A stretch of 64,000 bases of DNA from a virus (Duplodnaviria; Heunggongvirae; Uroviricota; Caudoviricetes). A program made the position numbers and the translations under genes. The DNA lies in the IMG/VR virus record IMGVR_UViG_3300008113_000307, positions 21,919 to 85,918 of that record; one strand, given 5' to 3'. Every line of letters starts with the position of its first letter. Positions within the stretch are counted from its first letter, which is position 1. The notes under the pieces were generated by a model. The model was not told the origin of the DNA. It saw nothing but the letters and a program-made list of their open reading frames with translations, and searched no databases. Positions 1 to 64,000 of the stretch are shown piece by piece.

Positions 1-325
1 TCGATTGGGTCAAGAGTAGCAGAGTGGACAGCACAGTAGGCGATGACTGTAAATCAAGCAAAACCTTTAAATGCAAATGATGACGCATTTTTGATGGCCG
101 CCTGATAGGCACCATCTGAGTTTTGCTAGTTGAACTTGGAAACAGAATCAACTAGCCTTATTTCGCCGAAAATCGTAGACTTTTTGCGACCTGTCATATA
201 TAATAGCACTTATGAACAAACACATTGCACTGATCAACAACATAGCCCCTGAAGCGGCCGTGGCCTATGAGCACGATCGTCCGCCCGGTCTTTGTGAGTG
301 AGTAGAACCAACTGCCCCACACAAA

Positions 326-352
326 GACCCGCCAACTAAGCGGGTTTTTTTA
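326..352 (+). terminator. Rho-independent terminator
   Basis: GC stem cccgc/gcggg with 7-nt loop followed by T7 run. Confidence 0.6.
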
Positions 353-461
353 TGGCGGTAGACCAAAAATGCCACCTGTGTTACAATAGAAGCAAGTTAG
401 AGAGAAAAGGGCAGCAGAGTTTGTAAAGACCCGTCAAGTCAAAGGGCTTTTACAAAACCAG

Positions 462-490
462 TTGACCAGTATTGCACTCAGTGTTATACT
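462..490 (+). promoter_or_regulatory. sigma70-like promoter
   Basis: TTGACC -35, 17-nt spacer, TATACT -10, upstream of tRNA array. Confidence 0.5.
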
Positions 491-666
491 AGAGGCTAGT
501 TAGGAGAAACAGTCGATCGTGGCTGTGGATCAGATCGTTAAAAATTTATGTTTGTGTAGTGAACTCGGGTTAGCCCCGGGCACTATATGAGAACACACTT
601 GATTCCCCTGTAGCTACCCCTGGGAGTTCGTAAGAATCAACGTAGCCAAGTGTGGTCCCATATAGT

Positions 667-741
667 GGAGCGTTCGTCTATCGGTTAGGACATCAGGTTT
701 TCATCCTGAGAAGAGGGGTTCGACTCCCCTACGCTCTTCCA
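667..741 (+). tRNA. tRNA-Glu(TTC)
   Basis: Cloverleaf folded by hand: acceptor ggagcgt/acgctct, anticodon loop ttTTCat, T-loop ttcgact, encoded CCA. Confidence 0.65.
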
Positions 742-798
742 AGTTAGGGTGCTGTATACAGTTAAATGTGGTAGAACCGCAGCCGGAGATAGTATAAT

Positions 799-883
799 GG
801 AGAATCCGCCGCAATGGTGTGGCAGGGGACTGTAAATCCTCCGACTTCGGTCACGACTGGTTCGATCCCAGTATTCTCCACCA
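799..883 (+). tRNA. tRNA-Tyr(GTA), type II
   Basis: Acceptor ggagaat/attctcc, anticodon loop ctGTAaa, long variable arm, T-loop ttcgatc, CCA. Confidence 0.7.
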
Positions 884-1082
884 AGAACGTTCCAGCTAAT
901 CACTGGATAGTGTGACCCACACGATGAGAAGTGCAGTGATATGCACGGGTGGTAGTCTTCGAACCGAAAGGCCGCTAGCAATGCGACAACGGTCCCGGTC
1001 GGGAAGCGGGTGGAAGGTACGTGTGATGACTCCAAAGGTCTGATGTACTACAATTACCGCCGCGGGATGCAGAGCATTTTTG

Positions 1083-1240
1083 TTTTTATAGTTAAGCACC
1101 GATAAAGGTATCGTGTGGGGACGCTCACACTATTCGGGTCAAAGCGGCCGGCGACTGATCCTGAAACAACTGCTATCGGCTGTTGCACTCTTAGCGGAGT
1201 ACGCATAAATCAAGCATCTCTCGGTGCTTAACTATAAAAA
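1083..1240. repeat. Perfect 20-bp inverted repeat pair (1083-1102 and 1221-1240) enclosing 118 bp
   Basis: tttttatagttaagcaccga and its exact reverse complement; sits between tRNA-Tyr and tRNA-Asp. Confidence 0.6.
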
Positions 1241-1244
1241 TTTA

Positions 1245-1320
1245 GGTCTTAAAGTGTTCATGGACGCACGACGGCTTGTCACGCCGTAAGAGTGGGGATC
1301 GTTACCCCCTAAGACCGCCA
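1245..1320 (+). tRNA. tRNA-Asp(GTC), non-canonical T-loop ATCGTTA
   Basis: Acceptor ggtctta/taagacc, anticodon stem acggc/gccgt with loop ttGTCac, CCA; T-loop gggg-atcgtta-cccc. Confidence 0.55.
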
Positions 1321-1328
1321 AGTTTAAT

Positions 1329-1403
1329 GGGCTGTTAGTGATAATGGTAGCACGGGGCCTTTGCAAGGCTTAGGTGGGAGTTCGATCCTCCCACGGTCCA
1401 CCA
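1329..1403 (+). tRNA. tRNA-Ala(TGC)
   Basis: Acceptor gggctgt/acggtcc (G3:U70 present), anticodon loop ttTGCaa, T-loop ttcgatc, CCA. Confidence 0.65.
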
Positions 1404-1410
1404 AGTTTAT

Positions 1411-1490
1411 GTGCGTTTGGTCTAAATGTTAGGGCGTCATGACAGGGGGCTAATAACCTCAAGATGCGGGTTCGAATCCCGTAACGCACA
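1411..1490 (+). tRNA. tRNA, anticodon unresolved (possibly AAT)
   Basis: Acceptor gtgcgtt/aacgcac and canonical T-arm gcggg-ttcgaat-cccgt; central region has an extra gtcatgac hairpin; 3' end is ccg rather than CCA. Confidence 0.4.
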
Positions 1491-1496
1491 CCGTTT

Positions 1497-1573
1497 TGCA
1501 GCAATGGAGGGGTAGGGGGCATGTCCTCCGCATTCTAGATTCCCGCAGTGGTTCGAGTCCACTGGCTGCACCA
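1497..1573 (+). tRNA. tRNA-like element without a canonical anticodon arm
   Basis: Acceptor tgcagca/ggctgca 6/7, T-arm agtgg-ttcgagt-ccact, 5-bp ggagg/cctcc hairpin with 14-nt loop; contains ttCTAga but no flanking stem. Confidence 0.3.
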
Positions 1574-2030
1574 AGTTTTGCTTAGTTAGTATCAGAAAGT
1601 GTGTTTAATTGGGGCAACGAACTTTTACTCTGCCCGAGGAGTGGTATCGTAAAGATATATGGACCACCTTTACACAGTGCAATCAAGTTTTGTTAGTATA
1701 TGATAGAGTAATGTTCCAGGGTGTGGATTCCCTACTATCTTGTGGATAAGCCCGTTCGAATCGGGTCAATAGAGAACATTCTAACAGATCAAGTTTTGTA
1801 GCGTCGGCAAGAGAAAGGCACACTGGCAAGATTCTTCGAAGATCAAGTCAGTGTAGAGCAGAAGGGGGTTCGACTCCCCGCCATTCGGAAGAATGGTAGC
1901 TGTAGTGGTAGCGTCTGGTCGAGTATCCCAAGCGACATGTCCTGGAAAACCTCGACGTTAGGAAAGTCCGGCTCTGAACGTCTAAACACCAGCAATAAAC
2001 CTGAGGATGCTGGGCTACAAATTCAACATC

Positions 2031-2105
2031 GGGGGCAGCAGAGGGCTGCGGTGTTCGCTGGCAGCGATCATGTCTAGAGGGGTTCGATACCCCCGGTCTC
2101 CACCA
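2031..2105 (+). tRNA. tRNA-like element with Ala-type acceptor (G3:U70), no anticodon arm
   Basis: Acceptor gggggca/ggtctcc + A + CCA, T-arm gggg-ttcgata-cccc, two short hairpins in place of D/anticodon arms. Confidence 0.35.
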
Positions 2106-2110
2106 AATAC

Positions 2111-2185
2111 ATCGCATTGGACTTCAGGTGAGGTCATCACCCTTTCAAGGTGACTAGACGGGATCGTTACCCGTATGCGATACCA
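2111..2185 (+). tRNA. tRNA-Glu(TTC) variant, T-loop ATCGTTA, A1:U72
   Basis: Acceptor atcgcat/atgcgat, D-stem gact/ggtc, anticodon stem tcacc/ggtga with loop ctTTCaa, CCA. Confidence 0.55.
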
Positions 2186-2239
2186 TTCTTGAAAATAATC
2201 GAACCTAGCTAAATACTCTTATAAACATAAGGGTTCGAT

Positions 2240-2740
2240 ATGACAAAAGTTTGTCCAAAATGTAATTCAGAGCATCATAAAAATGGCACATTTTGCAGTA
2301 GAAAATGTGCCAACAGTAGAACATTCAGTGAAGAATCTAAGATTAAAAAATCTTTAGCAAGTAAAAAACATTATCAATCACTTAGTGAAGATGATAAAAA
2401 TAAAATTAACAAACGTCTCAAAGAGTTGTCCATTAACACTCAGGGGTATCGATTAGAACTTTTGCTCTCAAAAGAGTTTTCAACCTTAGCGTATCAGAGC
2501 AAGAGAAAGCGAGTTTTGATAGAACAAGAATTTAAATGCAAAAAATGCAATATAGATACTTGGTTTGGTAAACCATTGACTCTAGAATTGGAGCATATCG
2601 ATGGCAATCATCAAAATGATATTAGGTCAAATTTAATAGCATTGTGTCCAAACTGCCATAGTTTAACTGAAACATGGAGGGGACGCAATAGAAAGAACAA
2701 ATTACCCCCAGTAGCTCAAGGAGAGCAGGTCGTTTTATAA
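2240..2740 (+). CDS. HNH homing endonuclease
   Basis: N-terminal Cys-rich region and HNH motif EHIDGNHQND...NLIALCPNCHS; low GC; inserted among tRNA genes. Confidence 0.8.
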   Translation: MTKVCPKCNSEHHKNGTFCSRKCANSRTFSEESKIKKSLASKKHYQSLSEDDKNKINKRLKELSINTQGYRLELLLSKEFSTLAYQSKRKRVLIEQEFKCKKCNIDTWFGKPLTLELEHIDGNHQNDIRSNLIALCPNCHSLTETWRGRNRKNKLPPVAQGEQVVL

Positions 2741-2794
2741 GCGATTAATCTAGATAAGGTCCAGGATGAGGTTCGATTCCTCACTGGGGGACCA
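2705..2794 (+). tRNA. tRNA, long variable region, anticodon probably TAT
   Basis: Acceptor cccccag/ctggggg perfect, D-stem gctc/gagc, anticodon stem gtcgt/gcgat with loop ttTATaa, T-loop ttcgatt, CCA; 5' end overlaps last 36 nt of HNH gene. Confidence 0.4.
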
Positions 2795-3253
2795 AGAAAC
2801 TTCATCTGGGTTCAATTCCCGGCGGGGGTACCAAGTTAAACAAGTCAGGTGTGAACAAGAGGTTGATCACCAGCCCAGCTGCCAGGGACTACTATCGATC
2901 CACATCTCTGATCGGATGGAAACATCGCGACAACTGCTGATCACAGTTACTCATGTCAGTGGAAGGAAGTCTCGGCTTTGTGCCGACAGTACCTTTAAAC
3001 GCAAGGCAGTGCCTGACTTGTTTATCCAAAATCAGTTGACACTTATTCCAGAGTCAGCTACAATACACACATGCCAACTAATACTTGGTATTAGTGAACT
3101 CATTACGTGCACCATTCTGCGGGCTCTCAGGATTGCAAGATCCCGTATCCCAAGGTTGTCAGCGGGTAGACATGGAAGTCGCTGTGCTCCGAGCACAGAA
3201 AGACGCCGTGGTAGTGAGGTCACTAATACAAAGAATTTTGGCAACATTGACAG

Positions 3254-3282
3254 TTGACATGATTCACTGTTGATGTTACAAT
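3254..3282 (+). promoter_or_regulatory. sigma70-like promoter
   Basis: TTGACA-17-TACAAT; downstream region has no convincing ORF. Confidence 0.45.
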
Positions 3283-3791
3283 AAAGATTACAGGGCAGCG
3301 TAATGTCCTGTACAGTTGGGTTCGCCCAGCTGTGCAAAAGATAACTGTGGTGACACAGCCAAAGGAGGTATGCCTACATAACTCCGCCAGCAAAGGTCTG
3401 GTTACGCAAGCCTGCTCACTAGGGTGACCTAGCGATCACTGATAAGACCGGTGGTTGTAACAACGACGCTGGATGTTGTGGAAAGAACGTTTGCCGACAA
3501 GCCTGAGATTGTATCAAGGGGAACTTGGGTAGATGGAAAGTAACAGGTGGTGCTGACTTCACAACTAAACCAGTCCAGTTAGTTAGTATGAGAAAGGGTA
3601 GTGTACATGTCCGAGGGGTTGCACCCAAGGGCTAGTATGCAGTTTGAGTGGTAGGTGGGACTGTCAGCAATGGCGGGGTCACACTGATCGCAAAAGACGA
3701 CTGAGTAGCTCGCAAGGCCAAAGGTACGTGGTGTGTTGTATTGGGTAGAGCAAAACTTTATTCAGCAACTGTGTCAGCACATCGCAGTAGG

Positions 3792-3864
3792 TTCAGTTAT
3801 AGCACAATGGTAGTGCATCTCCCTGTTAAGGAGACGGCTGAAGGTTCAACTCCTTCTAACGTTT
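3792..3864 (+). tRNA. tRNA-Asn(GTT), acceptor pairing imperfect
   Basis: D-arm gcac-aatggta-gtgc, anticodon stem tctcc/ggaga with loop ctGTTaa, T-arm gaagg-ttcaact-ccttc. Confidence 0.4.
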
Positions 3865-4128
3865 AAAAAGCAAAGACTGACACGGCGGTATGTGAAAAGC
3901 ATCTAATACTTGACACGCAAGTGAATCAAGTCCAACGTAGCTCGCAAGGTGAAATTGGTTTATGCAGGAAGTTTCGTAAGGTGTTAGCGCACTTGAATGG
4001 CTAGGTGCTGTTAGGTAAGCATGTAATCTCAGTGCTCCACTATTCTAAAACACATTACCCCCGTAAAACGGTCTATACTAGTCACTAACCGAGTTGTTGT
4101 GTAGTGTGTTTCAGAATGGTAAATATAT

Positions 4129-4202
4129 CGCGGGTAGGGTGGCCACCACACCGGTCTCATAAGCCAGGTGCATCGGCAGTTCGAATCTGTCACCCGCATC
4201 CA
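4129..4202 (+). tRNA. tRNA-Met(CAT), initiator-like (C1-A72 mismatch)
   Basis: Acceptor cgcgggt/acccgca with 1-72 mismatch, anticodon loop ctCATaa, T-arm ggcag-ttcgaat-ctgtc, CCA. Confidence 0.5.
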
Positions 4203-4248
4203 GTTTTTTGGCGTGTTGTATAAATACAACATAAAATTTTTCACTTGG

Positions 4249-4277
4249 TTGACAACATCGACTAAGTACAGTACAAT
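4249..4277 (+). promoter_or_regulatory. sigma70-like promoter of a short transcription unit
   Basis: TTGACA-17-TACAAT; ATG 4285 and terminator at 4443-4475. Confidence 0.5.
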
Positions 4278-4442
4278 AGGACACATGATGAAACAACAAT
4301 TCTGTTCACAGCTGACCAAACCCACAATGCTCCAGACATCCGTCTGGTCGCACGGTTTTGGCCGCGTGAATAGTATTCCAGGCATCAGGGTCCACGAAGG
4401 TTGGGACGATTAACAAGTCGTAACACACACAAACTTCAAAGA

Positions 4443-4475
4443 CCCTGGAACTCAAAACTCCAGGGTTTTTCTTTT
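4443..4475 (+). terminator. Rho-independent terminator
   Basis: ccctgga-actcaaaact-tccaggg stem-loop followed by tttttctttt. Confidence 0.7.
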
Positions 4476-4685
4476 AGTGCAAGGCAACGCGAGCCGGCAA
4501 CACTCAAAACTGCAAATGAGGGCGTCCTCGGGGATGAGAAGCACTTCTTGTAGTGTGTGAAAAAACCGAGCGTATCGAAGAGGATTGTTCTCTTAACTGA
4601 GCATCCGCGGAGAGGAACTAATATTATGTTCGACTGACTCAACAGTCTTCTTCGATACCTGCATTGGCAACAGTGCAGTAAATTT

Positions 4686-4759
4686 ACCCGCATAGCTCAA
4701 AGGTAGAGCACACGCTTGATAAGCGTTAGACCAAGGATCGTTACCTTGTGTGGGTACCA
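4686..4759 (+). tRNA. tRNA-Ile(GAT), T-loop ATCGTTA
   Basis: Acceptor acccgca/tgtgggt, anticodon loop ttGATaa, CCA. Confidence 0.55.
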
Positions 4760-4765
4760 AATTTT

Positions 4766-4840
4766 ATCTCTCTGGTGTAATGGCAGCACATCGGCCTCCA
4801 AAGCCGTAAGGTCAGGGTTCGAGTCCTTGGGGGGATGCCA
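4766..4840 (+). tRNA. tRNA-Trp(CCA)
   Basis: Acceptor atctctc/gggggat (GU pairs), anticodon stem cggc/gccg with loop ctCCAaa, T-loop ttcgagt, G discriminator, CCA. Confidence 0.65.
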
Positions 4841-4848
4841 ATTTTTGT

Positions 4849-4922
4849 TCGGGAATTGTGTAATGGTAGCACAACAGACTTTGACTCTGTTAGCCTAGGT
4901 TCGATCCCTAGTTCCCGTGCCA
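4849..4922 (+). tRNA. tRNA-Gln(TTG)
   Basis: Anticodon stem acaga/tctgt with loop ctTTGac, T-arm ctagg-ttcgatc-cctag, G discriminator, CCA. Confidence 0.55.
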
Positions 4923-4932
4923 GTTTTTGTAT

Positions 4933-5011
4933 TCCACAGAACCCGAGCGTGGTGCATGGGCCGGACTGTTAATCCGTGGTTAGCTGGGATCGTCACCCAG
5001 ATGTGGAGCCA
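4933..5011 (+). tRNA. tRNA-Asn(GTT) variant, T-loop ATCGTCA
   Basis: Acceptor tccacag/atgtgga, anticodon loop ctGTTaa resembling E. coli tRNA-Asn, CCA. Confidence 0.5.
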
Positions 5012-5017
5012 AGTTTT

Positions 5018-5093
5018 CTCCGTATAGCGTAATCTGGTAGCGTTCCTGGTTTGGGGCCAGGAGGTTGGGGTTCAAATCCTCATATGGAGACCA
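5018..5093 (+). tRNA. tRNA-Pro(TGG)
   Basis: Acceptor ctccgta/tatggag, anticodon stem tcctgg/ccagga with loop ttTGGgg, T-loop ttcaaat, CCA. Confidence 0.6.
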
Positions 5094-5101
5094 AAAATTT
5101 G

Positions 5102-5130
5102 TTGACAGTAACCGCTGTTGACTATATAAT
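5102..5130 (+). promoter_or_regulatory. sigma70 consensus promoter
   Basis: TTGACA-17-TATAAT immediately upstream of tRNA-Asn. Confidence 0.6.
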
Positions 5131-5148
5131 ACAAACAACAAAGTATGT

Positions 5149-5223
5149 TCCTCAGTAGCTCAGCGGTAGAGCAATCGGCTGTTAACCGATCGGTCATTGG
5201 TTCGATCCCAGTCTGAGGAGCCA
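5149..5223 (+). tRNA. tRNA-Asn(GTT)
   Basis: Acceptor tcctcag/ctgagga perfect, anticodon loop ctGTTaa, near-identical in outline to E. coli tRNA-Asn, CCA. Confidence 0.8.
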
Positions 5224-5281
5224 AAATAAAAAGCGGATGACCTTTCTGCTCTTTTGTATAAATAAAACAAAGGAGCATGAT

Positions 5282-5671
5282 ATGAATGTGAATCAAAAAG
5301 GAAACATTGGCTTATTAAAAGTTATTAGTGATTTGTATAACAAAGGTTTTACAGCGTTTAAACCGTTTGATGACTACAATCCAGTGGATTTGATTGCTAT
5401 GGAATCGTCTGGAAAAACGTTTAGACTACAAGTAAAATATCGTAGTATGGATCCTAAAAGAAAAAGATATGAAATTTCTGCACAATCTATAGTTAATAGC
5501 AAAGCTGTGCCAATAGATAGAAATCTAATAGATTTTTGGGCAGTATATTTGGCAGATCTAGATCAAGTGGTCTATATGCCGGTTAGTATTATGGAGGGCA
5601 AAGGAGTCCACTATATTACTGAGAGACAATTAGGTGAGATGGATGAGAGGTTGAAATCGGCACCCTGCTAA
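5282..5671 (+). CDS. PD-(D/E)XK family nuclease (Hjc/Holliday-junction-resolvase-like)
   Basis: RBS aaaggag then ATG; motif GNIGLLKVISDLYNKGF...PVDLIAME...RLQVK matches the D-x-E-x-K restriction-endonuclease fold; low GC; 3' end overlaps tRNA-Ser. Confidence 0.5.
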   Translation: MNVNQKGNIGLLKVISDLYNKGFTAFKPFDDYNPVDLIAMESSGKTFRLQVKYRSMDPKRKRYEISAQSIVNSKAVPIDRNLIDFWAVYLADLDQVVYMPVSIMEGKGVHYITERQLGEMDERLKSAPC

Positions 5672-5724
5672 GGTGTTTTCTTGGGAAACCAGGGACGTGG
5701 GTTCGAATCCCACTTTCACCACCA
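5633..5724 (+). tRNA. tRNA-Ser(GCT), type II
   Basis: Acceptor ggtgaga/tttcacc, anticodon loop ctGCTaa, long variable arm cttgg-gaaa-ccagg, T-loop ttcgaat, CCA. Confidence 0.6.
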
Positions 5725-5753
5725 ATTTAGAGTTTAGCAAACTCAAACAATTC

Positions 5754-5827
5754 GCCCTGTTAGTTAAGTGGCATAACGCCTGTTTTGTAATCAGGAGTTG
5801 GCAGTTCGATTCTGTCACGGGGCACCA
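5754..5827 (+). tRNA. tRNA-Thr(TGT)
   Basis: Acceptor gccctgt/acggggc, D-arm gtta-agtggca-taac, anticodon loop ttTGTaa, CCA. Confidence 0.55.
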
Positions 5828-5835
5828 ATTAAAAT

Positions 5836-5911
5836 GCGGGTGTAGCTCAGTTGGTAGAGCACTTCCTTGCCAAGGAAGATGTCAGGAGTTCGAGCCTCCT
5901 TACCCGCTCCA
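5836..5911 (+). tRNA. tRNA-Gly(GCC)
   Basis: Acceptor gcgggtg/tacccgc, anticodon stem cttcc/ggaag with loop ttGCCaa, T-loop ttcgagc, CCA. Confidence 0.7.
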
Positions 5912-6009
5912 ATTTTTGTAGAGATGCAAGTGCCAAACTGAGCGCATGCTCACCGGTGCATCCCGGCTATGCCTAGATATTGGCTCTGGGCTTACTACAT
6001 TTTTCTTTT

Positions 6010-6083
6010 GCTCTTGTAGTTAAGTGGTATAACGAATCCATGGTAAGGATTAATCGACAGTTCGATTCTGTACTTGAGCACCA
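6010..6083 (+). tRNA. tRNA-Thr(GGT), acceptor has 2 mismatches
   Basis: D-arm gtta-agtggta-taac, anticodon stem aatcc/ggatt with loop atGGTaa, CCA. Confidence 0.45.
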
Positions 6084-6137
6084 CCCAACCGGCCCATACC
6101 ATCCCTTGACGAGCAGGTCCCTGGGCTTTGTTTTCGC

Positions 6138-6213
6138 GCCGCGGTAGCTCATCAGGTAGAGCAGCAGACTGAAAATCTGTGTGTGGCTGGTTCGAGTCCA
6201 GCTCGTGGCACCA
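6138..6213 (+). tRNA. tRNA-Phe(GAA)
   Basis: Acceptor gccgcgg/tcgtggc, anticodon stem gcaga/tctgt with loop ctGAAaa, T-loop ttcgagt, CCA. Confidence 0.7.
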
Positions 6214-6219
6214 TCTAAT

Positions 6220-6297
6220 GCGTCTTTAGCTCAGTTGGAATAGAGCACTGGTTTACGAAACCGGGGGTCGGGAGTTCGAGTCTCTCAGGACGCACCA
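6220..6297 (+). tRNA. tRNA-Arg(ACG)
   Basis: Acceptor gcgtctt/aggacgc, anticodon stem ctggt/accgg with loop ttACGaa, CCA. Confidence 0.7.
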
Positions 6298-6302
6298 CAC
6301 AG

Positions 6303-6331
6303 TTGACAACAATTGCAGATTGTTGTATAAT
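6303..6331 (+). promoter_or_regulatory. sigma70 consensus promoter
   Basis: TTGACA-17-TATAAT upstream of the second tRNA sub-cluster. Confidence 0.6.
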
Positions 6332-6443
6332 TAAGACTTAAACAAAAAGGTTACACTATGAAACGCTCAGGCAAACCCTAGTGTCATCCTGGTCCCCCGT
6401 ATGGTCCTGGATGGCACGTAAAAGACAATCTATTACGATCCAT

Positions 6444-6518
6444 CCATGCTAAACTTTGCTGGCGAAGTACCCGGCTCTTACCCGGACAAACTGAGTTCGA
6501 TTCTCAGAGCATGGACCA
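6444..6518 (+). tRNA. tRNA-Lys(CTT)
   Basis: Acceptor ccatgct/agcatgg perfect, D-stem actt/aagt, anticodon stem ccgg/ccgg with loop ctCTTac, T-loop ttcgatt, CCA. Confidence 0.5.
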
Positions 6519-6521
6519 TAT

Positions 6522-6596
6522 GGGGGCATAACTTAACGGCTAAAGTAGTCGGCTTTTAACCGACCTATCAGAGTTCAATTCTCTGTGCCCCTACCA
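6522..6596 (+). tRNA. tRNA-Lys(TTT)
   Basis: Acceptor gggggca/tgcccct, anticodon stem gtcgg/ccgac with loop ctTTTaa, T-loop ttcaatt, CCA. Confidence 0.7.
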
Positions 6597-6668
6597 TATG
6601 CAAACACATTAACAGCGTCGTGCCGGTCGCCGGACTTAGGTTGAATTCCTAATAGTGTGTTTACATAT

Positions 6669-6743
6669 GGTGTCGTTAGTTTAGTGGCAAAACCGCGGAT
6701 TGTGATTCCGCTATCATGAGTTCAATTCTCATACGATACCCCA
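6669..6743 (+). tRNA. tRNA-His(GTG) with extra 5' G(-1)
   Basis: Extra 5' g, acceptor gtgtcgt/acgatac, anticodon stem gcgga/tccgc with loop ttGTGat, C discriminator, CCA. Confidence 0.7.
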
Positions 6744-6789
6744 CATACCAAAATTACATAAGTTAGACTTAATCTACATAATTAATAAT

Positions 6790-7833
6790 ATGACAAATCA
6801 GTATAGTGACGTTCTCAATACTCATAAAATCATGTTCAACGATTCTATTAGAAATAATTTTTACAAAAAAATTTTAACTGGTTGCGTTGAGAACAAGCAC
6901 TGCGTAGAAGTGGGGTTTGGTACTGGCATTTTATCTGTTATTGCATGTGATCTTGGTGCAAAACATGTGATTGCATATGAGCACAATCTCGACACATACA
7001 ACTTTGGTCAGGAAATGATCAAAACTTTAAACTTGACCGACAGAATTTTATTGCTTAATGAAACATTTGAACCTTCCAAACTATCACAACATCATAAGAT
7101 AGATGTAATGTTTTCTGAAACAGTTGATAATGCGTTATGGGGGGAAGGTTGGTATCTCAATACATTTATTGATGACCCAAACATAAACATACTGCCCAAC
7201 AAATATTTTTTCGAATCTTTTTGTATTGAAGTCGAAGATAATTATGCTCAAGGGCTACTAATGGGTCCTGAACACTTGTGTAATCCAGGCATACCCATCA
7301 ATCATCAATTTGTTGATTTTATTAATCAACATCTCACATCTGGTGGTAGTAAAGATACGGTTGTATCTAAAATTGACGAGTATTACACTAATAAAATAGT
7401 TGACATAAGTTTGGCCAATCAAGGTACTTTTTGGGGATGGCACACCCAACTAATGGAAGCGTTTGATATTAGACAGAAAGTTGCCGATTTTCAATATGCA
7501 TTAGACCTTAACAAAAAAAACATAATTTTAACAGACAAATATAAAACAACTATAAAAAAAATAAACCCAGATTTATCGTCGATAGAATTTCAACTAAAAA
7601 TGGAAAATCCCGATTCTAATTATCTAATATTTTTTAGAGTAGGATTAGAATCCGGCAACGAAAAATTTTATTTAGATAGCGGACATTTTGGACCTTTCAG
7701 TTCAGCGTTTTTACTGAGAAGTTCTTCTAAAAATAAAATAGTAAATCTTTCACATAATTTGTTCGATGGCGGAATAACTGCTGAATACAATAAAAAAATT
7801 ATCAAAAAAGTTGCTTCGGATAATTGGGCATGA
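6790..7833 (+). CDS. Class I SAM-dependent methyltransferase, PRMT-like
   Basis: NDSIRNNFYKKIL, motif I VEVGFGTGILS, and IDVMFSETVDNALWGEGW resemble type I protein arginine methyltransferases; strongly AT-rich. Confidence 0.55.
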   Translation: MTNQYSDVLNTHKIMFNDSIRNNFYKKILTGCVENKHCVEVGFGTGILSVIACDLGAKHVIAYEHNLDTYNFGQEMIKTLNLTDRILLLNETFEPSKLSQHHKIDVMFSETVDNALWGEGWYLNTFIDDPNINILPNKYFFESFCIEVEDNYAQGLLMGPEHLCNPGIPINHQFVDFINQHLTSGGSKDTVVSKIDEYYTNKIVDISLANQGTFWGWHTQLMEAFDIRQKVADFQYALDLNKKNIILTDKYKTTIKKINPDLSSIEFQLKMENPDSNYLIFFRVGLESGNEKFYLDSGHFGPFSSAFLLRSSSKNKIVNLSHNLFDGGITAEYNKKIIKKVASDNWA

Positions 7834-7872
7834 CCTATTGCAACAATTAGGTTGGCCTTTCAACATAGACAT

Positions 7873-7947
7873 GGAAGTATAGCACAGCGGTAGTGCAGCA
7901 CCTTCATACGGTGTTGGTCAGTAGTTCGAATCTACTTACTTCCACCA
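7873..7947 (+). tRNA. tRNA-Met(CAT) (elongator Met or Ile2 precursor)
   Basis: Acceptor ggaagta/tacttcc perfect, anticodon stem gcacc/ggtgt with loop ttCATac, T-loop ttcgaat, CCA. Confidence 0.65.
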
Positions 7948-7948
7948 T

Positions 7949-8023
7949 GGGCCTTTGGTGAAATGGATATCATGCTGGTCTTCGAAACCAGCGGTGGGAG
8001 TTCGATCCTCTCAGGGCCCGCCA
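7949..8023 (+). tRNA. tRNA-Arg(TCG)
   Basis: Acceptor gggcctt/agggccc, anticodon stem ctggt/accag with loop ctTCGaa, CCA. Confidence 0.6.
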
Positions 8024-8201
8024 GTTATAACGATGCAATGAATCGCCTGGCTGATTCAGCGTCAACAAAATAGAACATGCGCAGGCTGTCGTCGTAAATA
8101 TCATTGACAATGATGTAGCCTGTGTTGTCGTTGCTCATGCTGAGATGGATTTGAATTCCGTCTGCGGTGAGAGTGTCGTAGATGTACATAAGTTTATTTA
8201 A

Positions 8202-8275
8202 GCGGGTAAGCTCAAGGTGAGACGTCAGCCTTCCAAGCTGCACTGAGTGGGGTTCGACTCCCCCTACCCGCTCCA
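8202..8275 (+). tRNA. tRNA-Gly(TCC)
   Basis: Acceptor gcgggta/tacccgc, anticodon stem cagc/gctg with loop ctTCCaa, T-loop ttcgact, CCA. Confidence 0.65.
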
Positions 8276-8281
8276 GTTTTT

Positions 8282-8355
8282 CTCGGTATGGTGAAATGGT
8301 ATCACTCGACGTTTGGGACGTTGGAGCGTAGGTTCGATTCCTGCTACCGAGACCA
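8282..8355 (+). tRNA. tRNA-Pro(TGG), second copy
   Basis: Acceptor ctcggta/taccgag perfect, D-stem gtga/tcac, anticodon stem cgacg/cgttg with loop ttTGGga, CCA. Confidence 0.55.
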
Positions 8356-8362
8356 TGACAAT

Positions 8363-8439
8363 GCACAGGTGGCGGAGTGGCCCAACGCAAGGGATTGCAA
8401 ATCCCTAAAACCGTGAGTTCAAATCTCACCCTGTGCTCC
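8363..8439 (+). tRNA. tRNA-Cys(GCA)
   Basis: Acceptor gcacagg/cctgtgc perfect, anticodon stem aggga/tccct with loop ttGCAaa, T-loop ttcaaat, CCA. Confidence 0.7.
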
Positions 8440-8445
8440 AGATAC

Positions 8446-8537
8446 GGAAAGTAATGCAGCGGGGATGGTCCTGCGACTGGCCTTGAAAACCAGGTTCTCT
8501 TAACAGGGATGGGGTTCGACTCCTCTGCTTTCCGCCA
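8446..8537 (+). tRNA. tRNA-Ser(TGA), type II
   Basis: Acceptor ggaaagt/gctttcc, anticodon loop ctTGAaa (reads UCA), long variable arm, T-loop ttcgact, CCA. Confidence 0.6.
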
Positions 8538-8557
8538 TAAGTACAGCAAAGGAGATC

Positions 8558-8728
8558 ATGATGACAAGATCAGCAATTTTTCAAAACAAAATTACTCGGG
8601 AACGCCTGATCTGCGACAACGTGGATCTTGTGCGTTGGTTTGATGGTGCGGCCTTTTTGTCAGTTCGGCGAGAAGGAACTGAACGACGTTTCCTAATTCG
8701 TCGCGATGCACTGCAAGAAATAGTATAA
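8558..8728 (+). CDS. Hypothetical small protein (56 aa)
   Basis: Strong RBS aaaggag 6 nt upstream of ATG; between tRNA-Ser and tRNA-Val. Confidence 0.5.
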   Translation: MMTRSAIFQNKITRERLICDNVDLVRWFDGAAFLSVRREGTERRFLIRRDALQEIV

Positions 8729-8737
8729 TTGACACAT

Positions 8738-8812
8738 GCCTGGTTAGCTCAGGGGGAGAGCGCTTCGTTTACACCGAAGATGTCCGCGGTTCGAAACCGT
8801 GACCAGGTACCA
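8738..8812 (+). tRNA. tRNA-Val(TAC)
   Basis: Acceptor gcctggt/accaggt, anticodon stem cttcg/cgaag with loop ttTACac, T-loop ttcgaaa, CCA. Confidence 0.65.
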
Positions 8813-8818
8813 AACATA

Positions 8819-8893
8819 GTCTCTGTAGTTCAATGGATAGAACAAGTTCCTCCTAAGAATTAGATATCAGTTCAATTCTGGTCAGAGACGCCA
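8819..8893 (+). tRNA. tRNA-Arg(CCT)
   Basis: Acceptor gtctctg/cagagac perfect, anticodon stem agttc/gaatt with loop ctCCTaa, T-loop ttcaatt, CCA. Confidence 0.6.
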
Positions 8894-8933
8894 ATCTTGC
8901 GATAGTGGTGGCATCAATAATTTTATTTTTACT

Positions 8934-9782
8934 GTGATTAATTATTTTACCGATAATCTCCTATTTGCATATTATCCACAGGGCGCTGGGGGGAAATTTT
9001 TACTTAACTGCATTGGATTAAGTGATCATTCCGTATTACAATCTAGAGCACTAGTGGTAAAACAACTTGAAAATAATTTTAATCAAGACCAAAAATTTAA
9101 TTGGTTACTGGAAAAAATTAAATATGCTAAAAAAAGAAAACACTGGAATGATCTGGACCTTGGTTGTACTGAATTGTTTGGACAGGAAGATCAACCATAT
9201 TATCCAGAAATAGACATACTATCTAACTCACATTTAATTTTTTCCAAAGTAGCACACAGTTATAATGTGTTGCTAGACGCAACTAACACTTGGCCCAATG
9301 CAAAAATTTTGCAACTAGAAAATTGTCATAACTTTATTTCAGCATATAGATCTCATACTTTGTCCAATCCAGCAGCCCCCGAACCTGATATTTTGTCATT
9401 AGTTTGGAAAAATATTAGAGATCAATCATGGCCAGTTAATCATCCCACTACGCTAGAAGAATACAATCAATTAGATATTAAAATTCGTAATGAAGATCAA
9501 TACATGCATAATCATTCAATTTTACAAGAGATTATTAAATGCAAACAACTGAATTATCGGCTATTGCAAAATATCAACGTTATTAAATGGGACTGTGATT
9601 GGTTTTTTGATTGTGATGTTTGTGTTGATCAATTAAGTACAGTATATCAAAAACTTTGTTTACCTGACTTCGATCGAAAAAAAATTAAAGCCTATTTTTT
9701 AGCCTGGATAGACTGTCTAGATACTATAGACAAAGATCAAAAGAAAAATCTCAGAAGCAATAAAAGCCAAATGGGAAGATAG
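8934..9782 (+). CDS. Hypothetical protein (282 aa), AT-rich
   Basis: Long low-GC ORF embedded in tRNA array; GTG start; no family recognised. Confidence 0.5.
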   Translation: MINYFTDNLLFAYYPQGAGGKFLLNCIGLSDHSVLQSRALVVKQLENNFNQDQKFNWLLEKIKYAKKRKHWNDLDLGCTELFGQEDQPYYPEIDILSNSHLIFSKVAHSYNVLLDATNTWPNAKILQLENCHNFISAYRSHTLSNPAAPEPDILSLVWKNIRDQSWPVNHPTTLEEYNQLDIKIRNEDQYMHNHSILQEIIKCKQLNYRLLQNINVIKWDCDWFFDCDVCVDQLSTVYQKLCLPDFDRKKIKAYFLAWIDCLDTIDKDQKKNLRSNKSQMGR

Positions 9783-9788
9783 AAAAAT

Positions 9789-9873
9789 GCGGATGTGGCG
9801 TAATTGGTAGCCGCACCAGATTTAGGTTCTGGCGTTGAAAGGCGTGGGGGTTCGAGTCCCTTCATCCGCACCA
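9789..9873 (+). tRNA. tRNA-Leu(TAG), type II
   Basis: Acceptor gcggatg/catccgc perfect, anticodon stem ccaga/tctgg with loop ttTAGgt (reads CUA), long variable arm, CCA. Confidence 0.65.
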
Positions 9874-9921
9874 AGACTCTCCCTGACACACGGAGTATAA
9901 TAGGACAAGTAGTGTGTTTCC

Positions 9922-9995
9922 AGGTCATTAGCTCAAAGGTAGAGCGGTGCATTGACATTGCACATACAGCGGATCGTTACCGTTATGACCTACCA
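9922..9995 (+). tRNA. tRNA-Val(GAC), T-loop ATCGTTA
   Basis: Acceptor aggtcat/atgacct perfect, D-arm gctc-aaaggta-gagc, anticodon stem gtgca/tgcac with loop ttGACat, CCA. Confidence 0.55.
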
Positions 9996-10003
9996 AACAT
10001 CAT

Positions 10004-10080
10004 GCCTTTGTAGCCGAATTGGTATAGGCACTGCGTTGAGGTCGCAGGTTCTGCTGGTTCGAGTCCAGTCAAAGGCACCA
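10004..10080 (+). tRNA. tRNA with Leu anticodon GAG but short (type I) variable arm
   Basis: Acceptor gcctttg/caaaggc perfect, anticodon stem ctgcg/cgcag with loop ttGAGgt, 5-nt variable region, T-loop ttcgagt, CCA. Confidence 0.5.
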
Positions 10081-10085
10081 TTTTT

Positions 10086-10157
10086 AGCGTCACTCTGGCT
10101 GATCTAACTGGGGTCCAATCCCGGTAGTCAAAGGTTCGATTCCTGCAGGCGCTGCCA
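10086..10157 (+). tRNA. Short tRNA-like element with Trp anticodon CCA and reduced D-arm
   Basis: Acceptor 6/7, anticodon stem ctggg/cccgg with loop gtCCAat, T-loop ttcgatt, CCA; only 69 nt before CCA. Confidence 0.35.
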
Positions 10158-10335
10158 TTTTTGCAAACACAAAACCGTGCAGGGGCAATCCCCCGGCTGG
10201 CCCTGTGCAGTGATGCATAACCAGCGGATCAGGTGTCGGGGTGAGAGGCCCCGGGTCGTTTCTGGTGGAAACAGCATCTAGTAACGATGCTGACGACAGC
10301 AGTGCCCTGCACGAAACCAGGTGTTTGCGTTTTTA

Positions 10336-10364
10336 TCGACCAAAAATCAAGAACACAGTATAAT
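10336..10364 (+). promoter_or_regulatory. sigma70-like promoter
   Basis: TCGACC-17-TATAAT, ATG 7 nt downstream at 10371. Confidence 0.5.
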
Positions 10365-10370
10365 AGAAAC

Positions 10371-10601
10371 ATGTATAAATTAATAAACAAAGCAGGCACA
10401 GAACTAGATGGATTTGAGACCTTGGACTCTGCTATGCAAGCCGCAAAGGCAGTGGGCTTCTTTGTGACCATTGCAGGACCGGACTTTGAAGTGTGTGGTC
10501 GGTTTGGAGTAGACACTGTTCGAAACGGGCTGTGCCCAGATGGTGTTAAATACGATTGGAACAAAGCTAGTCGCATTGGCGCAACTAAACGAAAAAGATA
10601 A
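10371..10601 (+). CDS. Hypothetical small protein (76 aa)
   Basis: First ATG after promoter; ends 2 nt before next gene. Confidence 0.5.
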
Positions 10602-10603
10602 AA

Positions 10604-11008
10604 ATGCTGGATAGATTGTTTACAGGTCTTGAAGATATACAAACAAAAACTTGCGGAATGTGTTTGAAAACTCTACCGCTAACTATGTTCGGTAACGACG
10701 GCGGCGCAAAATATCTTAGATATGAGTGCAAGACATGTGCAAAAGCTCAAAGCAAATTGTTAAAAACAATTAAAAAATCTGCACCAGCAATTCCTAAAGA
10801 TTACAAGTGTCCAATTTGCAAGCGTAATGAGCAAGAAGCTAAAGGACATAATCCCAACAAAAAAGGAATTTGGTGTGCCGACCACAATCATGCATCGGGT
10901 AAATTTAGAGGTTGGCTATGTCACAAATGCAATTTAGGATTAGGCAATATGAACGATGACATAGATAGATTAGAAGCTGCTATCAAATATTTAAAGGAGA
11001 AACCATGA
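10604..11008 (+). CDS. Recombination endonuclease VII family protein
   Basis: Cys clusters plus [25 protein letters not shown]...LEAAIKYL match the T4 endo VII signature. Confidence 0.75.
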
Positions 11009-11676
11009 AACGTGTGATTGAAATTCGTGCTGCCGAAGGCGGCGAAGACTCTAAGTTGTTTGTGCAAGATCTTGCACAGGCCTACATCAAGTTTGCTCAC
11101 AGCAAAGGCTGAGCTGCCCGCCTGACAAATCAGATGGCCGGCGAGCAGCATGTGTTGGTCGAAGGCGGTGATTTATCAGGCTTGACGAACGAAGCAGGAG
11201 GGCATCGTATTCAACGAGTGCCGCCTACCGAACGCAAAGGCCGTGTGCATACCAGCACAGTGACAGTGGCCATAGTTGACCCCCGAACCATTGCTACCAC
11301 CATTCGAGAGAGTGATCTCTATGTAGAGTGGTATTCAGGTACAGGTGCTGGAGGGCAGTATCGCAACAAGCATCAAAACTCATGTAGAATCACACATGTG
11401 CCCACCGGCATCACTGCCAAGTCTGAGTGCCGAAGCCGAGCCAACAGTTTGGCTGAAGCTACCCAGGCCATACAGCAACGAGTTGACCACGTGCTACAAA
11501 GTCGCTATAATAGTGCAGTGGCACAGGATCGACGTTCACAAGTGGGCACTGGCCAGCGAGGAGACAAAATACGCACCTATAGATTTCAAGACGATGTCAC
11601 ACAAGACCATGTGACTGGACAACGTGCCAGCACACGACGAGTGTTACAGGGAAACTTTGATCTCTTGTGGAACTGA
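11005..11676 (+). CDS. Truncated class I release factor (RF1-like, domains 2-4) interrupted by an in-frame TGA at 11110-11112
   Basis: ATGA overlap with upstream gene; [34 protein letters not shown] aligns with RF1 VRAGTGGDEAALFAGDL..ARRW; downstream [12 protein letters not shown] (PxT motif), SGTGAGGQ and [13 protein letters not shown] match RF1 domains 3-4. Confidence 0.8.
11113..11149 (+). promoter_or_regulatory. Stable hairpin directly 3' of the in-frame TGA (candidate recoding/readthrough stimulator)
   Basis: gctgcccgcc pairs with ggcgagcagc (9 of 10 bp) around a 17-nt loop, starting at the first nucleotide after the stop codon. Confidence 0.55.
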
Positions 11677-11810
11677 TGCGTAAATAGAAACAGGTGGCGT
11701 CCAGCCTGGACCTCTACTGCACTGGTCTGCAGACATGTCAAACTAGAACGGGTGAGTTGAGGAGCCGCAGGTGCCAAAGGCCTGCACTGGATTCGGTAAC
11801 CAGTATTTTT

Positions 11811-11888
11811 GCCCCTGTGGACAAATTGGCAAAGTCGCTTCTCTCAAAAGGAAGAGTGTTCTCAGTTCGACTCTGAGCAGGGGTACCA
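11811..11888 (+). tRNA. Solitary type-I tRNA with anticodon CAA (Leu UUG codon), A73 discriminator
   Basis: Acceptor gcccctg/caggggt, D-stem gac/gtc with 11-nt loop, anticodon stem cttct/ggaag with loop ctCAAaa, T-loop ttcgact, CCA; sits 130 nt after the release-factor gene. Confidence 0.55.
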
Positions 11889-11905
11889 TTTAAAGAAAGA
11901 ACCAT

Positions 11906-12376
11906 ATGAAGCAAATCAATCTAGACGAAGTCACACAGTTTATCCAGGCACAGACACCAGAAACCAAGATCTATCTTGGTTGCGACTCGGAACGCCTGCG
12001 AGTGGACGGTGACTGGTACGCGGATTACGTGCTGGCCATTGTGGTTCACATCAACGGCAACAATGGCTGCAAACTGTTTGGCGAAGTGCATCGGGAACGT
12101 GTATGGGATGCCAAGCCCAGCAAGCCCAGCATGAGGCTCATGACCGAAGTGTACAAGGTTTCCGAACTGTACTTGAAGTTGGCCGAAGTGCTGGAAGGCA
12201 GGCATGTGGAAGTGCATTTGGACATCAACCCCAACGAAATGCACGGCAGCTCATGCGTGATCAGCCAGGCCATAGGCTACATCAAGGGCACCTGCAACGT
12301 GGTGCCATTTGTGAAACCTGAAGCTTTTGCTGCCAGTTACGCCGCAGACCGATTCAAAGGCCTGCGAGTAGCATAA
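11906..12376 (+). CDS. YkuK/DUF458-like RNase H-fold protein
   Basis: IYLGCDSE, VLAIVVH, EVHLDINPNE, GYIKG..VKPEAFAASYAADRF follow the conserved blocks of the B. subtilis YkuK family. Confidence 0.55.
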   Translation: MKQINLDEVTQFIQAQTPETKIYLGCDSERLRVDGDWYADYVLAIVVHINGNNGCKLFGEVHRERVWDAKPSKPSMRLMTEVYKVSELYLKLAEVLEGRHVEVHLDINPNEMHGSSCVISQAIGYIKGTCNVVPFVKPEAFAASYAADRFKGLRVA

Positions 12377-12379
12377 CAA

Positions 12380-12404
12380 AAACCCGCTGAGGCGGGTTTT
12401 TTTG
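12380..12404 (+). terminator. Rho-independent terminator
   Basis: aacccgc-tga-ggcgggtt stem followed by T7. Confidence 0.7.
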
Positions 12405-12473
12405 TGGCTGCTAATAGGCAATGCCAAACAGTACCATTGGAAAATACAATAGCTAAAACCTATGGAAACCGCT

Positions 12474-12502
12474 TGACCTGTAGGTATTTTATGCTATATA
12501 AT
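12474..12502 (+). promoter_or_regulatory. sigma70-like promoter with extended -10
   Basis: TTGACC-17-TGC-TATATAAT upstream of ahpC. Confidence 0.55.
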
Positions 12503-12567
12503 ACTTTATGACATCAGCACAGACTGTGCTGACTCGATCCAATCAACATTTATACATAGGAGAAATA

Positions 12568-13107
12568 ATGAAAACAGTTGGCGATAAATTGACTAAATTT
12601 GCAGTGACCGGTGTCCGGCCCGGGCAACCTGAAGACGCATTCTTCACAATCACAGACGAGAGCTTTGCAGGCAAGTGGAAAGTGATTGTGTATTACCCCA
12701 AGGACTTTACCTTTGTATGCCCAACAGAAATCGTTGCATACGATAAATTGACTGGTGACTTTGCTGATCGTGATGCAGTGTTGCTGACCGGTTCGACAGA
12801 CAATGAGTTCTGCAAGGTTGCTTGGCAAACTGCTCATGAAGATCTCAAGAAGATCACCCACACTCAGTTTGCTGATACACAGCGTGGTGAGTTGAGCTTG
12901 ATCGAACAACTGGGCGTGTTCTACGCTCCAGCAGGTGCTGCCCTTCGTGCCACATTCATTGTTGACCCCAACAACGAGATCCAGCACGTGACTGTCAACA
13001 ACTTGAACGTGGGTCGTAGCCCAGAAGAAACTTTGCGTGTACTTGACGCACTGCAAACTGGTGAACTGTGTGCATGTAACCGTACTGTGGGCGGGGAGAC
13101 ACTGTAA
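12568..13107 (+). CDS. ahpC: Peroxiredoxin AhpC (typical 2-Cys)
   Basis: RBS aggagaaataATG; peroxidatic-Cys motif FTFVCPTEI and C-terminal GELCACN resolving-Cys region. Confidence 0.85.
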   Translation: MKTVGDKLTKFAVTGVRPGQPEDAFFTITDESFAGKWKVIVYYPKDFTFVCPTEIVAYDKLTGDFADRDAVLLTGSTDNEFCKVAWQTAHEDLKKITHTQFADTQRGELSLIEQLGVFYAPAGAALRATFIVDPNNEIQHVTVNNLNVGRSPEETLRVLDALQTGELCACNRTVGGETL

Positions 13108-13613
13108 TGGCATTCATCGACGCAGTTAAAGGTGCGTTGCCAGAATACGCAAAGGACACCAAGTTAAATCTTGACGCTGTTCTTTTGCGTAGTACTCTAG
13201 ATGCGGATGTGGCCATGGGGTGTGCTGTGGCTGCATTGGCTGCAACCGGCAACGGCAAAGTACTCAGCATCATGTTGGCCGATGCGCCTGTGCATGCAGA
13301 ACCAGCAATGACAGCAGCCAGCATCATGGCCCAAAACAACGTTTGGTATCCTTACGTTGAAATGGCAGATGATCCGGCACTGAAAGGCCTGCCTGCTCAG
13401 TTGCGTATGAATGCTATTGCGTCACACGGCGGAACTACCAAGGCCAACTTTGAAGCGTTCTCGTTGGCAGCAAGTATTGTGGGCAAGTGTCACTTCTGTG
13501 TCAAAGCACACTATGATACTCTAAAGGCAGAAGGCTACACTGTAGAGAACTTGCGTGATATCGGACGTATTGCCAGTGTCATGAATGCTGTGGCCAAAGT
13601 GCTCAACAGTTAA
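13107..13613 (+). CDS. ahpD: AhpD-like alkylhydroperoxidase (carboxymuconolactone decarboxylase family)
   Basis: ATG overlaps ahpC stop (TAATG); CxxC-type motif KCHFCVKAH; size 168 aa. Confidence 0.65.
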   Translation: MAFIDAVKGALPEYAKDTKLNLDAVLLRSTLDADVAMGCAVAALAATGNGKVLSIMLADAPVHAEPAMTAASIMAQNNVWYPYVEMADDPALKGLPAQLRMNAIASHGGTTKANFEAFSLAASIVGKCHFCVKAHYDTLKAEGYTVENLRDIGRIASVMNAVAKVLNS

Positions 13614-13792
13614 GGAATCGCGATGCAAATTCGAGTACAAGAAGATTCTGAAGATTTTGGTGCCTGCGGCTGCGGCCGTAGTCCAGATGGCAAGTGCATT
13701 GGGTGGCATGCTCTGTCGCCACAAGAATACGAAGATGCGTTGGTTAAATACGAAGCACAGTTGTTTAGTGAGCCTCCTCAGGACCAAACCAG

Positions 13793-13821
13793 TTGACCTT
13801 GTGGGCTAGGCGTGTTATACT
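13793..13821 (+). promoter_or_regulatory. sigma70-like promoter
   Basis: TTGACC-17-TATACT upstream of 13852 gene. Confidence 0.5.
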
Positions 13822-13851
13822 GTGACACACTGCAAACTTACAAGGAAGCCT

Positions 13852-14136
13852 ATGAGCACTGAACAAGATCGATTCAAGAACTCAAAACGTCGTCTACGTG
13901 ACGAGTCGGCAGTGAAAAAGCAAACCAAAATTGCCAAGGCATACGGAGTTCCTGTAACGGAGCCCCACAAGTTTGCCAAACATCATGCCATGAACTGTGG
14001 AAACCCAGATTGTGTCATGTGTGGTAACCCACGCAAGACGTTCAATGAACTGACCGCACAAGAACAGCGACTGTTTCAGGACACCGAAGCAATCCGTAAC
14101 CGCCATTCAAACGGCACACAAGAGGAAACACCATGA
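13852..14136 (+). CDS. Hypothetical zinc-ribbon-like small protein
   Basis: NCGNPDCVMCGNPR four-Cys motif; basic N-terminus. Confidence 0.5.
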   Translation: MSTEQDRFKNSKRRLRDESAVKKQTKIAKAYGVPVTEPHKFAKHHAMNCGNPDCVMCGNPRKTFNELTAQEQRLFQDTEAIRNRHSNGTQEETP

Positions 14137-14384
14137 GAGACATTGATAGAACTGCTGGCCTGACCAGTCAAGCTGCTGTGGAAGCCATTGGCAATCGTTA
14201 CAACCTGGTGCTGGTGGCATCTCAACGCATGCGAGAGCTGGCCCGTGGCAGTGCCAGGCGAGTGACATCTCGATATGGTGACGGTGTTACTACCTTGTTG
14301 GAAATCGAGCAGGGCAAGGTAGGTATTGATTACCTGATGAAAGCCCCGCAAGTTGAGCAACGAAGACGATCAAATCCTCGTTGA
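14133..14384 (+). CDS. rpoZ: RNA polymerase omega subunit (RpoZ)-like protein
   Basis: AVEAIGNRYNLVLVASQRMRELARG aligns with E. coli RpoZ [23 protein letters not shown]; RBS agaggaaaca; 83 aa. Confidence 0.65.
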   Translation: MRDIDRTAGLTSQAAVEAIGNRYNLVLVASQRMRELARGSARRVTSRYGDGVTTLLEIEQGKVGIDYLMKAPQVEQRRRSNPR

Positions 14385-14398
14385 CAGCAAACTACAAT

Positions 14399-14431
14399 CC
14401 TGCTACAATAAAACATAGCAGGATTTTTTTT
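14399..14431 (+). terminator. Rho-independent terminator
   Basis: cctgcta-caataaaaca-tagcagg followed by a T9 run. Confidence 0.7.
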
Positions 14432-14438
14432 GGAGAGC

Positions 14439-14936
14439 ATGATGCCCTGGATTCAAAACGTAGCACTCAGTGATGTCAAAAAAGGACATCATGTTCGCGT
14501 GGGCGAGAATAGCATGCTGATTCAGATTGTGGATCCTGACATGGAGCATCCTGCTCCTGCACACCAGTTTAAGGAAGTGTATCAGTTCCGCTTTTTGGAT
14601 CTAGAACACAATGACGACTGCATCAACGATGCCTGGAAGATCCAGGACCAGGATGCTAAACAGTTGGTTGGCCTGTTGCAACATGCCCTGGACAATCGCA
14701 TGGACGTGGTTGTGCACTGTGTGGCAGGCGTTTGCCGTAGTGGTGCAGTTGCCGAAGTCGGAGTCATGATGGGCTTTGACGACACCGAAGTGTTCCGCAG
14801 TCCCAATCTCTTGGTCAAGCACAAGATGATGAAGCAGTTGGGCTGGACATATGATGAGAACGAGCCACACACCATTAATGGTGTGATGTTGGATTCGGGT
14901 ATCATCATCCCTAAATCAAGAGACGGAGATATTTGA
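14439..14936 (+). CDS. Protein tyrosine / dual-specificity phosphatase (CX5R)
   Basis: Active-site signature VVHCVAGVCRSGAV; start could be TTG 14430, ATG 14439 or ATG 14442 after ggagag. Confidence 0.7.
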   Translation: MMPWIQNVALSDVKKGHHVRVGENSMLIQIVDPDMEHPAPAHQFKEVYQFRFLDLEHNDDCINDAWKIQDQDAKQLVGLLQHALDNRMDVVVHCVAGVCRSGAVAEVGVMMGFDDTEVFRSPNLLVKHKMMKQLGWTYDENEPHTINGVMLDSGIIIPKSRDGDI

Positions 14937-15127
14937 TGTATTTGCATAGAGAAGATTTAAAAAAGATGTTGGAAATTTTAGAAAAGTTTCCAGAGGTTGA
15001 TGTGGTAGATGTCCAAGTTGACAACAGTTCAGGCATTGGATCGCATACTACCATGCACTTAGTGACCCAGGTCAACGGGATCGACGGTACTTTGGAAGTT
15101 GTTGTTTCCAGCGTAGAGAACTGGTAA
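14933..15127 (+). CDS. Hypothetical small acidic protein
   Basis: ATGA overlap with phosphatase stop; 64 aa. Confidence 0.45.
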   Translation: MMYLHREDLKKMLEILEKFPEVDVVDVQVDNSSGIGSHTTMHLVTQVNGIDGTLEVVVSSVENW

Positions 15128-15132
15128 CCGAT

Positions 15133-15186
15133 TTGACCTAAATTCACACCTGTGCTATAATACAGCATAGGTTAACAAAACAGGAG
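15133..15186 (+). promoter_or_regulatory. Promoter-leader cassette copy 1
   Basis: TTGACC-17-TGTGCTATAAT followed by conserved leader cagcataggttaacaaaacaGGAG and ATG 15193. Confidence 0.65.
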
Positions 15187-15192
15187 TCCAAA

Positions 15193-15366
15193 ATGGTACA
15201 TGCATGGGAAGTCAGCTCTGTTGATCAAGGGGACACTCGTTACCGTGTCGCCCGGGTATACATCAATGCCAACGGCAAGTATACTGTGGAAAAACACCCC
15301 CGCACTTTTGCCTCTCTTGACGCCGCAGAAAAAATTGCCCGAAAACTGAATTTGGTTGACCAATAA
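15193..15366 (+). CDS. Hypothetical small protein (57 aa)
   Basis: Directly downstream of cassette RBS; below the 60-aa cutoff of the ORF track. Confidence 0.5.
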   Translation: MVHAWEVSSVDQGDTRYRVARVYINANGKYTVEKHPRTFASLDAAEKIARKLNLVDQ

Positions 15367-15409
15367 TACCCGATTTGCTATAATAAAGCATAGGTTAACA
15401 AAACAGGAG
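15355..15409 (+). promoter_or_regulatory. Promoter-leader cassette copy 2
   Basis: TTGACC-18-TGCTATAAT then aagcataggttaacaaaacaGGAG, ATG 15416. Confidence 0.6.
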
Positions 15410-15415
15410 CTCAAG

Positions 15416-15685
15416 ATGTCCAAAAGTATCACCCTGCAGATGTTTAGTGACCCCGGCCACGGTTGGGTTCGTTTCCCCAAAGCACGCCTGGCCCGACTGG
15501 GTATTGCTGAAAAGATTTCGGCCTACAGTTATCAGAACGGTGCCATGGCATTCCTGGAAGAAGACTGTGACGTCTCGGTGCTGATCACTGCACTCCGAGC
15601 TCATGGCTATGAGGACATTCGATTCCGTGGCGGTGCCAGCAATCGTCAAAGCAAGATTCGCAATTTTGAATACTACCGTGCCTGA
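15416..15685 (+). CDS. Hypothetical protein (89 aa)
   Basis: Start set at cassette ATG rather than the upstream TTG of the ORF track. Confidence 0.5.
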   Translation: MSKSITLQMFSDPGHGWVRFPKARLARLGIAEKISAYSYQNGAMAFLEEDCDVSVLITALRAHGYEDIRFRGGASNRQSKIRNFEYYRA

Positions 15686-15699
15686 CCCAGGAGCACCAG

Positions 15700-15963
15700 A
15701 TGTATATCGCAATGATGAAACATGCTGAACAAGAGCAGATTGTGAGAGCACTGAAAGGTTGGCAGTTTGATCGCGACACTCATGGTAGCCTCTACGATCG
15801 CGGTGCGTCAGACTCATACTACGGACGCAACCCCAAACCGCACTATGGTGGTGTTGGTGGTGGCTCAGGTCCAACGGTGCCGGTCACCGATGAAGCTAGT
15901 GTTGCTGAATACCTGGCCGGCTACCAAGACAACGAACAGTCAGGTGCCAAAAAAGAATGGTGA
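15700..15963 (+). CDS. Hypothetical Gly-rich protein (87 aa)
   Basis: ORF followed by bidirectional terminator. Confidence 0.45.
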   Translation: MYIAMMKHAEQEQIVRALKGWQFDRDTHGSLYDRGASDSYYGRNPKPHYGGVGGGSGPTVPVTDEASVAEYLAGYQDNEQSGAKKEW

Positions 15964-15980
15964 TTGTTGTTGGTCACGAA

Positions 15981-16006
15981 AAAGCCCCAATGGGGCTTTT
16001 TTCTTT
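15981..16006. terminator. Bidirectional rho-independent terminator
   Basis: aaagcccc-aat-ggggcttt 8-bp stem flanked by A-run and T-run; convergent genes on both sides. Confidence 0.7.
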
Positions 16007-16505
16007 ATCTTGGATAAAGCAAGAAATCTTCTGTTGAACCATCGGCGTCAGTTCTGTTGCCTACGATTGGTGTAGGTCTTCCTTGCACTAGATCAACAAT
16101 CATGCCGTTGTTGGATTTCAGCGACTCTACTGAGTTGTTGCTGTGAGTAATAGCAACATCTGTACTTTTACCAATGGCGTAGACTTGAGTAAGACTGGGT
16201 ACCAATACGCTGGCCCACTTGAGCATGGTGTCGCCGAAGCTGGTTGGTGCGGCAATCTGTTGCGAGCCTTGCGAGCCTTGCGACTGACCTTGTGAGCCAA
16301 ACTGCAGGCTCATGACCGCGGCCACTCTGGCAGCAGTGTCGCCACTGGCAGCAATTTCTTTGAGTGCGTTGGTCCTGGCAATGTCAGCTTCAGATTTGGA
16401 CACTGCAATCTGTTGCTGTGTTTGTGCATACAATGCATAGTTGCTTGTGGCACATCCTGTTAGAAACATTGCGCCCACGGCAATGGCAATTAGGGATTTT
16501 TTCAT
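16005..16505 (-). CDS. Lipoprotein (signal peptide with lipobox LTGC)
   Basis: MKKSLIAIAVGAMFLTGC; RBS aagga upstream on minus strand; only minus-strand gene in this region; SQG repeats. Confidence 0.65.
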   Translation of the reverse strand: MKKSLIAIAVGAMFLTGCATSNYALYAQTQQQIAVSKSEADIARTNALKEIAASGDTAARVAAVMSLQFGSQGQSQGSQGSQQIAAPTSFGDTMLKWASVLVPSLTQVYAIGKSTDVAITHSNNSVESLKSNNGMIVDLVQGRPTPIVGNRTDADGSTEDFLLYPR

Positions 16506-16599
16506 TTGGGATTTTCCTTAGGGTAAGGGCCCTTAAAGAATGTACTAAACCGCTAGGACATTTTCTAAGAAGTCTCTACGGTTATTTATAAATATTTTT

Positions 16600-16896
16600 A
16601 TGACACATCGAAAACACATTGAAGCACTGGTAGAATCTGCCGGCGATTTATGGGCCAAATCGGCCCGTTTTGAGCTGATAGATGTTGATTCTACCAGTTA
16701 TACTTGGCACGTGACCAGTCAAAACACTGTGTACGAAATCTACTACAGTGACAGCGGTGTTATTTCTCTTACGGCACTGCCCTCCAAATGCTGGCCCGGC
16801 AGCAGATCTAGAGAAATCTACAGCGGCAACAATAGTCAATCCAGTTACCAACACATGATTGGACTGCTGGCTGACAATTTGATCGATTTGGTTTGA
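16600..16896 (+). CDS. Hypothetical protein (98 aa)
   Basis: ORF between lipoprotein gene and kinase gene. Confidence 0.4.
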   Translation: MTHRKHIEALVESAGDLWAKSARFELIDVDSTSYTWHVTSQNTVYEIYYSDSGVISLTALPSKCWPGSRSREIYSGNNSQSSYQHMIGLLADNLIDLV

Positions 16897-16921
16897 CAAA
16901 AAACACAAGATAGCATATACT
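16893..16921 (+). promoter_or_regulatory. sigma70-like promoter
   Basis: TTGACA-17-TATACT ending 8 nt before ATG 16929. Confidence 0.5.
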
Positions 16922-16928
16922 GTATGCT

Positions 16929-17402
16929 ATGTCAAATAGTCCTACTGTATATGTGTTGATTGGCTTGCCGGCCGCTGGCAAAAGCACCTGGGTGTCTCAG
17001 CAAGATTGGGCCAGCACTTGTGCCTACATCAGCACCGATCACTATGTGGATCGCTTTGCGGCTCGTATGGGTCAGACTTATAACCAGGTGTTTGAGACTG
17101 TGATGCCCCGGGCCATACGGCTCATGATGCGAGCAGTGCGACGAGCACAGGCTCGGGGTCAAGACATCATCTGGGATCAGACCAACCTGACTCGGGCCAG
17201 TCGTGTCAAAAAGTTTAGAATCCTGCCTGAGTATCGTGCAGTGGCAGTGGTGTTTGCTGCTCCTGAGCCTGAAGAACATGCTCGCAGGCTTGCCAGTCGT
17301 CCGGGCAAGCGGATACCTGACGCAGTGCTGGCCGACATGATTCAGAGTTATGAGCCGCCCGATGAAGGCGAAGGCTTCGAGGAGATTTGGTATGCCCAGT
17401 GA
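16929..17402 (+). CDS. P-loop kinase, polynucleotide kinase (T4 Pnk kinase-domain)-like
   Basis: Walker A GLPAAGKSTW and downstream IWDQTNL / R-rich blocks resemble T4 PNK N-terminal kinase domain; no phosphatase domain. Confidence 0.55.
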   Translation: MSNSPTVYVLIGLPAAGKSTWVSQQDWASTCAYISTDHYVDRFAARMGQTYNQVFETVMPRAIRLMMRAVRRAQARGQDIIWDQTNLTRASRVKKFRILPEYRAVAVVFAAPEPEEHARRLASRPGKRIPDAVLADMIQSYEPPDEGEGFEEIWYAQ

Positions 17403-17604
17403 TGCTGTTGTGTGTCGAGGATGCGGCACTGCAAAAGACTCTGACCGTTGGGGGCAATGGTGGCACCTCAACGGCTACTATGGCTTCCGCGGCAGTTTTT
17501 GTCAAAACTGCTACAGCATGATCTCGCATGATGCCGACGGCAAGCCTTGCAATCCTGGGCAACATCTGTTCATGGTGCTGAAACTACAGAAAGAAAACAC
17601 ATGA
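17392..17604 (+). CDS. Hypothetical Cys-rich small protein
   Basis: CRGCG...CQNC zinc-ribbon-like; overlaps kinase stop. Confidence 0.4.
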   Translation: MPSDAVVCRGCGTAKDSDRWGQWWHLNGYYGFRGSFCQNCYSMISHDADGKPCNPGQHLFMVLKLQKENT

Positions 17605-18116
17605 CTCAAACTGTTCGACGCAAGCCCTTGACCGACAAAGAAGAACGTGTACTGGCCTATGCCCAACTCATGGGTGTGGAGGTGTCCAGCATGAGCCGCA
17701 TTGCCAACCGCATGCGAGCCCAGGCTCTGGAACAAGAAAACGCCCGAACCGTGGCCACGGTGATCAGCGACTATGAGTGGACAGTGGTCAGCAGTGAACA
17801 TCCGCGACAGGTGTATGAGATCTTGAACAAAAGCACAGGTTGGCGTTGGCACTGTCGGTGCACTGGTCGTGGGGCATCATCCTGGCTCAGCGTGGGCTGG
17901 GAGTTTGAAGTAACTTGGACTGCACCCGATGGCACTGCGGGAAAAGAACTGCCCAGCCCCAGTCAACCCCGAGATCTGCAACTGCGATTGTTGCCCGAGC
18001 GTGACCGAGCACTGTATAGCCTGATTCGCTGGATCAGGAACCAGGACTGGGATTATCTTCTCCGTCGGTGTCAAAAACAACAACAGCAAACCAAAAAGAA
18101 AAAGCCTCGACCCTGA
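17601..18116 (+). CDS. Hypothetical protein (171 aa)
   Basis: ATGA overlap; internal Met after purine-rich stretch. Confidence 0.45.
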   Translation: MTQTVRRKPLTDKEERVLAYAQLMGVEVSSMSRIANRMRAQALEQENARTVATVISDYEWTVVSSEHPRQVYEILNKSTGWRWHCRCTGRGASSWLSVGWEFEVTWTAPDGTAGKELPSPSQPRDLQLRLLPERDRALYSLIRWIRNQDWDYLLRRCQKQQQQTKKKKPRP

Positions 18117-18166
18117 TTTGCTCAATATTCCTGTTTGTGCTATAATACATGTATAGCGAAAAGGAG
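18117..18166 (+). promoter_or_regulatory. Promoter-leader cassette variant
   Basis: TTGCTC-18-TGTGCTATAAT then acatgtatagcgaaAAGGAG, ATG 18173. Confidence 0.55.
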
Positions 18167-18172
18167 TTGATT

Positions 18173-18676
18173 ATGGACATGACAGAAAGAGCCCGCGTGT
18201 TTGCCACTGCCGCACATGCCGCTGTGGGTCAACTCCGCAAGTATACGCACGAACCTTACATAGTGCACCCCGCTGAAGTGGTGAGCATTGTGCAAACTGT
18301 GCCGCATACCGAAGCCATGTTGGCCGCGGCCTGGTTGCATGATGTAGTGGAAGACACCGGCGTCACAATAGAAACTGTGCGAGCCGAATTCGGAACAGCG
18401 GTTGCGGACTTGGTGTCATGGTTGACTGATGTGAGTCGTCCCGAACAGGGCAATCGTGCACATCGCAAGGCCTTGGACCGTGCACACACTGCAGCCGCTC
18501 CGGCTGAAGCACAGACTGTGAAGTTGGCTGATTTGATCTCCAACACTCGTAGCATCGTGGCTCACGACGCCAAGTTTGCTGAAACTTACCTCGCAGAAAA
18601 GAGGTTGTTGTTGGAGGTAATGACCCGGGGCGATGCCACGTTGATGGCCATAGCCCGTAGAAATATTGGAGCATGA
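18173..18676 (+). CDS. HD-domain phosphohydrolase, RelA/SpoT-hydrolase-like
   Basis: HEPYIVHPAEV...AAWLHDVVEDT matches the (p)ppGpp hydrolase HD signature. Confidence 0.6.
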   Translation: MDMTERARVFATAAHAAVGQLRKYTHEPYIVHPAEVVSIVQTVPHTEAMLAAAWLHDVVEDTGVTIETVRAEFGTAVADLVSWLTDVSRPEQGNRAHRKALDRAHTAAAPAEAQTVKLADLISNTRSIVAHDAKFAETYLAEKRLLLEVMTRGDATLMAIARRNIGA

Positions 18677-18677
18677 T

Positions 18678-18812
18678 ATGAGCCAGCGTCAATGGACTGT
18701 GAAAATCTGGGACGGGTATTCCAACAGTGAATATCAACGTCAAGGCACGTATCAGCAGGTGGCAAATAGTCTGGCAGGACTGCCACCTGCATATATTTGG
18801 AGCATGATATGA
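18678..18812 (+). CDS. Hypothetical small protein (44 aa)
   Basis: Preceded by ttggagcatgatATG, the same motif that precedes the next gene. Confidence 0.35.
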   Translation: MSQRQWTVKIWDGYSNSEYQRQGTYQQVANSLAGLPPAYIWSMI

Positions 18813-19105
18813 ACCCACGTATTCGAGAACTGATGGTTGAACTCAAAAAGACTGTTTCGACTCATCGTGGTGCTGAAGTGCTAGCTGGCTATGATGAGAT
18901 TGAAAAGTTCGCCGAGTTGATTGTGCGGGAATGTATGACAGTAACTAAAGATTACACCTGTAATCAAGGTTGGGATTATTCTGCACCTGTTGCATTAGCA
19001 AGGCATTTTGGATTTGGAGTTGAAGAATGGAACAACTATTTGACAAATTGCTCAACCAAGCCATCGACGGCGGTGATGAAACATCGTTTCGGAGTTGAAC
19101 AATGA
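18809..19105 (+). CDS. Small-protein paralog family member 1 (MNxRIxEL...KFAELIVREC...HFGVE)
   Basis: Conserved N-terminus MNPRIREL, central KFAELIVRECM and C-terminal HFGFGVEEW. Confidence 0.55.
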   Translation: MNPRIRELMVELKKTVSTHRGAEVLAGYDEIEKFAELIVRECMTVTKDYTCNQGWDYSAPVALARHFGFGVEEWNNYLTNCSTKPSTAVMKHRFGVEQ

Positions 19106-19305
19106 ACGAACGAATTCGAGAACTTAGAGAACAGGCTTGGGCACTGGTATCTGATGAAGAACGAGATTGTGGCGAATTGTATGAGACACGGTGGGAACGA
19201 TGTGATCAAAAGTTCGCCGAGTTGATTGTGAGAGAATGTGCCTTACAGTGCGTTCATAATGAAGATATGGACCTGATTGAAAAACATTTCGGAGTTGAAG
19301 AATGA
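19102..19305 (+). CDS. Paralog family member 2
   Basis: MNERIRELREQ...KFAELIVRECA...KHFGVEE. Confidence 0.55.
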   Translation: MNERIRELREQAWALVSDEERDCGELYETRWERCDQKFAELIVRECALQCVHNEDMDLIEKHFGVEE

Positions 19306-19461
19306 AACTACATTTATATTATGTTGTTCAAGGCAGTGAAGCCGCAGGTTACACACTAGTCAACGGTCCATTCTCCTCATTGGATCGGGCGCTTGACGCT
19401 AAATCTGGTCAGCTGTTCAGCGAAGGTATGACTGTTGTTAAACACACAATCGAGGTTACGA

Positions 19462-19722
19462 ATGAACGAACGAATCAATAAACTTGCTCTACAGGCTGAA
19501 CAATATGCCCGGGATGACTTAATTGAACGCCGTGCAGTGGGTGCTCCGCTCTATACTGAGGGTGAATATGAGAACAAGATCAAGCAAAAGTTTGCTGAGT
19601 TGATTGTGCTGGAATGTGCTGGATTATTTCCAAATGTGTATGTAGAAATTGAAAACGAATACGGGCACACTCCTGTTATTGCGGCGGACTATATAAAAGA
19701 ACATTTCGGAGTTGAATCATGA
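19462..19722 (+). CDS. Paralog family member 3
   Basis: MNERINKLALQAEQ...KFAELIVLECAG...KEHFGVES. Confidence 0.55.
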   Translation: MNERINKLALQAEQYARDDLIERRAVGAPLYTEGEYENKIKQKFAELIVLECAGLFPNVYVEIENEYGHTPVIAADYIKEHFGVES

Positions 19723-19946
19723 TTGAGCCAATCGTGCCTGTCACACTGTATAAAACAACCTTCACTGGTGTGTTGGCCTCGGCGGCTGTGGGCAAGGGTC
19801 GAGTAGAGAGCGAAATGTGGAGTCAGACTCTGTATCCCAACGGCAGTGCAGTGACTCGAATATATCATCAATCGATTGAAGTGTATGACCACAGAGCAGT
19901 GGTCACTCAGCACAATGTTCGACCCAATCTGGATGTAATGGCATGA
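19719..19946 (+). CDS. Hypothetical protein (75 aa)
   Basis: ATGA overlap with preceding paralog. Confidence 0.4.
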   Translation: MIEPIVPVTLYKTTFTGVLASAAVGKGRVESEMWSQTLYPNGSAVTRIYHQSIEVYDHRAVVTQHNVRPNLDVMA

Positions 19947-19976
19947 GCCCTGTAGAACTTTTTTTTGGAGTATAAC

Positions 19977-20195
19977 ATGAACAAACGAATTCAAGCTCTT
20001 GCTGAACAGGCTGGATACACAAAAGATATGTTTGGTGTAGGACACTGGGATATGCCAGAGTGTAAAAAGTTCGCTGAGTTGATTGTGCGGGAATGTGCTG
20101 GTATTGCCAATAAACAATTTAGTGCGGCGTCTGGGTTGGATGATCGAGATTGTTGGACTGCGGCTGAGATGAAGAAACATTTCGGAGTTGAATAA
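19977..20195 (+). CDS. Paralog family member 4
   Basis: MNKRIQALAEQAG...KFAELIVRECAG...KKHFGVE. Confidence 0.55.
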   Translation: MNKRIQALAEQAGYTKDMFGVGHWDMPECKKFAELIVRECAGIANKQFSAASGLDDRDCWTAAEMKKHFGVE

Positions 20196-20372
20196 TGGAA
20201 ACGTTTAGTTTTATCATTATGATAATCGCCGTTGCAGTGCTGCTGTGGGTGGTAGCCTTGGTGTTTGGTCTTGTGTTCATGTATGCTGTAATGAATTGGA
20301 TAGAAAAATGATTGAAATAATTGCGTTGATCTGCGTTGTTGGACCTGTTATAATTGTTCACTACCTGGGCAA

Positions 20373-20588
20373 ATGAAAGAACATATGAACGAACTTGAAA
20401 CTGCACTGAAGTCGCATGACTGGACACATCTGGGCTGTTTTGCCCGACCTGCCCTGGATCAACTCATGCGCACACACCCGGATGCGGCCGCGGCCAAGGC
20501 ACTGTGGGAACAGTATTGCCCCTGGAGTTCAGCCAACGGTGGTTATATTGCCTGGGCCAAAACACCCGCCAACTGGACCAGAACATGA
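20373..20588 (+). CDS. Hypothetical protein (71 aa)
   Basis: ORF preceding paralog 5. Confidence 0.4.
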   Translation: MKEHMNELETALKSHDWTHLGCFARPALDQLMRTHPDAAAAKALWEQYCPWSSANGGYIAWAKTPANWTRT

Positions 20589-20815
20589 ACAAACGAATTC
20601 GAGAACTGGCTCTACAGGCTGGCATACAGATGTTCGAAGACAAATCGTTTAGCTGGAGCGTGATCGCCGGCACTGACCACAACCTACAACGGTTTGCTGA
20701 GTCAATTGTGACAGAATGTGTGCGTGTTTGTGTGGCTGATCTAGCTGATCCTAGAGATTCAGTTGAACTCCAGTGTGCAAAAAAGATTCAGAAACATTTT
20801 GAGGTTGAATCGTGA
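20585..20815 (+). CDS. Paralog family member 5
   Basis: MNKRIRELALQAG...RFAESIVTECV...QKHFEVES. Confidence 0.55.
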   Translation: MNKRIRELALQAGIQMFEDKSFSWSVIAGTDHNLQRFAESIVTECVRVCVADLADPRDSVELQCAKKIQKHFEVES

Positions 20816-21096
20816 AGGACGAAAGCATGTTGCCAGTGAGTGAACAAAGCCTGGTGTTCCGACTACGAAAGCGAGCAGAAATTCGCCGGTCGATCAAGGA
20901 CCGCAAAAGTGTGCAACAAGGTGCTGCTGACCGTATTGCTGATCTACTGGAAGAGGCTGCGGCAGAAATTGAGGCACTGCAGGCCCTGAGACACGAACTG
21001 CAGGGTGTGCTGGTGGATTCGGAACAGGACGAGTTTGATGCAGTGTGTCGAGAGACTGTGCAGTATGTGATTGACCGCATGGCAGGCGTCAAATGA
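20812..21096 (+). CDS. Hypothetical coiled-coil protein (94 aa)
   Basis: Overlaps previous stop. Confidence 0.4.
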   Translation: MKDESMLPVSEQSLVFRLRKRAEIRRSIKDRKSVQQGAADRIADLLEEAAAEIEALQALRHELQGVLVDSEQDEFDAVCRETVQYVIDRMAGVK

Positions 21097-21131
21097 TCCC
21101 GGGCCAATAAATACATTTTTAAGGAGCCGTT

Positions 21132-21425
21132 ATGAAATACTCAAGTCTAGCGGCGTTCCTATTCTGCCTAGCCCACAGCGTAGCCAACGCCCAACCAGTG
21201 AAAATTGACAAACCAGTGGTGTGCGACAAAACCGCCACAGTGTTTGCGGCATTGGAAGAAAAATTCCAGGAAATGCCGGTCTGGGGAGGCAACAACTCTC
21301 GAAGCAACGCAAACTATGCGCTGATGTTGAACCCCGAAACCAAAACCTGGACACTGGTGCAGTTCAACACTGAGACTGCCTGTATCTTGGGCATAGGCAA
21401 CAACTATGTGACACAAAAACTGTGA
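21132..21425 (+). CDS. Secreted hypothetical protein (signal peptide)
   Basis: RBS aaggag; MKYSSLAAFLFCLAHSVANA cleavable signal. Confidence 0.55.
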   Translation: MKYSSLAAFLFCLAHSVANAQPVKIDKPVVCDKTATVFAALEEKFQEMPVWGGNNSRSNANYALMLNPETKTWTLVQFNTETACILGIGNNYVTQKL

Positions 21426-21515
21426 TTGACAGGTTGTGATATTTTCAGTACAATATCAATTGTCACCCTAAACTTATTGGTATTAAAATAAATCTATTCT
21501 GAAGAGAATCACCGT

Positions 21516-21740
21516 ATGAAAGCAACCTCAGCCACTGGAGTCACTGGATTCGTCCTGCACACTATTGACGGGTACGTGTTCCGGGTGTATGAAAAAGACA
21601 CCGAAGCCTTCCGGGACTATGACTTGCACCACTGGGATCTGGAAGTCAGAATCGTGGACGAGGACGCTGTGTTCTACGAACTGGACAACGGTAAGAAACT
21701 GTTGGACTACAGCCCTGCAACCCTGGGAATTGACCAATAA
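21516..21740 (+). CDS. Hypothetical protein (74 aa)
   Basis: ORF ending just before cassette copy 3. Confidence 0.45.
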   Translation: MKATSATGVTGFVLHTIDGYVFRVYEKDTEAFRDYDLHHWDLEVRIVDEDAVFYELDNGKKLLDYSPATLGIDQ

Positions 21741-21783
21741 TCCCCGTTGTGCTATAATACAGCATAGGTTAACAAAACAGGAG
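21730..21783 (+). promoter_or_regulatory. Promoter-leader cassette copy 3
   Basis: TTGACC-17-TGTGCTATAAT then cagcataggttaacaaaacaGGAG, ATG 21790. Confidence 0.65.
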
Positions 21784-21789
21784 TTCAAC

Positions 21790-22062
21790 ATGAACGTGCA
21801 AGAAATCAACCGTGCTATCGTCTCCGGCCATCTTACCAATGCTGATCTCAACAGTGTGATTGACGCTGTGAAGTTTGCTCGTGCTCGGCTTACACGACAA
21901 AACAAGGCCAGTCTCATGCTGGGCGATACGGTGCAGTTTACCAGCACACGAACTGGCCGAACCATGCAGGGCACAGTTCGAAAGATTGCCATCAAGTTTG
22001 TCACAGTCAACACCCCCACAGGCCTGTGGAAAGTTCCAGCCAGCATGCTGACTGCAGTTTAA
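21790..22062 (+). CDS. Hypothetical protein (90 aa)
   Basis: Start at cassette ATG. Confidence 0.5.
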   Translation: MNVQEINRAIVSGHLTNADLNSVIDAVKFARARLTRQNKASLMLGDTVQFTSTRTGRTMQGTVRKIAIKFVTVNTPTGLWKVPASMLTAV

Positions 22063-22088
22063 TTTCAACAATCACCAGGGAGATTTCT

Positions 22089-22259
22089 ATGAGCCGCACC
22101 AAAGATTATTTTACCATGTACGAAGATCCCACCTATGATGATGACGGCACCTGCCAGGATCTGGAGCCTGCAGAGACGGCCAGTACAGACACAGGCAGTG
22201 TGGCATTTGCTCAAATGATTGAGCAGTTGACTAGAAAACCTGAGCTAGAATTTGACTGA
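22089..22259 (+). CDS. Hypothetical acidic small protein (56 aa)
   Basis: RBS agggag 7 nt upstream. Confidence 0.4.
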   Translation: MSRTKDYFTMYEDPTYDDDGTCQDLEPAETASTDTGSVAFAQMIEQLTRKPELEFD

Positions 22260-22403
22260 GATAAATAATCTTGCAACGCCAAATTCATCGACGTCGGAAA
22301 TAAATTGACGCCTGGAGTGTATCTCCTTTACTAGATATCAAATATCTACAACGCCAACCGTAAGCACTTGACGGTGCCAGCACTATTAATATAAAATGTT
22401 AAT

Positions 22404-23453
22404 ATGGCATCAATTTATTTTCGTGATCAAAACAACAACATCTATCTCACACGATATCAAGCTGAATCTTCTGCCGCAGGCAATTTAGAGTTTGTGTGTG
22501 GTCATTATAATTTTGCAGCTCATCGCGATGCATCAATTGAAACTGCAGTTGATTACCGAACAAAAGAAATTGCAGACACCTATCAATACACCCAGTTATT
22601 CTACAGTGGCGGCAGCGATTCGCACACCATATTAAAATCCTTTGTAAAAAATAATATACCGTTGTCTGAAATAGTGCTCAGCAGATGGAGTACCGACAAC
22701 AATTTTTTGCAAGAACAAAACAAAGAAATAAATCAAATTGCTGTTCCGCTACTGAACAGATATCAAGATTATCTTGACCGATTTCAGGTCAAAATTACGT
22801 TTTGTGATTTTGGGCTAGACCAAATTGCCAAGGTCTATCATCCTGATCAACTGGCAATACTGCACGGCAATGGAATTTACAATCCTTGCACGTTCAACGT
22901 GATAAATTTTGCGTATCCTCAATTGAGGGATCATCACAACATGTGTCAAATTGTTGGCTGGGAAAAACCATTGATGCAATACAAAAACAAGAAGTTTTAT
23001 ACTTTTATGTTTGACAAAGCCTTGCCGTTTCTAACAGAAAATCCTGAAGTTTTTGCCAGGCAAGAAAATTTCTACTTTGGTGGTGATGGATTTCTAACAG
23101 TAAATCAATTTAGACGAGCAACTGAGCTAATAGACACCAGGCAGTGTACACAAAATCAGCTGTTTACCAACTCCGATAAAGATTTTTTCAACAGTGTGAT
23201 TTCCAACCTTAGGGACGCAGATGAGTGTGGCCTAAGCAATACTGAACACATAGGAAAATCTTTTACTGTTGATGTCCCTGAAAAAGAAAAAATATTTTTT
23301 TCCAATCTAAAAAAGCATCCGGGTGTGTGGAATTCAATTACTACCTATTGCCAATCTGAAAAATTTTCTGACATTACTAATCGGTGTTCTTATCTTTCCA
23401 ACAACAAGCTGACCATTGATACGCTGGTGGCAACTCAGCAGGAGATCACATGA
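22404..23453 (+). CDS. PP-loop superfamily ATP pyrophosphatase (SGGxDS motif), AT-rich
   Basis: QLFYSGGSDSHTIL; 349 aa; low GC; promoter-like TTGACG/TATAAA upstream. Confidence 0.45.
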   Translation: MASIYFRDQNNNIYLTRYQAESSAAGNLEFVCGHYNFAAHRDASIETAVDYRTKEIADTYQYTQLFYSGGSDSHTILKSFVKNNIPLSEIVLSRWSTDNNFLQEQNKEINQIAVPLLNRYQDYLDRFQVKITFCDFGLDQIAKVYHPDQLAILHGNGIYNPCTFNVINFAYPQLRDHHNMCQIVGWEKPLMQYKNKKFYTFMFDKALPFLTENPEVFARQENFYFGGDGFLTVNQFRRATELIDTRQCTQNQLFTNSDKDFFNSVISNLRDADECGLSNTEHIGKSFTVDVPEKEKIFFSNLKKHPGVWNSITTYCQSEKFSDITNRCSYLSNNKLTIDTLVATQQEIT

Positions 23454-24703
23454 TTGAAGCCACTGTGATGGGAATATTTGCTGGCTTGATCAGCGGTCTA
23501 GTTCCAGCAGCCGGACTATTGACTGCCTTGATCATGATGTTGCCACTGTTGACATACCTGTCGGCCAGCGAGCTGTTGTTGTTTTATATGGTGCTAGGCA
23601 CGGTCACACAGTATATCACAGCCATTCCTTCGATACTGATCTCTATTCCTGGGCATCCTTCTAGCATGCACACTGTGATAGAATCCAGCAAACTACTGCC
23701 TGAGCAAAAAAAACAAGTGCTTGGCACTGCATCTCTCCACAGTTTTTTTGCAGTTATGGGTACGTTTTTGATTTTGGTGCTGGCGTCAAGTGCAATTGAT
23801 CAACACATTTCTGTGCTGTTTAGATCCGAAATAATTTTTTTGTTGTTGTTGTTGACGCTGGCGCTGACCACTGCATTTAGCAAAAACAACATGATTGTTT
23901 CTACAGTGCTACTGGGCGTGGGAATCGCACTGTCGTTTGTTGGATACAATTTCTTTTTTGATACCGATTTCACATTTGGGCTAACTTTTATTGCGGCCGG
24001 ACTTGATCCAGTGATTGTTGTGCTGTTGTTTTTGTGTTTTCCTGAATTGTTTAAAAAATTTCATCCACCCAGTCTCGATCAAGCCCGACCTGTGCCAACA
24101 AGATCCAACTCGAATGACCTAGCAAATTCGTCAACTGCAGCCAGTGTGGGATTCTTGGGAGGCCTGGTACCTGGGCTGACCACCATTGCCAGTTCATCAT
24201 TTTACTACTACCTGGGCCGACTGTTTAAACTGCAGCCTCGGCAGCTAGTGGTAGGAACAGAAACTGCAAATGCAGTGGGTTCCATAAGTCAGGTTCTGCC
24301 AGTGTTGTATTTTGGAATCCCAATTCTGGCCAGCGAAGCATTGTTGCTGGCGTTGATGCAGAGTCGAGGATTTTCAATCTCTTTGTTCGATCTTTCGGCA
24401 TTCTTTAGTTCGAGCGTTGGTTATTTTATTCTGGCCAACTTGGTTGCCCTGGCAGTGTGTCTGTTTGCTGCCAAAACTAAGTTTGTTCTGAATTTGTCAC
24501 TACTCAACAAGATTGCCACAGTCTTGCTGATAGTGTCACTGGTCTTCTATGTACTGTTTAACGGTAATGTTGATATCAAACTTATGCAATTACTAATGTT
24601 GTTGCCGTTTGCATTACTGTTCGGCAAACTAGATACTACCCCAGTTGTTGTGGGGTTTTTGATTTCGCCGATGTTTTTTGAATCGGCGTCTAGAATTTTT
24701 TAA
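23450..24703 (+). CDS. Polytopic membrane protein, TctA-like (tripartite tricarboxylate transporter permease family)
   Basis: More than 10 hydrophobic helices; N-terminal GLISGLVPAAGLLTALIMMLPL...VLGTVTQYITAIPSILISIPGHPSS resembles the TctA/DUF112 signature. Confidence 0.45.
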   Translation: MIEATVMGIFAGLISGLVPAAGLLTALIMMLPLLTYLSASELLLFYMVLGTVTQYITAIPSILISIPGHPSSMHTVIESSKLLPEQKKQVLGTASLHSFFAVMGTFLILVLASSAIDQHISVLFRSEIIFLLLLLTLALTTAFSKNNMIVSTVLLGVGIALSFVGYNFFFDTDFTFGLTFIAAGLDPVIVVLLFLCFPELFKKFHPPSLDQARPVPTRSNSNDLANSSTAASVGFLGGLVPGLTTIASSSFYYYLGRLFKLQPRQLVVGTETANAVGSISQVLPVLYFGIPILASEALLLALMQSRGFSISLFDLSAFFSSSVGYFILANLVALAVCLFAAKTKFVLNLSLLNKIATVLLIVSLVFYVLFNGNVDIKLMQLLMLLPFALLFGKLDTTPVVVGFLISPMFFESASRIF

Positions 24704-24714
24704 AAGGAAAAAGT

Positions 24715-25566
24715 ATGAAAATTATTTCAACATGTTTAGCATTAATAATGTGGGCCTCGGCTGTGAATGCAAAAGAATTACACATTGTTTCAGCGGGATC
24801 GAAAACTGGATCTCTTACTATGCAGGCCACTGCCTATGCTAGTGATTTGGCCAACACTTACCAACTGCAGTTGTCAGCACCGGGAAATTTTTGTCAGGCG
24901 CTGACTCAGGTCAACTCTACTACGCCAACCATGTTTTTATGGGCCCACGACTTTGAAGCGGCTGTGCAATCAGGTCAGTGCCCAGTTAAACTGCCTGCAA
25001 ACATGCAACCTATTAGATTCATCAAATCTTCAAGTTTGATATGTTCATTGACCAACGCTGATTCGATCTTTAAAGGCAACGCAAAAATTGCACATACGGT
25101 GCCCAAAAAAATGTTTTCAACAGTTATTTCAAACATAAACACAGCGTTTGGCACTGCACATCAAGGAGTCATGTTCAACGGAAGTGGGCAAGTACGTCTA
25201 GCCTTGCTCAACGGTGAAGTTGATTTGGCAATCTTAACAAACGAACATGCCGATGTAATCAGAAGCAAGGGAGGCTCGTGTAAATTTGTGCTAGACGACC
25301 AAAGCAACATGCCCGGAGTAGTTCCGTTACAACAGTTTAGTCAATCAGTCAAACTACGACATTCATTTAATACCATGGTCTACGCTGTCAACATGTCCAA
25401 AGCCCAGGCAGCTGAGTTGAAACGCAACATGCAACAAGCTCACAAAAATTGCAATAGTGCAATTGGTCAGTACACCAGGTGCGATTCCTTGTTGGATCTA
25501 TCATGGGAAATTGACCAGAAAATACTGTCAAGATGGCAGGAGGATGTGGCTGATTTGATTGAATAA
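24715..25566 (+). CDS. Periplasmic substrate-binding-like protein (signal peptide)
   Basis: MKIISTCLALIMWASAVNA signal; 283 aa; adjacent to TctA-like permease. Confidence 0.4.
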   Translation: MKIISTCLALIMWASAVNAKELHIVSAGSKTGSLTMQATAYASDLANTYQLQLSAPGNFCQALTQVNSTTPTMFLWAHDFEAAVQSGQCPVKLPANMQPIRFIKSSSLICSLTNADSIFKGNAKIAHTVPKKMFSTVISNINTAFGTAHQGVMFNGSGQVRLALLNGEVDLAILTNEHADVIRSKGGSCKFVLDDQSNMPGVVPLQQFSQSVKLRHSFNTMVYAVNMSKAQAAELKRNMQQAHKNCNSAIGQYTRCDSLLDLSWEIDQKILSRWQEDVADLIE

Positions 25567-25582
25567 ACGCATCGCTCTAAAT

Positions 25583-25636
25583 TTGACCAATATTCACCCT
25601 TGTGCTATAATACAGCATAGGTTAACAAAACAGGAG
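25583..25636 (+). promoter_or_regulatory. Promoter-leader cassette copy 4
   Basis: TTGACC-17-TGTGCTATAAT then cagcataggttaacaaaacaGGAG, ATG 25642. Confidence 0.65.
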
Positions 25637-25641
25637 CAGGC

Positions 25642-25854
25642 ATGACAACCACTTACACTGTGCAAGAACTGGCCCAACGGTATGCCGAGGCCCTGGTAGA
25701 ATTCCACGAGCTGGATCAGCATGTGCGAGCAGCCGGTGACAGCCCCTTGCGTCAAGATGTGTCAGCACGCCGTACAGCTCGCGACGCCATATATGATGCC
25801 CAGCAGGCCCTGGATGAGGCTTGCCAGCGTCAAGCACAGATGAACCATGCGTGA
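25642..25854 (+). CDS. Hypothetical protein (70 aa)
   Basis: Cassette-driven ORF. Confidence 0.5.
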   Translation: MTTTYTVQELAQRYAEALVEFHELDQHVRAAGDSPLRQDVSARRTARDAIYDAQQALDEACQRQAQMNHA

Positions 25855-25923
25855 TTTGACACAAATTTGCAGAAGTCGTACAATACAGTTTGTCAGCTAA
25901 ATTCAACCACCGAAAGGAAACCC

Positions 25924-27006
25924 ATGTCAGATAGTCGTACCGTAACCTCCGCCCAAGCTCGCAACAGTCTGTTGACAGCTTTCCGTGTCAAACGTCCGCT
26001 GTTCCTGTGGGGCCCTCCTGGCATTGGCAAAAGCGAACTGGTTGAAGGCATCACCCAGGAACTGAACGGTCTCATGATTGACTTGCGATTGGGCCAGATG
26101 GAACCCACTGACATTCGTGGCATTCCGTTCTACAACAAAGAAGTTGGCAAGATGGATTGGGCTCCCCCAATCGAACTGCCCGACGCCGAAACTGCCAAGC
26201 AATACCCTATTGTGGTGTTGTTTTTGGACGAGTTGAACTCAGCCGCTCCTAGTGTGCAAAGTGCCGCGTACCAGTTGATCTTGAACCGTCGCATTGGCAA
26301 ATATGTGTTGCCTGACAACGTGGTCATGGTGGCTGCTGGCAACCGCGAAAGCGACAAAGGTGTCACATACCGCATGCCAACTCCGCTGGCCAACCGTTTC
26401 ATTCACCAGGAAATGAAGGTGGACTTTGCCAGCTGGCAAGAGTGGGCTGTGAACAACCGTGTGCACAAGGACGTGGTTGGTTACTTGAGTTTTGCCAAGC
26501 AAGACCTGTATGACTTCGACGCCAAGAGTGCCAGCCGTGCCTTTGCTACTCCACGCTCTTGGAGCTTTGTGAGCCAGCTGTTAGATGACCGTGTGGATGA
26601 CGAAACTCTGACCAACTTGGTTGCAGGTACTGTGGGCGAAGGCCTTGCTGTGAAGTTCATGGCACACCGCAAGATTGCCAGCCGCATGCCCAACCCTGCA
26701 GACATCTTGGCAGGCAAGGTCACCACCTTGGATGTGAAAGAAGTTTCGGCCATGTACAGCTTGGTGATCTCCATGTGCTACGAACTCAAGGCTGCTGTTG
26801 AGACCAAAGTGGAAGACAAAAAGTTCCACGAAATGGCCGACAACTTCCTGGGCTACATGATGAAGAACTTTGAAACTGAGTTGACTGTGATGGGTGCACG
26901 TATTGCGTTGACCACGTACAACTTGCCCTTCTTGCCAACCAAGATGAAGAACTTCGACGAGTTCCACCAGCGTTTTGGCAAATACATCCTGCAGGCTTCG
27001 GCCTGA
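25924..27006 (+). CDS. MoxR-like AAA+ ATPase
   Basis: RBS aaaggaaa; Walker A LWGPPGIGKS, Walker B VLFLDELNSA. Confidence 0.8.
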   Translation: MSDSRTVTSAQARNSLLTAFRVKRPLFLWGPPGIGKSELVEGITQELNGLMIDLRLGQMEPTDIRGIPFYNKEVGKMDWAPPIELPDAETAKQYPIVVLFLDELNSAAPSVQSAAYQLILNRRIGKYVLPDNVVMVAAGNRESDKGVTYRMPTPLANRFIHQEMKVDFASWQEWAVNNRVHKDVVGYLSFAKQDLYDFDAKSASRAFATPRSWSFVSQLLDDRVDDETLTNLVAGTVGEGLAVKFMAHRKIASRMPNPADILAGKVTTLDVKEVSAMYSLVISMCYELKAAVETKVEDKKFHEMADNFLGYMMKNFETELTVMGARIALTTYNLPFLPTKMKNFDEFHQRFGKYILQASA

Positions 27007-27025
27007 CCCGAAAGGGTTTAATGGA

Positions 27026-27055
27026 AAGGCTGTGTTTCTAGCACAGCCTTTTTTA
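27026..27055 (+). terminator. Rho-independent terminator
   Basis: aaggctgtg-tttcta-gcacagcctt followed by a T-run. Confidence 0.7.
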
Positions 27056-27057
27056 AT

Positions 27058-27375
27058 ATGCGATATCACATAGTTCGACTTGACGCTAGATATTCCTATT
27101 CAAAGGATTTCAAATACATGCTGGAGTTTTCCAAAGACTCTTGGCTGGGAACTGGCGTATTGAATTTTGATCGTAGTCGGCGTTGGTTCAATCAAACGTT
27201 TGGCTGGAGCCAGGATGTGGAAACTAGATCTGCTGTGCTACGATCATCAGATTTTGAGGCCAGTGACTACAATTTCAAATGGGCCTACAGTGCCAAATAT
27301 CGTGAGTATCGCATCTATGTGCAGGATGAAGCTGTGTTGAACTGGTTTGTTTTGAGTCACCCCAATGCGACATAG
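27058..27375 (+). CDS. Hypothetical protein (105 aa)
   Basis: ORF after terminator. Confidence 0.4.
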   Translation: MRYHIVRLDARYSYSKDFKYMLEFSKDSWLGTGVLNFDRSRRWFNQTFGWSQDVETRSAVLRSSDFEASDYNFKWAYSAKYREYRIYVQDEAVLNWFVLSHPNAT

Positions 27376-27545
27376 ATTTGAATTTAGATCCCGTGACCTA
27401 GACGCCGCTGAGCGGGTCAAATGGTGCAGAGTCAATCTTGGAGCCAGAGGAGAGCGATGGGACTTTGCGGGCGGACTCTCAATCACCATCGTGATCCGTT
27501 CGGACGAGGATGCCGAAGCCTACAACAAAGTCTGGAGATTTTGGA

Positions 27546-27824
27546 ATGTCCTTAAAGGTAACTGTAAAACAGAGACTCATCGTATTTCATAATCCCGGCG
27601 AGTGGAGCGACATCTACAGCAGGATTTTGCAGGAATATGGAATGGGAATGGCCATACGCCCTCGACTGCGGCGTGAACTGGGGTTTGTGTATCGGCATCA
27701 TCGTGGACTAGTGCCCAACCCACACCCTCGCAAAAATGGGCCCACCATGCACTACGAGGACCAAGTGTGTTTGGATTTCTACTCAGATGCCGCACAATCC
27801 TGGTTTCAACTGCGATATTTGTAA
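27546..27824 (+). CDS. Hypothetical protein (92 aa)
   Basis: Internal ATG after ggag. Confidence 0.4.
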   Translation: MSLKVTVKQRLIVFHNPGEWSDIYSRILQEYGMGMAIRPRLRRELGFVYRHHRGLVPNPHPRKNGPTMHYEDQVCLDFYSDAAQSWFQLRYL

Positions 27825-27840
27825 CTCAGGTATATAACAC

Positions 27841-28902
27841 ATGTCTTGGTATTTTTCTAGTGTTCTTGAGAACAAATCAGATTTTTTTGAATTCTTTGAA
27901 TTTAATCAATATTCAATGCACCTAGTCGAACTTTGGGATCCATCGGTACATGTTGGCGGCGCTCATAAAATTCCCTGCAGCTTGATGGGATCAAGCAACA
28001 CAAAGTTAGTAATTGATGCAAGTGAATTTATCAGTTTATTTGAATTTGATACTGATTCTCTAACGACATTTCTTCAAACCAATCGGGTCGTAATATATCA
28101 AAATATTGATTGCTTTGTCGAATTGACAAAGCGTCTGCGCATTGCGTTTGAAAATATTGACTCTAATATACCTAAAAATTGTTTACATGTTATTTTTGAC
28201 GCGGTTCCGTCAACTGAATTTTATTTTTATTCGTTTAAAAATATCAATTTTACAGTGTTAACGCACAATCACTTTTTTAAACTTCCTAGGATACACAAAG
28301 CCAGCCTAGAAAAAAACAAAACCAGCAAAGATTTTCTGCTAACAACTATAAAAAAATCTAGTCGACCACACAGAGAACTATTGTGGAAACAATTGCAAGC
28401 GTATCCAGAATTAACGGTTAATTCAACAATTCTTTATAAAACTCGGCAAAAAAAATGGATAGGTCATCAGACCCATCAACATCAATGGTCAGACGGCCAT
28501 CCAAGCATGGATCTATATCGAAACAACTACGTTGAATTGGTGCCTGAGACTCTTTACAAGCACGGATATTTTTTTACTGAAAAAACAATGAAACCCATTG
28601 CTACCAAGACGCCGTTTTTGATTGTTTCAACTTGTCACTATCTTAAATTTTTAAAACAACAAGGATTTAAAACTTTTGACAACTTGATTGACGAATCATA
28701 TGATTCGTTTCCTCAAATTGAAGACCGAATTAGATCCCTTGTGCAAACAATGCACGACATATCGAAAAATGGTGCAGGCGATTTCTATCAGCAAGCCCAA
28801 GACACGCTGAACTATAATCATCAGCGACTGTTGGAAATATCTGGAGGTTGGCGATATTATCGTGATTTAGACTACCAAAGAATTATTGATAGTATGTGTT
28901 AG
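27841..28902 (+). CDS. Glycosyltransferase-like protein, TEK-motif paralog (AT-rich copy)
   Basis: C-terminal block FFTEKTMKPIATKTPFLIVS...GFKTFDNLIDESYD shared with 39723, 40807 and 50681; motif resembles GT10 fucosyltransferase TEKxW...VPVV. Confidence 0.4.
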   Translation: MSWYFSSVLENKSDFFEFFEFNQYSMHLVELWDPSVHVGGAHKIPCSLMGSSNTKLVIDASEFISLFEFDTDSLTTFLQTNRVVIYQNIDCFVELTKRLRIAFENIDSNIPKNCLHVIFDAVPSTEFYFYSFKNINFTVLTHNHFFKLPRIHKASLEKNKTSKDFLLTTIKKSSRPHRELLWKQLQAYPELTVNSTILYKTRQKKWIGHQTHQHQWSDGHPSMDLYRNNYVELVPETLYKHGYFFTEKTMKPIATKTPFLIVSTCHYLKFLKQQGFKTFDNLIDESYDSFPQIEDRIRSLVQTMHDISKNGAGDFYQQAQDTLNYNHQRLLEISGGWRYYRDLDYQRIIDSMC

Positions 28903-28908
28903 CTTGAT

Positions 28909-28964
28909 TTGACCAAAATTCCCATTTGTGCTATAATACTTGTATAGCGTAACAAAACAGGAGC
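28909..28964 (+). promoter_or_regulatory. Promoter-leader cassette variant
   Basis: TTGACC-17-TGTGCTATAAT then acttgtatagcgtaacaaaacaGGAG, ATG 28970. Confidence 0.6.
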
Positions 28965-28969
28965 ACCAA

Positions 28970-29200
28970 ATGACTATCAAGCGTTTCAAACAGACCCAGC
29001 GTTTTCGTATTTGCTCCGGCACAGTTAGCTTCTATGCCACTGCCCGGCAAATCCGTTCCGGTGTTGGCGACTTTGTTAAGTTCAATGCTGCCACACAAAA
29101 GGCTCTGGATGCCCTGGAATTTTCCCGAGCTGATGCCCCAGCTGTGGGCCTGGCAGGCACCTGGGAAGGTATTCCTGTACAAATCAACGTGGCAGTTTGA
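28970..29200 (+). CDS. Hypothetical protein (76 aa)
   Basis: Cassette-driven ORF. Confidence 0.5.
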   Translation: MTIKRFKQTQRFRICSGTVSFYATARQIRSGVGDFVKFNAATQKALDALEFSRADAPAVGLAGTWEGIPVQINVAV

Positions 29201-29250
29201 CACTAAATCACGATTGCTGTACAATATACACTTAGTCAACAAGGAACAAC

Positions 29251-30471
29251 ATGACCGCTTCCACTACCATTAACCGAAAGCAATCTGATCAGTTCAAGGA
29301 TATCCTGGGTGCCACAGATCCCAAGCTGGACCGAGAAGTTCGCGAAAAACTGATCACTGCTCGAGTGGGCCTCCTGCTCCGTGCCAGTTTCTTTGGCAAC
29401 TTGGCCACCCGTCTCAAGCTGGTCAATGCTGACACCTGGTGCCCTACTGCTGCCACTGACGGCCGTAACTTTTATTACAACAGCCGTTTCATCAACATGC
29501 TCCGTGCTAAGGAGATTGAGTTCTTGTTTGGCCACGAAGTCCTGCACTGTGTGTATGACCACTTTGGTCGCCGTGGTGATCGTGACCCGCAACTGTGGAA
29601 CATTGCCAACGATTTCTGTGTGAACCAGGACTTGAAGGAACACAATGTTGGCGAGTTCATTACCACAGTGCCTTGCCTGTATGACAAAAAGTACAAGGGC
29701 ATGAGTTCGGAAGAAATCTATGACCAGCTGTACGAAAACGCAGAAAAAGTCGACATCGGCAAACTGATCCAGCAACTGTTGGACGAGCACTTGGACGGCG
29801 ACGGCGACCAAGACGGCGATGGTGACGGTGACAAGGACGGCAAAGGTGATGGGAAAGGCAAGGGTCGTCCCCGACTGAGCGAAGCCGACAAGCAGGCCAT
29901 CCGTGACGAAATCAAAGAAGCTGTGTTGGCAGCGGCCGCTGCCAGCGACGGTGCCGGCAACTTGCCCGCAGGTGTCCGACGCCTGATCCAGGACTTGACT
30001 GAGCCCAAGATGAACTGGCGTGAACTGCTCCGCATGCAGTTGGAATCCACCATCAAGAGCGACTACACCTGGATGCGAGCCAGCCGCAAAGGTTGGCACA
30101 TGGATGCAGTCATGCCCGGCATGAAACTGGATCCCATGATTGATATTGCTGTGGCAATCGACACTTCGGGTTCGATTGGTGCCGACATGCTCAAAGACTT
30201 CCTGAGTGAAATCCAGGGCATCATGGACTCGTTCCCAGCATATCGCATCCATGTGTTCTGCTTTGACACCGAAGTCCACAATCCTGCTCAATACAACAGT
30301 GACAACTTGGACCAGATCACTGACTACGAGCCTGGCGGTGGTGGCGGTACTGACTTCACTGCCATCTATGACTACTTGAAGGCGGAAGAAATCGAGCCCA
30401 AGCGACTGGTTGTGTTCACTGACGGCTACCCATTTGGTTCGTGGGGCGATGAAAACTACACTGACAAATGA
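29251..30471 (+). CDS. Metallopeptidase-like (HExxH) plus VWA-domain protein, likely MoxR partner
   Basis: FGHEVLHCVYDH zinc-binding motif, poly-acidic DGDGDQDGDGDGDKDGKGDG linker, MIDAS motif AIDTSGSIG. Confidence 0.7.
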   Translation: MTASTTINRKQSDQFKDILGATDPKLDREVREKLITARVGLLLRASFFGNLATRLKLVNADTWCPTAATDGRNFYYNSRFINMLRAKEIEFLFGHEVLHCVYDHFGRRGDRDPQLWNIANDFCVNQDLKEHNVGEFITTVPCLYDKKYKGMSSEEIYDQLYENAEKVDIGKLIQQLLDEHLDGDGDQDGDGDGDKDGKGDGKGKGRPRLSEADKQAIRDEIKEAVLAAAAASDGAGNLPAGVRRLIQDLTEPKMNWRELLRMQLESTIKSDYTWMRASRKGWHMDAVMPGMKLDPMIDIAVAIDTSGSIGADMLKDFLSEIQGIMDSFPAYRIHVFCFDTEVHNPAQYNSDNLDQITDYEPGGGGGTDFTAIYDYLKAEEIEPKRLVVFTDGYPFGSWGDENYTDK

Positions 30472-30686
30472 AAGTGTATTTGCTGTATTACGACAATGAC
30501 TATGGTGACCGTGAGAATTGGAACACATTCTACACACCATGTGAAGTTTTTGACAGTGCCGAAAAGCGTCAGGCTCGCATCGATGTTATCCAAGCACAAA
30601 GCGAAGATTACAAAGAAGATGATTCATTCCATACTGTGGATCTGGACATCATGTCTGACACTGAAATTCAGAAATGGAGTGAATAA
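30468..30686 (+). CDS. Hypothetical acidic protein (72 aa)
   Basis: ATGA overlap. Confidence 0.4.
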   Translation: MKVYLLYYDNDYGDRENWNTFYTPCEVFDSAEKRQARIDVIQAQSEDYKEDDSFHTVDLDIMSDTEIQKWSE

Positions 30687-30907
30687 TGCCTACTGTGTAT
30701 ACAGAAGTGGAAGTGGATGTTGAACTGGACGACTTTGACGACGAGGACTTGATTGACGAACTGCAACGTCGGGGTCGCGGCTTCGAAGTTGACAGCAAAA
30801 CACCAACTGAGTTGGTGGGTCGAATCCATCAACTGAGACGCAATGGTCATGATTATCAGCGTGAACTGGATGAGTTGATTTACGTGACCATTGGGAGAAT
30901 TGCGTGA
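30686..30907 (+). CDS. Hypothetical acidic protein (73 aa)
   Basis: ATGA-type overlap. Confidence 0.4.
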   Translation: MPTVYTEVEVDVELDDFDDEDLIDELQRRGRGFEVDSKTPTELVGRIHQLRRNGHDYQRELDELIYVTIGRIA

Positions 30908-31224
30908 GTACCATAAGCACACTTAAAATGGATGTGTGGAAGTTCAGCACTATCTTTTTGATGGTGATACTGATCATCAGCTGGGTATGGATGATGATTG
31001 CTGGTATCATCAATGACTCGGCCATGGAGTCAGTTCGTGGTCAGCAGATGCAGGTGCGTGAACTTACCAACAAGATCATCACGCTGGAAATGCAAGTGCA
31101 GGATCTGCAGATTCGTAACAAGGCCTTGAACGAGCGTATTGAATCATTCAATACACTGCGTCAACGTGATGTTGAGTACCTGCAGAGTCAGATCAATCGT
31201 GCTACTATCAAACCAAATCGTTGA
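30904..31224 (+). CDS. i-spanin-like protein (N-terminal TM helix plus coiled coil)
   Basis: Hydrophobic helix FSTIFLMVILIISWVWMMIAGII then heptad-rich periplasmic domain; immediately upstream of lipoprotein gene. Confidence 0.5.
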   Translation: MSTISTLKMDVWKFSTIFLMVILIISWVWMMIAGIINDSAMESVRGQQMQVRELTNKIITLEMQVQDLQIRNKALNERIESFNTLRQRDVEYLQSQINRATIKPNR

Positions 31225-31233
31225 GGAGAAAGA

Positions 31234-31419
31234 ATGAAAGTTTTAATTGTTATTGCGGCTGCTGTATCACTTACTGGCTGCGGGTGGTTTGATCGCTACG
31301 TGGTAGCCAACACAACTGGCTACAGTCGAACCTGCGTAGATGGTGTGATGTATCTTCAGTTCCCCAGCGGTGCTACACCGCAATACAACATTAATGGCAG
31401 TTTGAGAGGATGCAAATAA
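31234..31419 (+). CDS. o-spanin-like outer-membrane lipoprotein
   Basis: MKVLIVIAAAVSLTGC lipobox; 61 aa. Confidence 0.5.
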   Translation: MKVLIVIAAAVSLTGCGWFDRYVVANTTGYSRTCVDGVMYLQFPSGATPQYNINGSLRGCK

Positions 31420-31616
31420 TGTCAATTGGTATTTTGATTCGTGCCGCTTATGTTGCCCTGGGCATTGTGATCGGTGTTTGGTTGATTGTCGCAGGAGTGT
31501 TGGTATGATTGTGTTATCAATGATTGGGTTGGCTATCTTGGTAGGTGTAGCCGCAGTAGGTGCCTACTGGATGTTTAAAAATGTTAGTTTTAAATCTGTT
31601 GAAAAGGAAAATGAAA

Positions 31617-32444
31617 ATGACTGAACGTGGTATGATTGGCATCATTGGTGCTGTGTTTGTGGGCTTGATTGTGTTGGTGGTCCTAGGTGGTAGTTTCTAC
31701 ACCATTGATGCAGGTGAGCGTGGTGTTATTCTACGCAACGGTAAAGTGGTGGGCACTGCTGAGCCTGGCTTGAGTTTCAAGTTGCCCATTGTGGACAGTG
31801 TGAAAGAAATCACTGTGCAGACCGAGGCGCGAGTGTATGAGAAGCTTATGGTTTACAGTCGAGATCAGCAAAGCGCCGAACTCTACATCTCTGTAAACTA
31901 TCGACTGCCTGCTGATCAAGTGCAAACTATCTACACTGAGTACGGTGGCAAGGATGGTGTGCTGACTCGTATGCTGGATCGACAAGTGCCAGAAGAAGTC
32001 AAAAATGTGTTTGGCCGATTCAATGCTGTGACTGCTATTCAGGAACGTGAACGACTCAGTAAAGAAGTGCAGGAAGCAATTCAGCGGGCCACTACCAACC
32101 CTGTGTTGATTGTGGAAAGTGTGCAGATTGAGAACATTGACTTCTCCAAAGCCTATGAGGACAGCATCGAACAGCGTATGTTGGCCGAAGTTGAAGTGCA
32201 AAAAGTTCAACAAAACGCCCAGCGTGAAAAGGTGCAGGCCGAGATCCTTGTGATTCAAGCCAAGGCCGAAGCTGATGCCAAGAAACTGCAGGGCGATGCC
32301 GAAGCACATTCTATCAATGCACGTGGCCGAGCACTGGCTCAGAACCCAGCCCTGGTGGAACTGATTCAAGCTGAAAAGTGGAACGGTGTATTGCCAACCA
32401 CTATGGTTCCTGGTCAGACTGTGCCATTCATCAACGTGAAGTAA
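31617..32444 (+). CDS. SPFH / band-7 (prohibitin-HflK/C-like) protein
   Basis: N-terminal TM helix, then SPFH core with coiled-coil and Ala/Glu/Lys/Gln-rich C-terminus. Confidence 0.8.
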   Translation: MTERGMIGIIGAVFVGLIVLVVLGGSFYTIDAGERGVILRNGKVVGTAEPGLSFKLPIVDSVKEITVQTEARVYEKLMVYSRDQQSAELYISVNYRLPADQVQTIYTEYGGKDGVLTRMLDRQVPEEVKNVFGRFNAVTAIQERERLSKEVQEAIQRATTNPVLIVESVQIENIDFSKAYEDSIEQRMLAEVEVQKVQQNAQREKVQAEILVIQAKAEADAKKLQGDAEAHSINARGRALAQNPALVELIQAEKWNGVLPTTMVPGQTVPFINVK

Positions 32445-32606
32445 TCGGAAACAGCATATGAAAAGAGCGCTGATGTATATTGCACCCAGCGTTCTTTTCG
32501 CGCTGTGGATCTGGATCATTGTGCAGGGCATTGATGACATGACAGCCCAGGAACGCAACAATCATGCCATTGCTCGGCTCATGGCATGCGAGTATCGTGG
32601 CAGACT

Positions 32607-32897
32607 ATGATTAGATTTAGCATTAGCATTGCTAACTGGCACTGGCCTTGTGAGTTCCGAAACATCTACAATCGTTCATGGGCAGTGAGCAAGAATCGTA
32701 CACTGGAGATTCAGTTTGATCGCTACGATTACGAACTACTGGGCTTGAGTTTTGATCTGCGTTGTCGGGGTGGTGATCATGCTGGACCCAAGTTTGAAAT
32801 CAACATCTTGGGCTGGTACTTCGGGATCAGCTTGCCTGACAACAGACATTGGGATTACGAAAAAGATAACTGGACACAGCATGGGCAATCAAACTGA
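32607..32897 (+). CDS. Hypothetical protein
   Basis: ORF, overlaps next ORF in another frame. Confidence 0.3.
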   Translation: MIRFSISIANWHWPCEFRNIYNRSWAVSKNRTLEIQFDRYDYELLGLSFDLRCRGGDHAGPKFEINILGWYFGISLPDNRHWDYEKDNWTQHGQSN

Positions 32898-33066
32898 CTA
32901 TTTCAATCGTGTAGGTTACCAGGCTACATACGACATCGGCGATCGTGTAATTGGCAAATGGAATGGTATTCCGTTCGTGGGCACAGTAGGCAACGATCGA
33001 CTAATCATTGTCATTGTCAAGCACAATCAAGTGCGAAAACTGCCTCAAATCACCGACAAAAAATAA
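32881..33066 (+). CDS. Hypothetical protein
   Basis: Internal Met of ORF 32752-33066. Confidence 0.3.
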   Translation: MGNQTDYFNRVGYQATYDIGDRVIGKWNGIPFVGTVGNDRLIIVIVKHNQVRKLPQITDKK

Positions 33067-33284
33067 CAGCCTGAGCCAGTGTGCGTTAAATATCTGTATG
33101 GAAAACGCACAACTTACCATTGCCGACATGGCTTCCTTAAAAAATCTACTCGAAGCTGCTGCCAATCGTGGCGCTTTCAAAGCAAACGAAATGAGCGCTG
33201 TGGGCGCCATTTACGACAAACTCTCAAGGTTTGTAGAGTTTACCACAGCCCAGTTGGCTGAACAACAAGCACAAGGAGAACAAA

Positions 33285-34016
33285 ATGCTTAAACATATCG
33301 GACGTCACGGTGATCGCAAGGTCGCAATTTTATTCAGAGAGGTGCCTGGTGAAGACCACATGTGCTTGGTTGTGTATCCCGATACCCTGCCCACTCACAT
33401 TCACAATTCAATCATGAGCACTCTAGAAAGTCTGCCTGGTCAAGCTGCACCCAATCTAGCAGATGTGTTGAGTCGCAATCTCTTGCCCGACGGTCGTGCT
33501 CAGCTGGAAGCTCTGCATCGTGAAGGCATGATAAAGAAGATCCCTAGTAATCAAGTGATTGTGACTCCCACTGCCACCAGCAATGTCAAGCTGGACGAAA
33601 TGAATCAAATCATTCGCGAGATGGAAACAGGTGGTGCTGCTATGAAGCGACTGCAAGAGTTGGACAACAGCACCGGCTTTGTGGATCCTGCACAAAAACG
33701 CAAGGCCGAAGCAGAGTTCAAACGCAGCCAGGAACGTGGGCAGACACAGCCTGCAGTTGCTCCTTTGGTCAGTGGTGCTGACGGTGTGCTGGATGACAAA
33801 ACTCTAGCTGGCAACATGCTGGCACAAGCCAAGCGCATGGAACAGGAAGCCAAGAGCATGATTTCCGAAGCAGCTCGTATGAAGAAAGATGCTCAACGCA
33901 TGTTTCCCGGAGTCAAAACTGGCGATCAATCGCCTGCAGTGGTAGCTGTGGCAGAAACCGTTGTGGCCAAAACTCGCGGTCGCAAAAAGGCAGTGACTGC
34001 CGATGGCGTTCAGTGA
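33285..34016 (+). CDS. Hypothetical protein (243 aa)
   Basis: RBS aaggag; charged, coiled-coil-prone C-terminal half. Confidence 0.5.
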   Translation: MLKHIGRHGDRKVAILFREVPGEDHMCLVVYPDTLPTHIHNSIMSTLESLPGQAAPNLADVLSRNLLPDGRAQLEALHREGMIKKIPSNQVIVTPTATSNVKLDEMNQIIREMETGGAAMKRLQELDNSTGFVDPAQKRKAEAEFKRSQERGQTQPAVAPLVSGADGVLDDKTLAGNMLAQAKRMEQEAKSMISEAARMKKDAQRMFPGVKTGDQSPAVVAVAETVVAKTRGRKKAVTADGVQ

Positions 34017-34308
34017 AGAATTCCTTGCTATGTGGGAGCATATAATCGATGAGGTCCACAAAACTGAAATCCCTCTCGAATGTATCAAAAAAGTAGTGAT
34101 CAAACTACATGGCAAGAAGCAACGAACAATAAATCTACAAACTCTACGACGCCAGGGACTAGACAGTGAAGAACTTGAAACTGTGCTGAGTCGGGCGCTC
34201 AGCGAACTTGGTGATCAAGTTCGCGACGTTGAATTCTTGGTTGACGTGAGCGCAGTGGCTGAACTGGTACAACCTGAAACTGACAAACTCTTAAACAATT
34301 TAAAATAA
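34003..34308 (+). CDS. Hypothetical protein (101 aa)
   Basis: Overlapping start with previous stop. Confidence 0.45.
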   Translation: MAFSEEFLAMWEHIIDEVHKTEIPLECIKKVVIKLHGKKQRTINLQTLRRQGLDSEELETVLSRALSELGDQVRDVEFLVDVSAVAELVQPETDKLLNNLK

Positions 34309-34309
34309 C

Positions 34310-35002
34310 ATGAATGTTCAACTTGTGTCCTACTCACAGCCAACTGAGGAATTTGCAAACCTGGGTGTCGACGATGCCCAGGAACTCATTGCCTATTGTG
34401 CCCGTGTGTCCAACCCTGCCAACCAGTTCAACACTGAAACAAGCGAACGACTCATCAAGTATCTGGTGCGACATGCCCACTGGAGTCCACTCGAAATGGT
34501 GTCAGCCTGTTGCGAAATCACCACCACCAGAGACATTGCCCGACAGATTCTACGTCACAGAAGTTTCAGCTTCCAAGAGTTCAGTCAGCGATATGCTGAT
34601 CCTACAGCTGAACTTGATGAAGCGTTTGTGTTACGTGAGGCACGATTCCAGGACACCAAGAATCGACAAAACAGTGTAGAGCTGGACACCACAGACGAAG
34701 CACAGCGACTCTTGGCCATTGAATGGGAACGTGCTCAACAGCGTGTGCTGTTCAGTGTCAAACAAGAATACAAGTGGGCTATTGCCAATGGTATTGCCAA
34801 AGAACAGGCTCGTGCTGTGCTGCCTGAAGGTCTCACAGTGAGTCGCATGTACATGAACGGCACTTTGCGTAGCTGGATTCACTTTATTGAATTGCGAAGC
34901 GGCAACGGCACACAAAAAGAACACATGCTGATTGCTCGAGCCTGTGCCGAAGTCATTGCCAAAATCTTTCCCATGGCAACCGATCTAGTTGCAAAAACAT
35001 GA
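34310..35002 (+). CDS. thyX: Flavin-dependent thymidylate synthase ThyX
   Basis: ThyX signature RHRSFSFQEFSQRY (RHRxxSxxxxSxR) and typical size (230 aa). Confidence 0.9.
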   Translation: MNVQLVSYSQPTEEFANLGVDDAQELIAYCARVSNPANQFNTETSERLIKYLVRHAHWSPLEMVSACCEITTTRDIARQILRHRSFSFQEFSQRYADPTAELDEAFVLREARFQDTKNRQNSVELDTTDEAQRLLAIEWERAQQRVLFSVKQEYKWAIANGIAKEQARAVLPEGLTVSRMYMNGTLRSWIHFIELRSGNGTQKEHMLIARACAEVIAKIFPMATDLVAKT

Positions 35003-35018
35003 TCCACCTGCTATACTA
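34989..35018 (+). promoter_or_regulatory. sigma70-like promoter inside thyX 3' end
   Basis: TTGCAA-18-TATACT, ATG 35023. Confidence 0.45.
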
Positions 35019-35022
35019 AGGT

Positions 35023-35346
35023 ATGGCAAACACACCGTATTTTGACACACCCACGCACTGGCAACCTGAACTTACAAAAATTGTAGACGGGCGCCCAGTG
35101 CGTTTTTCTGACGTGTGTGTGCATGAATTTCGTATAGGCGACGTAGAAGATCCTGCGATTGTTGCAGGTGGTCCCATGTGGGATTGGCAGCAGAGCGAGG
35201 TAGGACAATGGGTGATTGAACATGCAGTGGAAAAACCTTACTGGCACAAGGATCTTGATCCCAGCACCTACGGCTATCGCTTTCGCATAATGGCTCGACT
35301 CAGTGAGCAGGATCAAACTTTTTTTAAACTCAAGTGGAGAAAATAA
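35023..35346 (+). CDS. Hypothetical protein (107 aa)
   Basis: Trp-rich ORF upstream of sugar-modification genes. Confidence 0.45.
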   Translation: MANTPYFDTPTHWQPELTKIVDGRPVRFSDVCVHEFRIGDVEDPAIVAGGPMWDWQQSEVGQWVIEHAVEKPYWHKDLDPSTYGYRFRIMARLSEQDQTFFKLKWRK

Positions 35347-36317
35347 TGGCAAAGTTTTTGGTAACAGGCGGACATGGCCTAATTGGACACAATGTGGTAC
35401 AACGACTGCAGACTCGTGGCGATAGTGTGGCAGTGATGGACACACATACCACATACGGTATCATTCCTCAAGAGGAAATTGATTACTTGGTTGCCGAGCG
35501 GCTCAAAAAGCTAGAGCCCCATGTGTTCTACTGTGATGACATTGTGGATGCTGCTGCTGTGGAATACATCGTGAACAAGGAAAAGCCTCAAGTGTTGATC
35601 CACATGGCCAGCTTTCCTAGACAAAAAGTTGTCAATGCCAATCCTGCTACGGGTGCAGATGTTATGATGAAGGGGTTGATCAATCTTTTGGAGAGTGCCA
35701 AAAAACACGGTGTTGAACGTTTTGTGTACATCTCCAGCAGTATGGTATATGGAGACTTTGAGGATCAGGTACTAGAGGACGACGACTGTGCTCCGCAAGG
35801 ACAATACGGCATAATGAAACTGGCCGGCGAGTGGCTGGTCAAAGATTATGCACGCCGTACAGGTATGGAGTATGTGATTATCCGTCCCAGTGCTGTGTAT
35901 GGACCCTTGGATGTGGAAGATCGTGTGGTGGCCAAGTTCATGATTGCTGCCATGCGTGGAGAAACCCTCCGAGTCAACGGTGCAGGAGAGACCCTGGACT
36001 TTACCTATGTGGATGATGCTGCAGATGGTATTGTGGCGTCGGCCACTCGTATCATGAGCCGCAACAGCACCTACAACATCACCAAGAGTCACAGTGTGAG
36101 CTTGTTGGAAGCTGCAGAAATGATTGTAGAGATCGTGGGCTCAGGCAAGATTGAGGTTTGCGACAAAGACGCAGACTTTCCCAGCCGCGGTGCACTCAAC
36201 ATTGATCGTGCCCGAACCATTCTAGGTTATGATCCCAAGGTGGATGTTCACGAAGGATTTGAAAAGTATTATGAGTGGATCAATAATTCCCTTTACTGGA
36301 ATCCAAAGACAGTATAA
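35346..36317 (+). CDS. NAD-dependent nucleotide-sugar epimerase/dehydratase (SDR family)
   Basis: N-terminal Rossmann motif VTGGHGLIGHNV; about 320 aa. Confidence 0.8.
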   Translation: MAKFLVTGGHGLIGHNVVQRLQTRGDSVAVMDTHTTYGIIPQEEIDYLVAERLKKLEPHVFYCDDIVDAAAVEYIVNKEKPQVLIHMASFPRQKVVNANPATGADVMMKGLINLLESAKKHGVERFVYISSSMVYGDFEDQVLEDDDCAPQGQYGIMKLAGEWLVKDYARRTGMEYVIIRPSAVYGPLDVEDRVVAKFMIAAMRGETLRVNGAGETLDFTYVDDAADGIVASATRIMSRNSTYNITKSHSVSLLEAAEMIVEIVGSGKIEVCDKDADFPSRGALNIDRARTILGYDPKVDVHEGFEKYYEWINNSLYWNPKTV

Positions 36318-37344
36318 CAATCTCCGCGAGGAGATACTGGAAATCACAGACCGTGCACTCAGCACCGGTCAGTTGATGAGCGGCGGATGGACCAATCACT
36401 TTGAGGACTGGCTGGCCTATCGCAATCATGTGCAATATGCAGTGACTTGTCATTCGGGCACACAAGCACTGGAAATCATCGCAGGGTACTATCGAGAACA
36501 ACGTGCAGATCATCCCTCAGTGCTGATTCCAGCCATGACCTACATTGCCACAGCCAATGCTTGGGCCAATGCAGGCTGGCGATTGCACATTGTGGATACT
36601 GATGCTTACGGGCTCATGAATCCTGCAAGTGTGCCCGCATCCCTAGAATTTCAAGCTGTGTGCAATGTAGGGCTGTATGGTGCTGCTGCCACTCAGTGGG
36701 ACGAGCATCACAAACAGTATGTCTTGATTGAGGATGGGGCACAGCATTGGCTGGCAGACAACAGCCAACGTCGTGGTGCTGCTTGTGCCATCAGCTTTGA
36801 TCCCACCAAGAACTTGGCCAACTATGGCAACGGTGGTGCTGTTGTTACCAATCGCATGGATCTGGCCAACTATGCTAGAGACTGGTGCACCAACGGACGT
36901 GACGGATACGGTGCTGAACATGTGACCAACAGCCGCATGAGCGAAGTTGATTGTGCGCAAATGATGATCAAGACCAAGTATATTGATCAATGGCAGCAAC
37001 GTCGCAGAGAGATTGCTGAATACTGGATTGATCAGTTCCAAGATTCCCCTGTCCGTTGCTTGATTGATTCAAGCAATGTTGGACGACACTGTTTTCACAA
37101 GTTTGTGATTGATGTGGATCGACGTGATCAAATGCAGGTACGACTAGCTAATGCCGGTATCAGTACCAAAGTGCATTACACAAGACCCCTGCACGAAGAA
37201 CCCAGGTATATCAACACTCTGGGGCCCAACATGTTGAGTGTGGCCAGTAGCCTGGCCCGCCGTTGTCTAAGTTTGCCTATCTATCCTGAACTAACAGATA
37301 GCGAAGTAGAGCATGTGGCTAGTCAGGTACTAGCCCACGTTTGA
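36271..37344 (+). CDS. DegT/DnrJ/EryC1/StrS-family PLP-dependent sugar aminotransferase
   Basis: N-terminal IPF..QY..L..EI motif and family-typical length; overlaps epimerase stop in another frame. Confidence 0.75.
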   Translation: MSGSIIPFTGIQRQYNNLREEILEITDRALSTGQLMSGGWTNHFEDWLAYRNHVQYAVTCHSGTQALEIIAGYYREQRADHPSVLIPAMTYIATANAWANAGWRLHIVDTDAYGLMNPASVPASLEFQAVCNVGLYGAAATQWDEHHKQYVLIEDGAQHWLADNSQRRGAACAISFDPTKNLANYGNGGAVVTNRMDLANYARDWCTNGRDGYGAEHVTNSRMSEVDCAQMMIKTKYIDQWQQRRREIAEYWIDQFQDSPVRCLIDSSNVGRHCFHKFVIDVDRRDQMQVRLANAGISTKVHYTRPLHEEPRYINTLGPNMLSVASSLARRCLSLPIYPELTDSEVEHVASQVLAHV

Positions 37345-39724
37345 CAAACACATAACTGGCCAGCCACGCCCAGTCATAACTCTTGCGTAGTTGTTCAAAG
37401 TCTCCATTTACTGAATCATAGTATTCTACTGCATCCTCGGCACCCAGCACACTCCATTGCCCGTGTTCCACTATGCCATTGGTATCAGGGTCCAACCATT
37501 GTTTGAGTCTGTATTGACTTTCTACATCTGTGCTGGCACACAATTTGAGCACTTCACGGAAAGCAGTGCGCCAGGCCATCCAGGGAGTATAACTGTAGTA
37601 GGCTGTACCTGACATCATGGGCACAACTTCATGTGCACTGTCCAAGGTAAAGTCTAGTCCGTGTCCTGAATTGGCCAATACCAAGTCCCGGTTGTAGGCA
37701 ATCATGGCTTGGTGCCCATACTCTAATCCATTCACAGGATTACGTGCATGAAAGATATAGTGCTTGGGTTCTTGCATACGATCAGGTTGCCAGTACCAAT
37801 CAAACTCAGGATTCACTGCCAATTTAGCAAACACTGCAAAAAACCAAGGAGTCGTGCTGGCACGGGCTGCTGCATGATATGCTGCCACACGACCATTAAT
37901 GCCATCGACTCGATGCAATTGGTTCGGCCGATAATCCACAGCGCGGCTAACCATACCCCAGTTTGTTTCTGCGTTGGGTTCTCCGTTGCTGATGAACACA
38001 ATGTCTAGAGGTCGGTCGCTGTGTGGTTTTCGTCGAGTTTTGTCAATGTAGGCATAATCATACAACTGTGTGCGAACATGCCCCTGTGCTGTTTTGGGCA
38101 CAATCACTGCACTGGCACCGGTACTGAGCGGCACAATAGTCTTGGTTTCTTGCCGCCACAAGCTCACTGTGGGTAACTCAGCAGGCACATGTTCAACTGT
38201 AAACACGGCCAATGGCCCTGCCCAGTCAGTACGTTTTACAACATCTACGTGTGTATCGTCCTTGTGATATATCACAGGCATGCTACGGCGAGGAACTGAG
38301 ATGCTGGGCACATAGTTAACATCATACCAATCCAGCAGGGCCTTTTTCTCTGCTGACTCGGCAAATGTAGGCACATGCATAAAAAATGTGTCCCCAAACT
38401 TTTGTTCGTTGCTGGCAAACACATGCAGCATTGTGCTCTGCCATGCTTCGGGGTGCCAAGAGAAATCAAATCCTGTGTAGTCGCAGATGCTGCTACACAC
38501 CCATACGTATTCATGTTCCGTGCCAATACTTTTAGCCAAACGTATCAGTGTATCTCGATAGTTGTCAAAGTAGCGCACACGCCGTGTGGTGTTTTTAATT
38601 TTGCCAGCATGTTCATCCAGGTGATCAATTTCATAAATGGCTGTGGCCACACGGGTGGTACGACTTTTGATTTCACTCAGGTACTTGACTTCAGTGGCTC
38701 CGGGTACTGTGTATACTGGCCCGCCTGTCTTCTGGTGTTGCGTAGCAAACTGATAGATGTAGGCAGGTGCACCTGGATCTGGTTGCCAAGAGAAATCAAA
38801 GTCACTGACATCTAGTGTGTCTGGCACAGTCCAATGTTCCAGCGACGGAGTCAACTGAACACGCGGCCAAGTCACATACTTGCGTTCGGTTGCGCCCGGC
38901 ACGCGATATTCTACGGTGGGCATTTTTTCTGCAGGCCACCATTGATTACCAAACACATAGATGTAAGGTGGATCTCCGGGATCTGGCACCCACGAGTAGT
39001 CCCAGTCACAATCAGGTATCACATCGTACCAGAGCCGATTGGGGTTCTTGGGCAGCGTAGCACAGGGAGTGTTCATGTACTTGCGTTCGGTAGCGCCTGG
39101 CACATGATATTCCACAGTGGGCATGACAGTGGCCGAATGCCACTGATTGCCAAACACATAGATGTAGGGCGGATCCATGGGATGTGGACGCCAGGACCAG
39201 TCAAAGCTATCAACATTGACACAGGTTTGCCAGTTGGCAGTGCTGGGCTCTAGCTGTGCTCGCGGTTGTGAAACGTATTTTGGGTCCACTGCGCTTGGCA
39301 CACGATATTCTGGGCCGCCTTGATCATGATAGTTGGTGCCAAACACATACACATAGTCAGGCTCGGTGGGATCTGGATGCCAACTGTAGTCAAACTCAGA
39401 CACCAGGTCACAGTTGTACCAGTGTTCACTGCTGGGCAGTCGCTGTATTACTGGGTCAGCATGATAGTTGGTGTCAGTATAGCCCTCACGGGGCACCAGG
39501 TATGTGCCCGAATCTTTCTGCCACTGACTGGCCCAAGCATGTCGTTGGCCAGCTTGCCACGGTACTGGCTCCCAAAGCCAATCCCAGCCACTGTAGTCCG
39601 ATAAGTAGTTGACCACCCAAAAATAGCGTGTGCGGCAACGGTGGGCAGCATCTTGAATATCCACAGCTGGTTGTTCGTGCACAAACAAGTTTGGCTTTTT
39701 GCCTAGATAAAATACATCAAACAT
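37319..39724 (-). CDS. Large tandem-repeat protein with C-terminal domain homologous to 53195-54154 (putative glycan-modifying enzyme)
   Basis: Six copies of an about 40-aa repeat FD[FW]SWxPDPxxPxYIYVFGN...VPGATE[RV]KY; C-terminal IVFISNGEPNAETNWGMVSRAVD...RVDGINGRVAAYHAAARAS aligns with the N-terminus of the 319-aa protein. Confidence 0.6.
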   Translation of the reverse strand: MFDVFYLGKKPNLFVHEQPAVDIQDAAHRCRTRYFWVVNYLSDYSGWDWLWEPVPWQAGQRHAWASQWQKDSGTYLVPREGYTDTNYHADPVIQRLPSSEHWYNCDLVSEFDYSWHPDPTEPDYVYVFGTNYHDQGGPEYRVPSAVDPKYVSQPRAQLEPSTANWQTCVNVDSFDWSWRPHPMDPPYIYVFGNQWHSATVMPTVEYHVPGATERKYMNTPCATLPKNPNRLWYDVIPDCDWDYSWVPDPGDPPYIYVFGNQWWPAEKMPTVEYRVPGATERKYVTWPRVQLTPSLEHWTVPDTLDVSDFDFSWQPDPGAPAYIYQFATQHQKTGGPVYTVPGATEVKYLSEIKSRTTRVATAIYEIDHLDEHAGKIKNTTRRVRYFDNYRDTLIRLAKSIGTEHEYVWVCSSICDYTGFDFSWHPEAWQSTMLHVFASNEQKFGDTFFMHVPTFAESAEKKALLDWYDVNYVPSISVPRRSMPVIYHKDDTHVDVVKRTDWAGPLAVFTVEHVPAELPTVSLWRQETKTIVPLSTGASAVIVPKTAQGHVRTQLYDYAYIDKTRRKPHSDRPLDIVFISNGEPNAETNWGMVSRAVDYRPNQLHRVDGINGRVAAYHAAARASTTPWFFAVFAKLAVNPEFDWYWQPDRMQEPKHYIFHARNPVNGLEYGHQAMIAYNRDLVLANSGHGLDFTLDSAHEVVPMMSGTAYYSYTPWMAWRTAFREVLKLCASTDVESQYRLKQWLDPDTNGIVEHGQWSVLGAEDAVEYYDSVNGDFEQLRKSYDWAWLASYVFVKRGLVPD
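38875..39175. repeat. Two about 100-nt near-identical direct DNA repeats inside the repeat-protein gene
   Basis: acttgcgttcggt(t/a)gcgcc(c/t)ggcac..gatatt..cacatagatgta(a/g)gg(t/c)ggatc appears twice about 200 nt apart. Confidence 0.6.
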
Positions 39725-40829
39725 GATTAGAATAGACGAGATTTACAACAATACTATTTGGCCTTGGATCAAACATCAGCGACCTGGATTCAGAATGTTC
39801 ATGTGCGACCCGTTTGGTCGAAGTGACCCAGACAGTGTAAAAAACTACGGCGATGATGATATGCACGAACACAATTATATATTCTTTTTTGATCAAGAGC
39901 CAATACATTTGAACATTCACACTGCCACATTCGACGAAGTGCGTAATGCAAGAAATCCTGACTTACACAATCAGTATCAAAATATTGGCGCCATATGCAC
40001 TAGCGAACAAGATTCGGACACTGTGGACGCAGTATGTAAAAAATACAACTGGAAAAGCCTTTATTATTTCTTTCATGGATGGGCAGCGTTGGATTGGTAC
40101 CGAGGATATGATCGCACTTTCCTAATACCGCCATGGCAAGAAAGAAACATTACCAAAACGTTTATTGCTCCCAATCGTATTGTGGCCGGCGAACGTCAAC
40201 ATCGACTAGAAATGCTGTACCATATATTCAAAAACGATATGGTGCACAATCATGTGAGTTGTCCAGCTGTATGCCCTGCCGAAAACATTGCGGTACAAGA
40301 TGCTGTCAAGGCCCTGGCAAACAAATATCCTGATATTGAATCTGTGTTTGCTGCACAAAGCTTGCCTATCAACTTTGCTGGAGAAACTGATCATCCCATG
40401 CATAGCTGTTGGCTGAGTTTGTTTGACCAGAGTGCAGAAAGTTTGTTGTACCTGGTTACAGAAACAGTAGCTGCTGGCCGCAGACATCATCTAACTGAAA
40501 AAACATTCAAGCCCATTGCCCTGGGCATGCCGTTTGTGATTGTAGGCACCCAGGGCAGTCTTGAATATTTGCGCAGTTATGGTTTCCGCACTTTTGAGGG
40601 TATCTGGGACGAGAGTTACGACCAAGCACCTGACAATGTTCGCATTGAGCGTATTGCTAGTTTGTTGCAGAGTCTTGATCAGTTGCCAAAAAAGGCCAAG
40701 CAAGAACTATTTGAAGCTGCACATGAAGTAATCGAACACAACTGGAATCATTTCTACAAAGGTGGATTTGAAGCTGTGCTATGGGCCGAACTAAAGGACA
40801 TGCTGAATGCCATTGAATCTAGTAGCTGA
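39723..40829 (+). CDS. Glycosyltransferase-like protein, TEK-motif paralog
   Basis: HLTEKTFKPIALGMPFVIVG...GFRTFEGIWDESYD; start codon overlaps the start of the divergent minus-strand gene. Confidence 0.4.
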   Translation: MIRIDEIYNNTIWPWIKHQRPGFRMFMCDPFGRSDPDSVKNYGDDDMHEHNYIFFFDQEPIHLNIHTATFDEVRNARNPDLHNQYQNIGAICTSEQDSDTVDAVCKKYNWKSLYYFFHGWAALDWYRGYDRTFLIPPWQERNITKTFIAPNRIVAGERQHRLEMLYHIFKNDMVHNHVSCPAVCPAENIAVQDAVKALANKYPDIESVFAAQSLPINFAGETDHPMHSCWLSLFDQSAESLLYLVTETVAAGRRHHLTEKTFKPIALGMPFVIVGTQGSLEYLRSYGFRTFEGIWDESYDQAPDNVRIERIASLLQSLDQLPKKAKQELFEAAHEVIEHNWNHFYKGGFEAVLWAELKDMLNAIESSS

Positions 40830-41988
40830 TCGTATTGTGAAAGGACGCTTGTATCCGGCACTGACTCAGCACGAAGCCAGACCTTATACACAGGCATGGC
40901 GGGAGTTTGGGCAGCACTACCCTTACACTGTGCCACTGCGACTACAGGAATATTGCGATCATCATGGAGTCAAGCTTGGTGTATTTGGAATAGGCGATGC
41001 ATTTCCCGAGGACTCTTTTTATCCAGTTGGGTTAGCATTTTTTAATTTTGAAATAGACTATTTTGATCTGTTAGCCGGCGCAGTAATACAATTGATCAAA
41101 CGTCAGCAGTTACGGGTTTTATTTTATTATCACGAGGGAGACAATCCTGTTCGTATCAAACAACGTTTAGATTGGTTGGTTAAAAAACATCAACTGCCTG
41201 AACGGTGTTATGTGTTTGTGAGTGCAAACTCAGCTGCAGATGCTATTCCAGGATTTGTGTATTTTGCTGACTTTGAACTGTGGTATTATCAACGAAACAT
41301 TGGGTTGCCTGCATTGCAAATACATTCGAACAATCGTGATAGAGAATTCACAGTGCTGAACCGGCTGCATAAAAGTTGGAGAGCCACAGCAATGGCCGAT
41401 CTCCAGCGCATCGACATACTTGAAAACAGCTATTGGAGTTATTGCGAAACCGGCAACTTAGACTTGGACAATCCCATTGAGTTGGACAGCATACCTGGTC
41501 TTAGAACTGCAACTGAACAATTTCTCAAGCATGCACCTTATGTAAGCGACGACCTAGATCAATCTCGGCGCAATAACCACGCATTGTTGGAGCCTAAATA
41601 TCATGCCAACAGCTACTGCAACATTGTGATGGAGACACATTTTGATGCTGATCAAAGTGGCGGCACATTTTTAACTGAAAAAACATTCAAACCTATCAAG
41701 CACGGTCAGCTGTTTTTTGTTGCAGGACCTGCTGGTAGTTTGGCAGCTCTTAGAGAGTTGGGTTATAGAACGTTTGACTCTGTGTTTGACACAACCTACG
41801 ATACTGTTGTAGACAATACCCAACGCTGGTTGTTACTAAGGCAAGCTATAACACAGGCAAGATCTAGTGTTTCAGATCATTTTAAAAAAGCACAAGCTGA
41901 CATCGAACACAATCAACATTTATTTGTCAGCCACAAGTCGCAGCGTTTAAATACCTTGATCGGAAAAATACATGAGCAACCTCGTTAA
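40807..41988 (+). CDS. Glycosyltransferase-like protein, TEK-motif paralog
   Basis: FLTEKTFKPIKHGQLFFVAG...GYRTFDSVFDTTYD. Confidence 0.4.
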   Translation: MPLNLVADRIVKGRLYPALTQHEARPYTQAWREFGQHYPYTVPLRLQEYCDHHGVKLGVFGIGDAFPEDSFYPVGLAFFNFEIDYFDLLAGAVIQLIKRQQLRVLFYYHEGDNPVRIKQRLDWLVKKHQLPERCYVFVSANSAADAIPGFVYFADFELWYYQRNIGLPALQIHSNNRDREFTVLNRLHKSWRATAMADLQRIDILENSYWSYCETGNLDLDNPIELDSIPGLRTATEQFLKHAPYVSDDLDQSRRNNHALLEPKYHANSYCNIVMETHFDADQSGGTFLTEKTFKPIKHGQLFFVAGPAGSLAALRELGYRTFDSVFDTTYDTVVDNTQRWLLLRQAITQARSSVSDHFKKAQADIEHNQHLFVSHKSQRLNTLIGKIHEQPR

Positions 41989-43012
41989 TTCGTACACATC
42001 TTGGCAACCACTTGAAGAAGTTATTGTGGGCCGTGCCTATAGTCCTGACTATTTTGATTTCATCGACAACCCCCAGGTTCGCAATCAACTGCAGCAGATC
42101 CTGACTGAGACCGAAGAGGACCTTGACAATCTTGCTCGAACTATTGAACAGTACGGTAGCGTAGTAAAACGACCAGATCTTCCGGATCGAGATCAGTTTG
42201 TTTGGTGGCAGACCGAAGGACACGGCGCTCCGTTGCCACCACTAACTCCTAGAGATTGGCAGATTACGTTGGGCGATAAACTTTTGCGTGTATTGCCCAT
42301 GTCCGGGCTTGACAATGTGTGCGCTGAGTATGAGGCACATCAGCCGGGCTCAGTGATAAATCCACACGGAAGTATCTGGGACAAAAATTGTATATTGAAT
42401 GGTGCCAGTGCCAGCTGCATAGTGCGAGTAGGCCGAGATGTATTTTTTGATAACTCTGAATTCTTAAATCCAGAACAAAGTCGATGGATTGTAGATAATG
42501 TTCTAGGACCAGAATATAGAATACACGAGGCAATCACTGATGGGCACGGTGACGCGGTGTTTGCTATTCTTAAACCTGGTGTGTTGTTGTCTAGCAAACA
42601 CGACGTCAATTTAAACTTTGATCAGGACTTTGCAGGCTGGGATGTTTGTAAAGTATGGGATTCAAGTATTTGGGCAGCAATGGAAGTGGGAAAGTTTAAA
42701 TATGAAACAAGTCCCGGTGCATGGTACGTGCAAGGACAAACTCCTACTCCTGAATTTACTGAATTTGTGAATACATATCTAAACAAATGGACTGGCTTTG
42801 TGGCTGAAACTGTGTTTGATGTCAACTGCTTGGTTCTAGACGAAGAAAACGTTATCTTCAGTGCCTACAACAAGCCAGTGTTTGACTATTGTCGCAAGCA
42901 TCGTATCAATCCTATTATCAGTGAGCTACGACACAGTTACTTCTGGGACGGTGGCATCAGCTGCTGTACACAAGACATTCGTCGTCGTGGTGGTTTAGAA
43001 ACTTATCTTTAA
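41972..43012 (+). CDS. Amidinotransferase-family enzyme
   Basis: C-terminal FWDGGISCCTQDIRRRGGLETYL resembles the amidinotransferase (AGAT/StrB) active-site Cys region GGxHCxTxDxRRRG. Confidence 0.6.
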   Translation: MSNLVNSYTSWQPLEEVIVGRAYSPDYFDFIDNPQVRNQLQQILTETEEDLDNLARTIEQYGSVVKRPDLPDRDQFVWWQTEGHGAPLPPLTPRDWQITLGDKLLRVLPMSGLDNVCAEYEAHQPGSVINPHGSIWDKNCILNGASASCIVRVGRDVFFDNSEFLNPEQSRWIVDNVLGPEYRIHEAITDGHGDAVFAILKPGVLLSSKHDVNLNFDQDFAGWDVCKVWDSSIWAAMEVGKFKYETSPGAWYVQGQTPTPEFTEFVNTYLNKWTGFVAETVFDVNCLVLDEENVIFSAYNKPVFDYCRKHRINPIISELRHSYFWDGGISCCTQDIRRRGGLETYL

Positions 43013-44493
43013 CTGCATACCCGGACTTTGTACTCGCGTTCAAATCTATCAGCGTCTGATCTTGTATTGACCATTGGTTCACCGCGAATGTTGAGACTGG
43101 TGTTTAACAACATAGGGCAACCGGTCATAACGTACCACTTTTCTAGTAGTTGTCTTATTCCAGATCCGTCCCGTGGCACAGTCTGTACACGACTAGTGCC
43201 GTCAGCATGAACGATAGCAGGGAAAAGCTCAGGATACCTGCAGCCAGCGACTGACTGCATATACCTATTGTGGTGCCAGCCAGGAGGCATAGCAAAGTAA
43301 TCACCAGCCAACTCCTCCAGTATAACGGGAGCAAAGGGCCGAAACTTCTGTCTACGCTTGATCTCATTTACACGATCCTTTATATCTGGACCTCTTGGGT
43401 CCGCCAAGAGGCTTCTGTTGCCTAGAGCACGTGGGCCAAACTCTGCACGGCCACTGGCCACACCCACAATCTTGTTAGTAACAAGATGATCCAAAATACC
43501 ATTGACAGGATAGTCGCCGCCGATATCATGACCCAAATAGGCATTGGTCCAATGTATCTTTCCTCCATGAGCCAGTGCTGCTGCACCCAGGCTTGAGCCA
43601 GCATCGCCAGGACAAGGCATAATCCATATGCGATCAAATTGTTCTCCTAGTCGTCGATTGGCACTACAGTTCAAGGCCACACCTCCCATGTATACCAAAT
43701 TACGGCTCCACCCATGCCCTGCTGCACGAGCCATCACATTCATGATCAAGTCTTCTGCGAGATCTTGTGCACCAGCCGCAATGTCCATGTTGCCCACATG
43801 ACTGAGATACTTGTGGCTCAGGCCTAAGTGCAAGTTTTCGCGGAATCTAATACGCCAAGCATCGTCCACAAGATCTTGCTGCATGAGTGCACTGAATCCT
43901 GATTCGCCATAGGCGGCCATACCCATCAAGATGTATTCTTCATCCAGGGGCTTGAGACCCACTCGATCAGTCATTGAGCTGTAGAATAACCCAATGCTGT
44001 GTGGATAACGTTGCGTCCACAGTCGTCGATATGTTGCCTTGCCAGTTGAATCATATTCAGCGGCCCATATGGTCACGGTGTCCCACTCGCCTATGGCATC
44101 AATTACCACCACTGTGGCACGATCAAACTCGCTGGTTTGAAATCCTGCTGCAGCGTGACTGAGATGATGACGATAGTGTTTTATCTTTTTACCACTGAGT
44201 CTATTGTGGCCCAACTGCTGCTCAAGCACTTGACATGTGGTGAATTTGTTCCACTCTATGCCCTGTCCACTGTAGAGCTGACGAGTTTGTTTCAGCCACG
44301 GAGTTTCGTAGTAGGCCACAGTGCCCACAGTGCTCATGTCTATTTCGTTCAGCAGCTTTAAAGAAATGTCAGCATCATTTTTCTTGCCGCTGTAACGTTC
44401 GCTATGACCAGCAAACAAAATTTCGCCTGCGGGCGAGATCACTGTGGCAGCAGCGTCATGAAAGCCAGCTGATATTCCTAGTATGTTGTTCAT
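43009..44493 (-). CDS. Carbamoyltransferase (NodU/CmcH family)
   Basis: N-terminal MNNILGISAGFHDAAATVI...GHSERYSGKKND typical of NodU/CmcH. Confidence 0.75.
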   Translation of the reverse strand: MNNILGISAGFHDAAATVISPAGEILFAGHSERYSGKKNDADISLKLLNEIDMSTVGTVAYYETPWLKQTRQLYSGQGIEWNKFTTCQVLEQQLGHNRLSGKKIKHYRHHLSHAAAGFQTSEFDRATVVVIDAIGEWDTVTIWAAEYDSTGKATYRRLWTQRYPHSIGLFYSSMTDRVGLKPLDEEYILMGMAAYGESGFSALMQQDLVDDAWRIRFRENLHLGLSHKYLSHVGNMDIAAGAQDLAEDLIMNVMARAAGHGWSRNLVYMGGVALNCSANRRLGEQFDRIWIMPCPGDAGSSLGAAALAHGGKIHWTNAYLGHDIGGDYPVNGILDHLVTNKIVGVASGRAEFGPRALGNRSLLADPRGPDIKDRVNEIKRRQKFRPFAPVILEELAGDYFAMPPGWHHNRYMQSVAGCRYPELFPAIVHADGTSRVQTVPRDGSGIRQLLEKWYVMTGCPMLLNTSLNIRGEPMVNTRSDADRFEREYKVRVCS

Positions 44494-44587
44494 CTATAGA
44501 TAAATGGATCTCGTTTACGTAACTCTTTGAGTTTTTTTCTGTAACGAATTTCTAGAGTGATTCTTGCCCATAGTCGTTTGATCCAGT

Positions 44588-45643
44588 TCATTTCAATATC
44601 CTTGTCTGTTGTTCTTGATAGTTAATATCGCTCCAGCGATAAGTGTAGGTAGCATCAGCATCTCGTGTGGAGATCTTGTACACATCCATATAGTTATTTA
44701 ACTGCTGCCATATTTCTAGATAGTTAGTTGTACCAAAACTAGCTAGTAAATTTACTTGTCCCACTTTGGGATGACCAATTGTTAAACTTTTGTCTCGGGG
44801 ATCGAATCCGTTGTCGATTAGCCAGGCACGAAATTCTGCCAATTGCTGTTGCTGCCACGGGTATGCACCCGGATCACGTGCCCACTCAATATCAAAATCT
44901 CCAGCAGCCAGTGTCTGACCACGCAATGTTGTGGTAGTGAGTTCGTCTACTCTGCTGTCTCTACCCTCGTCACAAAACACTTCCCAGTGATGCTTGCCTA
45001 CAGCCTTGTTGACTCCCACATAGACTCCGCCTATGTGTCTGTTGATTGTTTCAATCCCAAACAGTTCAAAATCTTCTGCATCTAGTTCAAATCTGGGTGC
45101 CTGGAGCCAGCACATCAGCTGACTGGGACGTTGCCACTCTGGGGCAGTGTGCATTTTTCGGATGCTGAGTATTAGGCTTTCGTATTCATGGCATAACAAA
45201 TTCAGTTGTCGGATATGCCAACGTGTGTCAACATCAGCTGCTGTATAGTGTGCGGACATGGCGTCAGCGGTGCCTTGAAGATCTTCAAAATATCGATGCA
45301 ATTGATTCATGCGATCATGATCCAGTCGCCACTCAGCACCAACAGTATTGCCTACTGTGTAATGATCGTCAATTTGATAATCAATGTTGCTGCAATTTAC
45401 GGCCTCTATACTTGCGTTGATTTGACTGCAAATGTATTCAGGTGTTCGATCACTTTGAGCAAATCCTAGAAAACAATAATTTTTTTCTAGATGATATTGC
45501 TCTTGAATCAGGCGATTAAGTGCATGCAACCACTTGCGCCCAAGACTGTTGTTGTACACATCGATCAGAACTGGTAATGTGTTACCGTGCTGATTTCTCA
45601 AAGTTATTACCACCTGATCAAGCAATTGATTTCCACCAGCCAT
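44588..45643 (-). CDS. Hypothetical protein (351 aa)
   Basis: Long minus-strand ORF downstream of radical-SAM genes. Confidence 0.5.
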   Translation of the reverse strand: MAGGNQLLDQVVITLRNQHGNTLPVLIDVYNNSLGRKWLHALNRLIQEQYHLEKNYCFLGFAQSDRTPEYICSQINASIEAVNCSNIDYQIDDHYTVGNTVGAEWRLDHDRMNQLHRYFEDLQGTADAMSAHYTAADVDTRWHIRQLNLLCHEYESLILSIRKMHTAPEWQRPSQLMCWLQAPRFELDAEDFELFGIETINRHIGGVYVGVNKAVGKHHWEVFCDEGRDSRVDELTTTTLRGQTLAAGDFDIEWARDPGAYPWQQQQLAEFRAWLIDNGFDPRDKSLTIGHPKVGQVNLLASFGTTNYLEIWQQLNNYMDVYKISTRDADATYTYRWSDINYQEQQTRILK

Positions 45644-46916
45644 GAATTTCCTTGTCTGCCGACAGTATGTCGCTCATAGTATATGTATCTTGTCTTATGT
45701 GTTCCAGTTGCAAAACTCGCGCCTTACCTTTGCTCAATGCTGCTTGATATGTATCAGGCCATTGTTCAGCAAATGTGGGACGTTGTTTTAGTTGAGTCAG
45801 TAGATCACGCATGACTGAGGTAGTGGAATCGGCAATCAACTGATCTAGTCTGTTGTGTAACAACTCTCGAGGCAATGCTAGCGGACTCAGCACAATATCT
45901 GGACTGAAACTGAACACTATTTTGGCCAGTAGTTCTACATCATACTCTTGTGCTAAACTTTGTATATTGTTGATTTCAAACATGCCCGGCAAGGTCAATG
46001 TAAAATCCAGTCTCATTTGTCTACGGTTGCGTTGGTGTTTGAGTCCTTGTTCGAAGTTGCTGCGGAACTGGTTGTAGTCAAGACCGGTCCTGATGTATTC
46101 GCCCACTGCACCTGTGCCGTCCAGGCTGGCACACACTTGCCAGTCGCGAAGATTGGACAGTATGTCTCGATACAAGTTGACACCGCGGTAGTTGACTCTC
46201 GAAAGATTGGTGTTGTATCGTGCATACACCTGTTGACCATCACCCAATTCAATGATGCGTTGCATGTAGCGCCAGTGCTGTTCATACATCAAGGGTTCGC
46301 CGCCAACCCAATACACTTCCTCTATGCTGTGTTGTTCCACTGCAGCAGCAAATTCTGCCTCGATCTGTGTGTCCTGGAACTGAGTTATTTGGGCTCGGAC
46401 TTCGGGCAGTTGCCAGTTATTTTTTGGGTTATCCCAGTCGACCATGTCATGAGTTTTTTGTTCAGTCTCCCAGGCCGAGGATAACATGTCGCCACACATT
46501 CTGCACTTGAAGTTGCACAGGTTACTAAATCTATAGTCCCACGACACCGGCTGCATGGTTGTGGCGCCTGTGGCGTCTGTTGAGTCATACACTTGCTGCA
46601 ATTTGTGGCCAAACAAGTGGCCAAAATAATCACGATAGACACTGGTGTTCAACAACTTGTTATTGCACACATCGCACTCAGGCAAGGTCTCTCCTGCCAG
46701 CATACGACGACGCACACTTCGCATGTGATCACTATTCCAGTGCTGTTCCAGTGTAACTGGAACATATCGGCCTGTGCCCGCAGCGGTGTCAATGTACTGG
46801 CGAAAGTTCTGTGCAGGTTCTCGGCTGGCACAACACATTCTGCGTTCAGTTTGTGGACTAAGGTATGTATGCGTCCAAGGTGCTAGGCACAGGGTTTCAG
46901 ATTTTGACATATTCAA
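45618..46916 (-). CDS. Radical SAM enzyme, paralog 1
   Basis: CNFKCRMCGDMLSSAW (Cx3Cx2C) and GGEPLM; N-terminal C..PW...P....CC cluster. Confidence 0.8.
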   Translation of the reverse strand: MNMSKSETLCLAPWTHTYLSPQTERRMCCASREPAQNFRQYIDTAAGTGRYVPVTLEQHWNSDHMRSVRRRMLAGETLPECDVCNNKLLNTSVYRDYFGHLFGHKLQQVYDSTDATGATTMQPVSWDYRFSNLCNFKCRMCGDMLSSAWETEQKTHDMVDWDNPKNNWQLPEVRAQITQFQDTQIEAEFAAAVEQHSIEEVYWVGGEPLMYEQHWRYMQRIIELGDGQQVYARYNTNLSRVNYRGVNLYRDILSNLRDWQVCASLDGTGAVGEYIRTGLDYNQFRSNFEQGLKHQRNRRQMRLDFTLTLPGMFEINNIQSLAQEYDVELLAKIVFSFSPDIVLSPLALPRELLHNRLDQLIADSTTSVMRDLLTQLKQRPTFAEQWPDTYQAALSKGKARVLQLEHIRQDTYTMSDILSADKEIHGWWKSIA

Positions 46917-48108
46917 TCAGTTCAGCCATTTCGGGACTGACTTGTGCAAAGTCTTGATCTCGTTTGCGATCTAGATCAGCAATTTTCATTCGCAACATCA
47001 ACCCGTCAGTGCTTGCACCGTTGTTCATAAAGTCACGTATGCCCTGAAAATCTTTCACATAGCGTTCAGGAATTCGTGCAGCGTTTAAATAATTGTCAAG
47101 ATCTTGTTTGACTTCGTCGGGCAAGGTAGCGATACTAAAGTACCAGGCATCGTGCATGATATTCCAGTACACAAAATCAAACTGCTGCGATGCAATCCAA
47201 TTGGCCAGGCGATCAATGTATCTGATGTTGAATATGTTTACTGTGCTGCAGCATTGTAATTGAATATTGGCATGATTATTACGCAAAGAATGAAAACGTG
47301 CAACATTTTCTTCCACTTCCGACCACACAGCATTGGTACGCTGATATTCAAATCTCTCACCAATGTCGTCAATGCTGATAGCAATTTCTACAGTTTTAAA
47401 ATGTTTCCAGATCTCCACTGCTTGTTCCGGGAAATGAGTGCCATTGGTATTGTAATGTATTTCCACTTGGTGTGCAATACCTCGATCTACCATGCCCTGC
47501 AGCATGCGAAAATGTTCTTGAATCATAAACGGCTCGCCCCCAGTGAATTCAATATAACGTATGTCGCCCAGCACAGTATCAATTTCTTTCCAAAACTGTG
47601 TGTTTTCTCTTGGCCACGCTCCGGCTCGCAGCATTTGATATGCATAGGTTTGTTTTTGTTCTTCTTGAGGAGTCCAAGCAATTTCTTCTGCAGCAAATTG
47701 ACTGGAACTCCAGGAGCCACAGATACGACATTTTAAATTGCAAATGTTGCCCAGTTTGAGATCCAAAAACATCAAGGGTCGAGCGTCCGCAGTCCATCCC
47801 TGATCGGGCAGCATGTGCTTGAGTCTGTCCAGGGTATGCATACGTTTTGATGTGCGACCAGCACGTTCTTCATTCCAGCACTTGCGACAGGTCTGTGGCC
47901 GTTTGCCAGCAAGAAACTGCTCACGCAGCTCTTGCATAGAATTGCTGTTTTGAATATCTTTGAAGTCAGCAGTCAGTAAACTGAACTTTTCGCCTGTGTT
48001 GTCAAGTATTTCGTCATCGGCTAAACAGCATGGCCTTACTGTACCAATGGGACTGGCTTCTAAGCTAACCCACGGCAGTACGCAAAATTTATCGTGGGGT
48101 ATGTTCAT
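46897..48108 (-). CDS. Radical SAM enzyme, paralog 2
   Basis: CNLKCRICGSWSSSQF, FTGGEPFM; N-terminal CVLPW...PCC. Confidence 0.8.
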   Translation of the reverse strand: MNIPHDKFCVLPWVSLEASPIGTVRPCCLADDEILDNTGEKFSLLTADFKDIQNSNSMQELREQFLAGKRPQTCRKCWNEERAGRTSKRMHTLDRLKHMLPDQGWTADARPLMFLDLKLGNICNLKCRICGSWSSSQFAAEEIAWTPQEEQKQTYAYQMLRAGAWPRENTQFWKEIDTVLGDIRYIEFTGGEPFMIQEHFRMLQGMVDRGIAHQVEIHYNTNGTHFPEQAVEIWKHFKTVEIAISIDDIGERFEYQRTNAVWSEVEENVARFHSLRNNHANIQLQCCSTVNIFNIRYIDRLANWIASQQFDFVYWNIMHDAWYFSIATLPDEVKQDLDNYLNAARIPERYVKDFQGIRDFMNNGASTDGLMLRMKIADLDRKRDQDFAQVSPEMAELIEYVKI

Positions 48109-49367
48109 TTTAGTGCTTTCAATTCAGGAATTATATCCAAGATGTTTTCGTTACGAATAGCATCGAGCTCGTGTGTACGACGCCAAAATGTATCTATTAG
48201 ATGAGTGTTGTCTGTAGCGTCCATGAATGTGATTGCACTTTCGAATCCTGTAGTAGCGCGGTGCAATGGATCTTGTGGACTTAACCATTCGATATGTTGT
48301 TGAAACTTTTCTTGCAACTGCTGTTTGTATTCAGCCGGTGCAATATCAATTCTATAGTGTGTGGGATCTTGCAAGATGTTTACATTTAGATCTTGTGCAC
48401 GGATAAGACCCTGTTCAACCCAGGTGCGATGAAACTCAGGCAGATGATGTGCATTCATTATACTGAGTGTGGGGCTGATGTAAAAGTCTACCTCAGGACA
48501 CATGGCCATCATGTCTCTACGATTCTGTTCAACCACAGCCCAGTCTGTGCCTTTGCGTATGTATTCAGCACGTGGACCCATATCGTCTAAGCTGGCGCCC
48601 ACTGCAACTGAATCAAACTGTCGCCAGTATTCAAAAACTGACCGGCCTTTTAAGTCAGTATGTGTAAAGTTAGTATTGTAAATCAAGCGTACATCAAAAC
48701 GTTGGCGACGCACCAGTTCATCCAAGATGCGGTAGTGTTCTTCCATCAGCAAGGGCTCGCCACCAGCAAAGTAGATCTGCTCCACATAGTCCAAGTGTGG
48801 TTCTAACTGCGACCACATGTCTGTTTCTGTACGGCCAGCATAGTTCAGCACTGTGTTGCGGGCTTTCCATTCAGGACCTGCCAGCTTGGCTTGATCTTGA
48901 TACCACTGACTGCTGAAGATATGCCCGCAACTGCGACACTTGAGATTGCAGAGATTGCTGAAACGAATATCCCAGTAGGTCATTTCAAACGGATTCTCTT
49001 CCAATTTTTTAATATGATGGCCATGATGCTTGTTTGCACTGCGACGACCACTAAAAAATCCCGACTGTTCTTGTTCGTAGCAACGTGTGCAGGCTGCATG
49101 TGGAGTTTCAGTCAACATGGCTTCACGCAGATCTGTCATAGGCTGGTCCTGCCAAATTTCTTCTAGTGTGTTGGTGCGGCAGTTGCCCACTTGCCCTACA
49201 CCCATTTCGGCATGACAGCAAGGGTATGCCTCACCAGTGGGGTATGCATGCAAGTGAATCCATGGGTAGATGCAGAATGTCTTAGATTCTTTCAGCAGGA
49301 ATTGTTCACGTTCGGTTAGCTCAACCGGATGCACAAGATCACTGCTGTTGTAGTTGTAATTGGTCAT
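48105..49367 (-). CDS. Radical SAM enzyme, paralog 3
   Basis: CNLKCRSCGHIFSSQW, FAGGEPLL; N-terminal CIYPW...PCC. Confidence 0.8.
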   Translation of the reverse strand: MTNYNYNSSDLVHPVELTEREQFLLKESKTFCIYPWIHLHAYPTGEAYPCCHAEMGVGQVGNCRTNTLEEIWQDQPMTDLREAMLTETPHAACTRCYEQEQSGFFSGRRSANKHHGHHIKKLEENPFEMTYWDIRFSNLCNLKCRSCGHIFSSQWYQDQAKLAGPEWKARNTVLNYAGRTETDMWSQLEPHLDYVEQIYFAGGEPLLMEEHYRILDELVRRQRFDVRLIYNTNFTHTDLKGRSVFEYWRQFDSVAVGASLDDMGPRAEYIRKGTDWAVVEQNRRDMMAMCPEVDFYISPTLSIMNAHHLPEFHRTWVEQGLIRAQDLNVNILQDPTHYRIDIAPAEYKQQLQEKFQQHIEWLSPQDPLHRATTGFESAITFMDATDNTHLIDTFWRRTHELDAIRNENILDIIPELKALK

Positions 49368-50865
49368 GCCATGTTTTCATGTTGGGAAACGATGCGGCAA
49401 AATCCTTGCTGCGACGTTGGTCATACTGTGCGTAAAACTTGTGGAAATCGTTGTGCAGCTTGGGCAAGTCAAAAGCTTCCGAGTGCGGAGTTTTGACCAC
49501 ATCTAAGTAATCAATCAAGCGTTGAGTATGGTTGACCTCGTGTTCATGCAAGAAAGGGTTGGCTCGGTTCTTGTACATCCATTCTTGTAGTCGTACACGG
49601 TACTGATCTCGCAACTGATCACTTAACACAAGCGGAGATTGAAAGCTGGGGAATCTCAAGATGTTGAGCGTGAAGTTTACAGCATTACGTCCGTACAGAC
49701 GTTTGAGATCCAGCATGAGATTCAAATGCGGTACTAGAGTGTCCAGGCACAAGGCATTGATTGTGCACATCACGTGCAGGGCCTTGATTCGGCCCGACTT
49801 CAGCAGTGTGTGTACATTTTGCAACCACTGGGTGTAATCAAGGCCATCACGAATGTATTCAGCTTGGACTCCTGTGGCTTCCATACTAGTATACACTTCC
49901 ACATGCGGCAAGGACTCCACTGCTGAAACAAACTCTTGTAGTTTTTCTTGGCTGAATCCCAAGTTTGAATTGATAGCCAACTTGGTAGTACTACGTCCTT
50001 GATTTTGTTTAAACCAGTCAATCAGTTTCCAAGTATGGCCACTCATCAGCGGCTCTCCGCCGGTGATCCTTAGCTCTTGGAGTGTTTTGTGTAGGTCCGT
50101 TTCCCACCACTGGAAGAACGCTTCCACATAAGGATTAGTTTCATTGAAACTATAAAGTTGGCTACTATCATGAGTATGAGTAAAGTGATTCCTGCCGTCA
50201 GAAACCAGTCCAGTGTAGGCACCGTTGACACGTATATCACGAACCCAGGTACTACTAAAAGCAGGATTACAGTATGAACAAGCAAACTGACAAGTACGGT
50301 CAAAAGCGATCTCCAGGGTACGGAGTTCAACGTCCGAATCAGGGCTAGAATTTTTTGCTGCATGCAAAGCCTCTATAGGATAAATTTTTGATTTGTACAC
50401 ACGGTCGCTCACAGCGTCTCGACCCATGTCTTCAATCTTCCAGCAATATTCACAACCGGGTGGTCTTTCACCTTGTCGCATCATATCGCGGTCTAACTTC
50501 TTTTCAGGAGTATTGTGTATAAGCTTGGGATTTTCTTTCAGTAGCTCTACTGATGGTATTTTGTGTGCCGGCGGATGGTGACAGCTTGTGGTTTGCCCAC
50601 TACCAAGCCATATTGTGGCGTTGTACCACTTGGCAGCACAAAAGCTGGAACTCAAGGGGTCTAGTACCTCTTGGCGAAAATCAAGGTCGTTCATTGATGT
50701 GTTTGTGTATAAATTGAGCAAATCGATCAGGAAATTTTTTGCGTACAGATAACCGCATTTCCGCAAGATGTTGCTGATTGTATTTACATACATTATAACA
50801 CGCTGCCAGGAATTGATCAAGATCTTGTTTGCACAAATCTTCAACCACTTGAGCAATACGAGCAA
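49339..50865 (-). CDS. Radical SAM enzyme, paralog 4
   Basis: CQFACSYCNPAFSSTW, ITGGEPLM; N-terminal CAAKW...SC. Confidence 0.8.
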   Translation of the reverse strand: MLVLLKWLKICANKILINSWQRVIMYVNTISNILRKCGYLYAKNFLIDLLNLYTNTSMNDLDFRQEVLDPLSSSFCAAKWYNATIWLGSGQTTSCHHPPAHKIPSVELLKENPKLIHNTPEKKLDRDMMRQGERPPGCEYCWKIEDMGRDAVSDRVYKSKIYPIEALHAAKNSSPDSDVELRTLEIAFDRTCQFACSYCNPAFSSTWVRDIRVNGAYTGLVSDGRNHFTHTHDSSQLYSFNETNPYVEAFFQWWETDLHKTLQELRITGGEPLMSGHTWKLIDWFKQNQGRSTTKLAINSNLGFSQEKLQEFVSAVESLPHVEVYTSMEATGVQAEYIRDGLDYTQWLQNVHTLLKSGRIKALHVMCTINALCLDTLVPHLNLMLDLKRLYGRNAVNFTLNILRFPSFQSPLVLSDQLRDQYRVRLQEWMYKNRANPFLHEHEVNHTQRLIDYLDVVKTPHSEAFDLPKLHNDFHKFYAQYDQRRSKDFAASFPNMKTWHDQLQLQQQ

Positions 50866-51832
50866 TGCGATCTTGACTGTTTTCTATCTGGTCAAAAGAC
50901 TCGTCAATCACGTGACCGAATGTCTGAAAGCCCAGATTGTGCAGGTCTCGATAATACCCGCAATTGGCAGCAACAACAAACGGATGGCCCATTGCAATGG
51001 GTTTCCAAATTTTTTCAGTACGAAAGCTGTGCGGGTATTCAAATACTGTTTCAGTAACTAGACTAAAATAGGTGTCAACGTAAGGTTCGGCCTTGAGATA
51101 TATCTCACCCCAGGTGTTGTCAAACAGTTGATTCTTTACAAAATGATCAGTGGCTGGCTGGTCAATATGTGTTTGATATTGGGCCAACTCGTATTTGGAA
51201 TCAAGATATTTGACCGGGCGTATCAAACGCATTAAATCTTCATCGTTGTGCCATAGCTGAATACGTCGACTTGCTGAGTCTCTTGAGTCAAGGTTGGTCC
51301 ATAAACATTGATCCAACAATCCTGACAACCTAAAGCTTTCCATGAGATATTTTCTATTGGGTCGTTGTCTCCCATTTAAAAACAAAAACTTATAAGGCTT
51401 GTTAGCAGTCGAGTACAAGTTGGCTGCTTGTTCAATTGCAGCTACGTTTTCATGGTAGTCAAGGACTTTGGGCAAAAAGCTGTCGTACTGTAAGCAAGGC
51501 CATTGGGCGTCCATATCTCCGCCACCGATCAACAAGATTTGGCCTTGTTTGATCAGGTCGGCCACTCCCAGCTGCTGGCATTGTCCTTTTAGAGTTTCTG
51601 ATCCTTCGGCTGGATTGCTCAGTATCACATGACAATAATTGGTTTCTACCAAGTGACGTATTTTTTCTACGTTGAGTCGAAACTGCAAGCGGCCTATTAG
51701 GTATATTGCTCCAGGTACAGGATCGTGATTTTCAAAATTCCAAAAATCCTGGTCGCACCAAGGCTCAAGCAAATCATACACTTCACAAAAAGTGTCAAGT
51801 ACTAGCTTATGTGTTCCTAGCATGGTACGCAC
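50681..51832 (-). CDS. Glycosyltransferase-like protein, TEK-motif paralog
   Basis: SFRTEKIWKPIAMGHPFVVAA...GFQTFGHVIDESFD; lies between radical-SAM paralogs 4 and 5. Confidence 0.4.
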   Translation of the reverse strand: MRTMLGTHKLVLDTFCEVYDLLEPWCDQDFWNFENHDPVPGAIYLIGRLQFRLNVEKIRHLVETNYCHVILSNPAEGSETLKGQCQQLGVADLIKQGQILLIGGGDMDAQWPCLQYDSFLPKVLDYHENVAAIEQAANLYSTANKPYKFLFLNGRQRPNRKYLMESFRLSGLLDQCLWTNLDSRDSASRRIQLWHNDEDLMRLIRPVKYLDSKYELAQYQTHIDQPATDHFVKNQLFDNTWGEIYLKAEPYVDTYFSLVTETVFEYPHSFRTEKIWKPIAMGHPFVVAANCGYYRDLHNLGFQTFGHVIDESFDQIENSQDRIARIAQVVEDLCKQDLDQFLAACYNVCKYNQQHLAEMRLSVRKKFPDRFAQFIHKHINERP

Positions 51833-53201
51833 ACTCCTCCCACCATGCCTTCATGTCTGGAAATGTCTTCAGAAAGTTGGTATCACGACGGCGATCGTGC
51901 TCTGAAAAGAATCTGTAAAAGTCGGCCTTGAACACAGCGTGATCTTGACCTTGTGCTGATCGCATCCAGGTTATGTCTCGATCCAGTCTAGATAGTTCGT
52001 AGTCTTTGAATCCTTTGAACGGTTCTTCGGGTGTTTCGATTTGACGCACCATCCACGCCCATACTAATTCTAGTTTTTCAGCGTAACTCTCAGGCAGGAT
52101 CTGTAAACTTTGCCAAGCAGGTGCTCGCAGCACAGGTGTATCAAACCACACACGTTGATATGTGTTGCTGTAGGTTTTTCTCAGACCCAGGATGCCAGCA
52201 AACAATTCAGCCAGAGTGGTCACACTCAGGTTGTTCATGGTCACAATAAAAGTAAGGCTGGAGTAATTGGGTACTTCAGTCAAGAACTGATTGACTCGAT
52301 CCCATAAGAGTTCAAAGTCCATACCGTCACGAATGTACTCGGCCTGCGATCCCCAGGCGTCTAGACTCACATACTGCATGAAGTGTTCAAGGTTGCCCTC
52401 TTGGCACAGTTGCTTGACATATCCCAGGTACTTTTGCCATGACTTCTCATCCACACAAAAGTTTGACGTTACATTAAGATGCAGGTCAGGCTTGGGATTG
52501 GCCAACACATAATCAAATACTCGATAAGTGTTTCGATCCAGCAATGGTTCGCCGCCAGTCATACGGAAATGTTGCAATTGTGGGTACAGGTCAGGCCACC
52601 AAGACCAAAATGCATCTACATAAGGATTATACTCACGACCGGGTATAATGCGGCGATCACCACCAAAGTGATCCATGCTGTTGTGCGGCGTACTAGTGGG
52701 GTATGCTCCGTGTCGGGCCGCTTCATCGGCCCAGCTGCTGCTAAATTGAGGACTACAGTAGCTGCAACGTAGATTACAAGCATTATTAAAATTGACTTCA
52801 ACATAGCTAGGAATAACATCATCTTCAGTTCCCTGTGAGTTTGTAATCTTTTCAAAGTCTACTGTAGCCCAGGGTTCACCTGACCTGTAGTGACGGTCGC
52901 TCAGCTTGTTCTGATCTTCCATGTTCCAGCAGTATTGACATTCTGCCGGTCGTTCGCCAGCCAGCATCATCTGCCGTTGTGCTTTTTTGTGCTCAGTATT
53001 GTGCAACGCACTGGGGTTGCGACCAATGTCTTCAATGTTGATCTTGTGCAAGGGCGGATGATAGCATGAGTTGTTCATGCCAGTCTGCAAGTGAAGGCTC
53101 ACTTGTTTCCACTTGGCCAGACACAATGCAGGTCCAAGTTTGGCCTGCATTTCCTCGGCTGAACTCAAGAACCGGCTTTGATCGCCTTTGGACATTACCA
53201 A
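51807..53201 (-). CDS. Radical SAM enzyme, paralog 5
   Basis: CNLRCSYCSPQFSSSW, MTGGEPLL; N-terminal CLAKW...SC. Confidence 0.8.
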   Translation of the reverse strand: MVMSKGDQSRFLSSAEEMQAKLGPALCLAKWKQVSLHLQTGMNNSCYHPPLHKINIEDIGRNPSALHNTEHKKAQRQMMLAGERPAECQYCWNMEDQNKLSDRHYRSGEPWATVDFEKITNSQGTEDDVIPSYVEVNFNNACNLRCSYCSPQFSSSWADEAARHGAYPTSTPHNSMDHFGGDRRIIPGREYNPYVDAFWSWWPDLYPQLQHFRMTGGEPLLDRNTYRVFDYVLANPKPDLHLNVTSNFCVDEKSWQKYLGYVKQLCQEGNLEHFMQYVSLDAWGSQAEYIRDGMDFELLWDRVNQFLTEVPNYSSLTFIVTMNNLSVTTLAELFAGILGLRKTYSNTYQRVWFDTPVLRAPAWQSLQILPESYAEKLELVWAWMVRQIETPEEPFKGFKDYELSRLDRDITWMRSAQGQDHAVFKADFYRFFSEHDRRRDTNFLKTFPDMKAWWEECAYHARNT

Positions 53202-54154
53202 CCTTCCCGCTTGCGGATCACATCTATTTCTCTTGTCATGATGCCTTGATTGTGCCAGTCGCTGCGATAATGCTGTTTGAAGAAACGGCTTTGTTCTGCT
53301 TCAAAAATTGCAACAGGTAAGCCCAGTTGATTGCCTAGATCTAGCCCGAGTAAATTGCTGATATATCTAGGCTCTGAATCTTTTACAGTAAGCCATAGTT
53401 CGGCCAATGCATCAAAGTCTTGTACCAGTCGATGATCCCATGCTGTCAGCATAGTCATGTAAGTACCTTGTCGGGCACCAGCAATGGCCCATTCTCCATA
53501 CTTTGCATCTGTGCCGATGTTGTGCCAGATAGTCAAATGATCAAGATTTCTTTTGTGTACTCGATCTTGAAATTCTTCTAAACTTGGCTTTCGGCCTCGG
53601 TCCAAACACATCTTGACACCTTCGCGGAATCCTGCACGCCATGCTTGAAACGCCGAGCCATTGGGGTGTGTGGTTGAGTAGCAGTCATGCATAGCCCAGT
53701 ATAGTGGATCAAAACAAAACTCTACTTCGGTTTCTGTGCGACCGTCAGTGGCTTCGTGAGTACGCATGTTTTGAACAAATGTTCGAGTCCACGAGCTTAG
53801 TCCACCATTGCCGTACATGAGTCCGTTTACTGCATTACGTGCACGCCAACGAAACACTGCCTGTTCATACTCAGGTGTGGAGAATGTCAGAGTTTGATTA
53901 AAAAAGGCAGGATCAGGAAGATTATCCCCATCAATCAAAATAAAACGCTCAGTTGTGCTAGCTTCGGCTGCAGCTTTGTGTGCGGAATCCGATCCTTTAA
54001 CTCCGTCTACACGTCGGGCCCAAGGTACCATGTTTTTGATTTGTGCCCAGGTTTCTTCCTTGTTGGGCTCATCGTAGCTGAGATAAATGCAGTCTAGATC
54101 TGCAATGTCAATTTGATTCATATGTTTTCTTTTTCCAACGTTGTCCTTGATCAA
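53195..54154 (-). CDS. Putative glycosyl/sugar transferase (DxD-like ILIDGDN), homolog of repeat-protein C-terminus
   Basis: [33 protein letters not shown]...[18 protein letters not shown]. Confidence 0.45.
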
Positions 54155-54446
54155 CGGCTACTATACTGACATCCCCAAGATGACACAGTGTGCCTGATTC
54201 AGAAGGTGTGAGCTTGTGAGCAACTTGCCAGGTCAGTTCTACCAGTTGTCCATTACGAACTCTTACACTCGAGTTGGCTCTTGTGTATTGTTCATGGTTA
54301 ATTTCTATGTATGTACCTGGCAGATCTTCCATGCTGTAAAATAGCGGAACTCCTGATTCATCGTGATACAGTCGATAAAACACTGGTTTAGATTCGGTAG
54401 TAGAGTGTAGTATGCTCCAAAATTCTTCTGGAGTCATGGTTGCCAC
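54108..54446 (-). CDS. Hypothetical protein (112 aa)
   Basis: Overlapping ORF in the minus-strand operon. Confidence 0.4.
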
Positions 54447-55192
54447 GCTTTCTCACAATAATGAAACGCACCCCACTGGGCCACAGTTTGTATTCTCAAT
54501 GGATCAGTTTCCCATACCAATTCCTGTGTCCAGTTTTCAGTTTGAGTACCAGCATGATGTCGTTTCATGTGCACAATCTGCGGCGACCCAGGCACAGTCA
54601 CACGCTCTACACCCATAATTTGTGCCGCCATGGCATACACCAAGTCAGTATCTGGTTGGTCAGGAGAAAACTTGATCAAAGTTCTGTATTGTGTCCAATG
54701 TGCAAATATATTTTTGATCAATCCAAAAAACTCCTTAGCAGTGTTGCTAAGTCTCCAGTATGTGATAGCATTATATACATCAGGCAAGTGATTGTTGTCA
54801 AACAGTCGGCGATATTGCCGTGCAGTGCTCTCTTGGTCTTGCCAGGTTCTGCAACCTGTGCTCAACACAACGTCACGAAGTCTAAAACAGGTCCACCAGT
54901 GTTCAATAGAGCTGGCAATCAACATGTCTGCTTCTAGCTTGATGGTTTCACGAAACGGACTCAGCTTGAACAGTTGGGCATCGTTGGCATAAGGATTCTC
55001 AATATTGGGTGCCAACTGTTGTACATGGTCAAACACAGGATCCTGGATTGCTTGATCTGTGACCAAGCATACCCTTGCGTGAGGGACATGTTGTTTGAGA
55101 CTTTGACTCAAGCGGCGAGCACAAGCCACATAGTCAGTGTCGTTGGTATTCACAGCCATGATCACATAGCCTTGTGGCTCAAGAGTTGGCAA
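54434..55192 (-). CDS. GT-A fold glycosyltransferase (GT8-like)
   Basis: N-terminal [24 protein letters not shown] nucleotide-sugar-binding-like block. Confidence 0.45.
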
Positions 55193-55988
55193 TCATGTTC
55201 TCCAGGTGTTGTTTGCACATCACATGCATGTCTATACCGTTGAATGCCAAATACTTGGGTCGATCGTGATTGTCTTGGTAAGTCACTTCGTACATGTCAG
55301 ATTCAACCTGTGTGATTGTGTGCCCAGGTAGTACAGCTAGTAAAGTCCAAGGAATTGAATCTACAGACTGTGTGTGGCCTGACACTATGCCCAAGGCAAT
55401 GCTCAAGGCATAGTCGTTGCGATAAGTGGGTCGGTCAATATGATACAGATCTCGATAGTGCGACCAGTTGAGTCGCACCATGTTCATGCAATCAAAAATG
55501 TATTCAGCAGTAGAGGATCGACGAAACATCATGACTGTGGCCCAATACATGGGCATGGCAGGATGTCCAAACCAGTTGTTGCCTTGATAAAAATTGTGAT
55601 CTCCGTCGACGCTGCTGGACCAACGGTGACAGGCAAACGCCTGTGGCATGGCCAGCACCTTCTTTAGTTCGTCTCCTGCTACCACATAGTCAGCATCTAG
55701 TACCAGTGTCTGATCCCAGGGTGACAAGGCATATGCATCCACACGACCTGCATTGTACCAGGTCACAGAGTGTCCGATATCGCCAAAATATCTAGTGCCA
55801 CCTGATTCAGCACCGGCGGTGATTACTACATCAAAATTAGTTTTGACCAGGTCATGTTCAGGCACGTTGGTTACCACAGCTACCGGAATGCCAAGATGTC
55901 GACGGATGTTGGCAGCACTCCAGGCTGCCATACGCACATAGTCTGTGTGTTCGTTGTTGAAGGCAAAAATAAGTGCGCCAGTGGTCAT
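55179..55988 (-). CDS. GT-A fold glycosyltransferase (GT8-like), paralog of 54434
   Basis: ALIFAFNNEHTDYVRMAAWSAANIRRHL and DxD-like VLDADYVV. Confidence 0.45.
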   Translation of the reverse strand: MTTGALIFAFNNEHTDYVRMAAWSAANIRRHLGIPVAVVTNVPEHDLVKTNFDVVITAGAESGGTRYFGDIGHSVTWYNAGRVDAYALSPWDQTLVLDADYVVAGDELKKVLAMPQAFACHRWSSSVDGDHNFYQGNNWFGHPAMPMYWATVMMFRRSSTAEYIFDCMNMVRLNWSHYRDLYHIDRPTYRNDYALSIALGIVSGHTQSVDSIPWTLLAVLPGHTITQVESDMYEVTYQDNHDRPKYLAFNGIDMHVMCKQHLENMIANS

Positions 55989-56290
55989 CGTCGTTGATTG
56001 ATTTGATCGTGCTCTACCAACCAGGCGTTCATTTGTTCTTGCCAGCGTTGTTGACTCAGAGCATATAACTCTTTGGTATCTACTTGCACTGGGTTCTCAT
56101 ACAAGTCTAGTAGTACTGCTTCTACACCAGGACAAGTCAGCAGCGTTGTTTGTAATTCAGGACCTGCTCGAAACATGCCGCCGCGATAGGCAAACAACAT
56201 TCGAGCAGAGTATTTTTCTTTCAGCACACGACGGGCGGCCACATGATCAAATCTGGCTCGTGCATGAGCAACTAAATCTTCAGTATTCAT
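55985..56290 (-). CDS. Hypothetical protein (101 aa)
   Basis: First gene of the minus-strand glycan operon. Confidence 0.4.
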   Translation of the reverse strand: MNTEDLVAHARARFDHVAARRVLKEKYSARMLFAYRGGMFRAGPELQTTLLTCPGVEAVLLDLYENPVQVDTKELYALSQQRWQEQMNAWLVEHDQINQRR

Positions 56291-56320
56291 GTGTGTATTG
56301 TACAGCAGACTGCTGCAAAA

Positions 56321-56345
56321 GTAAAGGGCCTGGTGGCCCTTTTGG
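56321..56345 (-). terminator. Hairpin terminator between structural gene and glycan operon
   Basis: aaagggcc-tggt-ggcccttt with flanking A/T runs on both strands. Confidence 0.4.
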
Positions 56346-57311
56346 TTATGTTGTGGTAGCAGCCACTGTGGGTGTGCCCCAGGATGCAGTTAGGTATGTG
56401 GTGCTTGGGGGGAAATAGGTCACAATGGTTGTGGGTGCTGTGCCTGGTGTTGCACCCGAACTAGCGGTTCCGCCTGAAATTGCGTCACCTTCGGGGTTAC
56501 TCCAAGTTGTGGTAATTATCAGGGTGTCTGAACTGGCTCCTTTGGCAATGGCATGCTGAATAAAGTTGCTGGTATACGGTGCTGTGTCAGCAAACTGTTT
56601 GTACACAATGGTAGCAGCAGCGCCGGCAGTTAGATCATACCAGCCTGTTGTGGTCAACAAGATGTTGGGGGTTCCTGTGCCGCCAACCTTGGTTGTGCCA
56701 GTGTAGTTTGCAGCAGCGATGGTTTGGGTAGCTGTGCCGCCTGTGATAAAAATATCGCCGCACAAGGTGTTGGCTAGATCGTTCCATTCAGGGTCACCTG
56801 TGGCGCCGGTGGCAGTTTTTGACACGTCAATTTTGATTCGGCCGCCTGCGTTGAAGAAATAACGAGCAGCGTCAGCTGAGGCAAAAGTCACTGTGTTAAC
56901 AAATGTGATAGTCCAGGTACCCGTGCCTGTTGCTGCAGTTTTTGAGTTGGTGCCAGTCCATCCTGTGAACTGTGTGCCATTGGCCACAGCGTTTTGTCGG
57001 TTGGCAGTGATGTTGGTCAAGTCTGTGTTGAGTGCAGCAAGAATTTCGATGGTGTTACCAGCAACCGGTGCTGATCGAGCAGTGATGGTGGTATTGGTTT
57101 GACTGCCCATTGAGGCAATGGTATTGACCAGGCTGGCCCATTGTGTAGCAGTAATTGAGCCTGCTGCTGCCACTGTGGCCAACGCACTCTGCCCCCATCC
57201 TGAGTCAGTTGAGCCTGTACTCCACACGTTGTTGACGTTGGCTCCGCTAGTGGTACTAACAAAACCATTGTAGTCTGTGGCTTCAATTAGCCCGCCTGAT
57301 GAATATGCCAT
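56346..57311 (-). CDS. Thr/Gly/Ala-rich virion structural protein (fiber or decoration-like)
   Basis: More than 40 % T+G+A+S+N with repeated TGT/GTT motifs; adjacent to tail fiber. Confidence 0.5.
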   Translation of the reverse strand: MAYSSGGLIEATDYNGFVSTTSGANVNNVWSTGSTDSGWGQSALATVAAAGSITATQWASLVNTIASMGSQTNTTITARSAPVAGNTIEILAALNTDLTNITANRQNAVANGTQFTGWTGTNSKTAATGTGTWTITFVNTVTFASADAARYFFNAGGRIKIDVSKTATGATGDPEWNDLANTLCGDIFITGGTATQTIAAANYTGTTKVGGTGTPNILLTTTGWYDLTAGAAATIVYKQFADTAPYTSNFIQHAIAKGASSDTLIITTTWSNPEGDAISGGTASSGATPGTAPTTIVTYFPPSTTYLTASWGTPTVAATTT

Positions 57312-57323
57312 TTTGTATTCCTA

Positions 57324-59033
57324 TTAGTTCTTGATTGTGACAATTGCTTCGATTGTACCCGATTCAGGGGTCAACTTGTCAACCAGACTTCGTCCAATCA
57401 CGTTGAATGCTGTGATTTCACCAGGCAGTGCTGCTCTGGCAATACCATTGCCGGCACTGACCAGGCGATCGCCCTTGCGCACACGTCCAACAACCTTGAC
57501 TGGCACCCGTCCAGTCATGGCCACCGCAGGGTGAGTGTCATCTTCTCCGGCACCACCGTTCATCATAAATGCAGGATTAGTTGAAATTACTCCAAACACC
57601 TGATCACTGAGTTCGCTTGTGGCTCGAGTAATTTCCATAGTACCGCCCAATTCAACCACAGTTCCTGGTTCCATAACTTCGTCAGCAGCAAAACGTTCTG
57701 CAACGTCAGCATACAAAGCCGTGGTTGCTGTAGCAAACACACGGTTGAAATAGTTAGCACTTGATCCAATATTGCCCACAGCATTGGTGCCTGACTTGGC
57801 AATACTGGGAGTTGTAAGACCGGTAAACACACCGCCTGTGGTAGTAAACACTGCCACGTTTGATGTTCCGGCTACATCAAAGTTGATGTTGCCGCCTGAA
57901 GTACCAATGTTGCCTTCCGAGGTGCCGTTAACAAACTTAGTAACTGCAACAGCAGCGCTCAGGCCCGTGAGTTGTGACCCGTTGCCAATGAAGAATGTGC
58001 CAGCCACGTTGCCAGCACTGGTGATGTTGCCCGATGCACTGACCAGTCCAACTGTTCGAATATTTCCGCCGACCACGTTGGCAGTAGAAGTAATTGTTCC
58101 TGCTGCAGTCACTAGGCCGGCAGTCACGATGTTGCCGCCAGTGATGTTGCCAGTAGCCACAACCTGTGCACCTGTATTTAGGTTGCCACCAGTGATGTTG
58201 CCAGTGACGCTGAGTGTGGTACCCACTGTGGCGGCATTGCTTACTGCAAATGTTCCTGATGCTCCCAGTGCACGAGCAACATCAAAATTGGTTCCACCTA
58301 CGTTGGCTTGGATAACCAAGTTACCAGTTGAAATGTCACTTCTAATCAGTGCGTCGTTGTTGACGGTGCTGACGTTGAACACGTTGGCTGCACCCACAAA
58401 CAAACCGGTATTGTTCAGTACTCGCAAGATACCACTGGTAGAAGTATTGGCAGTGGCTCGCATGAAGTCTGTTGAGTCTAGACTGTCCAGCAATTGTGCA
58501 TTAGTAGCCGATCCGCCAAACACCGGTGATCCTGAATTATACAGTGTGATACCGTTAAAGATTGTGGGGAAAGTTGTGTTGACTGGAGCAGCCGGAGTAA
58601 AGCTAGCATCTTTGCTCACAATGGCCACTCGGGTGTTGTTGACATACAGGCTGGTCACAAAGTGCGGACTTGCACCCGAATCGTTTATGGTTTCAGGAAT
58701 GGCACCTGCAGTGCCTTCGCTGCTGGAGAACGCAGGACCCACCACAATAAATGCTGCACCAGTGTATACTTTGACCTGCTGATTCACAGTATCATACCAC
58801 AAATCGCCTTGCACATTGGAAACAGGAGCAGTGGCACTGGCAGTTGCAGCACTAATGGTTTTGAAAATAGTGCCATTATAAACTTTAAGCAGGTTGTTGG
58901 TTTTATCCCACCAAAGCTGACCAGTTAGGGGTGCGCTGGGTGCAGTGGTATTTGAACCGTTTTCCAACAAGTGGATAAAGTTTTCGTCCAAAAACTCACC
59001 GTAGCCGGCGTAGTTTTTGCCCACAAGTATCAT
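57324..59033 (-). CDS. Tail fiber protein
   Basis: N-terminal phage fiber repeats QLWWDKTNNLLKVYNG and GDLWYDTVNQQVKVYTG, then TGNITGGN beta-helix-like repeats. Confidence 0.7.
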   Translation of the reverse strand: MILVGKNYAGYGEFLDENFIHLLENGSNTTAPSAPLTGQLWWDKTNNLLKVYNGTIFKTISAATASATAPVSNVQGDLWYDTVNQQVKVYTGAAFIVVGPAFSSSEGTAGAIPETINDSGASPHFVTSLYVNNTRVAIVSKDASFTPAAPVNTTFPTIFNGITLYNSGSPVFGGSATNAQLLDSLDSTDFMRATANTSTSGILRVLNNTGLFVGAANVFNVSTVNNDALIRSDISTGNLVIQANVGGTNFDVARALGASGTFAVSNAATVGTTLSVTGNITGGNLNTGAQVVATGNITGGNIVTAGLVTAAGTITSTANVVGGNIRTVGLVSASGNITSAGNVAGTFFIGNGSQLTGLSAAVAVTKFVNGTSEGNIGTSGGNINFDVAGTSNVAVFTTTGGVFTGLTTPSIAKSGTNAVGNIGSSANYFNRVFATATTALYADVAERFAADEVMEPGTVVELGGTMEITRATSELSDQVFGVISTNPAFMMNGGAGEDDTHPAVAMTGRVPVKVVGRVRKGDRLVSAGNGIARAALPGEITAFNVIGRSLVDKLTPESGTIEAIVTIKN

Positions 59034-59089
59034 GCTTGAGCTGGTGTTGACTGTGCCGTCTGCAATGGTTGCAAAAACGTTACCGTCGG

Positions 59090-59620
59090 TTAGATTGATT
59101 GTATCACATGAGTGATCAGTCTTAAATCGTTTGCTGCACCGTTCCAGGATTTAAGTCCCAGCTCGTCGAACACAAATTCACCGTTGAAGTTGGTTGAGTT
59201 ATCAAATGCTTGCTGTTGAGGTGGTTCACCGTAGTCCAGCAAGCAAGTGACCAGTATATCAGTGTACACTGTGCCTGATGTGTGCAGCACAGTCATGCGG
59301 TTGTTTACTGGGTCTTGGTTGGCTGCACTCTGATCGTCCACAACTTTTTGGTAAGTTTGATTGTACAAGTCGGCATTTTGTCCAATGGTGTTTGGGGGCA
59401 AATAGGTGATAACGCCGGTGGGATCCACACTGCTGCCGCCGTTGCCAAACGCCATTTCGTAGATGTAACCCAAGTTTCTGTTGCTCAGGGTCTGTGCCAT
59501 TGCAATCGAAATGTTTTCGTAGTGAATGGCATTTTTTTTGTCTACCAACACCTCACCAGTGTTGGGGTCATGGATTTTGATAAATCCTTCAATTTTTGCA
59601 AGTCCGGGCTCAATAATCAT
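59090..59620 (-). CDS. Hypothetical structural-module protein (176 aa)
   Basis: Lies between the two large structural genes. Confidence 0.4.
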   Translation of the reverse strand: MIIEPGLAKIEGFIKIHDPNTGEVLVDKKNAIHYENISIAMAQTLSNRNLGYIYEMAFGNGGSSVDPTGVITYLPPNTIGQNADLYNQTYQKVVDDQSAANQDPVNNRMTVLHTSGTVYTDILVTCLLDYGEPPQQQAFDNSTNFNGEFVFDELGLKSWNGAANDLRLITHVIQSI

Positions 59621-59788
59621 GCTCGCCCCTCCACATAAGTTTTTTGGGTCACTGGATCAAAAATTCGCATGTGCGCTTGTACCGAAATTGATCCAGTTTC
59701 GTTGGGTCTAGCGGGCTTTTGCTGAGCAGCAGGTTCCACTGGTTTAGTTGCCTGAGTGTTTGTCATCATGATCACTTATTTACCTTGT

Positions 59789-62700
59789 TTATAGACCACG
59801 CAAGAACCTTGCGGCTTCTGTATCGGTATCTTGCAATGCAACACCGTTACTAGGTGAATTTACCCCAGGTGCGTACCAAGTTACACCGCGACGTACTAAG
59901 ATAGTAACTTCTACTCCTGCAGGTGGCAACAACAAGGGATCTACTGGATTTGAATCTGTTAAGAATTCCACGGCCACTGGGTCAAAATCAGTCACAATCC
60001 AACGATATTGAGATGTTGCAACAGTGTCAGAATATCGATACTGTCTGACTCCGCCCACATATACTTCAAGTGCTAGAATATCCGAACTGCTGTCTTGATA
60101 TGCACTGTCAATGTCTATGCTTGGTGCATAATACACTGCAGTAGATCCATCACTCAGGGTAGTATCGCTTACAATGTAATCCTGGTATCTTTGATCCAAC
60201 AAGTTGCCACGACCAAGATCAGTTATGTCGGTGCCAACAGCATGCGATGATGCAGCAGTTCCAGCAGTACCACGCAATAGGCTACTGATTTTGTTCAGCG
60301 ACAAATCTCGCACACGATACATGATTCGTTCACCATCAATGATCACTACCCCAAAGATGCCCAAGTCTAAGTTGGGTTCGCTAAGGGCTGTCGCGTCTGC
60401 TACAAAAATTTCATCTGCAGTGGCAGTAACTGCCATGACCACTTGTGTAGTAGTAGAACTGGTGATACGATAAGTAGCCTGCACACCTCTCATGTCCTGG
60501 AATATACGGAATCCCATTTCTTCTGGTGTTACACTGTTGGTAAATTGGGTTACTGCAACCACCTGAGCCGGTCCTATTGCCCCTGTGGCCAATATCAAGA
60601 ATCCGTTTTCTACTGTGTAATCTGCACCTTCAAACAGTCTTGCGCCGTCTAGTGTGACCCACAATCTGCTGGCCACAATGTCTGTGCGCTGTAGATCAAA
60701 TTGATTGTTGGCCACAGATGTGCCAGTGGTAAAATCGTACGACCCCGGGGTGTTGTTGATCACCGCAGGATCATAGTCAGTACTGTCATAAGGCTCGTTG
60801 ATCACCACACCAGATATTACAGGTCCAACAAACACCTGAGTAAGAATATTCTGTTGCGCAGTGTCGTTCCAGGTGGTGATTGCAAAAACGTCGCCCAAGT
60901 TAACGGTTGACGCTATCTGAATTTGATTTCCGGCCACAACATAATCAGCAATTGTACTAACTGAGATTAAAATTCTTGCTCCTGCAGCAGGCGGAGTTGC
61001 AAACACAACCTGTCGGCCTGGTGTGTTTGAACCAGTCCAGTTGGTCACACTAAAGTCACCAACAAATGCTCCAAGACTTTGTGTCTGAAGAACATTGTCA
61101 ACCCATACCAAAATGTCAGTAGCTGGATCAATAATGCTTTGTTCATATCCTCCGCGTTGTGGTAGACCAAAACTCACACTGCTGTCGTCGCCAAACCATT
61201 CTATACCTTCAGCAGGTTGCAAACGTAGTCCATTGCGAGTCACAATCATGTTGGCTGAATTTGTACCTTCAAGGCTGTTGATTGCTGTAATGGTCTTGAC
61301 AAGCACGGTAGCTGCATTGGCCACCACAGTCTGCACTTGAGGAGTACTCCAGGAATATTGTTCAGGTGTAGTAGTCCCAAGTGCTAACAAAGCAATACCA
61401 TCGTTAAAGTTAAATGTTTGTCCAAAGGTAACCCGAGTTTCCAAAGTAGGTACAAATGCTAACCAATATGCTGCATCAGTTAGGCTGGTACCTACTGGTA
61501 CCGTCTGTAGTGCTCGGTAATAGTTGCCAGCGTTTACTACCACAGTTAGTTTTTGGTAAGAACTCAGTATATTCCAGGCGGTTGCTTCAGCATACGGGAC
61601 CCAGGACACAGTGTCAATCAACTGCCCATTTACAAACACAGCAACATCATATATTTCTGCATTGTTAACAGGAATTACAACTGTTGTCCCAACATCCACC
61701 CCAATATAGTTTGCACGATACAATTGGCTTCCACCGCCTGCTTCATAAACACTGATATTGATAGTATCACCGTTGGCAACTCCTGAACTAATTGTAATTG
61801 TTTGTGCGTTCCAATTTACCAGATAGTTGATATCTCTAGATAGATCAACACCTGTGTTCAGGTTGCTTACTAGAACCTGTACAGGATTTTCAACTACTCC
61901 AGCCCAACTGTATTCAGTGGCAATTGCCGGCTCGTAAGTGTAGCGAATGGTGCCGATCTCAAATCCGTGGCCGTCTAGACTCCAGTCACTACCCGGACGA
62001 GTAAACACTCGGAAGTCTAGAGTGTCAAATTCCGAACCGTTGACCAGCTCTTCAGGAGCGTGTCCTTCGTATGGTCCTATAAATTCGCCACCGTTGACAT
62101 TGATGTCAGAGAAACGATTGCCCAGCGCTGTGTCAGTAAATTCGCTCTGATACTCTGCATCAATTGCATTGGTATTGCCCAAGAAGTATTCGCCGTAGAC
62201 CTGTACACCAGGATAGTCAACTCCGTCAATCAACAGCGGCAGTTCTAGACCAGGAGAGTTAACTCCGGCCACATACAATCCCATGGTACGGTCAACACCA
62301 CTAAGTCCAACCCCATTGTTGTAGGTTCCTGCATTGACCAATTGCCAATTTTCAAGGTCGAATGTTGGGCCCACAACTGCAGTACTATCGGTACTGGCAG
62401 CTTGCCACACACGGTCATCGTAGCGCACTAGATCACCATTTTGATAGATAGCGTTGGCATTCCATTCACTCAGACTTGGTACATATTGGCATCTGTCAAA
62501 TTTCATTGTGGTACGGAATGTACGGACTGGACTATATGCCACTGAACCAGCTGGCACCACTGATTGGCTGTAATTTTGTGACTCTGCACTGCCCATTACA
62601 GCATACGCCCTGGCGTTGATTCCGTTGCCTCCCGAAAACACAATCTGCGGAGTGGCTCTGTATCCAACGCCTGGAGTGGTAATCACCACTCCAGACACTT

Positions 62701-63961
62701 GGCCAACACTGTTGATTGTTGCACGTCCTTGTGCTGGCTGAACAGCAGATCCAACAAAAGTCACCAATGGAGGTTCGTTGTAGCCTGATCCACCGTTGAT
62801 GATCTGAATATCTATAATGTTCAACAGATAATTCTGGAACCAGGCGCTGTATGGCCAACTGGTCCACACTGTGCTAGATGCTGGTAGATCGCTCTGAGTG
62901 GTCAACTGTGCATTAAATGCAGTGCCCGAAGTGTAAGGCAACAACACCGGACTAGTGTATTCAGGAATTTCTAATGTGGTATTAAAATATGCAGGAACAT
63001 CAAAGTCCACAACATCGCCACGGAAATCGTCAAAACCTGCGTACTTCAAGTTGAACTCTCGTATTTGTACATGATATGGCTTGACTTCTTGGATGTAGTC
63101 CTCCACAAACTCCTGGTTGTCACGAATATAGTTCTGATAAGGAACCAGATCCCGAATCCTATGATCCACGTCAATTAGACTGGTTTTGACCAGCCACTCG
63201 GGTGCCGAGAATTCGCTCAGTACATAGTTAAACATCAGGACCAGGGCTCGGTTGCGCTCGATTGCTAGATCATCAATGAACAGCTCTTGATTGATGGCCT
63301 GAATAATTTTTCTAGTTTCAATCACAGGTTCTTGATCATAATACTGTGCATCAAACACTTCAAGGTCAAATCCAAAACGGCCCAGCGCATAGTCCCACAA
63401 TTCTGCAGAAAATTCAATAGTGCCATCCTGCAAGCCTACTCGTTCCCAGGATAGATTTGTAAGCAGATAAATTTCAAACTTTCCCTGGGCGTTGGCAGTC
63501 ACTTTGACACTGGATCCAACTGGCACACTCAAGGTATCCAACTGGCTAAAACTAGTTACTTCAGTTATGATCTTGCTGCTGGCATTGTATCCAGGACGAT
63601 ACCAATCGATGTAGTTCCAGTAGTCCGGAGTGTTGAAGTTTTGTACTCTGGTCAAAACTGTTTCGCGAACACCCGCTTGAGTTTCACTCAGTTGCACAGT
63701 GTAGATAGTCCAAAGACCGCGATTGCGACTGTCTGTTTCTACCAGATACTTGTAGCCCAAGGGCACTGCGTAAATATTTTGGAATCCTAAAATTTCTAAA
63801 TTAGCCACACGCAGATTCCATAAACCCGAGCTGGCGCTGGGCTCAGGTTCACTGGAGTTCAGCAAGTTGAATATGCGGCTTTCAGTAATAGTGTACTGCT
63901 TGAGCACAGCATTGGCTCTTGTCAAATAGTTACGCAGGGCTTCAAATCGATCCACAAACAT
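59789..63961 (-). CDS. Very large virion structural protein (at least 1390 aa; tail fiber/baseplate-like), start near window edge
   Basis: Continuous minus-strand ORF, beta-rich, no enzymatic motifs seen; reading frame may continue beyond the window. Confidence 0.55.
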   Translation of the reverse strand: MFVDRFEALRNYLTRANAVLKQYTITESRIFNLLNSSEPEPSASSGLWNLRVANLEILGFQNIYAVPLGYKYLVETDSRNRGLWTIYTVQLSETQAGVRETVLTRVQNFNTPDYWNYIDWYRPGYNASSKIITEVTSFSQLDTLSVPVGSSVKVTANAQGKFEIYLLTNLSWERVGLQDGTIEFSAELWDYALGRFGFDLEVFDAQYYDQEPVIETRKIIQAINQELFIDDLAIERNRALVLMFNYVLSEFSAPEWLVKTSLIDVDHRIRDLVPYQNYIRDNQEFVEDYIQEVKPYHVQIREFNLKYAGFDDFRGDVVDFDVPAYFNTTLEIPEYTSPVLLPYTSGTAFNAQLTTQSDLPASSTVWTSWPYSAWFQNYLLNIIDIQIINGGSGYNEPPLVTFVGSAVQPAQGRATINSVGQVSGVVITTPGVGYRATPQIVFSGGNGINARAYAVMGSAESQNYSQSVVPAGSVAYSPVRTFRTTMKFDRCQYVPSLSEWNANAIYQNGDLVRYDDRVWQAASTDSTAVVGPTFDLENWQLVNAGTYNNGVGLSGVDRTMGLYVAGVNSPGLELPLLIDGVDYPGVQVYGEYFLGNTNAIDAEYQSEFTDTALGNRFSDINVNGGEFIGPYEGHAPEELVNGSEFDTLDFRVFTRPGSDWSLDGHGFEIGTIRYTYEPAIATEYSWAGVVENPVQVLVSNLNTGVDLSRDINYLVNWNAQTITISSGVANGDTINISVYEAGGGSQLYRANYIGVDVGTTVVIPVNNAEIYDVAVFVNGQLIDTVSWVPYAEATAWNILSSYQKLTVVVNAGNYYRALQTVPVGTSLTDAAYWLAFVPTLETRVTFGQTFNFNDGIALLALGTTTPEQYSWSTPQVQTVVANAATVLVKTITAINSLEGTNSANMIVTRNGLRLQPAEGIEWFGDDSSVSFGLPQRGGYEQSIIDPATDILVWVDNVLQTQSLGAFVGDFSVTNWTGSNTPGRQVVFATPPAAGARILISVSTIADYVVAGNQIQIASTVNLGDVFAITTWNDTAQQNILTQVFVGPVISGVVINEPYDSTDYDPAVINNTPGSYDFTTGTSVANNQFDLQRTDIVASRLWVTLDGARLFEGADYTVENGFLILATGAIGPAQVVAVTQFTNSVTPEEMGFRIFQDMRGVQATYRITSSTTTQVVMAVTATADEIFVADATALSEPNLDLGIFGVVIIDGERIMYRVRDLSLNKISSLLRGTAGTAASSHAVGTDITDLGRGNLLDQRYQDYIVSDTTLSDGSTAVYYAPSIDIDSAYQDSSSDILALEVYVGGVRQYRYSDTVATSQYRWIVTDFDPVAVEFLTDSNPVDPLLLPPAGVEVTILVRRGVTWYAPGVNSPSNGVALQDTDTEAARFLRGL

Positions 63962-64000
63962 GCTCTGTCGTGGACGGAACTGTACTCCGTATCGTTCAGC

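Follow-up and report, generated by a model that had tools for sequence, protein, structure and literature searches.

Two genes that are read in the same direction, ahpC and ahpD, lie side by side in the window, the 64,000-nucleotide stretch of viral DNA analysed here, and are accompanied by a series of putative expression signals. The features of the locus are the following.

12382 to 12403, plus strand: hairpin resembling an intrinsic terminator, ACCCGC-TGAG-GCGGGT followed by seven T, read by eye
12473 to 12502, plus strand: sigma-70-type promoter-like site, with −35 TTGACC, an 18-nt spacer and −10 TATAAT (11 of 12 consensus matches)
12514 to 12532, plus strand: stem-loop of the 5′ leader, TCAGCACA-GAC-TGTGCTGA, starting 12 nt past the −10 hexamer
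12558 to 12563, plus strand: Shine-Dalgarno-like AGGAGA of ahpC, read from the sequence
12568 to 13107, plus strand: ahpC, with ATG at 12568 and TAA at 13105-13107, 179 aa; FTFVCPTEI is residues 47-55
13093 to 13099, plus strand: Shine-Dalgarno-like GGGGAGA of ahpD, inside the 3′ end of ahpC and 8 nt before the ATG
13107 to 13613, plus strand: ahpD, with ATG at 13107 and stop at 13611-13613, 168 aa; CHFC is residues 128-131
13623 to 13796, plus strand: Cys-rich ORF of 57 aa from the ORF list, directly 3′ of ahpD

The stop codon of ahpC and the start codon of ahpD overlap by one base (TAATG, 13105-13109). The start of ahpC was assigned to 12568 because the homologues begin with MKTVGDKL; a longer ORF with its start at 12508 was rejected, as it begins just past the −10 hexamer and within the would-be leader. 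An antisense ORF (12550-13113) was also rejected as a gene, its conservation in a related locus (L092) being 49%, versus 88% for the sense frame. On the upstream side, the hairpin at 12382-12403 closes an RNaseH-like gene (11906-12376) and sets ahpC-ahpD apart from it; this hairpin was missed by the consensus terminator scan and was found by direct reading. On the downstream side, the consensus scan detected no terminator-like site on the plus strand from 13613 to the next promoter-like site (13793), and since no terminator separates it from ahpD, the 57-aa Cys-rich ORF is probably cotranscribed with this gene. The ORF was considered as a third component of the cassette and rejected, as its homologue does not lie beside ahpD in 80 IMG/VR loci; in one relative (L099), the homologue is placed between ahpC and ahpD.

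The first-pass annotation had read the pair as a typical 2-Cys AhpC, recognized by the motif FTFVCPTEI, followed by a CxxC protein of the AhpD family, and both assignments are borne out. In the profile search that it had suggested, the first protein scores 74 bits against Pfam AhpC-TSA (cut-off 26) and the second 37.7 bits against Pfam CMD (cut-off 23), neither of which can be a chance match. The best match of AhpC among solved structures is the Mycobacterium tuberculosis AhpC (2BMX, E 1.2e-44), with which it has 52% identity. Residues Pro44, Thr48, Cys51 and Arg127 align with Pro54, Thr58, Cys61 and Arg133 of the mycobacterial enzyme, so that the PxxxTxxC motif and the active-site Arg are both present, while Cys168 and Cys170, which form the C-terminal C-x-C of the segment GELCACN, align with Cys174 and position 176 (Cys176). 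No substitution of Cys51, Cys168 or Cys170 occurs in 85 copies from phages, 4 from mis-binned phage contigs and 72 from Burkholderiales. The AhpC of the window does not fall among the AhpF-type enzymes: against NCBIfam TIGR03137, the equivalog model for AhpF-partnered AhpC, it scores 110.6 bits, under the curated cut-off of 272, a value that the AhpCs of M. tuberculosis (129.6) and Cupriavidus (119.3) also fail to reach. The ahpC product is thus predicted to be a typical 2-Cys peroxiredoxin of the AhpC/Prx1 group, of the AhpD-partnered M. tuberculosis type.

For AhpD, the best solved-structure match is again mycobacterial (1GU9/1KNC, E 4.7e-24), at 42% identity. The annotation had made its reading depend on the catalytic Cys and His of the second protein, and these are in place: Glu116, Cys128, Cys131 and His135 align with Glu118, Cys130, Cys133 and His137 of M. 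tuberculosis AhpD. Both cysteines and His135 are conserved without exception in 92 copies from phages, 5 from mis-binned phage contigs and 75 from Burkholderiales, and Glu116 is invariant in an alignment of 18 phage sequences. The His found at the third position of the mycobacterial CxxC (His132) is absent from the phage protein, which has Phe130 at this point and a His at 129 (CHFC versus CSHC); the CHFC motif is common to the sampled Burkholderiales AhpDs. To our knowledge, His132 is not essential to the activity of M. tuberculosis AhpD.

Against NCBIfam TIGR00777, the phage AhpD scores 117.1 bits, under the curated cut-off of 191.95. The Cupriavidus (116.4) and Piscinibacterium (115.1) proteins behave likewise, whereas that of M. 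tuberculosis scores 305, and the cut-off therefore divides the actinobacterial proteins from a branch made of proteobacterial and phage ones. The core-domain model TIGR00778 is just reached (28.0 versus 27.8). The predicted structure of AhpD is all helical (pLDDT 75.5, with residues 77-95 at low confidence), and Foldseek superposes it on 1KNC with a TM-score of 0.75 over 170 columns, versus 0.54 or less for other "AhpD-like" structures of the CMD family. Alignment and model together indicate that ahpD encodes a full-length AhpD and not one of the shorter CMD-family "AhpD-like" proteins. Both genes are under strong purifying selection, with dN/dS values of 0.076 for ahpC and 0.053 for ahpD, computed at dS above 1, where synonymous sites are saturated.

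The pair had also been credited with its own promoter, and the site found upstream (TTGACC-18-TATAAT) agrees with this and is conserved in relatives. A TTGAyy-17/18-TAyAAT pattern precedes ahpC in most related loci, and in 61 of 65 distinct upstream regions the best site has at least 9 of 12 matches, mostly about 60-90 nt 5′ of the start codon; the Shine-Dalgarno-like sequence of ahpC, as AAGGAGA, is conserved as well. Within positions 1-20000 of the window, 11 promoter-like sites have at least 11 of 12 matches, all of them on the plus strand and the one at 12473-12502 among them, so that ahpC-ahpD lies within a promoter-dense region whose strongest sites all point in its own direction.

The leader stem-loop has a predicted folding energy of about −10.6 kcal/mol and would lie close to the start of the predicted transcript. 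RNAalifold, applied to a MAFFT alignment of 33 leaders, returned no consensus structure, as the hairpins were misaligned, and for this reason stems were searched in each sequence separately and compared with shuffled controls. Of 45 distinct leaders from related phages, 42 contain a perfect stem of 5 bp or more within 40 nt downstream of the −10 hexamer, whereas such a stem appears in 22% of the shuffled leaders. These stems start 1-13 nt past the hexamer and have 26 different sequences, and a comparable hairpin is absent at most other promoter-like sites of the window. The conserved hairpin may be a control or stabilizing element dedicated to the ahpC-ahpD module.

The annotation regarded the pair as an auxiliary gene set encoded by a phage, and this is upheld by its surroundings. 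The window contains 31 tRNAs and phage families that include endonuclease VII and a baseplate wedge protein, and it is syntenic with IMG/VR contigs. An identical AhpD occurs on a 12-kb JGI freshwater contig with unchanged gene order, and AhpD at 89-95% identity is found on at least 594 IMG/VR viral contigs, some of 320-357 kb, for example IMGVR_UViG_3300044701_000569 and 3300044640_001495. Among 80 loci that were fetched, ahpC lies upstream of ahpD on the same strand in 77, the other three being cut by the contig end. The TAATG junction, which had been taken as translational coupling of the two genes, is present in the window but is not a fixed trait: it occurs in only 32 of these 77 loci, and in the remaining 45 other genes, 0.2-3 kb in all, stand between ahpC and ahpD. 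Because the genes are thus separated in over half of the relatives, stoichiometric translational coupling is not required. Among the products of the inserted genes are alternative oxidase, cytochrome c, class II aldolase, Bax1-I, TerC and PsiE. The pair itself is kept at about 90% protein identity, while the flanking early genes of the same contigs are absent or about 50-80% identical.

The closest cellular pairs found are those of Burkholderiales, with 61-65% identity for AhpC and 47-57% for AhpD. All of these closest genomes have adjacent ahpC and ahpD genes and share with the phage the AhpD motif GKCHFCVK, and ahpC is upstream of ahpD on the same strand in nearly all Burkholderiales loci. 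In neighbour-joining trees, which were built from the top-scoring genomes only, the phage copies form one clade beside the sampled Burkholderiales, and the AhpC and AhpD trees are congruent. The gene pair was therefore probably acquired once from a bacterium, as far as these trees can tell. The likeness to the actinobacterial arrangement that had been pointed out consequently applies to the type of system, which is the AhpC-AhpD of M. tuberculosis, but not to its nearest cellular relatives. The Burkholderiales affinity of the cassette may be read as a hint at the host, and not as a host call. Hints of another kind, namely the cyanophage-like inserts (alternative oxidase and class II aldolase) and a report of abundant viral ahpC in Microcystis-associated viruses of Lake Erie (PMC12542629), point away from a Burkholderiales host.

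The chemistry of AhpC-AhpD is textbook knowledge. Both reading frames of the phage pair are intact and keep every residue needed for catalysis in M. tuberculosis, and it is likely that the two genes specify a working AhpC-AhpD thiol relay carried on a large freshwater phage genome. Host RNA polymerase would transcribe the pair, probably early in infection. Cys51 of AhpC would then reduce H2O2, organic hydroperoxides or peroxynitrite and be converted to the sulfenic acid, which Cys168 or Cys170 of the partner subunit would resolve with formation of a disulfide. Next, Cys131 of AhpD, activated via His135 and Glu116, would attack this disulfide, and Cys128 would resolve the mixed disulfide to leave AhpD in the oxidized form. 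To close the cycle, oxidized AhpD would be re-reduced by a dihydrolipoyl protein of the host (2-oxoacid dehydrogenase E2) with Lpd and NADH, as occurs in M. tuberculosis. The benefit to the phage is probably a lower peroxide level in the infected cell, whose damage would be held down while the phage replicates in oxic water.

The source of the reducing power bears on the description of the pair as a full antioxidant cassette. Both enzymes are intact, but the word full is an overstatement: a limited tblastn search of the 64-kb window with four E. coli queries (thioredoxin, glutaredoxin, the AceF lipoyl domain and GcvH), which is a weak test, found no credible lipoyl-domain protein, thioredoxin or glutaredoxin. 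With nothing found in the window that could reduce AhpD, the cassette does not stand on its own and would have to draw its reducing power from the host. The radical SAM genes at 45-53 kb were considered as LipA and rejected, as they are SPASM-type paralogues and not lipoyl synthase.

Other readings of the pair have to be set against this relay. The two proteins might act separately, with AhpC recycled by host thioredoxin or acting as a redox-switched chaperone, and AhpD serving Ohr/OsmC-type peroxidases or other disulfides, or working as a weak peroxidase in its own right. The 45 of 77 related loci in which the genes are not adjacent, with unrelated genes between them, are compatible with this proposal, as are the reported direct peroxidase activity of AhpD and its reported reduction of OsmC/Ohr in Corynebacterium (PMC8945050). 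It is nevertheless unlikely, given that ahpC and ahpD occur together, in constant order and on one strand, wherever the upstream sequence reaches far enough, that their trees are congruent and the two proteins equally constrained, and that this AhpC is of the C-x-C type which in M. tuberculosis is paired with AhpD and has ahpC-ahpD operons as the setting of its closest cellular homologues. An alternative that leaves the relay intact and changes its purpose is counter-defence, in which the pair would mainly blunt a ROS response by which the host kills or arrests infected cells, rather than peroxide of environmental or metabolic origin. The pair does lie among small genes that change quickly, in a promoter-rich stretch of the kind in which phage takeover and anti-defence genes are usually located, and the families inserted at the junction in relatives, among them Bax1-I, TerC, PsiE and alternative oxidase, are related to stress or cell death. 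Yet no target defence system was identified, and the enzymology equals that of the relay in all but the source of the peroxide. The observations do not tell the two purposes apart; counter-defence is regarded as quite improbable.

An explanation of a different order is that the genes do not belong to the phage at all, being host DNA mis-assembled onto phage DNA or the flank of a prophage. The one INPHARED record with both genes, "UNVERIFIED_ORG Ralstonia phage YO375_1", would fit such an origin, since both of its genes cluster with those of Cupriavidus and Burkholderia in the trees and probably represent host DNA themselves. For the window, the same explanation is extremely improbable: separate assemblies of several JGI and ENA samples give the same gene order; the contigs counted above include those of 320-357 kb, with the gene far from their ends; phage-like genes flank the pair on both sides; its GC content is continuous with the surroundings; and the closest cellular proteins are merely 47-65% identical.

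The relay as proposed resembles the lipoamide-dependent AhpC-AhpD system of M. tuberculosis in several respects. The order is ahpC and then ahpD, and ahpF is absent from the window; AhpC combines the PxxxTxxC motif with the C-terminal C-x-C; and AhpD is of full length, helical, and endowed with the Glu/Cys-x-x-Cys/His set. The differences are the limited identity of both proteins, the CHFC motif with its lower TIGR00777 score, and the location of the genes on a phage. The Burkholderiales ahpC-ahpD operons are also like the phage pair, being adjacent, identical in order and equal in NCBIfam scores, with the same GKCHFCVK motif. They differ in that the Burkholderiales AhpCs examined end in CPC, whereas CAC, the ending of the M. 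tuberculosis protein, is found in most phage copies; moreover, the AhpC of the window is about 6 residues shorter, and the phage pair is predicted to be expressed from a sigma-70 promoter that looks constitutive and is followed by a leader hairpin. One paper describes ahpC1D1 of Paraburkholderia xenovorans and AhpCD of Burkholderia thailandensis, the latter stated there to be characterized (PMC8859910).

Antioxidant genes of cyanophages offer a further parallel, in which the phage carries a peroxiredoxin together with a matching thiol reductase. For instance, cyanomyovirus S-SCSM2R encodes peroxiredoxin, thioredoxin and glutaredoxin, along with alternative oxidase and class II aldolase (PMC12801897). 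The cyanophage partner is thus thioredoxin or glutaredoxin, whereas here it is AhpD, which implies the lipoyl-dependent route. Within the phage genome collection, no other phage AhpC homologue exceeds 36% identity or is accompanied by an AhpD, and a search of the non-subscription literature returned no paper on a phage ahpC-ahpD pair. What is new here is limited: phages can carry the lipoyl-dependent (AhpD) version as a gene pair. The enzymes themselves form a well-understood system, which is met here in an unusual carrier and does not amount to a new type.

The phage itself appears, from database comparisons, to be one without a sequenced cultured relative. Megablast of positions 10000-30000 of the window against 50,697 phage records gave no match, and sensitive blastn of the cassette against phage genomes matched only the "UNVERIFIED_ORG" Ralstonia record. 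A structural protein (57324-59033) has only distant matches, in the jumbo phages Atu_ph07, Phosso and PA5oct. The window does not appear to derive from the "moraphage" group, whose phages reach up to 307 kb and are described in a paper that mentions no peroxiredoxin or oxidative-stress genes (PMC12619734).

A wider proposal can be offered only tentatively and is itself rather doubtful. According to it, ahpC-ahpD would belong to the near-core functions of freshwater phages of 320-360 kb that make up an abundant and as yet undescribed clade, and these phages would use the lipoylated 2-oxoacid dehydrogenases of the host for peroxide tolerance, possibly in catalase-poor hosts; the junction between the genes would be a preferred landing site for stress and redox genes, and the leader hairpin a dedicated element. 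Should the function be confirmed, large phages that replicate in oxic lakes would have to be regarded as truly constrained by peroxide stress. The gene pair could also serve as a convenient marker for this phage clade, members of which have been mis-binned into several published bacterial genome bins.

The ahpC and ahpD genes run in the same direction, and the stop codon of the former has one base in common with the start codon of the latter (TAATG).

Features at the ahpC-ahpD pair
11906-12376, + strand, RNaseH-like gene immediately upstream
12382-12403, + strand, hairpin and T-run that end the RNaseH-like gene
12473-12502, + strand, promoter-like site TTGACC-18-TATAAT, 11 of 12 consensus matches
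12514-12532, + strand, stem-loop directly 3' of the -10 hexamer, the window's copy of the leader hairpin
12558-12563, + strand, AGGAGA preceding the ahpC start
12568 (ATG) to 13105-13107 (TAA), + strand, ahpC, 179 aa, with FTFVCPTEI
13093-13099, + strand, GGGGAGA preceding the ahpD start
13107 (ATG) to 13613, + strand, ahpD, 168 aa, with Cys128-His-Phe-Cys131

A longer ahpC from 12508 was rejected because that start lies just 3' of the -10 hexamer and cellular homologues begin MKTVGDKL, which places the start at 12568. An antisense ORF (12550-13113) was discarded as a gene, its conservation being far below that of the sense frame. A 57-aa ORF begins 10 nt 3' of ahpD and, as a consensus scan from 13613 to the promoter-like site at 13793 found no terminator-like site on the + strand, transcription probably reads through from ahpD into this ORF.

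The first-pass annotation had named the two products AhpC and AhpD, and both names were borne out by profile searches and alignment. The first protein, in which the FTFVCPTEI motif is present, passes Pfam AhpC-TSA (74 bits), and its best match among solved structures is M. tuberculosis AhpC (2BMX, E 1.2e-44; 52% identity), with eukaryotic and AhpF-type peroxiredoxins well behind. Its Pro44, Thr48, Cys51 and Arg127 align with Pro54, Thr58, Cys61 and Arg133 of the M. tuberculosis enzyme, and its Cys168 and Cys170 with Cys174 and Cys176. The second protein scores above the Pfam CMD threshold (37.7 bits), aligns end to end with the AhpD model TIGR00777, and by sequence retrieves only M. tuberculosis AhpD entries among solved structures (E 4.7e-24; 42% identity). 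The catalytic Cys and His of the family are present, Glu116, Cys128, Cys131 and His135 aligning with Glu118, Cys130, Cys133 and His137, whereas M. tuberculosis His132 is replaced by Phe130 and the phage His lies one position earlier. The AlphaFold model (pLDDT 75.5) is all helical and reaches a TM score of 0.75 to 1KNC, against at most 0.54 for other CMD-family "AhpD-like" structures, which marks the protein, as modelled, as a full-length AhpD rather than a generic CMD protein. Both proteins score under the NCBIfam cut-offs; this is a property of the branch and not of the phage copies, because control proteins score alike: Cupriavidus and Piscinibacterium AhpD reach 115-116 bits with TIGR00777, the phage level (M. 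tuberculosis AhpD, 305), and M. tuberculosis AhpC itself reaches only 130 bits, against a cut-off of 272, with the model for AhpF-type AhpC.

By sequence the pair groups with the systems of M. tuberculosis and Burkholderiales in which AhpC is partnered by AhpD (those of Burkholderiales are described in PMC8859910), and by analogy it would work as they do. AhpC Cys51 would reduce peroxide and then form a disulfide with Cys168 or Cys170; this would be reduced by Cys131 and Cys128 of AhpD, and AhpD would be re-reduced by a dihydrolipoyl protein of the host together with Lpd and NADH, a route established in M. tuberculosis according to PMC8945050 (citing Bryk 2002 and Hillas 2000). The phage would presumably benefit. 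The pair had been described as a full antioxidant cassette; AhpC and AhpD are indeed intact, but "full" is overstated, since a limited tblastn search with four E. coli queries detected no lipoyl-domain protein, thioredoxin or glutaredoxin in the 64-kb window. Some phages are already known to encode a peroxiredoxin whose partner is thioredoxin or glutaredoxin (PMC12801897), and Lake Erie viromes have been reported to contain viral ahpC (PMC12542629). JGI automatic labels on these metagenome proteins read "alkyl hydroperoxide reductase subunit D" and "lipoyl-dependent peroxiredoxin subunit C/D". No published description of a phage ahpC-ahpD pair was found in a search of the open-access literature. 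What is added here is that the pair is widely and tightly conserved across a large, as yet uncharacterised group of lake phages and is predicted to depend on host reductant.

In an IMG/VR scan, AhpD is encoded on at least 594 viral contigs, the best 80 of which carry copies with 89-95% identity, seven of them on contigs 320-357 kb long. In 77 of these 80 loci ahpD is preceded by a complete ahpC in the same orientation, and the remaining three end at a contig edge. The catalytic Cys and His do not vary among the phage copies. A comparison of 64-68 distinct phage coding sequences gave a median dN/dS of 0.076 (ahpC) and 0.053 (ahpD), the median dS exceeding 1 for both genes; such saturation at synonymous sites speaks for long maintenance by selection and not for recent spread. 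The flanking genes mostly differ among loci, and those in common are only about 50-80% identical; in this very plastic region the pair therefore belongs to the best-conserved genes.

The TAATG translational coupling noted in the first-pass annotation is present in the window, but it characterises this phage and part of the clade rather than the module, because the junction varies among the 77 loci: an overlap or a gap of at most 25 nt occurs in 32, a gap of 26-700 nt in 29, and one of 0.7-3 kb in 16. A class II aldolase separates the genes in 19 loci, and other inserts include alternative oxidase, Bax1-I, TerC, c-type cytochrome, PsiE, NUMOD3 homing endonucleases, a GDSL-like hydrolase and small ORFs sited elsewhere in the window's early region. 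To judge from these sequences (loci L008, L015, L019, L024, L036, L060, L063, L076 and L082), related phages have a hotspot for insertions at this junction.

Such interrupted junctions might be expected if AhpC and AhpD acted independently of each other, a reading that is unlikely beside the retention of both genes in 77 loci. Use of the pair in counter-defence, for which the plastic surroundings might speak, is less probable still. An assembly artefact is very improbable: an identical AhpD is encoded, within the gene order of the window, on a JGI freshwater contig of 12.4 kb, and an 89%-identical one lies mid-way along a 360-kb contig rich in small phage-type genes, which also encodes IF3, S21, ClpX, ClpS and HSP20.

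The origin of this putative AhpC-AhpD peroxidase system was sought by scanning one genome per bacterial and archaeal species with AhpD. The top matches (89, 72, 65, 65 and 52%) lie on short contigs from metagenome bins assigned to Haliscomenobacter, Hydrogenophaga, Beijerinckiaceae, Acidimicrobiaceae, Bacteroidota and Fischerella. Several of these contigs are likely mis-binned phage DNA (L092, L094, L095, L096 and L099, in published bins labelled Haliscomenobacter, Beijerinckiaceae, Acidimicrobiaceae, Bacteroidota and Fischerella; the evidence is thinner for L095). The gene order of L092 is identical to that of the window, L094 and L096 contain arrays of 7-8 tRNAs, and L099 has small phage ORFs in common with the window. 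The arrangement had been likened to that of actinobacteria, but the genuine cellular matches among those listed are almost all Burkholderiales, including Burkholderia, Paraburkholderia, Undibacterium, Cupriavidus, Caldimonas, Piscinibacterium and Mycoavidus. Identity to these is 47-57% for AhpD and 61-65% for the adjoining upstream AhpC; the AhpD motif GKCHFCVK is common to both groups, whereas AhpC ends in CPC in the sampled Burkholderiales and in CAC in most phage copies and M. tuberculosis. Neighbour-joining trees of both proteins, with M. tuberculosis as the root, place every phage copy in a single clade next to the Burkholderiales sampled, which fits a single old acquisition of the pair; a Burkholderiales donor is only provisional because cellular sampling was restricted to the best-scoring genomes. 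The sole phage-collection record with both genes, L001 (ON170345.1, "UNVERIFIED_ORG Ralstonia phage YO375_1"), is flagged unverified, and its ahpC-ahpD region is probably Ralstonia host DNA because in the trees both of its proteins fall among Cupriavidus and Burkholderia.

The claim that the pair has its own promoter stands, as a TTGAyy-17/18-TAyAAT site lies 5' of ahpC in most relatives. Furthermore, a perfect stem of at least 5 bp directly follows the promoter in 42 of 45 distinct ahpC leaders (L008-L093; shuffled-leader rate 22%), and the stems come in 26 different sequences; a comparable hairpin is missing from most of the window's other promoter-like sites. Because the stem sequence varies while pairing is retained, RNA-level constraint is the simplest reading, and a 5'-terminal stabilising hairpin is one possibility. 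In the first 20000 nt, 11 sigma-70-like sites match the consensus at 11 or more of its 12 positions, and every one is on the + strand, which suggests transcription by the host polymerase; the pair may be expressed early.

The window is phage DNA, and its other features are as follows.

Other features of the window
667-11888, all + strand, array of 31 tRNA genes with interspersed small ORFs, including tRNA-Ile(tat) and two tRNA-Met
5102-5130 and 6303-6331, + strand, perfect 12/12 promoter-like sites
11005-11676, + strand, truncated class-I release-factor homologue (end of PCRF domain, RF-1 domain with GGQ)
14133-14384, RNA polymerase omega (Rpb6/RpoZ)-like protein, just downstream of the pair
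14430-14936, dual-specificity-phosphatase-like protein, just downstream of the pair
16929-17402, AAA_33 kinase-like protein, downstream
18149-18676, HD_4 domain protein, downstream
19102-19302, 19462-19716, 19977-20192 and 20585-20809, small-ORF repeats, matches of one L008 query
23450-24703, phage-encoded TctA-family tricarboxylate transporter subunit
25867-27006, phage-encoded MoxR-like AAA ATPase
43009-53201, - strand, Nol-like carbamoyltransferase, then several paralogous radical SAM proteins, two also matching the SPASM domain

Endonuclease VII, the release-factor-like gene and phage-specific families adjoin the pair, baseplate-wedge-like and virion proteins lie at 57-64 kb, and a structural protein is distantly similar to proteins of three jumbo phages, Atu_ph07, Phosso and PA5oct; megablast of positions 10000-30000 against 50,697 phage records found no close sequenced phage at the DNA level. 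A link between the radical SAM proteins, which are peroxide-sensitive Fe-S enzymes, and the antioxidant pair is conceivable. The MoxR-like ATPase is 88% identical in L092, the conservation level of AhpC and AhpD, and the small-ORF family has at least four tandem-like copies at 19102-20809.

The release-factor homologue has an in-frame TGA at 11110-11112, after which the same frame resumes, at what we take to be the position of a Trp in E. coli RF1; the codon position is kept in the 65%-identical homologue of L013. Elsewhere TGA is the window's commonest stop, ending 27 of 58 long ORFs, and there is no suppressor tRNA among its 31 tRNAs. The arrangement looks like read-through autoregulation of the prfB kind rather than genome-wide recoding.

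Follow-up and report, generated by a model that had tools for sequence, protein, structure and literature searches.

A giant-phage-encoded homologue of the RNA polymerase omega subunit and its possible role as a surrogate subunit of the host enzyme

Phages are known to reprogram RNA polymerase (RNAP) by means of sigma and anti-sigma factors, by covalent modification of the enzyme, and by small proteins that bind to it. Eukaryotic giant viruses carry Rpb6/RPABC2 homologues, which are found within a complete virus-encoded RNAP. Of the RNAP core subunits, omega is understood least, and its clearest regulatory role is to form one half of ppGpp site 1, ppGpp being a starvation signal. Most contacts to the 5′-diphosphate of ppGpp were ascribed to Ala2 and Arg3 of omega together with Arg417 of β′ (PMC13192712). 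Another report describes coordination of the ppGpp phosphates by omega residues 2–5, and rpoZ(Δ2–5) as a component of the standard site-1-minus enzyme (PMC7676912). The Met-Ala-Arg (MAR) motif of omega was reported to predict site 1 (PMC6912228). Genes for sigma-70 and AsiA-like proteins are present in huge phages (PMC7162821), and sigma homologues are encoded by jumbo phages that lack an RNAP (PMC13282480). No report of a phage-encoded omega, which would be a core RNAP subunit homologue, was found in the searchable literature.

The omega homologue described here was identified in a 64-kb stretch of phage DNA, hereafter the window. It resembles the sigma factors, AsiA, and ribosomal proteins of phages in being a viral version of one component of a host machine. 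It differs from these takeovers, which concern a dissociable sigma or the ribosome, in being a homologue of a core RNAP subunit. Omega is also the route by which GafA of the Rhodobacter gene transfer agent, a virus-like element, gains control of RNAP, and that system is likewise linked to ppGpp (PMC9638019). Unlike GafA, which binds to the host's own omega, the present phage brings its own. Similar to Rpb6/RPABC2 of the giant viruses, it is a virus-encoded member of the Rpb6/omega superfamily, but no other RNAP subunit was seen in the 64-kb window, and by sequence it belongs with the omegas of bacteria (proteobacteria).

Identity and predicted fold of the phage omega

The 83-aa product of the ORF listed in Table 1 had originally been predicted as an RpoZ/Rpb6 homologue from the letters alone, by using the peptide AVEAIGNRYNLVLVASQRMRELA, which corresponds to its residues 15–37. 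A profile search had been proposed as the check on this assignment, and it gave significant matches. The Pfam family PF01192 (RNA_pol_Rpb6) was matched with E = 1.4 × 10−8 and 35 bits (gathering score 26), and the NCBIfam family TIGR00690 (rpoZ) with 25 bits (cutoff 23.6), while NF001579 scored 22.8 bits, which is below its cutoff of 58. A phmmer search against the PDB listed 24 matches at E ≤ 10, of which 22, including the best 22, are omega chains (top, 1 × 10−7); query residues 8–78 were aligned on residues 2–74 of omega. The AlphaFold2 (AF2) model exhibited a pLDDT of 80 overall and about 90 across residues 11–70. It was superposed on E. coli and V. cholerae omega with an rmsd of 1.4–1.7 Å for about 62 columns. 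When this model was compared with the PDB by Foldseek, omega chains accounted for 50 of the 50 matches listed, with TM values of 0.6–0.78.

The protein is composed of a 6-residue N-terminal extension, an omega core at about residues 8–64, and a basic C-terminal tail. The core contains the omega motifs GNR[FY], LxL, RxR, and EIExG. Comparison of 53 phage and 60 cellular omegas showed that A8 (equivalent to A2), A15, E17, G20-N21-R22, L25, and L27 are conserved alike in both groups, as are R32, R34, G39, V52, E57-I58-E59, and G61. Among them, G20, N21, R22, R32, R34, E57, E59, and G61 are invariant in the phage proteins and common to the 60 cellular ones. The protein is hence similar to RpoZ of Gamma- and Betaproteobacteria (E. 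coli and V. cholerae; PDB 8tom_K and 9gdo_E) in its core motifs and in its predicted three-helix fold (about 1.6 Å). It is unlike proteobacterial RpoZ in being encoded by a giant phage, in its extended N-terminus without MAR, and in its short basic tail. The profile scores above both curated cutoffs, together with the sequence and predicted-fold matches in the PDB, indicate that this ORF encodes a true omega homologue with a conserved omega core.

The phage omega clade and its transcription unit

Relatives of the phage omega constitute a clade of at least 104 protein clusters and at least 26 IMG/VR loci, which is a lower bound of its size. These clusters extend down to about 50% identity and occur only in phage-like metagenomic contigs (giant phages), and PF01192 is carried by 104 of 104 relatives. 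Identity to the nearest cellular omegas is 38–48%, 48% being the maximum to any cellular omega, and the phage and cellular sequences were split in the omega tree with a bootstrap support of 86%. No clade member was found in 185,579 species genomes. The omega of the window compared with that of a related locus (L034) gave dN = 0 at dS = 0.26, and dN/dS was 0–0.3 between close omega pairs. These values show that the reading frame is genuine and that purifying selection acts on the clade. The gene lies in an island of phage tRNA and early genes, outside the gmk–rpoZ–spoT arrangement, so that it does not belong to the housekeeping cellular rpoZ class; its assignment as phage-encoded was thus borne out.

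A PHROGs scan with the phage omega matched no family, which is consistent with its absence from cultured phages. A tblastn search of 50,697 GenBank phage records, for which two family members were used as queries, also found no clade member, and the matches were host-like rpoZ. One of them (H38) sits in a gmk–rpoZ–spoT/pilin/ispH context. Another, in the UNVERIFIED Campylobacter phage A11a, lies in a region sharing 80% nucleotide identity with enterobacterial rpoZ–spoT loci. Both of these inspected regions are bacterial chromosome DNA. Two more of the matched records are Salmonella genomes with an annotated omega, and the remaining matches followed the same host-like pattern, so that these were rejected as phage omegas. 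The original prediction that omega homologues are rare in phages hence holds for PHROGs and for these phage records, but the size of the clade shows that the present gene is no singleton.

Omega is the second of two genes in a unit located behind a sigma-70-type promoter, within a promoter-bearing gene block (Table 1). Exact matches to TTGACM-N17-TAYAMT were detected 18 times in the window, all on the + strand within 462–29225, against an expectation of 0.05, and a site similar to the one in Table 1 lies upstream of the same gene pair in several related loci. The first gene of the unit, denoted upORF, was also called as 94 aa in two other loci (L031 and L032). It belongs to phrog_4499 (unknown function) and is represented by 251 sequences at 50% clustering, its conserved residues include C49, C54, and C57, and its Cys/His residues may bind zinc. 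A DksA/TraR-like RNAP binder was considered for this protein and is unsupported, as no Pfam match was obtained and its AF2 model (pLDDT 88) gave no fold match in the PDB. The omega ATG overlaps the upORF stop codon (ATGA), and an AGAGGA Shine–Dalgarno-like stretch precedes the omega start. The upORF lies directly upstream of omega in most loci. The hairpin located downstream of omega is likely an intrinsic terminator that closes this unit, which was missed by a consensus terminator scan because its loop exceeds 8 nt. Its conservation is confined to the lineage of the window and to L117. Since conservation of the promoter and terminator is patchy across the relatives, both were treated as features of this window only.

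Table 1. Positions of the phage omega gene, its transcription signals, and its neighbours in the window.
Feature	Position	Strand	Properties
AhpC-like peroxiredoxin and AhpD/CMD-like genes	12508..13613	+	Variable redox cassette upstream, outside the omega unit
Sigma-70-type promoter-like site ahead of the upORF–omega pair	13793..13821	+	TTGACC-17-TATACT with TG
upORF, 94-aa small protein	13852..14136	+	Conserved Cys/His; PH..K.HA.DCGxPxCxxCGNPRK
Phage omega (RpoZ/Rpb6 homologue), 83 aa	14133..14384	+	Profiles, phmmer, predicted fold, dN/dS
Hairpin, probable terminator	14396..14431	+	10-bp stem, 10-nt loop, then T8; ΔG −14.7 kcal/mol, z −3.2
Dual-specificity (Cys) phosphatase-like protein	14439..14936	+	First gene downstream; sub-threshold DSPc/Tc-R-P/PTP-SAK matches
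AAA_33 P-loop kinase, polynucleotide-kinase-like	16929..17402	+	Conserved neighbour; 81 bits; phrog_505 polynucleotide kinase, 1.8e-10
Stand-alone HD_4 protein, SpoT/RSH hydrolase-domain homologue	18173..18676	+	PF13328; small-alarmone-hydrolase-like

The window derives from a giant, uncultured phage rich in tRNA genes, for which related contigs are 160–350 kb in length. The nearest cultured relatives of a structural protein are PA5oct and Atu_ph07-type jumbo phages, and PA5oct depends on host RNAP (PMC7318152). No RNAP domain (β/β′-like) was detected by Pfam and PHROGs among the large ORFs tested in the 64-kb window of a roughly 350-kb genome. From the 18 promoters, the lack of RNAP domains among these ORFs, and the PA5oct-type kinship, we infer that this phage depends on a sigma-70-type holoenzyme. 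The host is probably a proteobacterium.

The N-terminal segment, the tail, and the proposed function

The omega of the window starts with MRDIDRTAGLTS, and the MAR-type N-terminus of the ppGpp site-1-competent class is absent. Across the phage clade, an extended segment ending in R-T-A-G-L-T-S is present instead of the proteobacterial Met-Ala-Arg, with 6–13 residues placed before the internal Thr, while a MAR(V/I)T start was observed for 76 of the 80 nearest cellular omegas. M1 and R3 are 100% conserved in the cellular proteins, followed by V6 (98%) and V4 (93%). At the positions of M1, R3, V4, and V6, the phage omegas possess T (85%), G (89%), L (91%), and S (94%), the last three of which are the clade-conserved residues G9, L10, and S12. 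Other clade-conserved positions that are unlike cellular omega are Y23 (96%), E35 (100%), L56, K62 (91%), and V63. The C-terminal tail is shorter and basic in the phage clade, with a charge of +3.2 (range, +2 to +6), whereas it is longer and acidic in the cellular proteins (−3.2). A basal member of the family (P0100) retains MAR.

A changed ppGpp responsiveness of the host RNAP, which had been raised in the original prediction, was considered here because the Met-Ala-Arg of site 1 is systematically replaced in the clade, and it is plausible from these sequences. We propose that the phage omega is expressed early and acts as a surrogate omega that alters the regulation of host RNAP, probably through the loss of ppGpp site 1, a reading to which a probability of roughly 45% is assigned. 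The host RNAP would transcribe the phage omega early, and the product would occupy the omega site on host β′ in place of host omega, either through new assembly or through exchange. The replacement of Arg3 by Gly and the N-terminal extension would then remove the omega contacts to the 5′-diphosphate of ppGpp at site 1. Since the MAR arrangement is lost and the tail is basic, such a hybrid RNAP should show an altered, and in the simplest case a weaker, ppGpp response, and phage genes would continue to be transcribed when the host is starved and its ppGpp is high. The stand-alone SpoT-type HD_4 protein encoded by the same early island in several lineages could additionally lower alarmone levels, though HD_4 is not strictly tied to omega. 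The proposed site-1 loss assumes a host with MAR-type omega and the β′ site-1 residues; the site-1-competent class requires R362, R417, and K615 of β′ in the host enzyme.

Some observations, among them the MAR of the basal family member, temper this proposal. An Arg located two residues ahead of the conserved Ala (R6) is present in the extension in 68% of the phage clade, and might restore a contact to phosphate instead of abolishing it. Further, E. coli RNAP carrying omega(Δ2–5) and β′ substitutions exhibited only about 2-fold weaker ppGpp binding in one assay (PMC7676912). With such a modest loss and with site 2 remaining together with DksA, the gain from losing the omega contacts may be small.

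The phage may re-tune host transcription by exchanging one part of RNAP. A bolder version of the surrogate reading, which is put forward tentatively and is on balance doubtful, is that a core subunit of bacterial RNAP is here, for the first time, replaced by a virus-encoded one. The phage omega would displace or pre-empt host omega and remove or re-specify site 1, so that host RNAP would go on transcribing phage DNA in starved cells with an active stringent response, while the tail or surface of the phage omega may recruit a phage factor such as the upORF protein. Replacement of a core subunit, if true, is a different route to RNAP reprogramming from those listed at the outset. It also offers a testable idea of how giant phages living in nutrient-poor waters have their genes transcribed when the hosts are starved. 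A virus-selected omega family in which the β′-binding core is kept while the site-1 segment and the tail are rebuilt could serve as a tool for separating the structural and regulatory roles of omega, and with more than 100 clusters on contigs of up to 350 kb, this family is abundant enough for ecological relevance.

It is alternatively conceivable, though unlikely, that the phage merely supplies an ordinary omega, which chaperones β′ and stabilizes host RNAP with its regulation unchanged, and that the N-terminal and tail differences are neutral drift. The β′-latching core is indeed the most conserved portion, omega classically serves to assemble and stabilize β′ (PMC7700224), and copies of host housekeeping parts are common in huge phages (PMC7162821). 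The clade differences are, however, themselves conserved and clustered in the ppGpp-contact segment, and the tail is always net positive. The dispensability of Rpo-omega in most bacteria (PMC9638019) furthermore makes an extra wild-type-like copy seem a weak selective benefit. The conserved clade-specific surface residues and basic tail could instead form a platform for docking a phage regulator, for example the coupled upORF protein, by which RNAP would be redirected to phage promoters. This agrees with the stop/start overlap and the retention of the gene pair in most loci, and a precedent is GafA, which activates the gene transfer agent RcGTA through omega binding (PMC9638019). It was considered quite unlikely, as upORF belongs to the wider phage family phrog_4499 and its relatives are also found without omega, several omega lineages (L015–L019 and L022–L026) lack upORF, and its fold search was not informative.

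Poisoning of the enzyme, in which the phage omega outbinds host omega on the core and inhibits host initiation to aid host shut-off, appears very unlikely. Dominant-lethal mutants of E. coli omega do grip α2ββ′ more tightly and render RNAP initiation-defective (PMC7700224), and the lethal mutations map for the most part close to the conserved C-terminal region, which is also altered in the phage clade. Nevertheless, the same phage region that encodes omega holds many consensus sigma-70-type promoters, so that the phage itself would suffer if the sigma-70-type enzyme were generally inhibited. These promoters, the host-RNAP-dependent kind of the nearest cultured relatives, and the lack of RNAP domains in the large ORFs tested also make it highly improbable that the phage omega is a subunit of a phage-encoded multisubunit RNAP located elsewhere in the genome. 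Such enzymes are encoded by some jumbo phages (PMC13282480), and our view is limited to 64 kb, but their subunits are highly divergent (PMC13282480), whereas the phage omega retains a canonical core and 40–48% identity to proteobacterial omega. The least credible explanation is that a host rpoZ–spoT fragment was taken for its hydrolase domain and that omega is a non-functional passenger. The omega-then-HD order on one strand mirrors rpoZ–spoT, two genes that lie side by side in 78 of 80 loci of proteobacteria; the passenger reading does not fit with the strong purifying selection on omega, its own promoter and Shine–Dalgarno-like stretch, and its persistence in the at least 104 clusters, including lineages without HD_4 nearby.

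Neighbouring genes and the HD_4 protein

The HD (p)ppGpp-hydrolase-like gene that had been pointed out at 18173 is present, and its product matched Pfam HD_4 (PF13328) with 61.2 bits (cutoff 27.2). The ORF spans 18149–18676, of which the start at 18173 gives the 167-aa form found in most homologues. The HDxxED catalytic motif is intact as LHDVVEDT, and the protein is 33–35% identical to the N-terminal domains of SpoT. It thus resembles the small alarmone hydrolases and the SpoT hydrolase domain in profile, motif, and identity, but is unlike SpoT in being a stand-alone protein of about 167 aa. HD-alarmone phosphodiesterases were already noted in jumbo phages (PMC7824862).

The suggested link between omega and this gene was retained in part. 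Several lineages carry the two genes in the same order at a distance of 1.5–4 kb, which echoes rpoZ–spoT, but each also occurs without the other. Omega is found without HD_4 within 10 kb in the L027 clade and others, while HD_4 with the kinase and phosphatase neighbours is found without omega within 7 kb in L127 and L128. The HD_4 relatives travel with kinase, phosphatase, and RNA ligase genes rather than with omega. In view of this company, HD_4 may act on RNA ends or on other alarmones rather than on ppGpp. Joint capture of omega and HD_4 as an rpoZ–spoT fragment would fit the gene order and strand, but this idea was not adopted. Other genes fill the interval between the two, and a common donor cannot be named because the identities are too low (at most 48% for omega and about 34% for HD_4).

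The phosphatase-like gene has its own promoter-like site at 14381–14409. At the place equivalent to the redox cassette, rubrerythrin and rubredoxin genes are present in L027–L030 and L117.

Identity and distribution of the phage omega

The original prediction of a phage-encoded omega (RpoZ)-like protein, which quoted residues 15–37 of the ORF, had named a failed profile search as grounds for its refutation. Both profiles scored above their cutoffs, Pfam RNA_pol_Rpb6 with E = 1.4e-8 and 35 bits (gathering score 26) and NCBIfam TIGR00690 rpoZ with 25 bits (cutoff 23.6). In a phmmer search of PDB sequences, the 22 best of the 24 matches listed at E ≤ 10, and no others, were omega chains, and residues 8–78 of the query were aligned to omega 2–74 (V. 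cholerae, 1e-7; E. coli, 6e-7). An AlphaFold2 model obtained with the 53 family members as input gave a pLDDT of 80 overall and about 90 across residues 11–70, with helices at 12–19, 22–37, 50–59, and 65–68. All 50 Foldseek matches listed from the PDB for this model were omega chains (target-normalised TM 0.6–0.78; rmsd about 1.6 Å over about 62 columns). The agreement of these searches identifies the protein as an omega homologue, and every test that could be applied places it in the omega/Rpb6 superfamily. It is neither the housekeeping equivalog nor, judged by its N-terminus, of the MAR type, the one that forms ppGpp site 1. The start codon, whose ATG is preceded by AGAGGA and overlaps the TGA of the upstream ORF (ATGA), is secure because no other in-frame start lies near the conserved Ala and the N-terminal extension (D-R-T) is itself conserved.

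Among 5.8 billion proteins searched, at least 104 clusters belong to this family, all carrying PF01192 and 47–98 aa in length, and 26 omega loci were found by scanning IMG/VR. The same protein occurs identically on more than 20 metagenomic contigs. Scanning one genome per species for 185,579 bacterial and archaeal species yielded only ordinary rpoZ of Gamma- and Betaproteobacteria (including Thiobacillaceae, Alteromonadaceae, Colwellia, Xenorhabdus, and Comamonadaceae) with 34–48% identity to the phage omega. When 53 phage and 60 cellular omegas were compared by neighbour-joining, the two groups separated in 172 of 200 bootstraps, the identity between them being 35% on average and 48% at maximum. 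The gene is under purifying selection: dN/dS is 0.05–0.3 in close pairs, with a median of 0.29 over usable pairs, and the comparison with the related locus L034 gave dN = 0 and dS = 0.26.

That omega is rare in phages, as originally proposed, was borne out, since PHROGs holds no family matching it and the few tblastn matches in the phage collection were host-like; yet the clade is sizeable. Those matches were accordingly rejected as clade members. Two of the records are assemblies of Salmonella genomes, where the gene that was hit carries an omega annotation. L119 (CAKLQH020000003.1, "Acinetobacter phage MD-2021a") is bacterial DNA with gmk-rpoZ-spoT beside pilin and ispH genes, and L120 (MG065691.1, "UNVERIFIED Campylobacter phage A11a") is 80% identical in nucleotides over 3.7 kb to enterobacterial rpoZ-spoT loci. 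Such phage-labelled records of chromosomal DNA are a source of false "phage rpoZ" matches. Metagenome pipelines had already labelled the clade proteins automatically as "RNA polymerase subunit omega"; no description of a phage-encoded omega was found in the searchable literature, including broad surveys of jumbo and huge phages, which do not mention omega or rpoZ.

The ppGpp site 1 segment and the proposed role

The 53 family members were aligned with 60 distinct cellular omegas from fetched loci, and window numbering is used here. Both groups share A8 (E. coli A2), A15, E17, G20-N21-R22, L25, and L27, together with R32, R34, G39, V52, E57-I58-E59, and G61. These positions are the omega core, which latches the N- and C-terminal parts of β' (PMC7700224). 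The tail beyond EIExG has a net charge of +3.2 in the phage clade (range +2 to +6) versus −3.2 in cellular omegas (range −7 to +2).

Positions at which phage and cellular omegas are each conserved yet differ
Position	E. coli	Phage	Cellular
7	M1	internal Thr 85%, after an extension	Met1 100%
9	R3	Gly 89%	Arg 100%
10	V4	Leu 91%	Val 93%
12	V6	Ser 94%	Val 98%
14		Ala	Asp
18		Ala	Lys
23		Tyr	Phe
35		Glu	Gln
56		Leu	Arg
62		Lys	Leu
63		Val	Ile

A MAR(V/I)T start is found in 76 of the 80 nearest cellular omegas and the basal phage-context member P0100 still begins with MARITSE, which fits an origin from a proteobacterial omega of the MAR type whose N-terminus was later remodelled. Two other family proteins, P0101 and P0102, begin with MTDRLTSQ.

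The phosphates of ppGpp at site 1 are coordinated by omega residues 2–5 with β' R417 and K615 (PMC7676912), and omega Ala2 and Arg3 with β' Arg417 supply most 5'-diphosphate contacts (PMC13192712). The N-terminal MAR motif has been used as a predictor of site 1 in a species (PMC6912228), and the standard site-1-minus enzyme combines rpoZ(Δ2-5) with rpoC R362A, R417A, and K615A. Compared with MAR-type omega, the phage clade retains the Ala but neither the Arg nor the free N-terminus, and it is this loss that suggests an altered ppGpp response. An Arg two residues upstream (R6), present in 68% of the members, might substitute for the lost one. Two further caveats apply: omega(Δ2-5) with the β' substitutions gave only a 2-fold defect in ppGpp binding in one assay (PMC7676912), and site 2 with DksA is untouched.

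As the best-supported reading we propose, with a probability of roughly 0.45, that an early-made surrogate omega sits at the omega site of host β' and alters its regulation, the most likely change being that ppGpp site 1 is removed or re-specified. The protein would be expressed early, bind host β', and replace the host omega; the ppGpp response of the enzyme would thereby be altered, which might benefit the phage in starved hosts. What is observed is that the protein is homologous to omega and retains the core, that the site-1 segment and the tail are changed systematically, that selection on the gene is purifying, that the family is confined to a phage clade, and that the promoter context is of the sigma-70 type. 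The protein is rather unlikely to be a plain additional omega for assembly and stability, and somewhat less likely again to be a handle on which a phage regulator docks, for instance the product of the upstream small ORF (upORF); GafA-omega offers a precedent for such docking (PMC9638019).

Poisoning of host transcription by the subunit, conceivable by analogy with dominant-lethal omega mutants (PMC7700224), is improbable. It is still less probable that the protein serves an unseen phage RNA polymerase; the window's large ORFs showed no RNAP-like domain, and PA5oct, a cultured phage related through its structural protein, relies on host RNAP (PMC7318152). A functionless passenger of rpoZ-spoT capture is disfavoured by the dN/dS values and is the least credible reading. 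Like phage sigma factors and phage-encoded ribosomal proteins, the surrogate omega would be a viral counterpart of a component of a host machine, but here the component is a core RNAP subunit, for which no phage-encoded precedent was found in the literature searched. With a secure identity and a sizeable family, its sequence changes point to a specific and cheaply testable hypothesis.

Predicted transcription unit and neighbouring genes

The window contains 18 copies of the pattern TTGACM-N17-TAYAMT (0.05 expected from shuffles), always on the plus strand within 462–29225 and mostly just 5' of ORF starts; the minus-strand structural and sugar-modification block has none. These sites are probably a regulon of consensus sigma-70-type promoters over the tRNA and auxiliary-gene block. 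Given the promoter-like site before upORF and the hairpin-T8 after omega, the predicted unit runs promoter, upORF, omega, terminator. The surrounding block looks built for reading by a sigma-70-type holoenzyme, presumably that of the host, active early in infection. Several other lineages have similar promoters 5' of the upORF-omega pair, or directly 5' of omega if upORF is missing, and the terminator is lineage-specific.

Features of the window and of related or compared loci (L-numbers)
Feature	Location	Strand	Remarks
tRNA array, 31 genes	667-11888		ARAGORN; most amino acids represented
Three more tRNAs	1411-1490, 3796-3860, 8202-8272		Rfam; absent from ARAGORN list
Redox cassette	window 12508-13613; L027 7918-8500; L117 1057-1634	+ (window)	just 5' of omega unit
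Promoter-like site	13793-13821	+	TTGACM-N17-TAYAMT match, just 5' of upORF
upORF	13852..14136	+	immediately before omega
omega ORF	14133..14384	+	83 aa, MRDIDRTAGLTSQAAVEAIGNRYNLVLVASQRMRELARGSARRVTSRYGDGVTTLLEIEQGKVGIDYLMKAPQVEQRRRSNPR
Promoter-like site	14381-14409	+	overlaps omega stop, precedes phosphatase-like gene
Hairpin, 10 bp, then T8	14396-14431	+	dG -14.7, z -3.2
Cys-phosphatase-like and AAA_33 genes	window 14439-14936, 16929-17402; L127 3972-6341; L128 5399-8809; L115 3544-5084		
HD_4 gene	18173..18676	+	

By tblastn of window proteins against 34 related loci, a recurrent order was found: (RNaseH-like), redox cassette, upORF, omega, Cys-phosphatase-like, AAA_33 kinase, and HD_4. 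The peroxide-detoxification cassette is AhpC with AhpD/CMD here and rubrerythrin with rubredoxin at the same position in other lineages, which suggests that an oxidative-stress module has been replaced repeatedly. The 94-aa upORF protein has three nearly invariant cysteines and conserved histidines (PH..K.HA.DCGxPxCxxCGNPRK) that may form a zinc-binding site. It matches phrog_4499 and has 251 representatives, its confident predicted model had no PDB match, and relatives occur without omega, for example beside a T4-type clamp loader.

The neighbouring gene encodes a stand-alone HD_4 protein of about 167 aa that contains LHDVVEDT and is 33–35% identical to the SpoT hydrolase domain. It has thousands of homologues, the best 120 being at least 80% identical and located on contigs up to 357 kb. 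Since the SpoT hydrolase domain begins about 150–350 nt past rpoZ in 78 of 80 proteobacterial loci, the succession of omega and HD_4 on one strand mirrors the cellular rpoZ-spoT operon. To this extent the association originally noted with a (p)ppGpp-hydrolase-like gene holds, but the linkage is loose. No HD_4 lies within 8–10 kb of omega in L027–L030 (the 349-kb-contig clade), L001/2, L020–22, L024–26, or L117. Conversely, L127 and L128 (357 and 264 kb) carry the phosphatase-like gene, AAA_33, HD_4 (81–82% identical), and RNA ligase, and neither tblastn nor HMM search found omega or upORF within 7 kb. It thus seems that omega, along with upORF, is an accessory added 5' of a more widespread phosphatase/kinase/ligase/HD_4 module. 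The Cys-phosphatase-like and AAA_33 (polynucleotide-kinase-like) genes travel together, joined in relatives by an RNA ligase (PF09414 or RNA_lig_T4_1) or a metallophosphatase. The phosphatase, kinase, and ligase look like a module for healing and sealing RNA ends (tRNA repair), and the composition with HD_4 suggests a role in RNA-end repair or alarmone hydrolysis.

Genomic setting and minor observations

The tRNA array is followed by a long series of small same-strand ORFs with auxiliary functions, including RNaseH-like/DUF458, AhpC-like, AhpD-like, Cys-phosphatase-like, AAA_33 kinase, and HD_4 proteins. An opposite-strand block has similarities to baseplate and virion proteins, sugar-modifying enzymes, and radical-SAM enzymes. 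A comparison with 50,697 deposited phage records found no relative of the window at the nucleotide level. The 568-aa structural protein at 57324–59033 is closest to those of Sinorhizobium phage Phosso, Agrobacterium phage Atu_ph07, and the Pseudomonas PA5oct group, and relatives of omega come from IMG/VR and JGI contigs 161, 343, and 349 kb long; the window thus belongs to a giant, uncultured phage. By its structural protein, this phage is related to Atu_ph07/PA5oct-type jumbo myoviruses. The DUF458 protein is present in many large phages of Proteobacteria.

The sugar-modification set contains an NAD-dependent epimerase/dehydratase, a DegT-type aminotransferase, and a Nol-like carbamoyltransferase, and is adjoined by four paralogous radical-SAM-like genes (35334–37344, plus strand; 43009–53201, minus strand). 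At least four tandem small ORFs (18797–19105, 19102–19305, 19435–19722, and 19965–20195; plus strand) share the motif KFAELIV(R/L)ECA...HFGVE and are a locally expanded paralogous family. A 180-aa protein (11134–11676, plus strand; phrog_19918) that has the end of a PCRF domain together with an RF-1 (GGQ) domain (Pfam RF-1, 60.6 bits) is a truncated class-I release-factor or ArfB-like protein. Positions 1–105 (plus strand) are a phage-borne piece of a two-piece permuted tmRNA, which might help to pin down the host lineage; the match (RF04321, model positions 102–213), cut by the window start at its 5' edge, scored 48.3 bits against a gathering score of 47. An HNH endonuclease ORF (2240–2740, plus strand) terminates within the 90-nt tRNA-Ile(tat) call at 2705–2794, which Rfam detected too, and may be a homing-endonuclease insertion beside or within the tRNA array.

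Follow-up and report, generated by a model that had tools for sequence, protein, structure and literature searches.

The window, the whole 64,000-nucleotide stretch of viral DNA that we analysed, contains six + strand copies of a promoter-leader cassette. Alignment and a hexamer scan place their -35 elements at 15133, 15356, 18118, 21730, 25583 and 28909. Six copies had been predicted, and they are real: shuffles of the window put the number of matches to CAGCATAGGTTAACAAAACAGGAG expected by chance at 0.00. The predicted start codons (15193, 15416, 18173, 21790, 25642 and 28970) are also as stated, and the genes that they open are unrelated to one another. The phage genome also holds many paralogous small genes. 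The cassettes and their neighbours, all on the + strand, are:

15133..15192, +: cassette 1, leader type A; -35 TTGACC at 15133-15138; TGC and -10 TATAAT at 15156-15161; leader ACAGCATAGGTTAACAAAACAGGAG at 15162-15186 (+), then the spacer TCCAAA and ATG at 15193
15193..15366, +: ORF behind cassette 1, 57 aa, no family match; its TAA stop is inside the spacer of cassette 2, and its ortholog in the related locus L102 follows another promoter spacer
15356..15415, +: cassette 2, leader type A with 1 mismatch (AAAGCATAGG...); -35 at 15356-15361; -10 at 15379-15384; leader at 15385-15409 (+); ATG at 15416
15385..25920, +: hyperplastic region of about 10.5 kb, with cassettes 3-5
15416..15685, +: ORF behind cassette 2, 89 aa, no family match; no homolog in 80 related loci
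18118..18172, +: cassette 3, short B-like variant; -35 TTGCTC at 18118-18123; -10 at 18141-18146; leader ACATGTATAGCGAAAAGGAG at 18147-18166 (+); ATG at 18173
18173..18676, +: ORF behind cassette 3, HD-domain phosphohydrolase (PF13328, E = 1.2e-16; phrog_990)
21730..21789, +: cassette 4, leader type A; -35 at 21730-21735; -10 at 21753-21758; leader at 21759-21783; ATG at 21790; its spacer contains the stop (21738-21740) of the upstream ORF
21790..22062, +: ORF behind cassette 4, 90 aa; a related gene in L112 sits behind the same leader
22252..22257, +: half-cassette, consisting of an orphan -35 (TTGACT) that lacks a -10 at the 17-nt distance downstream; the TGA stop (22257-22259) of ORF 22026-22259 starts at the final T of this hexamer
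25583..25641, +: cassette 5, leader type A; -35 at 25583-25588; -10 at 25606-25611; leader at 25612-25636; ATG at 25642
25642..25854, +: ORF behind cassette 5, 70 aa
25856..25884, +: same promoter class with another leader (TTGACA-N17-TACAAT), directly 3' of the preceding ORF and 5' of a conserved MoxR-like ATPase
28909..28969, +: cassette 6, leader type B; -35 at 28909-28914; -10 at 28932-28937; leader ACTTGTATAGCGTAACAAAACAGGAG at 28938-28963 (+); ATG at 28970
28970..29200, +: ORF behind cassette 6, 76 aa; its TGA stop falls within the -35 of the promoter that follows
29197..29225, +: promoter of the same class (TTGACA-N17-TACAAT) whose leader, ATACACTTAGTCAACAAGGA, is like the family consensus; 5' of a conserved VWA/DUF2201 gene and orthologous to promoters of relatives

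The anatomy of the cassettes is directly visible and regular. In all six copies the -10 is TATAAT (6/6 match, read as TATAATA), and TGC at -15 to -13, with TG at -15/-14, supplies the extended -10 that had been noted. The hexamers had been placed 17 or 18 nt apart; the spacer is N17 in all six and 18 in none. The -35 is TTGACC in five (5/6 vs TTGACA) and TTGCTC at 18118, and the hexamer match is 11/12 or close. Each promoter is followed by a leader of about 25 nt that ends in AGGAG and then, after 5-6 nt, by ATG. The leader had been described as identical among the main copies. CAGCATAGGTTAACAAAACAGGAG is indeed exact at 15163, 21760 and 25613, but it has 1 mismatch at 15386, where the copy of cassette 15356 reads TTTGCTATAAT and not TGTGCTATAAT. 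The leaders fall into two types: type A in cassettes 15133, 15356, 21730 and 25583, and type B in 28909. The variant copies that had been noted at 18173 and 28970 exist, with a second leader type at 28909 and its shortened, B-like form at 18118. The block of identity among the copies has sharp limits, between the -10 and the Shine-Dalgarno sequence.

Similar promoters without the leader had been predicted elsewhere in the window, and our scan found them before AhpC (12473, N18), 13852 (at 13793), 10371 (at 10336, TCGACC) and tRNA blocks (462 and 5102). Strong promoter sites number 25 on the + strand and 4 on the - strand of the window, and the + sites, with two exceptions, are confined to 359-29197, 5' of + strand genes or tRNAs. 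The same strand bias is seen in related loci from distant relatives of Pseudomonas phage PA5oct, where 386 of 431 hexamer-defined promoters are on the + (coding) strand and 45 are on the - strand; when a Shine-Dalgarno sequence and an ATG are also required, the counts are 224 vs 1. In the family logo, the T, T, G, A and C of the -35 are nearly invariant and the T and G of TGn are enriched family-wide, while information content upstream of -37 is about 0 except for G-G directly before the -35. The logo also has a conserved Y-A-T-A-g at offsets 6-10 after the -10. We placed +1 at this motif because an ATG falls at exactly the 7th nt after the -10 in 40 of 358 family promoters, as compared to 0-5 at neighbouring offsets. 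Start codons in the family lie a median of 29 nt from the -10, and other leaders exist, such as ATACACATAGACAGCAAAAAGGAG.

As was originally proposed, the cassettes represent a real class of promoters that share a conserved 5' UTR and head small genes; the class is also conserved in related phages. The proposal that its recognition is phage-specific was not supported: the cassettes are, by their sequence, near-consensus signals for host sigma70 (TTGACC, N17, TGnTATAAT), and PA5oct depends on host RNA polymerase and is sensitive to rifampicin (Lood et al. 2020, PMC7318152). Judged by the MoxR-like ATPase (49% amino acid identity), PA5oct is the closest cultured relative, and it has 32 promoters with TTGAC and TATAATA motifs at mapped start sites (PMC7318152); the window cassettes read TATAATA as well. 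PA5oct differs in that its AT content is much higher and it does not resemble the window at the nucleotide level, and we saw no shared leader behind its promoters in the 41-kb region that we examined. The cassette is the local version of a design that runs through a lineage of uncultured freshwater and estuarine jumbo phages.

The leader itself is widely shared. We found 37 copies of the exact 22-nt leader in 31 metagenome contigs, although these were fetched by exact match, so the sample is biased toward identity. All 37 are at a fixed distance behind TTGACC-N17-TATAAT, and the start codon follows 5-7 nt on (ATG in every case except one TTG, in L112). When the metagenome, window and viral-contig loci are combined, with one mismatch allowed, 44 leader copies precede 22 gene clusters and follow 14 spacer clusters. 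The combinations are reticulate: six genes are found with at least two promoter types, and five of the promoter types with at least two genes. Promoter spacers, leaders and genes appear to recombine in varied combinations. The genes behind the leader are small (median 73 aa), and for 12 of 27 the next promoter begins at the stop codon. A block of 22-36 nt is identical across diverged spacers and three discriminator variants (ACA, TATG and TTAT/TATT). Among less-biased copies, leader variants form a continuum in which 2-8 positions differ and only the 3' part, YAACAAAACAGGAG, is fixed. Leaders within a genome are only slightly more similar than leaders from different genomes (mean 0.355 vs 0.344), and pairs at 80% or more make up 1.6% within genomes vs 0.4% between them.

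The hyperplastic setting, the sharing of the leader by many phages before unrelated genes, and the recombination junctions had gone unnoticed in the original prediction. Positions 15385-25920 are replaced by a single small gene in the relatives L015-L020 and L039, and homology to L015-L020 stops at 15385, directly after the -10 of cassette 2. Other differences were seen among relatives that are 90-99% identical. Both L109 (99% identical) and L112 (92%) lack 27818-28904. The indel of ORF 27841-28902, as compared to L109, ends 4 nt upstream of the -35 of cassette 6 (28909); it has a cassette on one side only and no repeat at its other junction. L112 lacks a 3.3-kb island, 22263-25579, whose right edge is 3 nt upstream of the -35 of cassette 5 and whose left edge is at the orphan -35 at 22252. 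The link between junctions and cassettes is drawn from individual cases: the break at 15385, these two indels, mapped against L109 and L112, and L102, in which an extra cassette and a 44-aa gene lie between cassette 1 and its gene. Homologs of the cassette-headed genes number 0-2 across the 80 related loci, whereas the larger set of all loci retrieved holds 84 for the ATPase and 70 for the VWA gene. Finally, two orthologous cassettes read ...GATATGC-TATAAT in L112 vs ...T(T)TGTGC-TATAAT in the window, with flanks about 92% identical, and we read this difference as concerted evolution of the copies.

The cassette resembles the PeSL (promoter-early stem-loop) cassettes of T4-type phages, minus the stem-loop (Arbiol et al. 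2010, PMC2839356; Comeau et al. 2014, PMC4122927). Both join a near-consensus sigma70 promoter with N17, a Shine-Dalgarno sequence and a start codon in one conserved unit of about 60 nt; both recur between small ORFan genes in hyperplastic regions; and in both, close relatives differ by indels or replacements at the units, with degraded copies at junctions that retain only the -35. PeSL crossovers in phage RB49 were mapped between the -10 and the Shine-Dalgarno/ATG (PMC2839356; PMC4122927), which is the most identical block of the window cassettes, and recombination between neighbouring PeSL cassettes yields mini-circles (PMC2839356). In contrast to PeSLs, the window cassettes have no stem-loop or terminator upstream of the promoter. 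We found no terminator-like site beside any of the six and no GC hairpin with a T-run in the 60 nt upstream of any of them; folding of these 60 nt gave z = +0.72 to -2.95, with one of six significantly stable. The family also lacks an AT-rich region upstream of the -35. The most conserved part of the cassettes is the transcribed leader, and their lineage is that of PA5oct-related uncultured jumbo phages rather than T4-like phages.

The early promoters of T4 and T5 (such as P_N25) are very strong host-sigma70 phage promoters whose conservation is not confined to the hexamers but takes in the spacer and the initially transcribed region, and they drive short early transcripts with strong Shine-Dalgarno sequences. 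The cassettes probably share these traits, but the consensus sequences differ, and the A/T-rich UP-like region that T4 early promoters use is absent from the window cassettes. To our knowledge, an exact 22-nt leader common to tens of genes has not been described for T4 or T5 early promoters. The cassettes are also like the morons of lambdoid phages, which are autonomous units of promoter plus gene inserted between conserved genes, typically with their own terminator; in contrast, no repeated, sequence-identical cassette is known to head the morons.

By itself, the leader is predicted to be unstructured. The type A leader (25 nt) has a minimum folding energy of 0 kcal/mol by itself, and the type B leader, at -1.8 kcal/mol, does no better than shuffles. 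None of the six translation initiation regions folds better than shuffles (z = +0.14 to +1.82), and 35 initiation regions with the leader are less stable than shuffles (mean z = +0.53; 27/35 above 0). The GGAG is predicted to be unpaired. Predicted accessibility of the leader is not above that with shuffled downstream sequence (0.616 vs 0.623). Across the family, leaders are 45% A, 28% T, 16% C and 10% G.

We consider it probable (roughly 0.7) that the unit is a host sigma70-type early expression cassette that also provides homology for recombination. The host sigma70 holoenzyme would recognize the TTGACC -35, the 17-bp spacer and the extended -10 (TGnTATAAT) and would start at an A 6-7 nt after the -10, so that the RNA would begin AUAGGUUAAC... 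and have a 5' UTR of about 25 nt that is G-poor, A/C-rich, and predicted to be unstructured by itself. Its 3' end would carry a strong Shine-Dalgarno sequence (AGGAG), spaced 5-6 nt from the AUG. Because each unit combines a promoter, an open leader and a strong Shine-Dalgarno sequence, each small gene would be transcribed and translated strongly and independently when the DNA enters the cell; initiation, early timing and expression strength are all predictions from the signals. The unit of 36-60 nt is repeated before accessory genes, both within one genome and probably among co-infecting relatives, and would therefore offer homology for recombination and gene conversion. Recombination at the cassettes would insert, delete or swap small genes in the hyperplastic region, and gene conversion would keep the copies alike; we infer this mechanism from the combinations and junctions described above. 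The exact identity over 22-36 nt is more than a generic Shine-Dalgarno sequence and an open leader need, and it counts against this reading. The accessibility prediction, the merely slight excess of leader similarity within genomes, and the one-sided indel of ORF 27841-28902 weigh on the same side.

That excess of identity is what an unlikely alternative would explain: the invariant leader AUAGGUUAACAAAACAGGAG might be a sequence-specific address label for an RNA-binding factor that switches early accessory mRNAs off or up together. Such a label could coexist with promoter and ribosome-binding functions. The 22-nt block is exact before at least 22 genes and behind 14 promoter types while the spacer, the discriminator and the spacing from Shine-Dalgarno to ATG diverge, and each of the two discrete leader types, A and B, recurs unchanged in different phage contigs. 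Also, the core AACAAAACAGGAG has exact matches in the 64 kb only at five promoter-linked sites and is absent from the internal, promoter-less genes of the window, which suggests that its function is linked to the 5' end of the mRNA. The factor might be a translational repressor like T4 RegA, an endoribonuclease like RegB that acts at GGAG, or host proteins of the Hfq/CsrA type, which would act on the A-rich and GGA motifs of the leader. In T4, unstructured early-mRNA initiation regions with a GGAG Shine-Dalgarno sequence, much like these predicted single-stranded leaders, are common targets of coordinate post-transcriptional shut-off by RegB and RegA (PMC3014915). However, in the leaders and their variants GGAG is followed by TCCAAA, CTCAAG, TTCAAC, CAGGC or CACCAA, and these pyrimidine-led contexts do not fit the RegB consensus GGAGRAYARAA (PMC3014915). 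The cassettes also lack the A/U-rich operator overlapping the AUG that RegA uses, we found no regA or regB homolog in the scanned part of the window, and no candidate factor was identified. Furthermore, a ribosome-binding region would be expected to show just such a continuum of leader variants with a fixed 3' part, other leaders are in use across the family, and recombination and gene conversion alone can account for leader identity. Slightly less likely again is the fuller version, in which AUAGGUUAACAAAACAGGAG and its type B sister AUAGCGUAAC... form a portable label that is read by a dedicated phage or host factor, spread by recombination and kept by selection.

It is improbable that the conserved block acts instead as DNA downstream of the -10, either as a repressor operator overlapping the -10 and +1 or as a sigma70-dependent pause element. 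Type B has a perfect 6-bp inverted repeat across the -10 and +1 (GCTATA-N7-TATAGC), and C-T-A-T, where the -10 begins on its upstream side, has its reverse complement in the family A-T-A-g at +1..+4; but type A has no palindrome, and the paired positions do not covary in 358 promoters (-13/+4, p = 0.09; -14/+5, p = 0.74; -15/+6, p = 0.53). For a promoter-proximal pause with an antiterminator, as at lambda pR', the -10-like TAGGTT or TAGCGT at +2..+7 fits TAnnnT just after +1 in both types, but this pattern is lost in close variants (TGGGTC) and in the family consensus (TAGACA). We identified neither a repressor gene nor a Q-like one.

The copies are short and the genome is rich in paralogous small genes, as might be expected if they were recent duplications or chance resemblances without a selected function, but this is contradicted by the chance expectation, the unrelated downstream genes, the sharp limits of the block, and its recurrence in dozens of other phage contexts, always with the correct promoter geometry and strand. 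Least likely of all is a structured cis-regulatory RNA (a riboswitch, attenuator or thermometer), as originally suggested from the conserved 5' UTR, given the folding results, the lack of any Rfam match to the leader even at E ≤ 1, and a distance of about 25 nt from the inferred start to the AUG, which is too short for a regulatory fold.

If the leader is an address label, then each small gene that comes to lie behind a cassette would be drawn into a jointly controlled set of early genes; the label would pass between phage lineages by recombination, and its exact sequence would be maintained by selection. On the favoured reading, as an early expression cassette that doubles as recombination homology, the cassette looks like a reusable expression module that would help these phages swap accessory genes.

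The window contains six promoter-leader units, all on the + strand, as identified by alignment and by a hexamer scan. We refer to these as cassettes 1-6. The repeat described in the original prediction is real: the 24-nt leader CAGCATAGGTTAACAAAACAGGAG is present exactly at 15163, 21760, and 25613, and with one mismatch at 15386, and dinucleotide shuffles of the window give an expectation of 0.00 matches. The -35 element is TTGACC in five cassettes (15133, 15356, 21730, 25583, and 28909) and TTGCTC in cassette 3 (18118). The spacer had been described as 17 or 18 bp; it is 17 bp in all six copies and 18 bp in none. It ends in TGC, and TATAAT follows in every unit. The leader is 20-26 nt long, has AGGAG at its 3' end, and is followed 5-6 nt further by an ATG (at 15193, 15416, 18173, 21790, 25642, and 28970). 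Three copies share a perfect 36-nt block, TGTGCTATAATACAGCATAGGTTAACAAAACAGGAG, and vary in the adjoining spacer and in the spacer between the Shine-Dalgarno (SD) sequence and the ATG. The copies at 28909 and 18118 carry a second type of leader, ACTTGTATAGCG(TAACAAAAC)AGGAG. Across the 64 kb searched, the core AACAAAACAGGAG is present exactly at only five sites, all of them linked to promoters.

Five of the cassette-driven proteins are small (57, 89, 90, 70, and 76 amino acids) and have no family match; the sixth gene encodes an HD-domain phosphohydrolase. The source of the window is a jumbo-phage-like genome of an uncultured lineage; positions 15000-26000 had no nucleotide match among 50,697 phage records. 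By its MoxR-like ATPase, the closest cultured relative is Pseudomonas phage PA5oct (49% identity); identity to the ATPases of Phosso and Atu_ph07 is 40-46%. Of the strong sigma70-type sites, the + strand has 25 and the - strand 4; with two exceptions, the + strand sites lie within 359-29197, ahead of + strand genes or tRNAs.

Features of the window beyond the cassettes
667-11888, + strand: 31 tRNA genes in blocks
10604-11008 and 11906-12376, + strand: Endonuclease VII-like and RNase H-like ORFs, between tRNA blocks
11134-11676, + strand: 180-aa ORF, C-terminal half only of peptide chain release factor 1 (NCBIfam prfA, E = 4e-41)
12508-13613, + strand: AhpC/TSA peroxiredoxin, then a CMD (AhpD-like) protein; also in retrieved loci L126-L174
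14133-14384, + strand: 83-aa ORF, homolog of RNA polymerase omega subunit, RpoZ (Pfam PF01192, E = 1.4e-8; TIGR00690 above cutoff)
22263-25579, + strand: 3.3-kb island of lower G+C (0.41-0.45) with three large ORFs (349, 417, and 283 aa), no Pfam or PHROG match
25900-27006 and 29251-30471, + strand: MoxR-like AAA+ ATPase and DUF2201 metallopeptidase/VWA protein, a conserved pair that is also in PA5oct
27841-28902, + strand: 353-aa ORF, an indel against contig L109 (99% identical)
37319-39724, - strand: 801-aa ORF, internally repeated in stretches of about 200 nt (families D2, D13, and D16), no PHROG match

Several of the tRNA blocks have the same sigma70-type promoters ahead of them (for example at 462 and 5102), and the ATPase and VWA genes have one such promoter each. 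(The PA5oct homolog of the VWA protein is annotated as "HNH endonuclease.") The release-factor-like ORF, which is situated among tRNA genes, matches Pfam RF-1 and the end of PCRF, and its prfA score is far below the full-length cutoff. The RpoZ-like ORF also matches the omega chains of solved RNA polymerase structures (E = 1e-7), and a phage-encoded omega subunit located in the early region may be relevant to the way the host polymerase is employed. Among genuine bacterial proteins, the best homologs of AhpC are from Burkholderiales/Oxalobacteraceae (64-69%), which points weakly to Burkholderiales as the host and is a hint only. Closer matches (76-89%) are on short contigs of metagenome-assembled genomes with inconsistent taxonomy (Haliscomenobacter, Hydrogenophaga, Rhizobium, Fischerella, and others) and are probably mis-binned phage DNA.

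We retrieved 80 IMG/VR loci whose ATPase shares 72-91% identity with that of the window, some from parent contigs as long as 344 kb. Samples in which contigs of this lineage occur include ones from Lake Erie and from estuaries. In these loci, the pattern of promoter, SD, and ATG occurs 224 times on the ATPase strand versus once on the opposite strand. The two hexamers alone occur at 386 sites on the + strand and 45 on the - strand (in the 80 loci, the window, and the viral-contig loci). A logo from 358 non-redundant + strand sites reaches past the hexamers: gG-TTGACC-AaaAATtc..tT.TGc-TATAAT-A....Y-A-T-A-g, and then an A-rich stretch. The leaders are 45% A, 28% T, 16% C, and 10% G. For PA5oct, which relies on host RNA polymerase, 32 promoters carrying the motifs TTGAC and TATAATA are located at mapped start sites (PMC7318152). 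No shared leader was found in the 41 kb around the PA5oct ATPase. The best-supported account of the cassette is a host sigma70 extended -10 promoter, from which transcription would start, fused to a short, open, standardised 5' UTR with its SD; the promoters had been proposed to be phage-specific, which this account does not favor.

The leader recurs at many different loci. Exact copies of the 22-mer GCATAGGTTAACAAAACAGGAG number 37, spread over 31 metagenome contigs; each has TTGACC-N17-TATAAT at a constant distance upstream and a start codon 5-7 nt downstream. The proposal of a conserved promoter class with a 5' UTR holds beyond the window, in related phages. Adding the copies from the window and viral contigs and allowing one mismatch gave 44 copies, which precede 22 clusters of unrelated N-termini, lie behind 14 clusters of promoter spacers, and have three discriminator variants (ACA, TATG, and TTAT/TATT). 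The combinations of promoter, leader, and gene are reticulate: in L095, L097, and L110, the promoter of 15133 (17/17 identity in the spacer) precedes three other genes, and different spacers precede the gene of 15193 in L102 and the gene of 25642 in L112. The downstream ORFs have a median of 73 amino acids (range 37-142); for 12 of 27, the stop codon is also where the next promoter starts, often with TGA inside TTGAC. Within the window, upstream genes have their stop codon inside the next promoter at 15364-15366, 21738-21740, 22257-22259, and 29198-29200 (as TGA within TTGAC or TAA within a CAATAAT spacer), so these gene units are packed without intergenic space. Copies from outside the exact-match search form a continuum of variants with 2-8 positions changed. 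All of them keep YAACAAAACAGGAG, which implies that the ribosome-binding part is the most constrained. The first viral loci with the same leader contained no homologs of the cassette-driven genes; near-identical metagenome contigs later yielded orthologs of three of these genes.

A sequence-specific reader of the leader could produce leader identity that persists although the promoters diverge, but recombination can likewise produce letter-perfect identity. The leader does not match the context of T4 RegB, whose consensus is absent (we rejected a RegB-like target), and we found no candidate leader-binding factor; we consider such a reader unlikely. The suggestion that the leader is a regulatory RNA structure fared worse: on its own, the type A leader (cassettes 1, 2, 4, and 5) folds with a minimum energy of 0 kcal/mol. 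Folding z-scores are +0.14 to +1.82 for the six initiation regions, and a set of 35 distinct initiation regions that contain the leader is slightly less stable than shuffles (mean z = +0.53, 27/35 above 0). Accessibility of the leader shows no gain or difference relative to shuffled downstream sequence, and an Rfam search found nothing relevant. We consider a structured leader RNA very unlikely. Type B copies have an inverted repeat across the -10 and +1, but a palindromic operator there was rejected, as the 358 promoters show no covariation.

The cassettes also coincide with genome flux. Matches were found in 84 loci for the ATPase, in 70 for the VWA/DUF2201 gene, and in 46 and 37 for two small neighbours, versus 0-2 for each cassette-driven gene. 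In seven related loci (L015-L020 and L039), the order is AhpC, a homolog of ORF 14430, a promoter matching 15350-15385, one small gene, and the ATPase. Homology to these loci stops directly after the -10 of cassette 2, and the hyperplastic region at 15385-25920 (10.5 kb) has no counterpart in them. L109 lacks 27818-28904, with the junction 4 nt before the -35 of cassette 6, and L112 (92% identical) lacks both this segment and 22263-25579. In the window, an orphan -35 (aatTTGACTGAgat, 22252-22257) forms the left border of the latter island, and the aatTTGACC of cassette 5 forms its right border. In L102 (90%), an extra cassette and a 44-aa gene lie between cassette 1 and its gene. Before the -10, both orthologous cassettes of L112 have GATATGC and both window copies have T(T)TGTGC, a concerted change that, judged from sequence, indicates probable conversion among copies within a genome. 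Averaged over 13-kb loci, leader identity shows only a small within-genome excess over between-genome identity, so that, taken over all these loci, the signal of concerted evolution is not strong, and only particular pairs show it clearly, for example L112 and the window.

The window has two sets of apparent paralogs. A 55-nt stretch (28574-28628) of ORF 27841-28902 resembles stretches in ORFs 39723-40829 and 40807-41988 (both +; repeat family D8), which suggests that the three may be paralogous. Within the hyperplastic region, a run of paralogous small genes (18797-20815, +) contains repeat families D4, D5, D6, and D10 every 300-600 nt.

Start codons fall at two preferred distances from the -10: a broad mode spans 26-32 nt, and ATG has a sharp peak exactly at the 7th nt (40 of 358 family promoters, versus 0-5 at adjacent offsets). 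The latter are apparently leaderless mRNAs, and this peak places the +1 at the conserved A of YATAG. Transcripts of the window's cassettes should then begin with AUAGGUUAAC..., with a 5' UTR of about 25 nt.

Apparent leaderless sites in the window, by promoter-to-ATG spacing
3036-3074
4249-4288
10336-10373: promoter at 10336, apparent leaderless gene with ATG at 10371
12473-12510: promoter at 12473, ATG of AhpC at 12508, 6 nt after the -10
16893-16931: promoter at 16893, apparent leaderless gene with ATG at 16929 (P-loop kinase-like ORF)

The apparent leaderless ORFs are conserved, such as MKLEINEILQWTGAV in more than 10 loci (among L015-L094). For a phage whose promoters are of the proteobacterial type, a share of about 11% leaderless early genes would be unusual.

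The cassette is real and conserved, and it is mainly explained by known principles. It would act as a portable expression module by which small accessory genes are expressed early and individually (we infer transcription, timing, and strength), and its repeated copies would be substrates for homologous recombination and gene conversion that shuffle these genes. The PeSL (promoter-early stem-loop) cassettes of T4-type phages have been described in this same role, with crossovers mapped between the -10 and the SD/ATG and with degraded "-35 only" copies at junctions (PMC2839356, PMC4122927). Unlike PeSLs, the window's cassettes lack the defining upstream stem-loop and AT-rich region, and they belong to another phage lineage, so they are not strict members of that class. 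We view the cassette mainly as a simpler form, and a new one, of modular shuffling mediated by promoter cassettes, here in an uncultured family of jumbo phages.

For this large family, with contigs of up to 344 kb, the cassette marks likely transcription starts and early accessory genes at nucleotide resolution. Small ORFans of this kind usually encode host-takeover or anti-defence functions, and because the cassette heads them, the motif is a practical handle for finding them in metagenomes. The cassette is also a natural, compact promoter/RBS part. To our knowledge, earlier descriptions of gene shuffling by promoter cassettes concern T4-like phages; an unrelated lineage appears to use the process here as well, with a simpler, terminator-less element.
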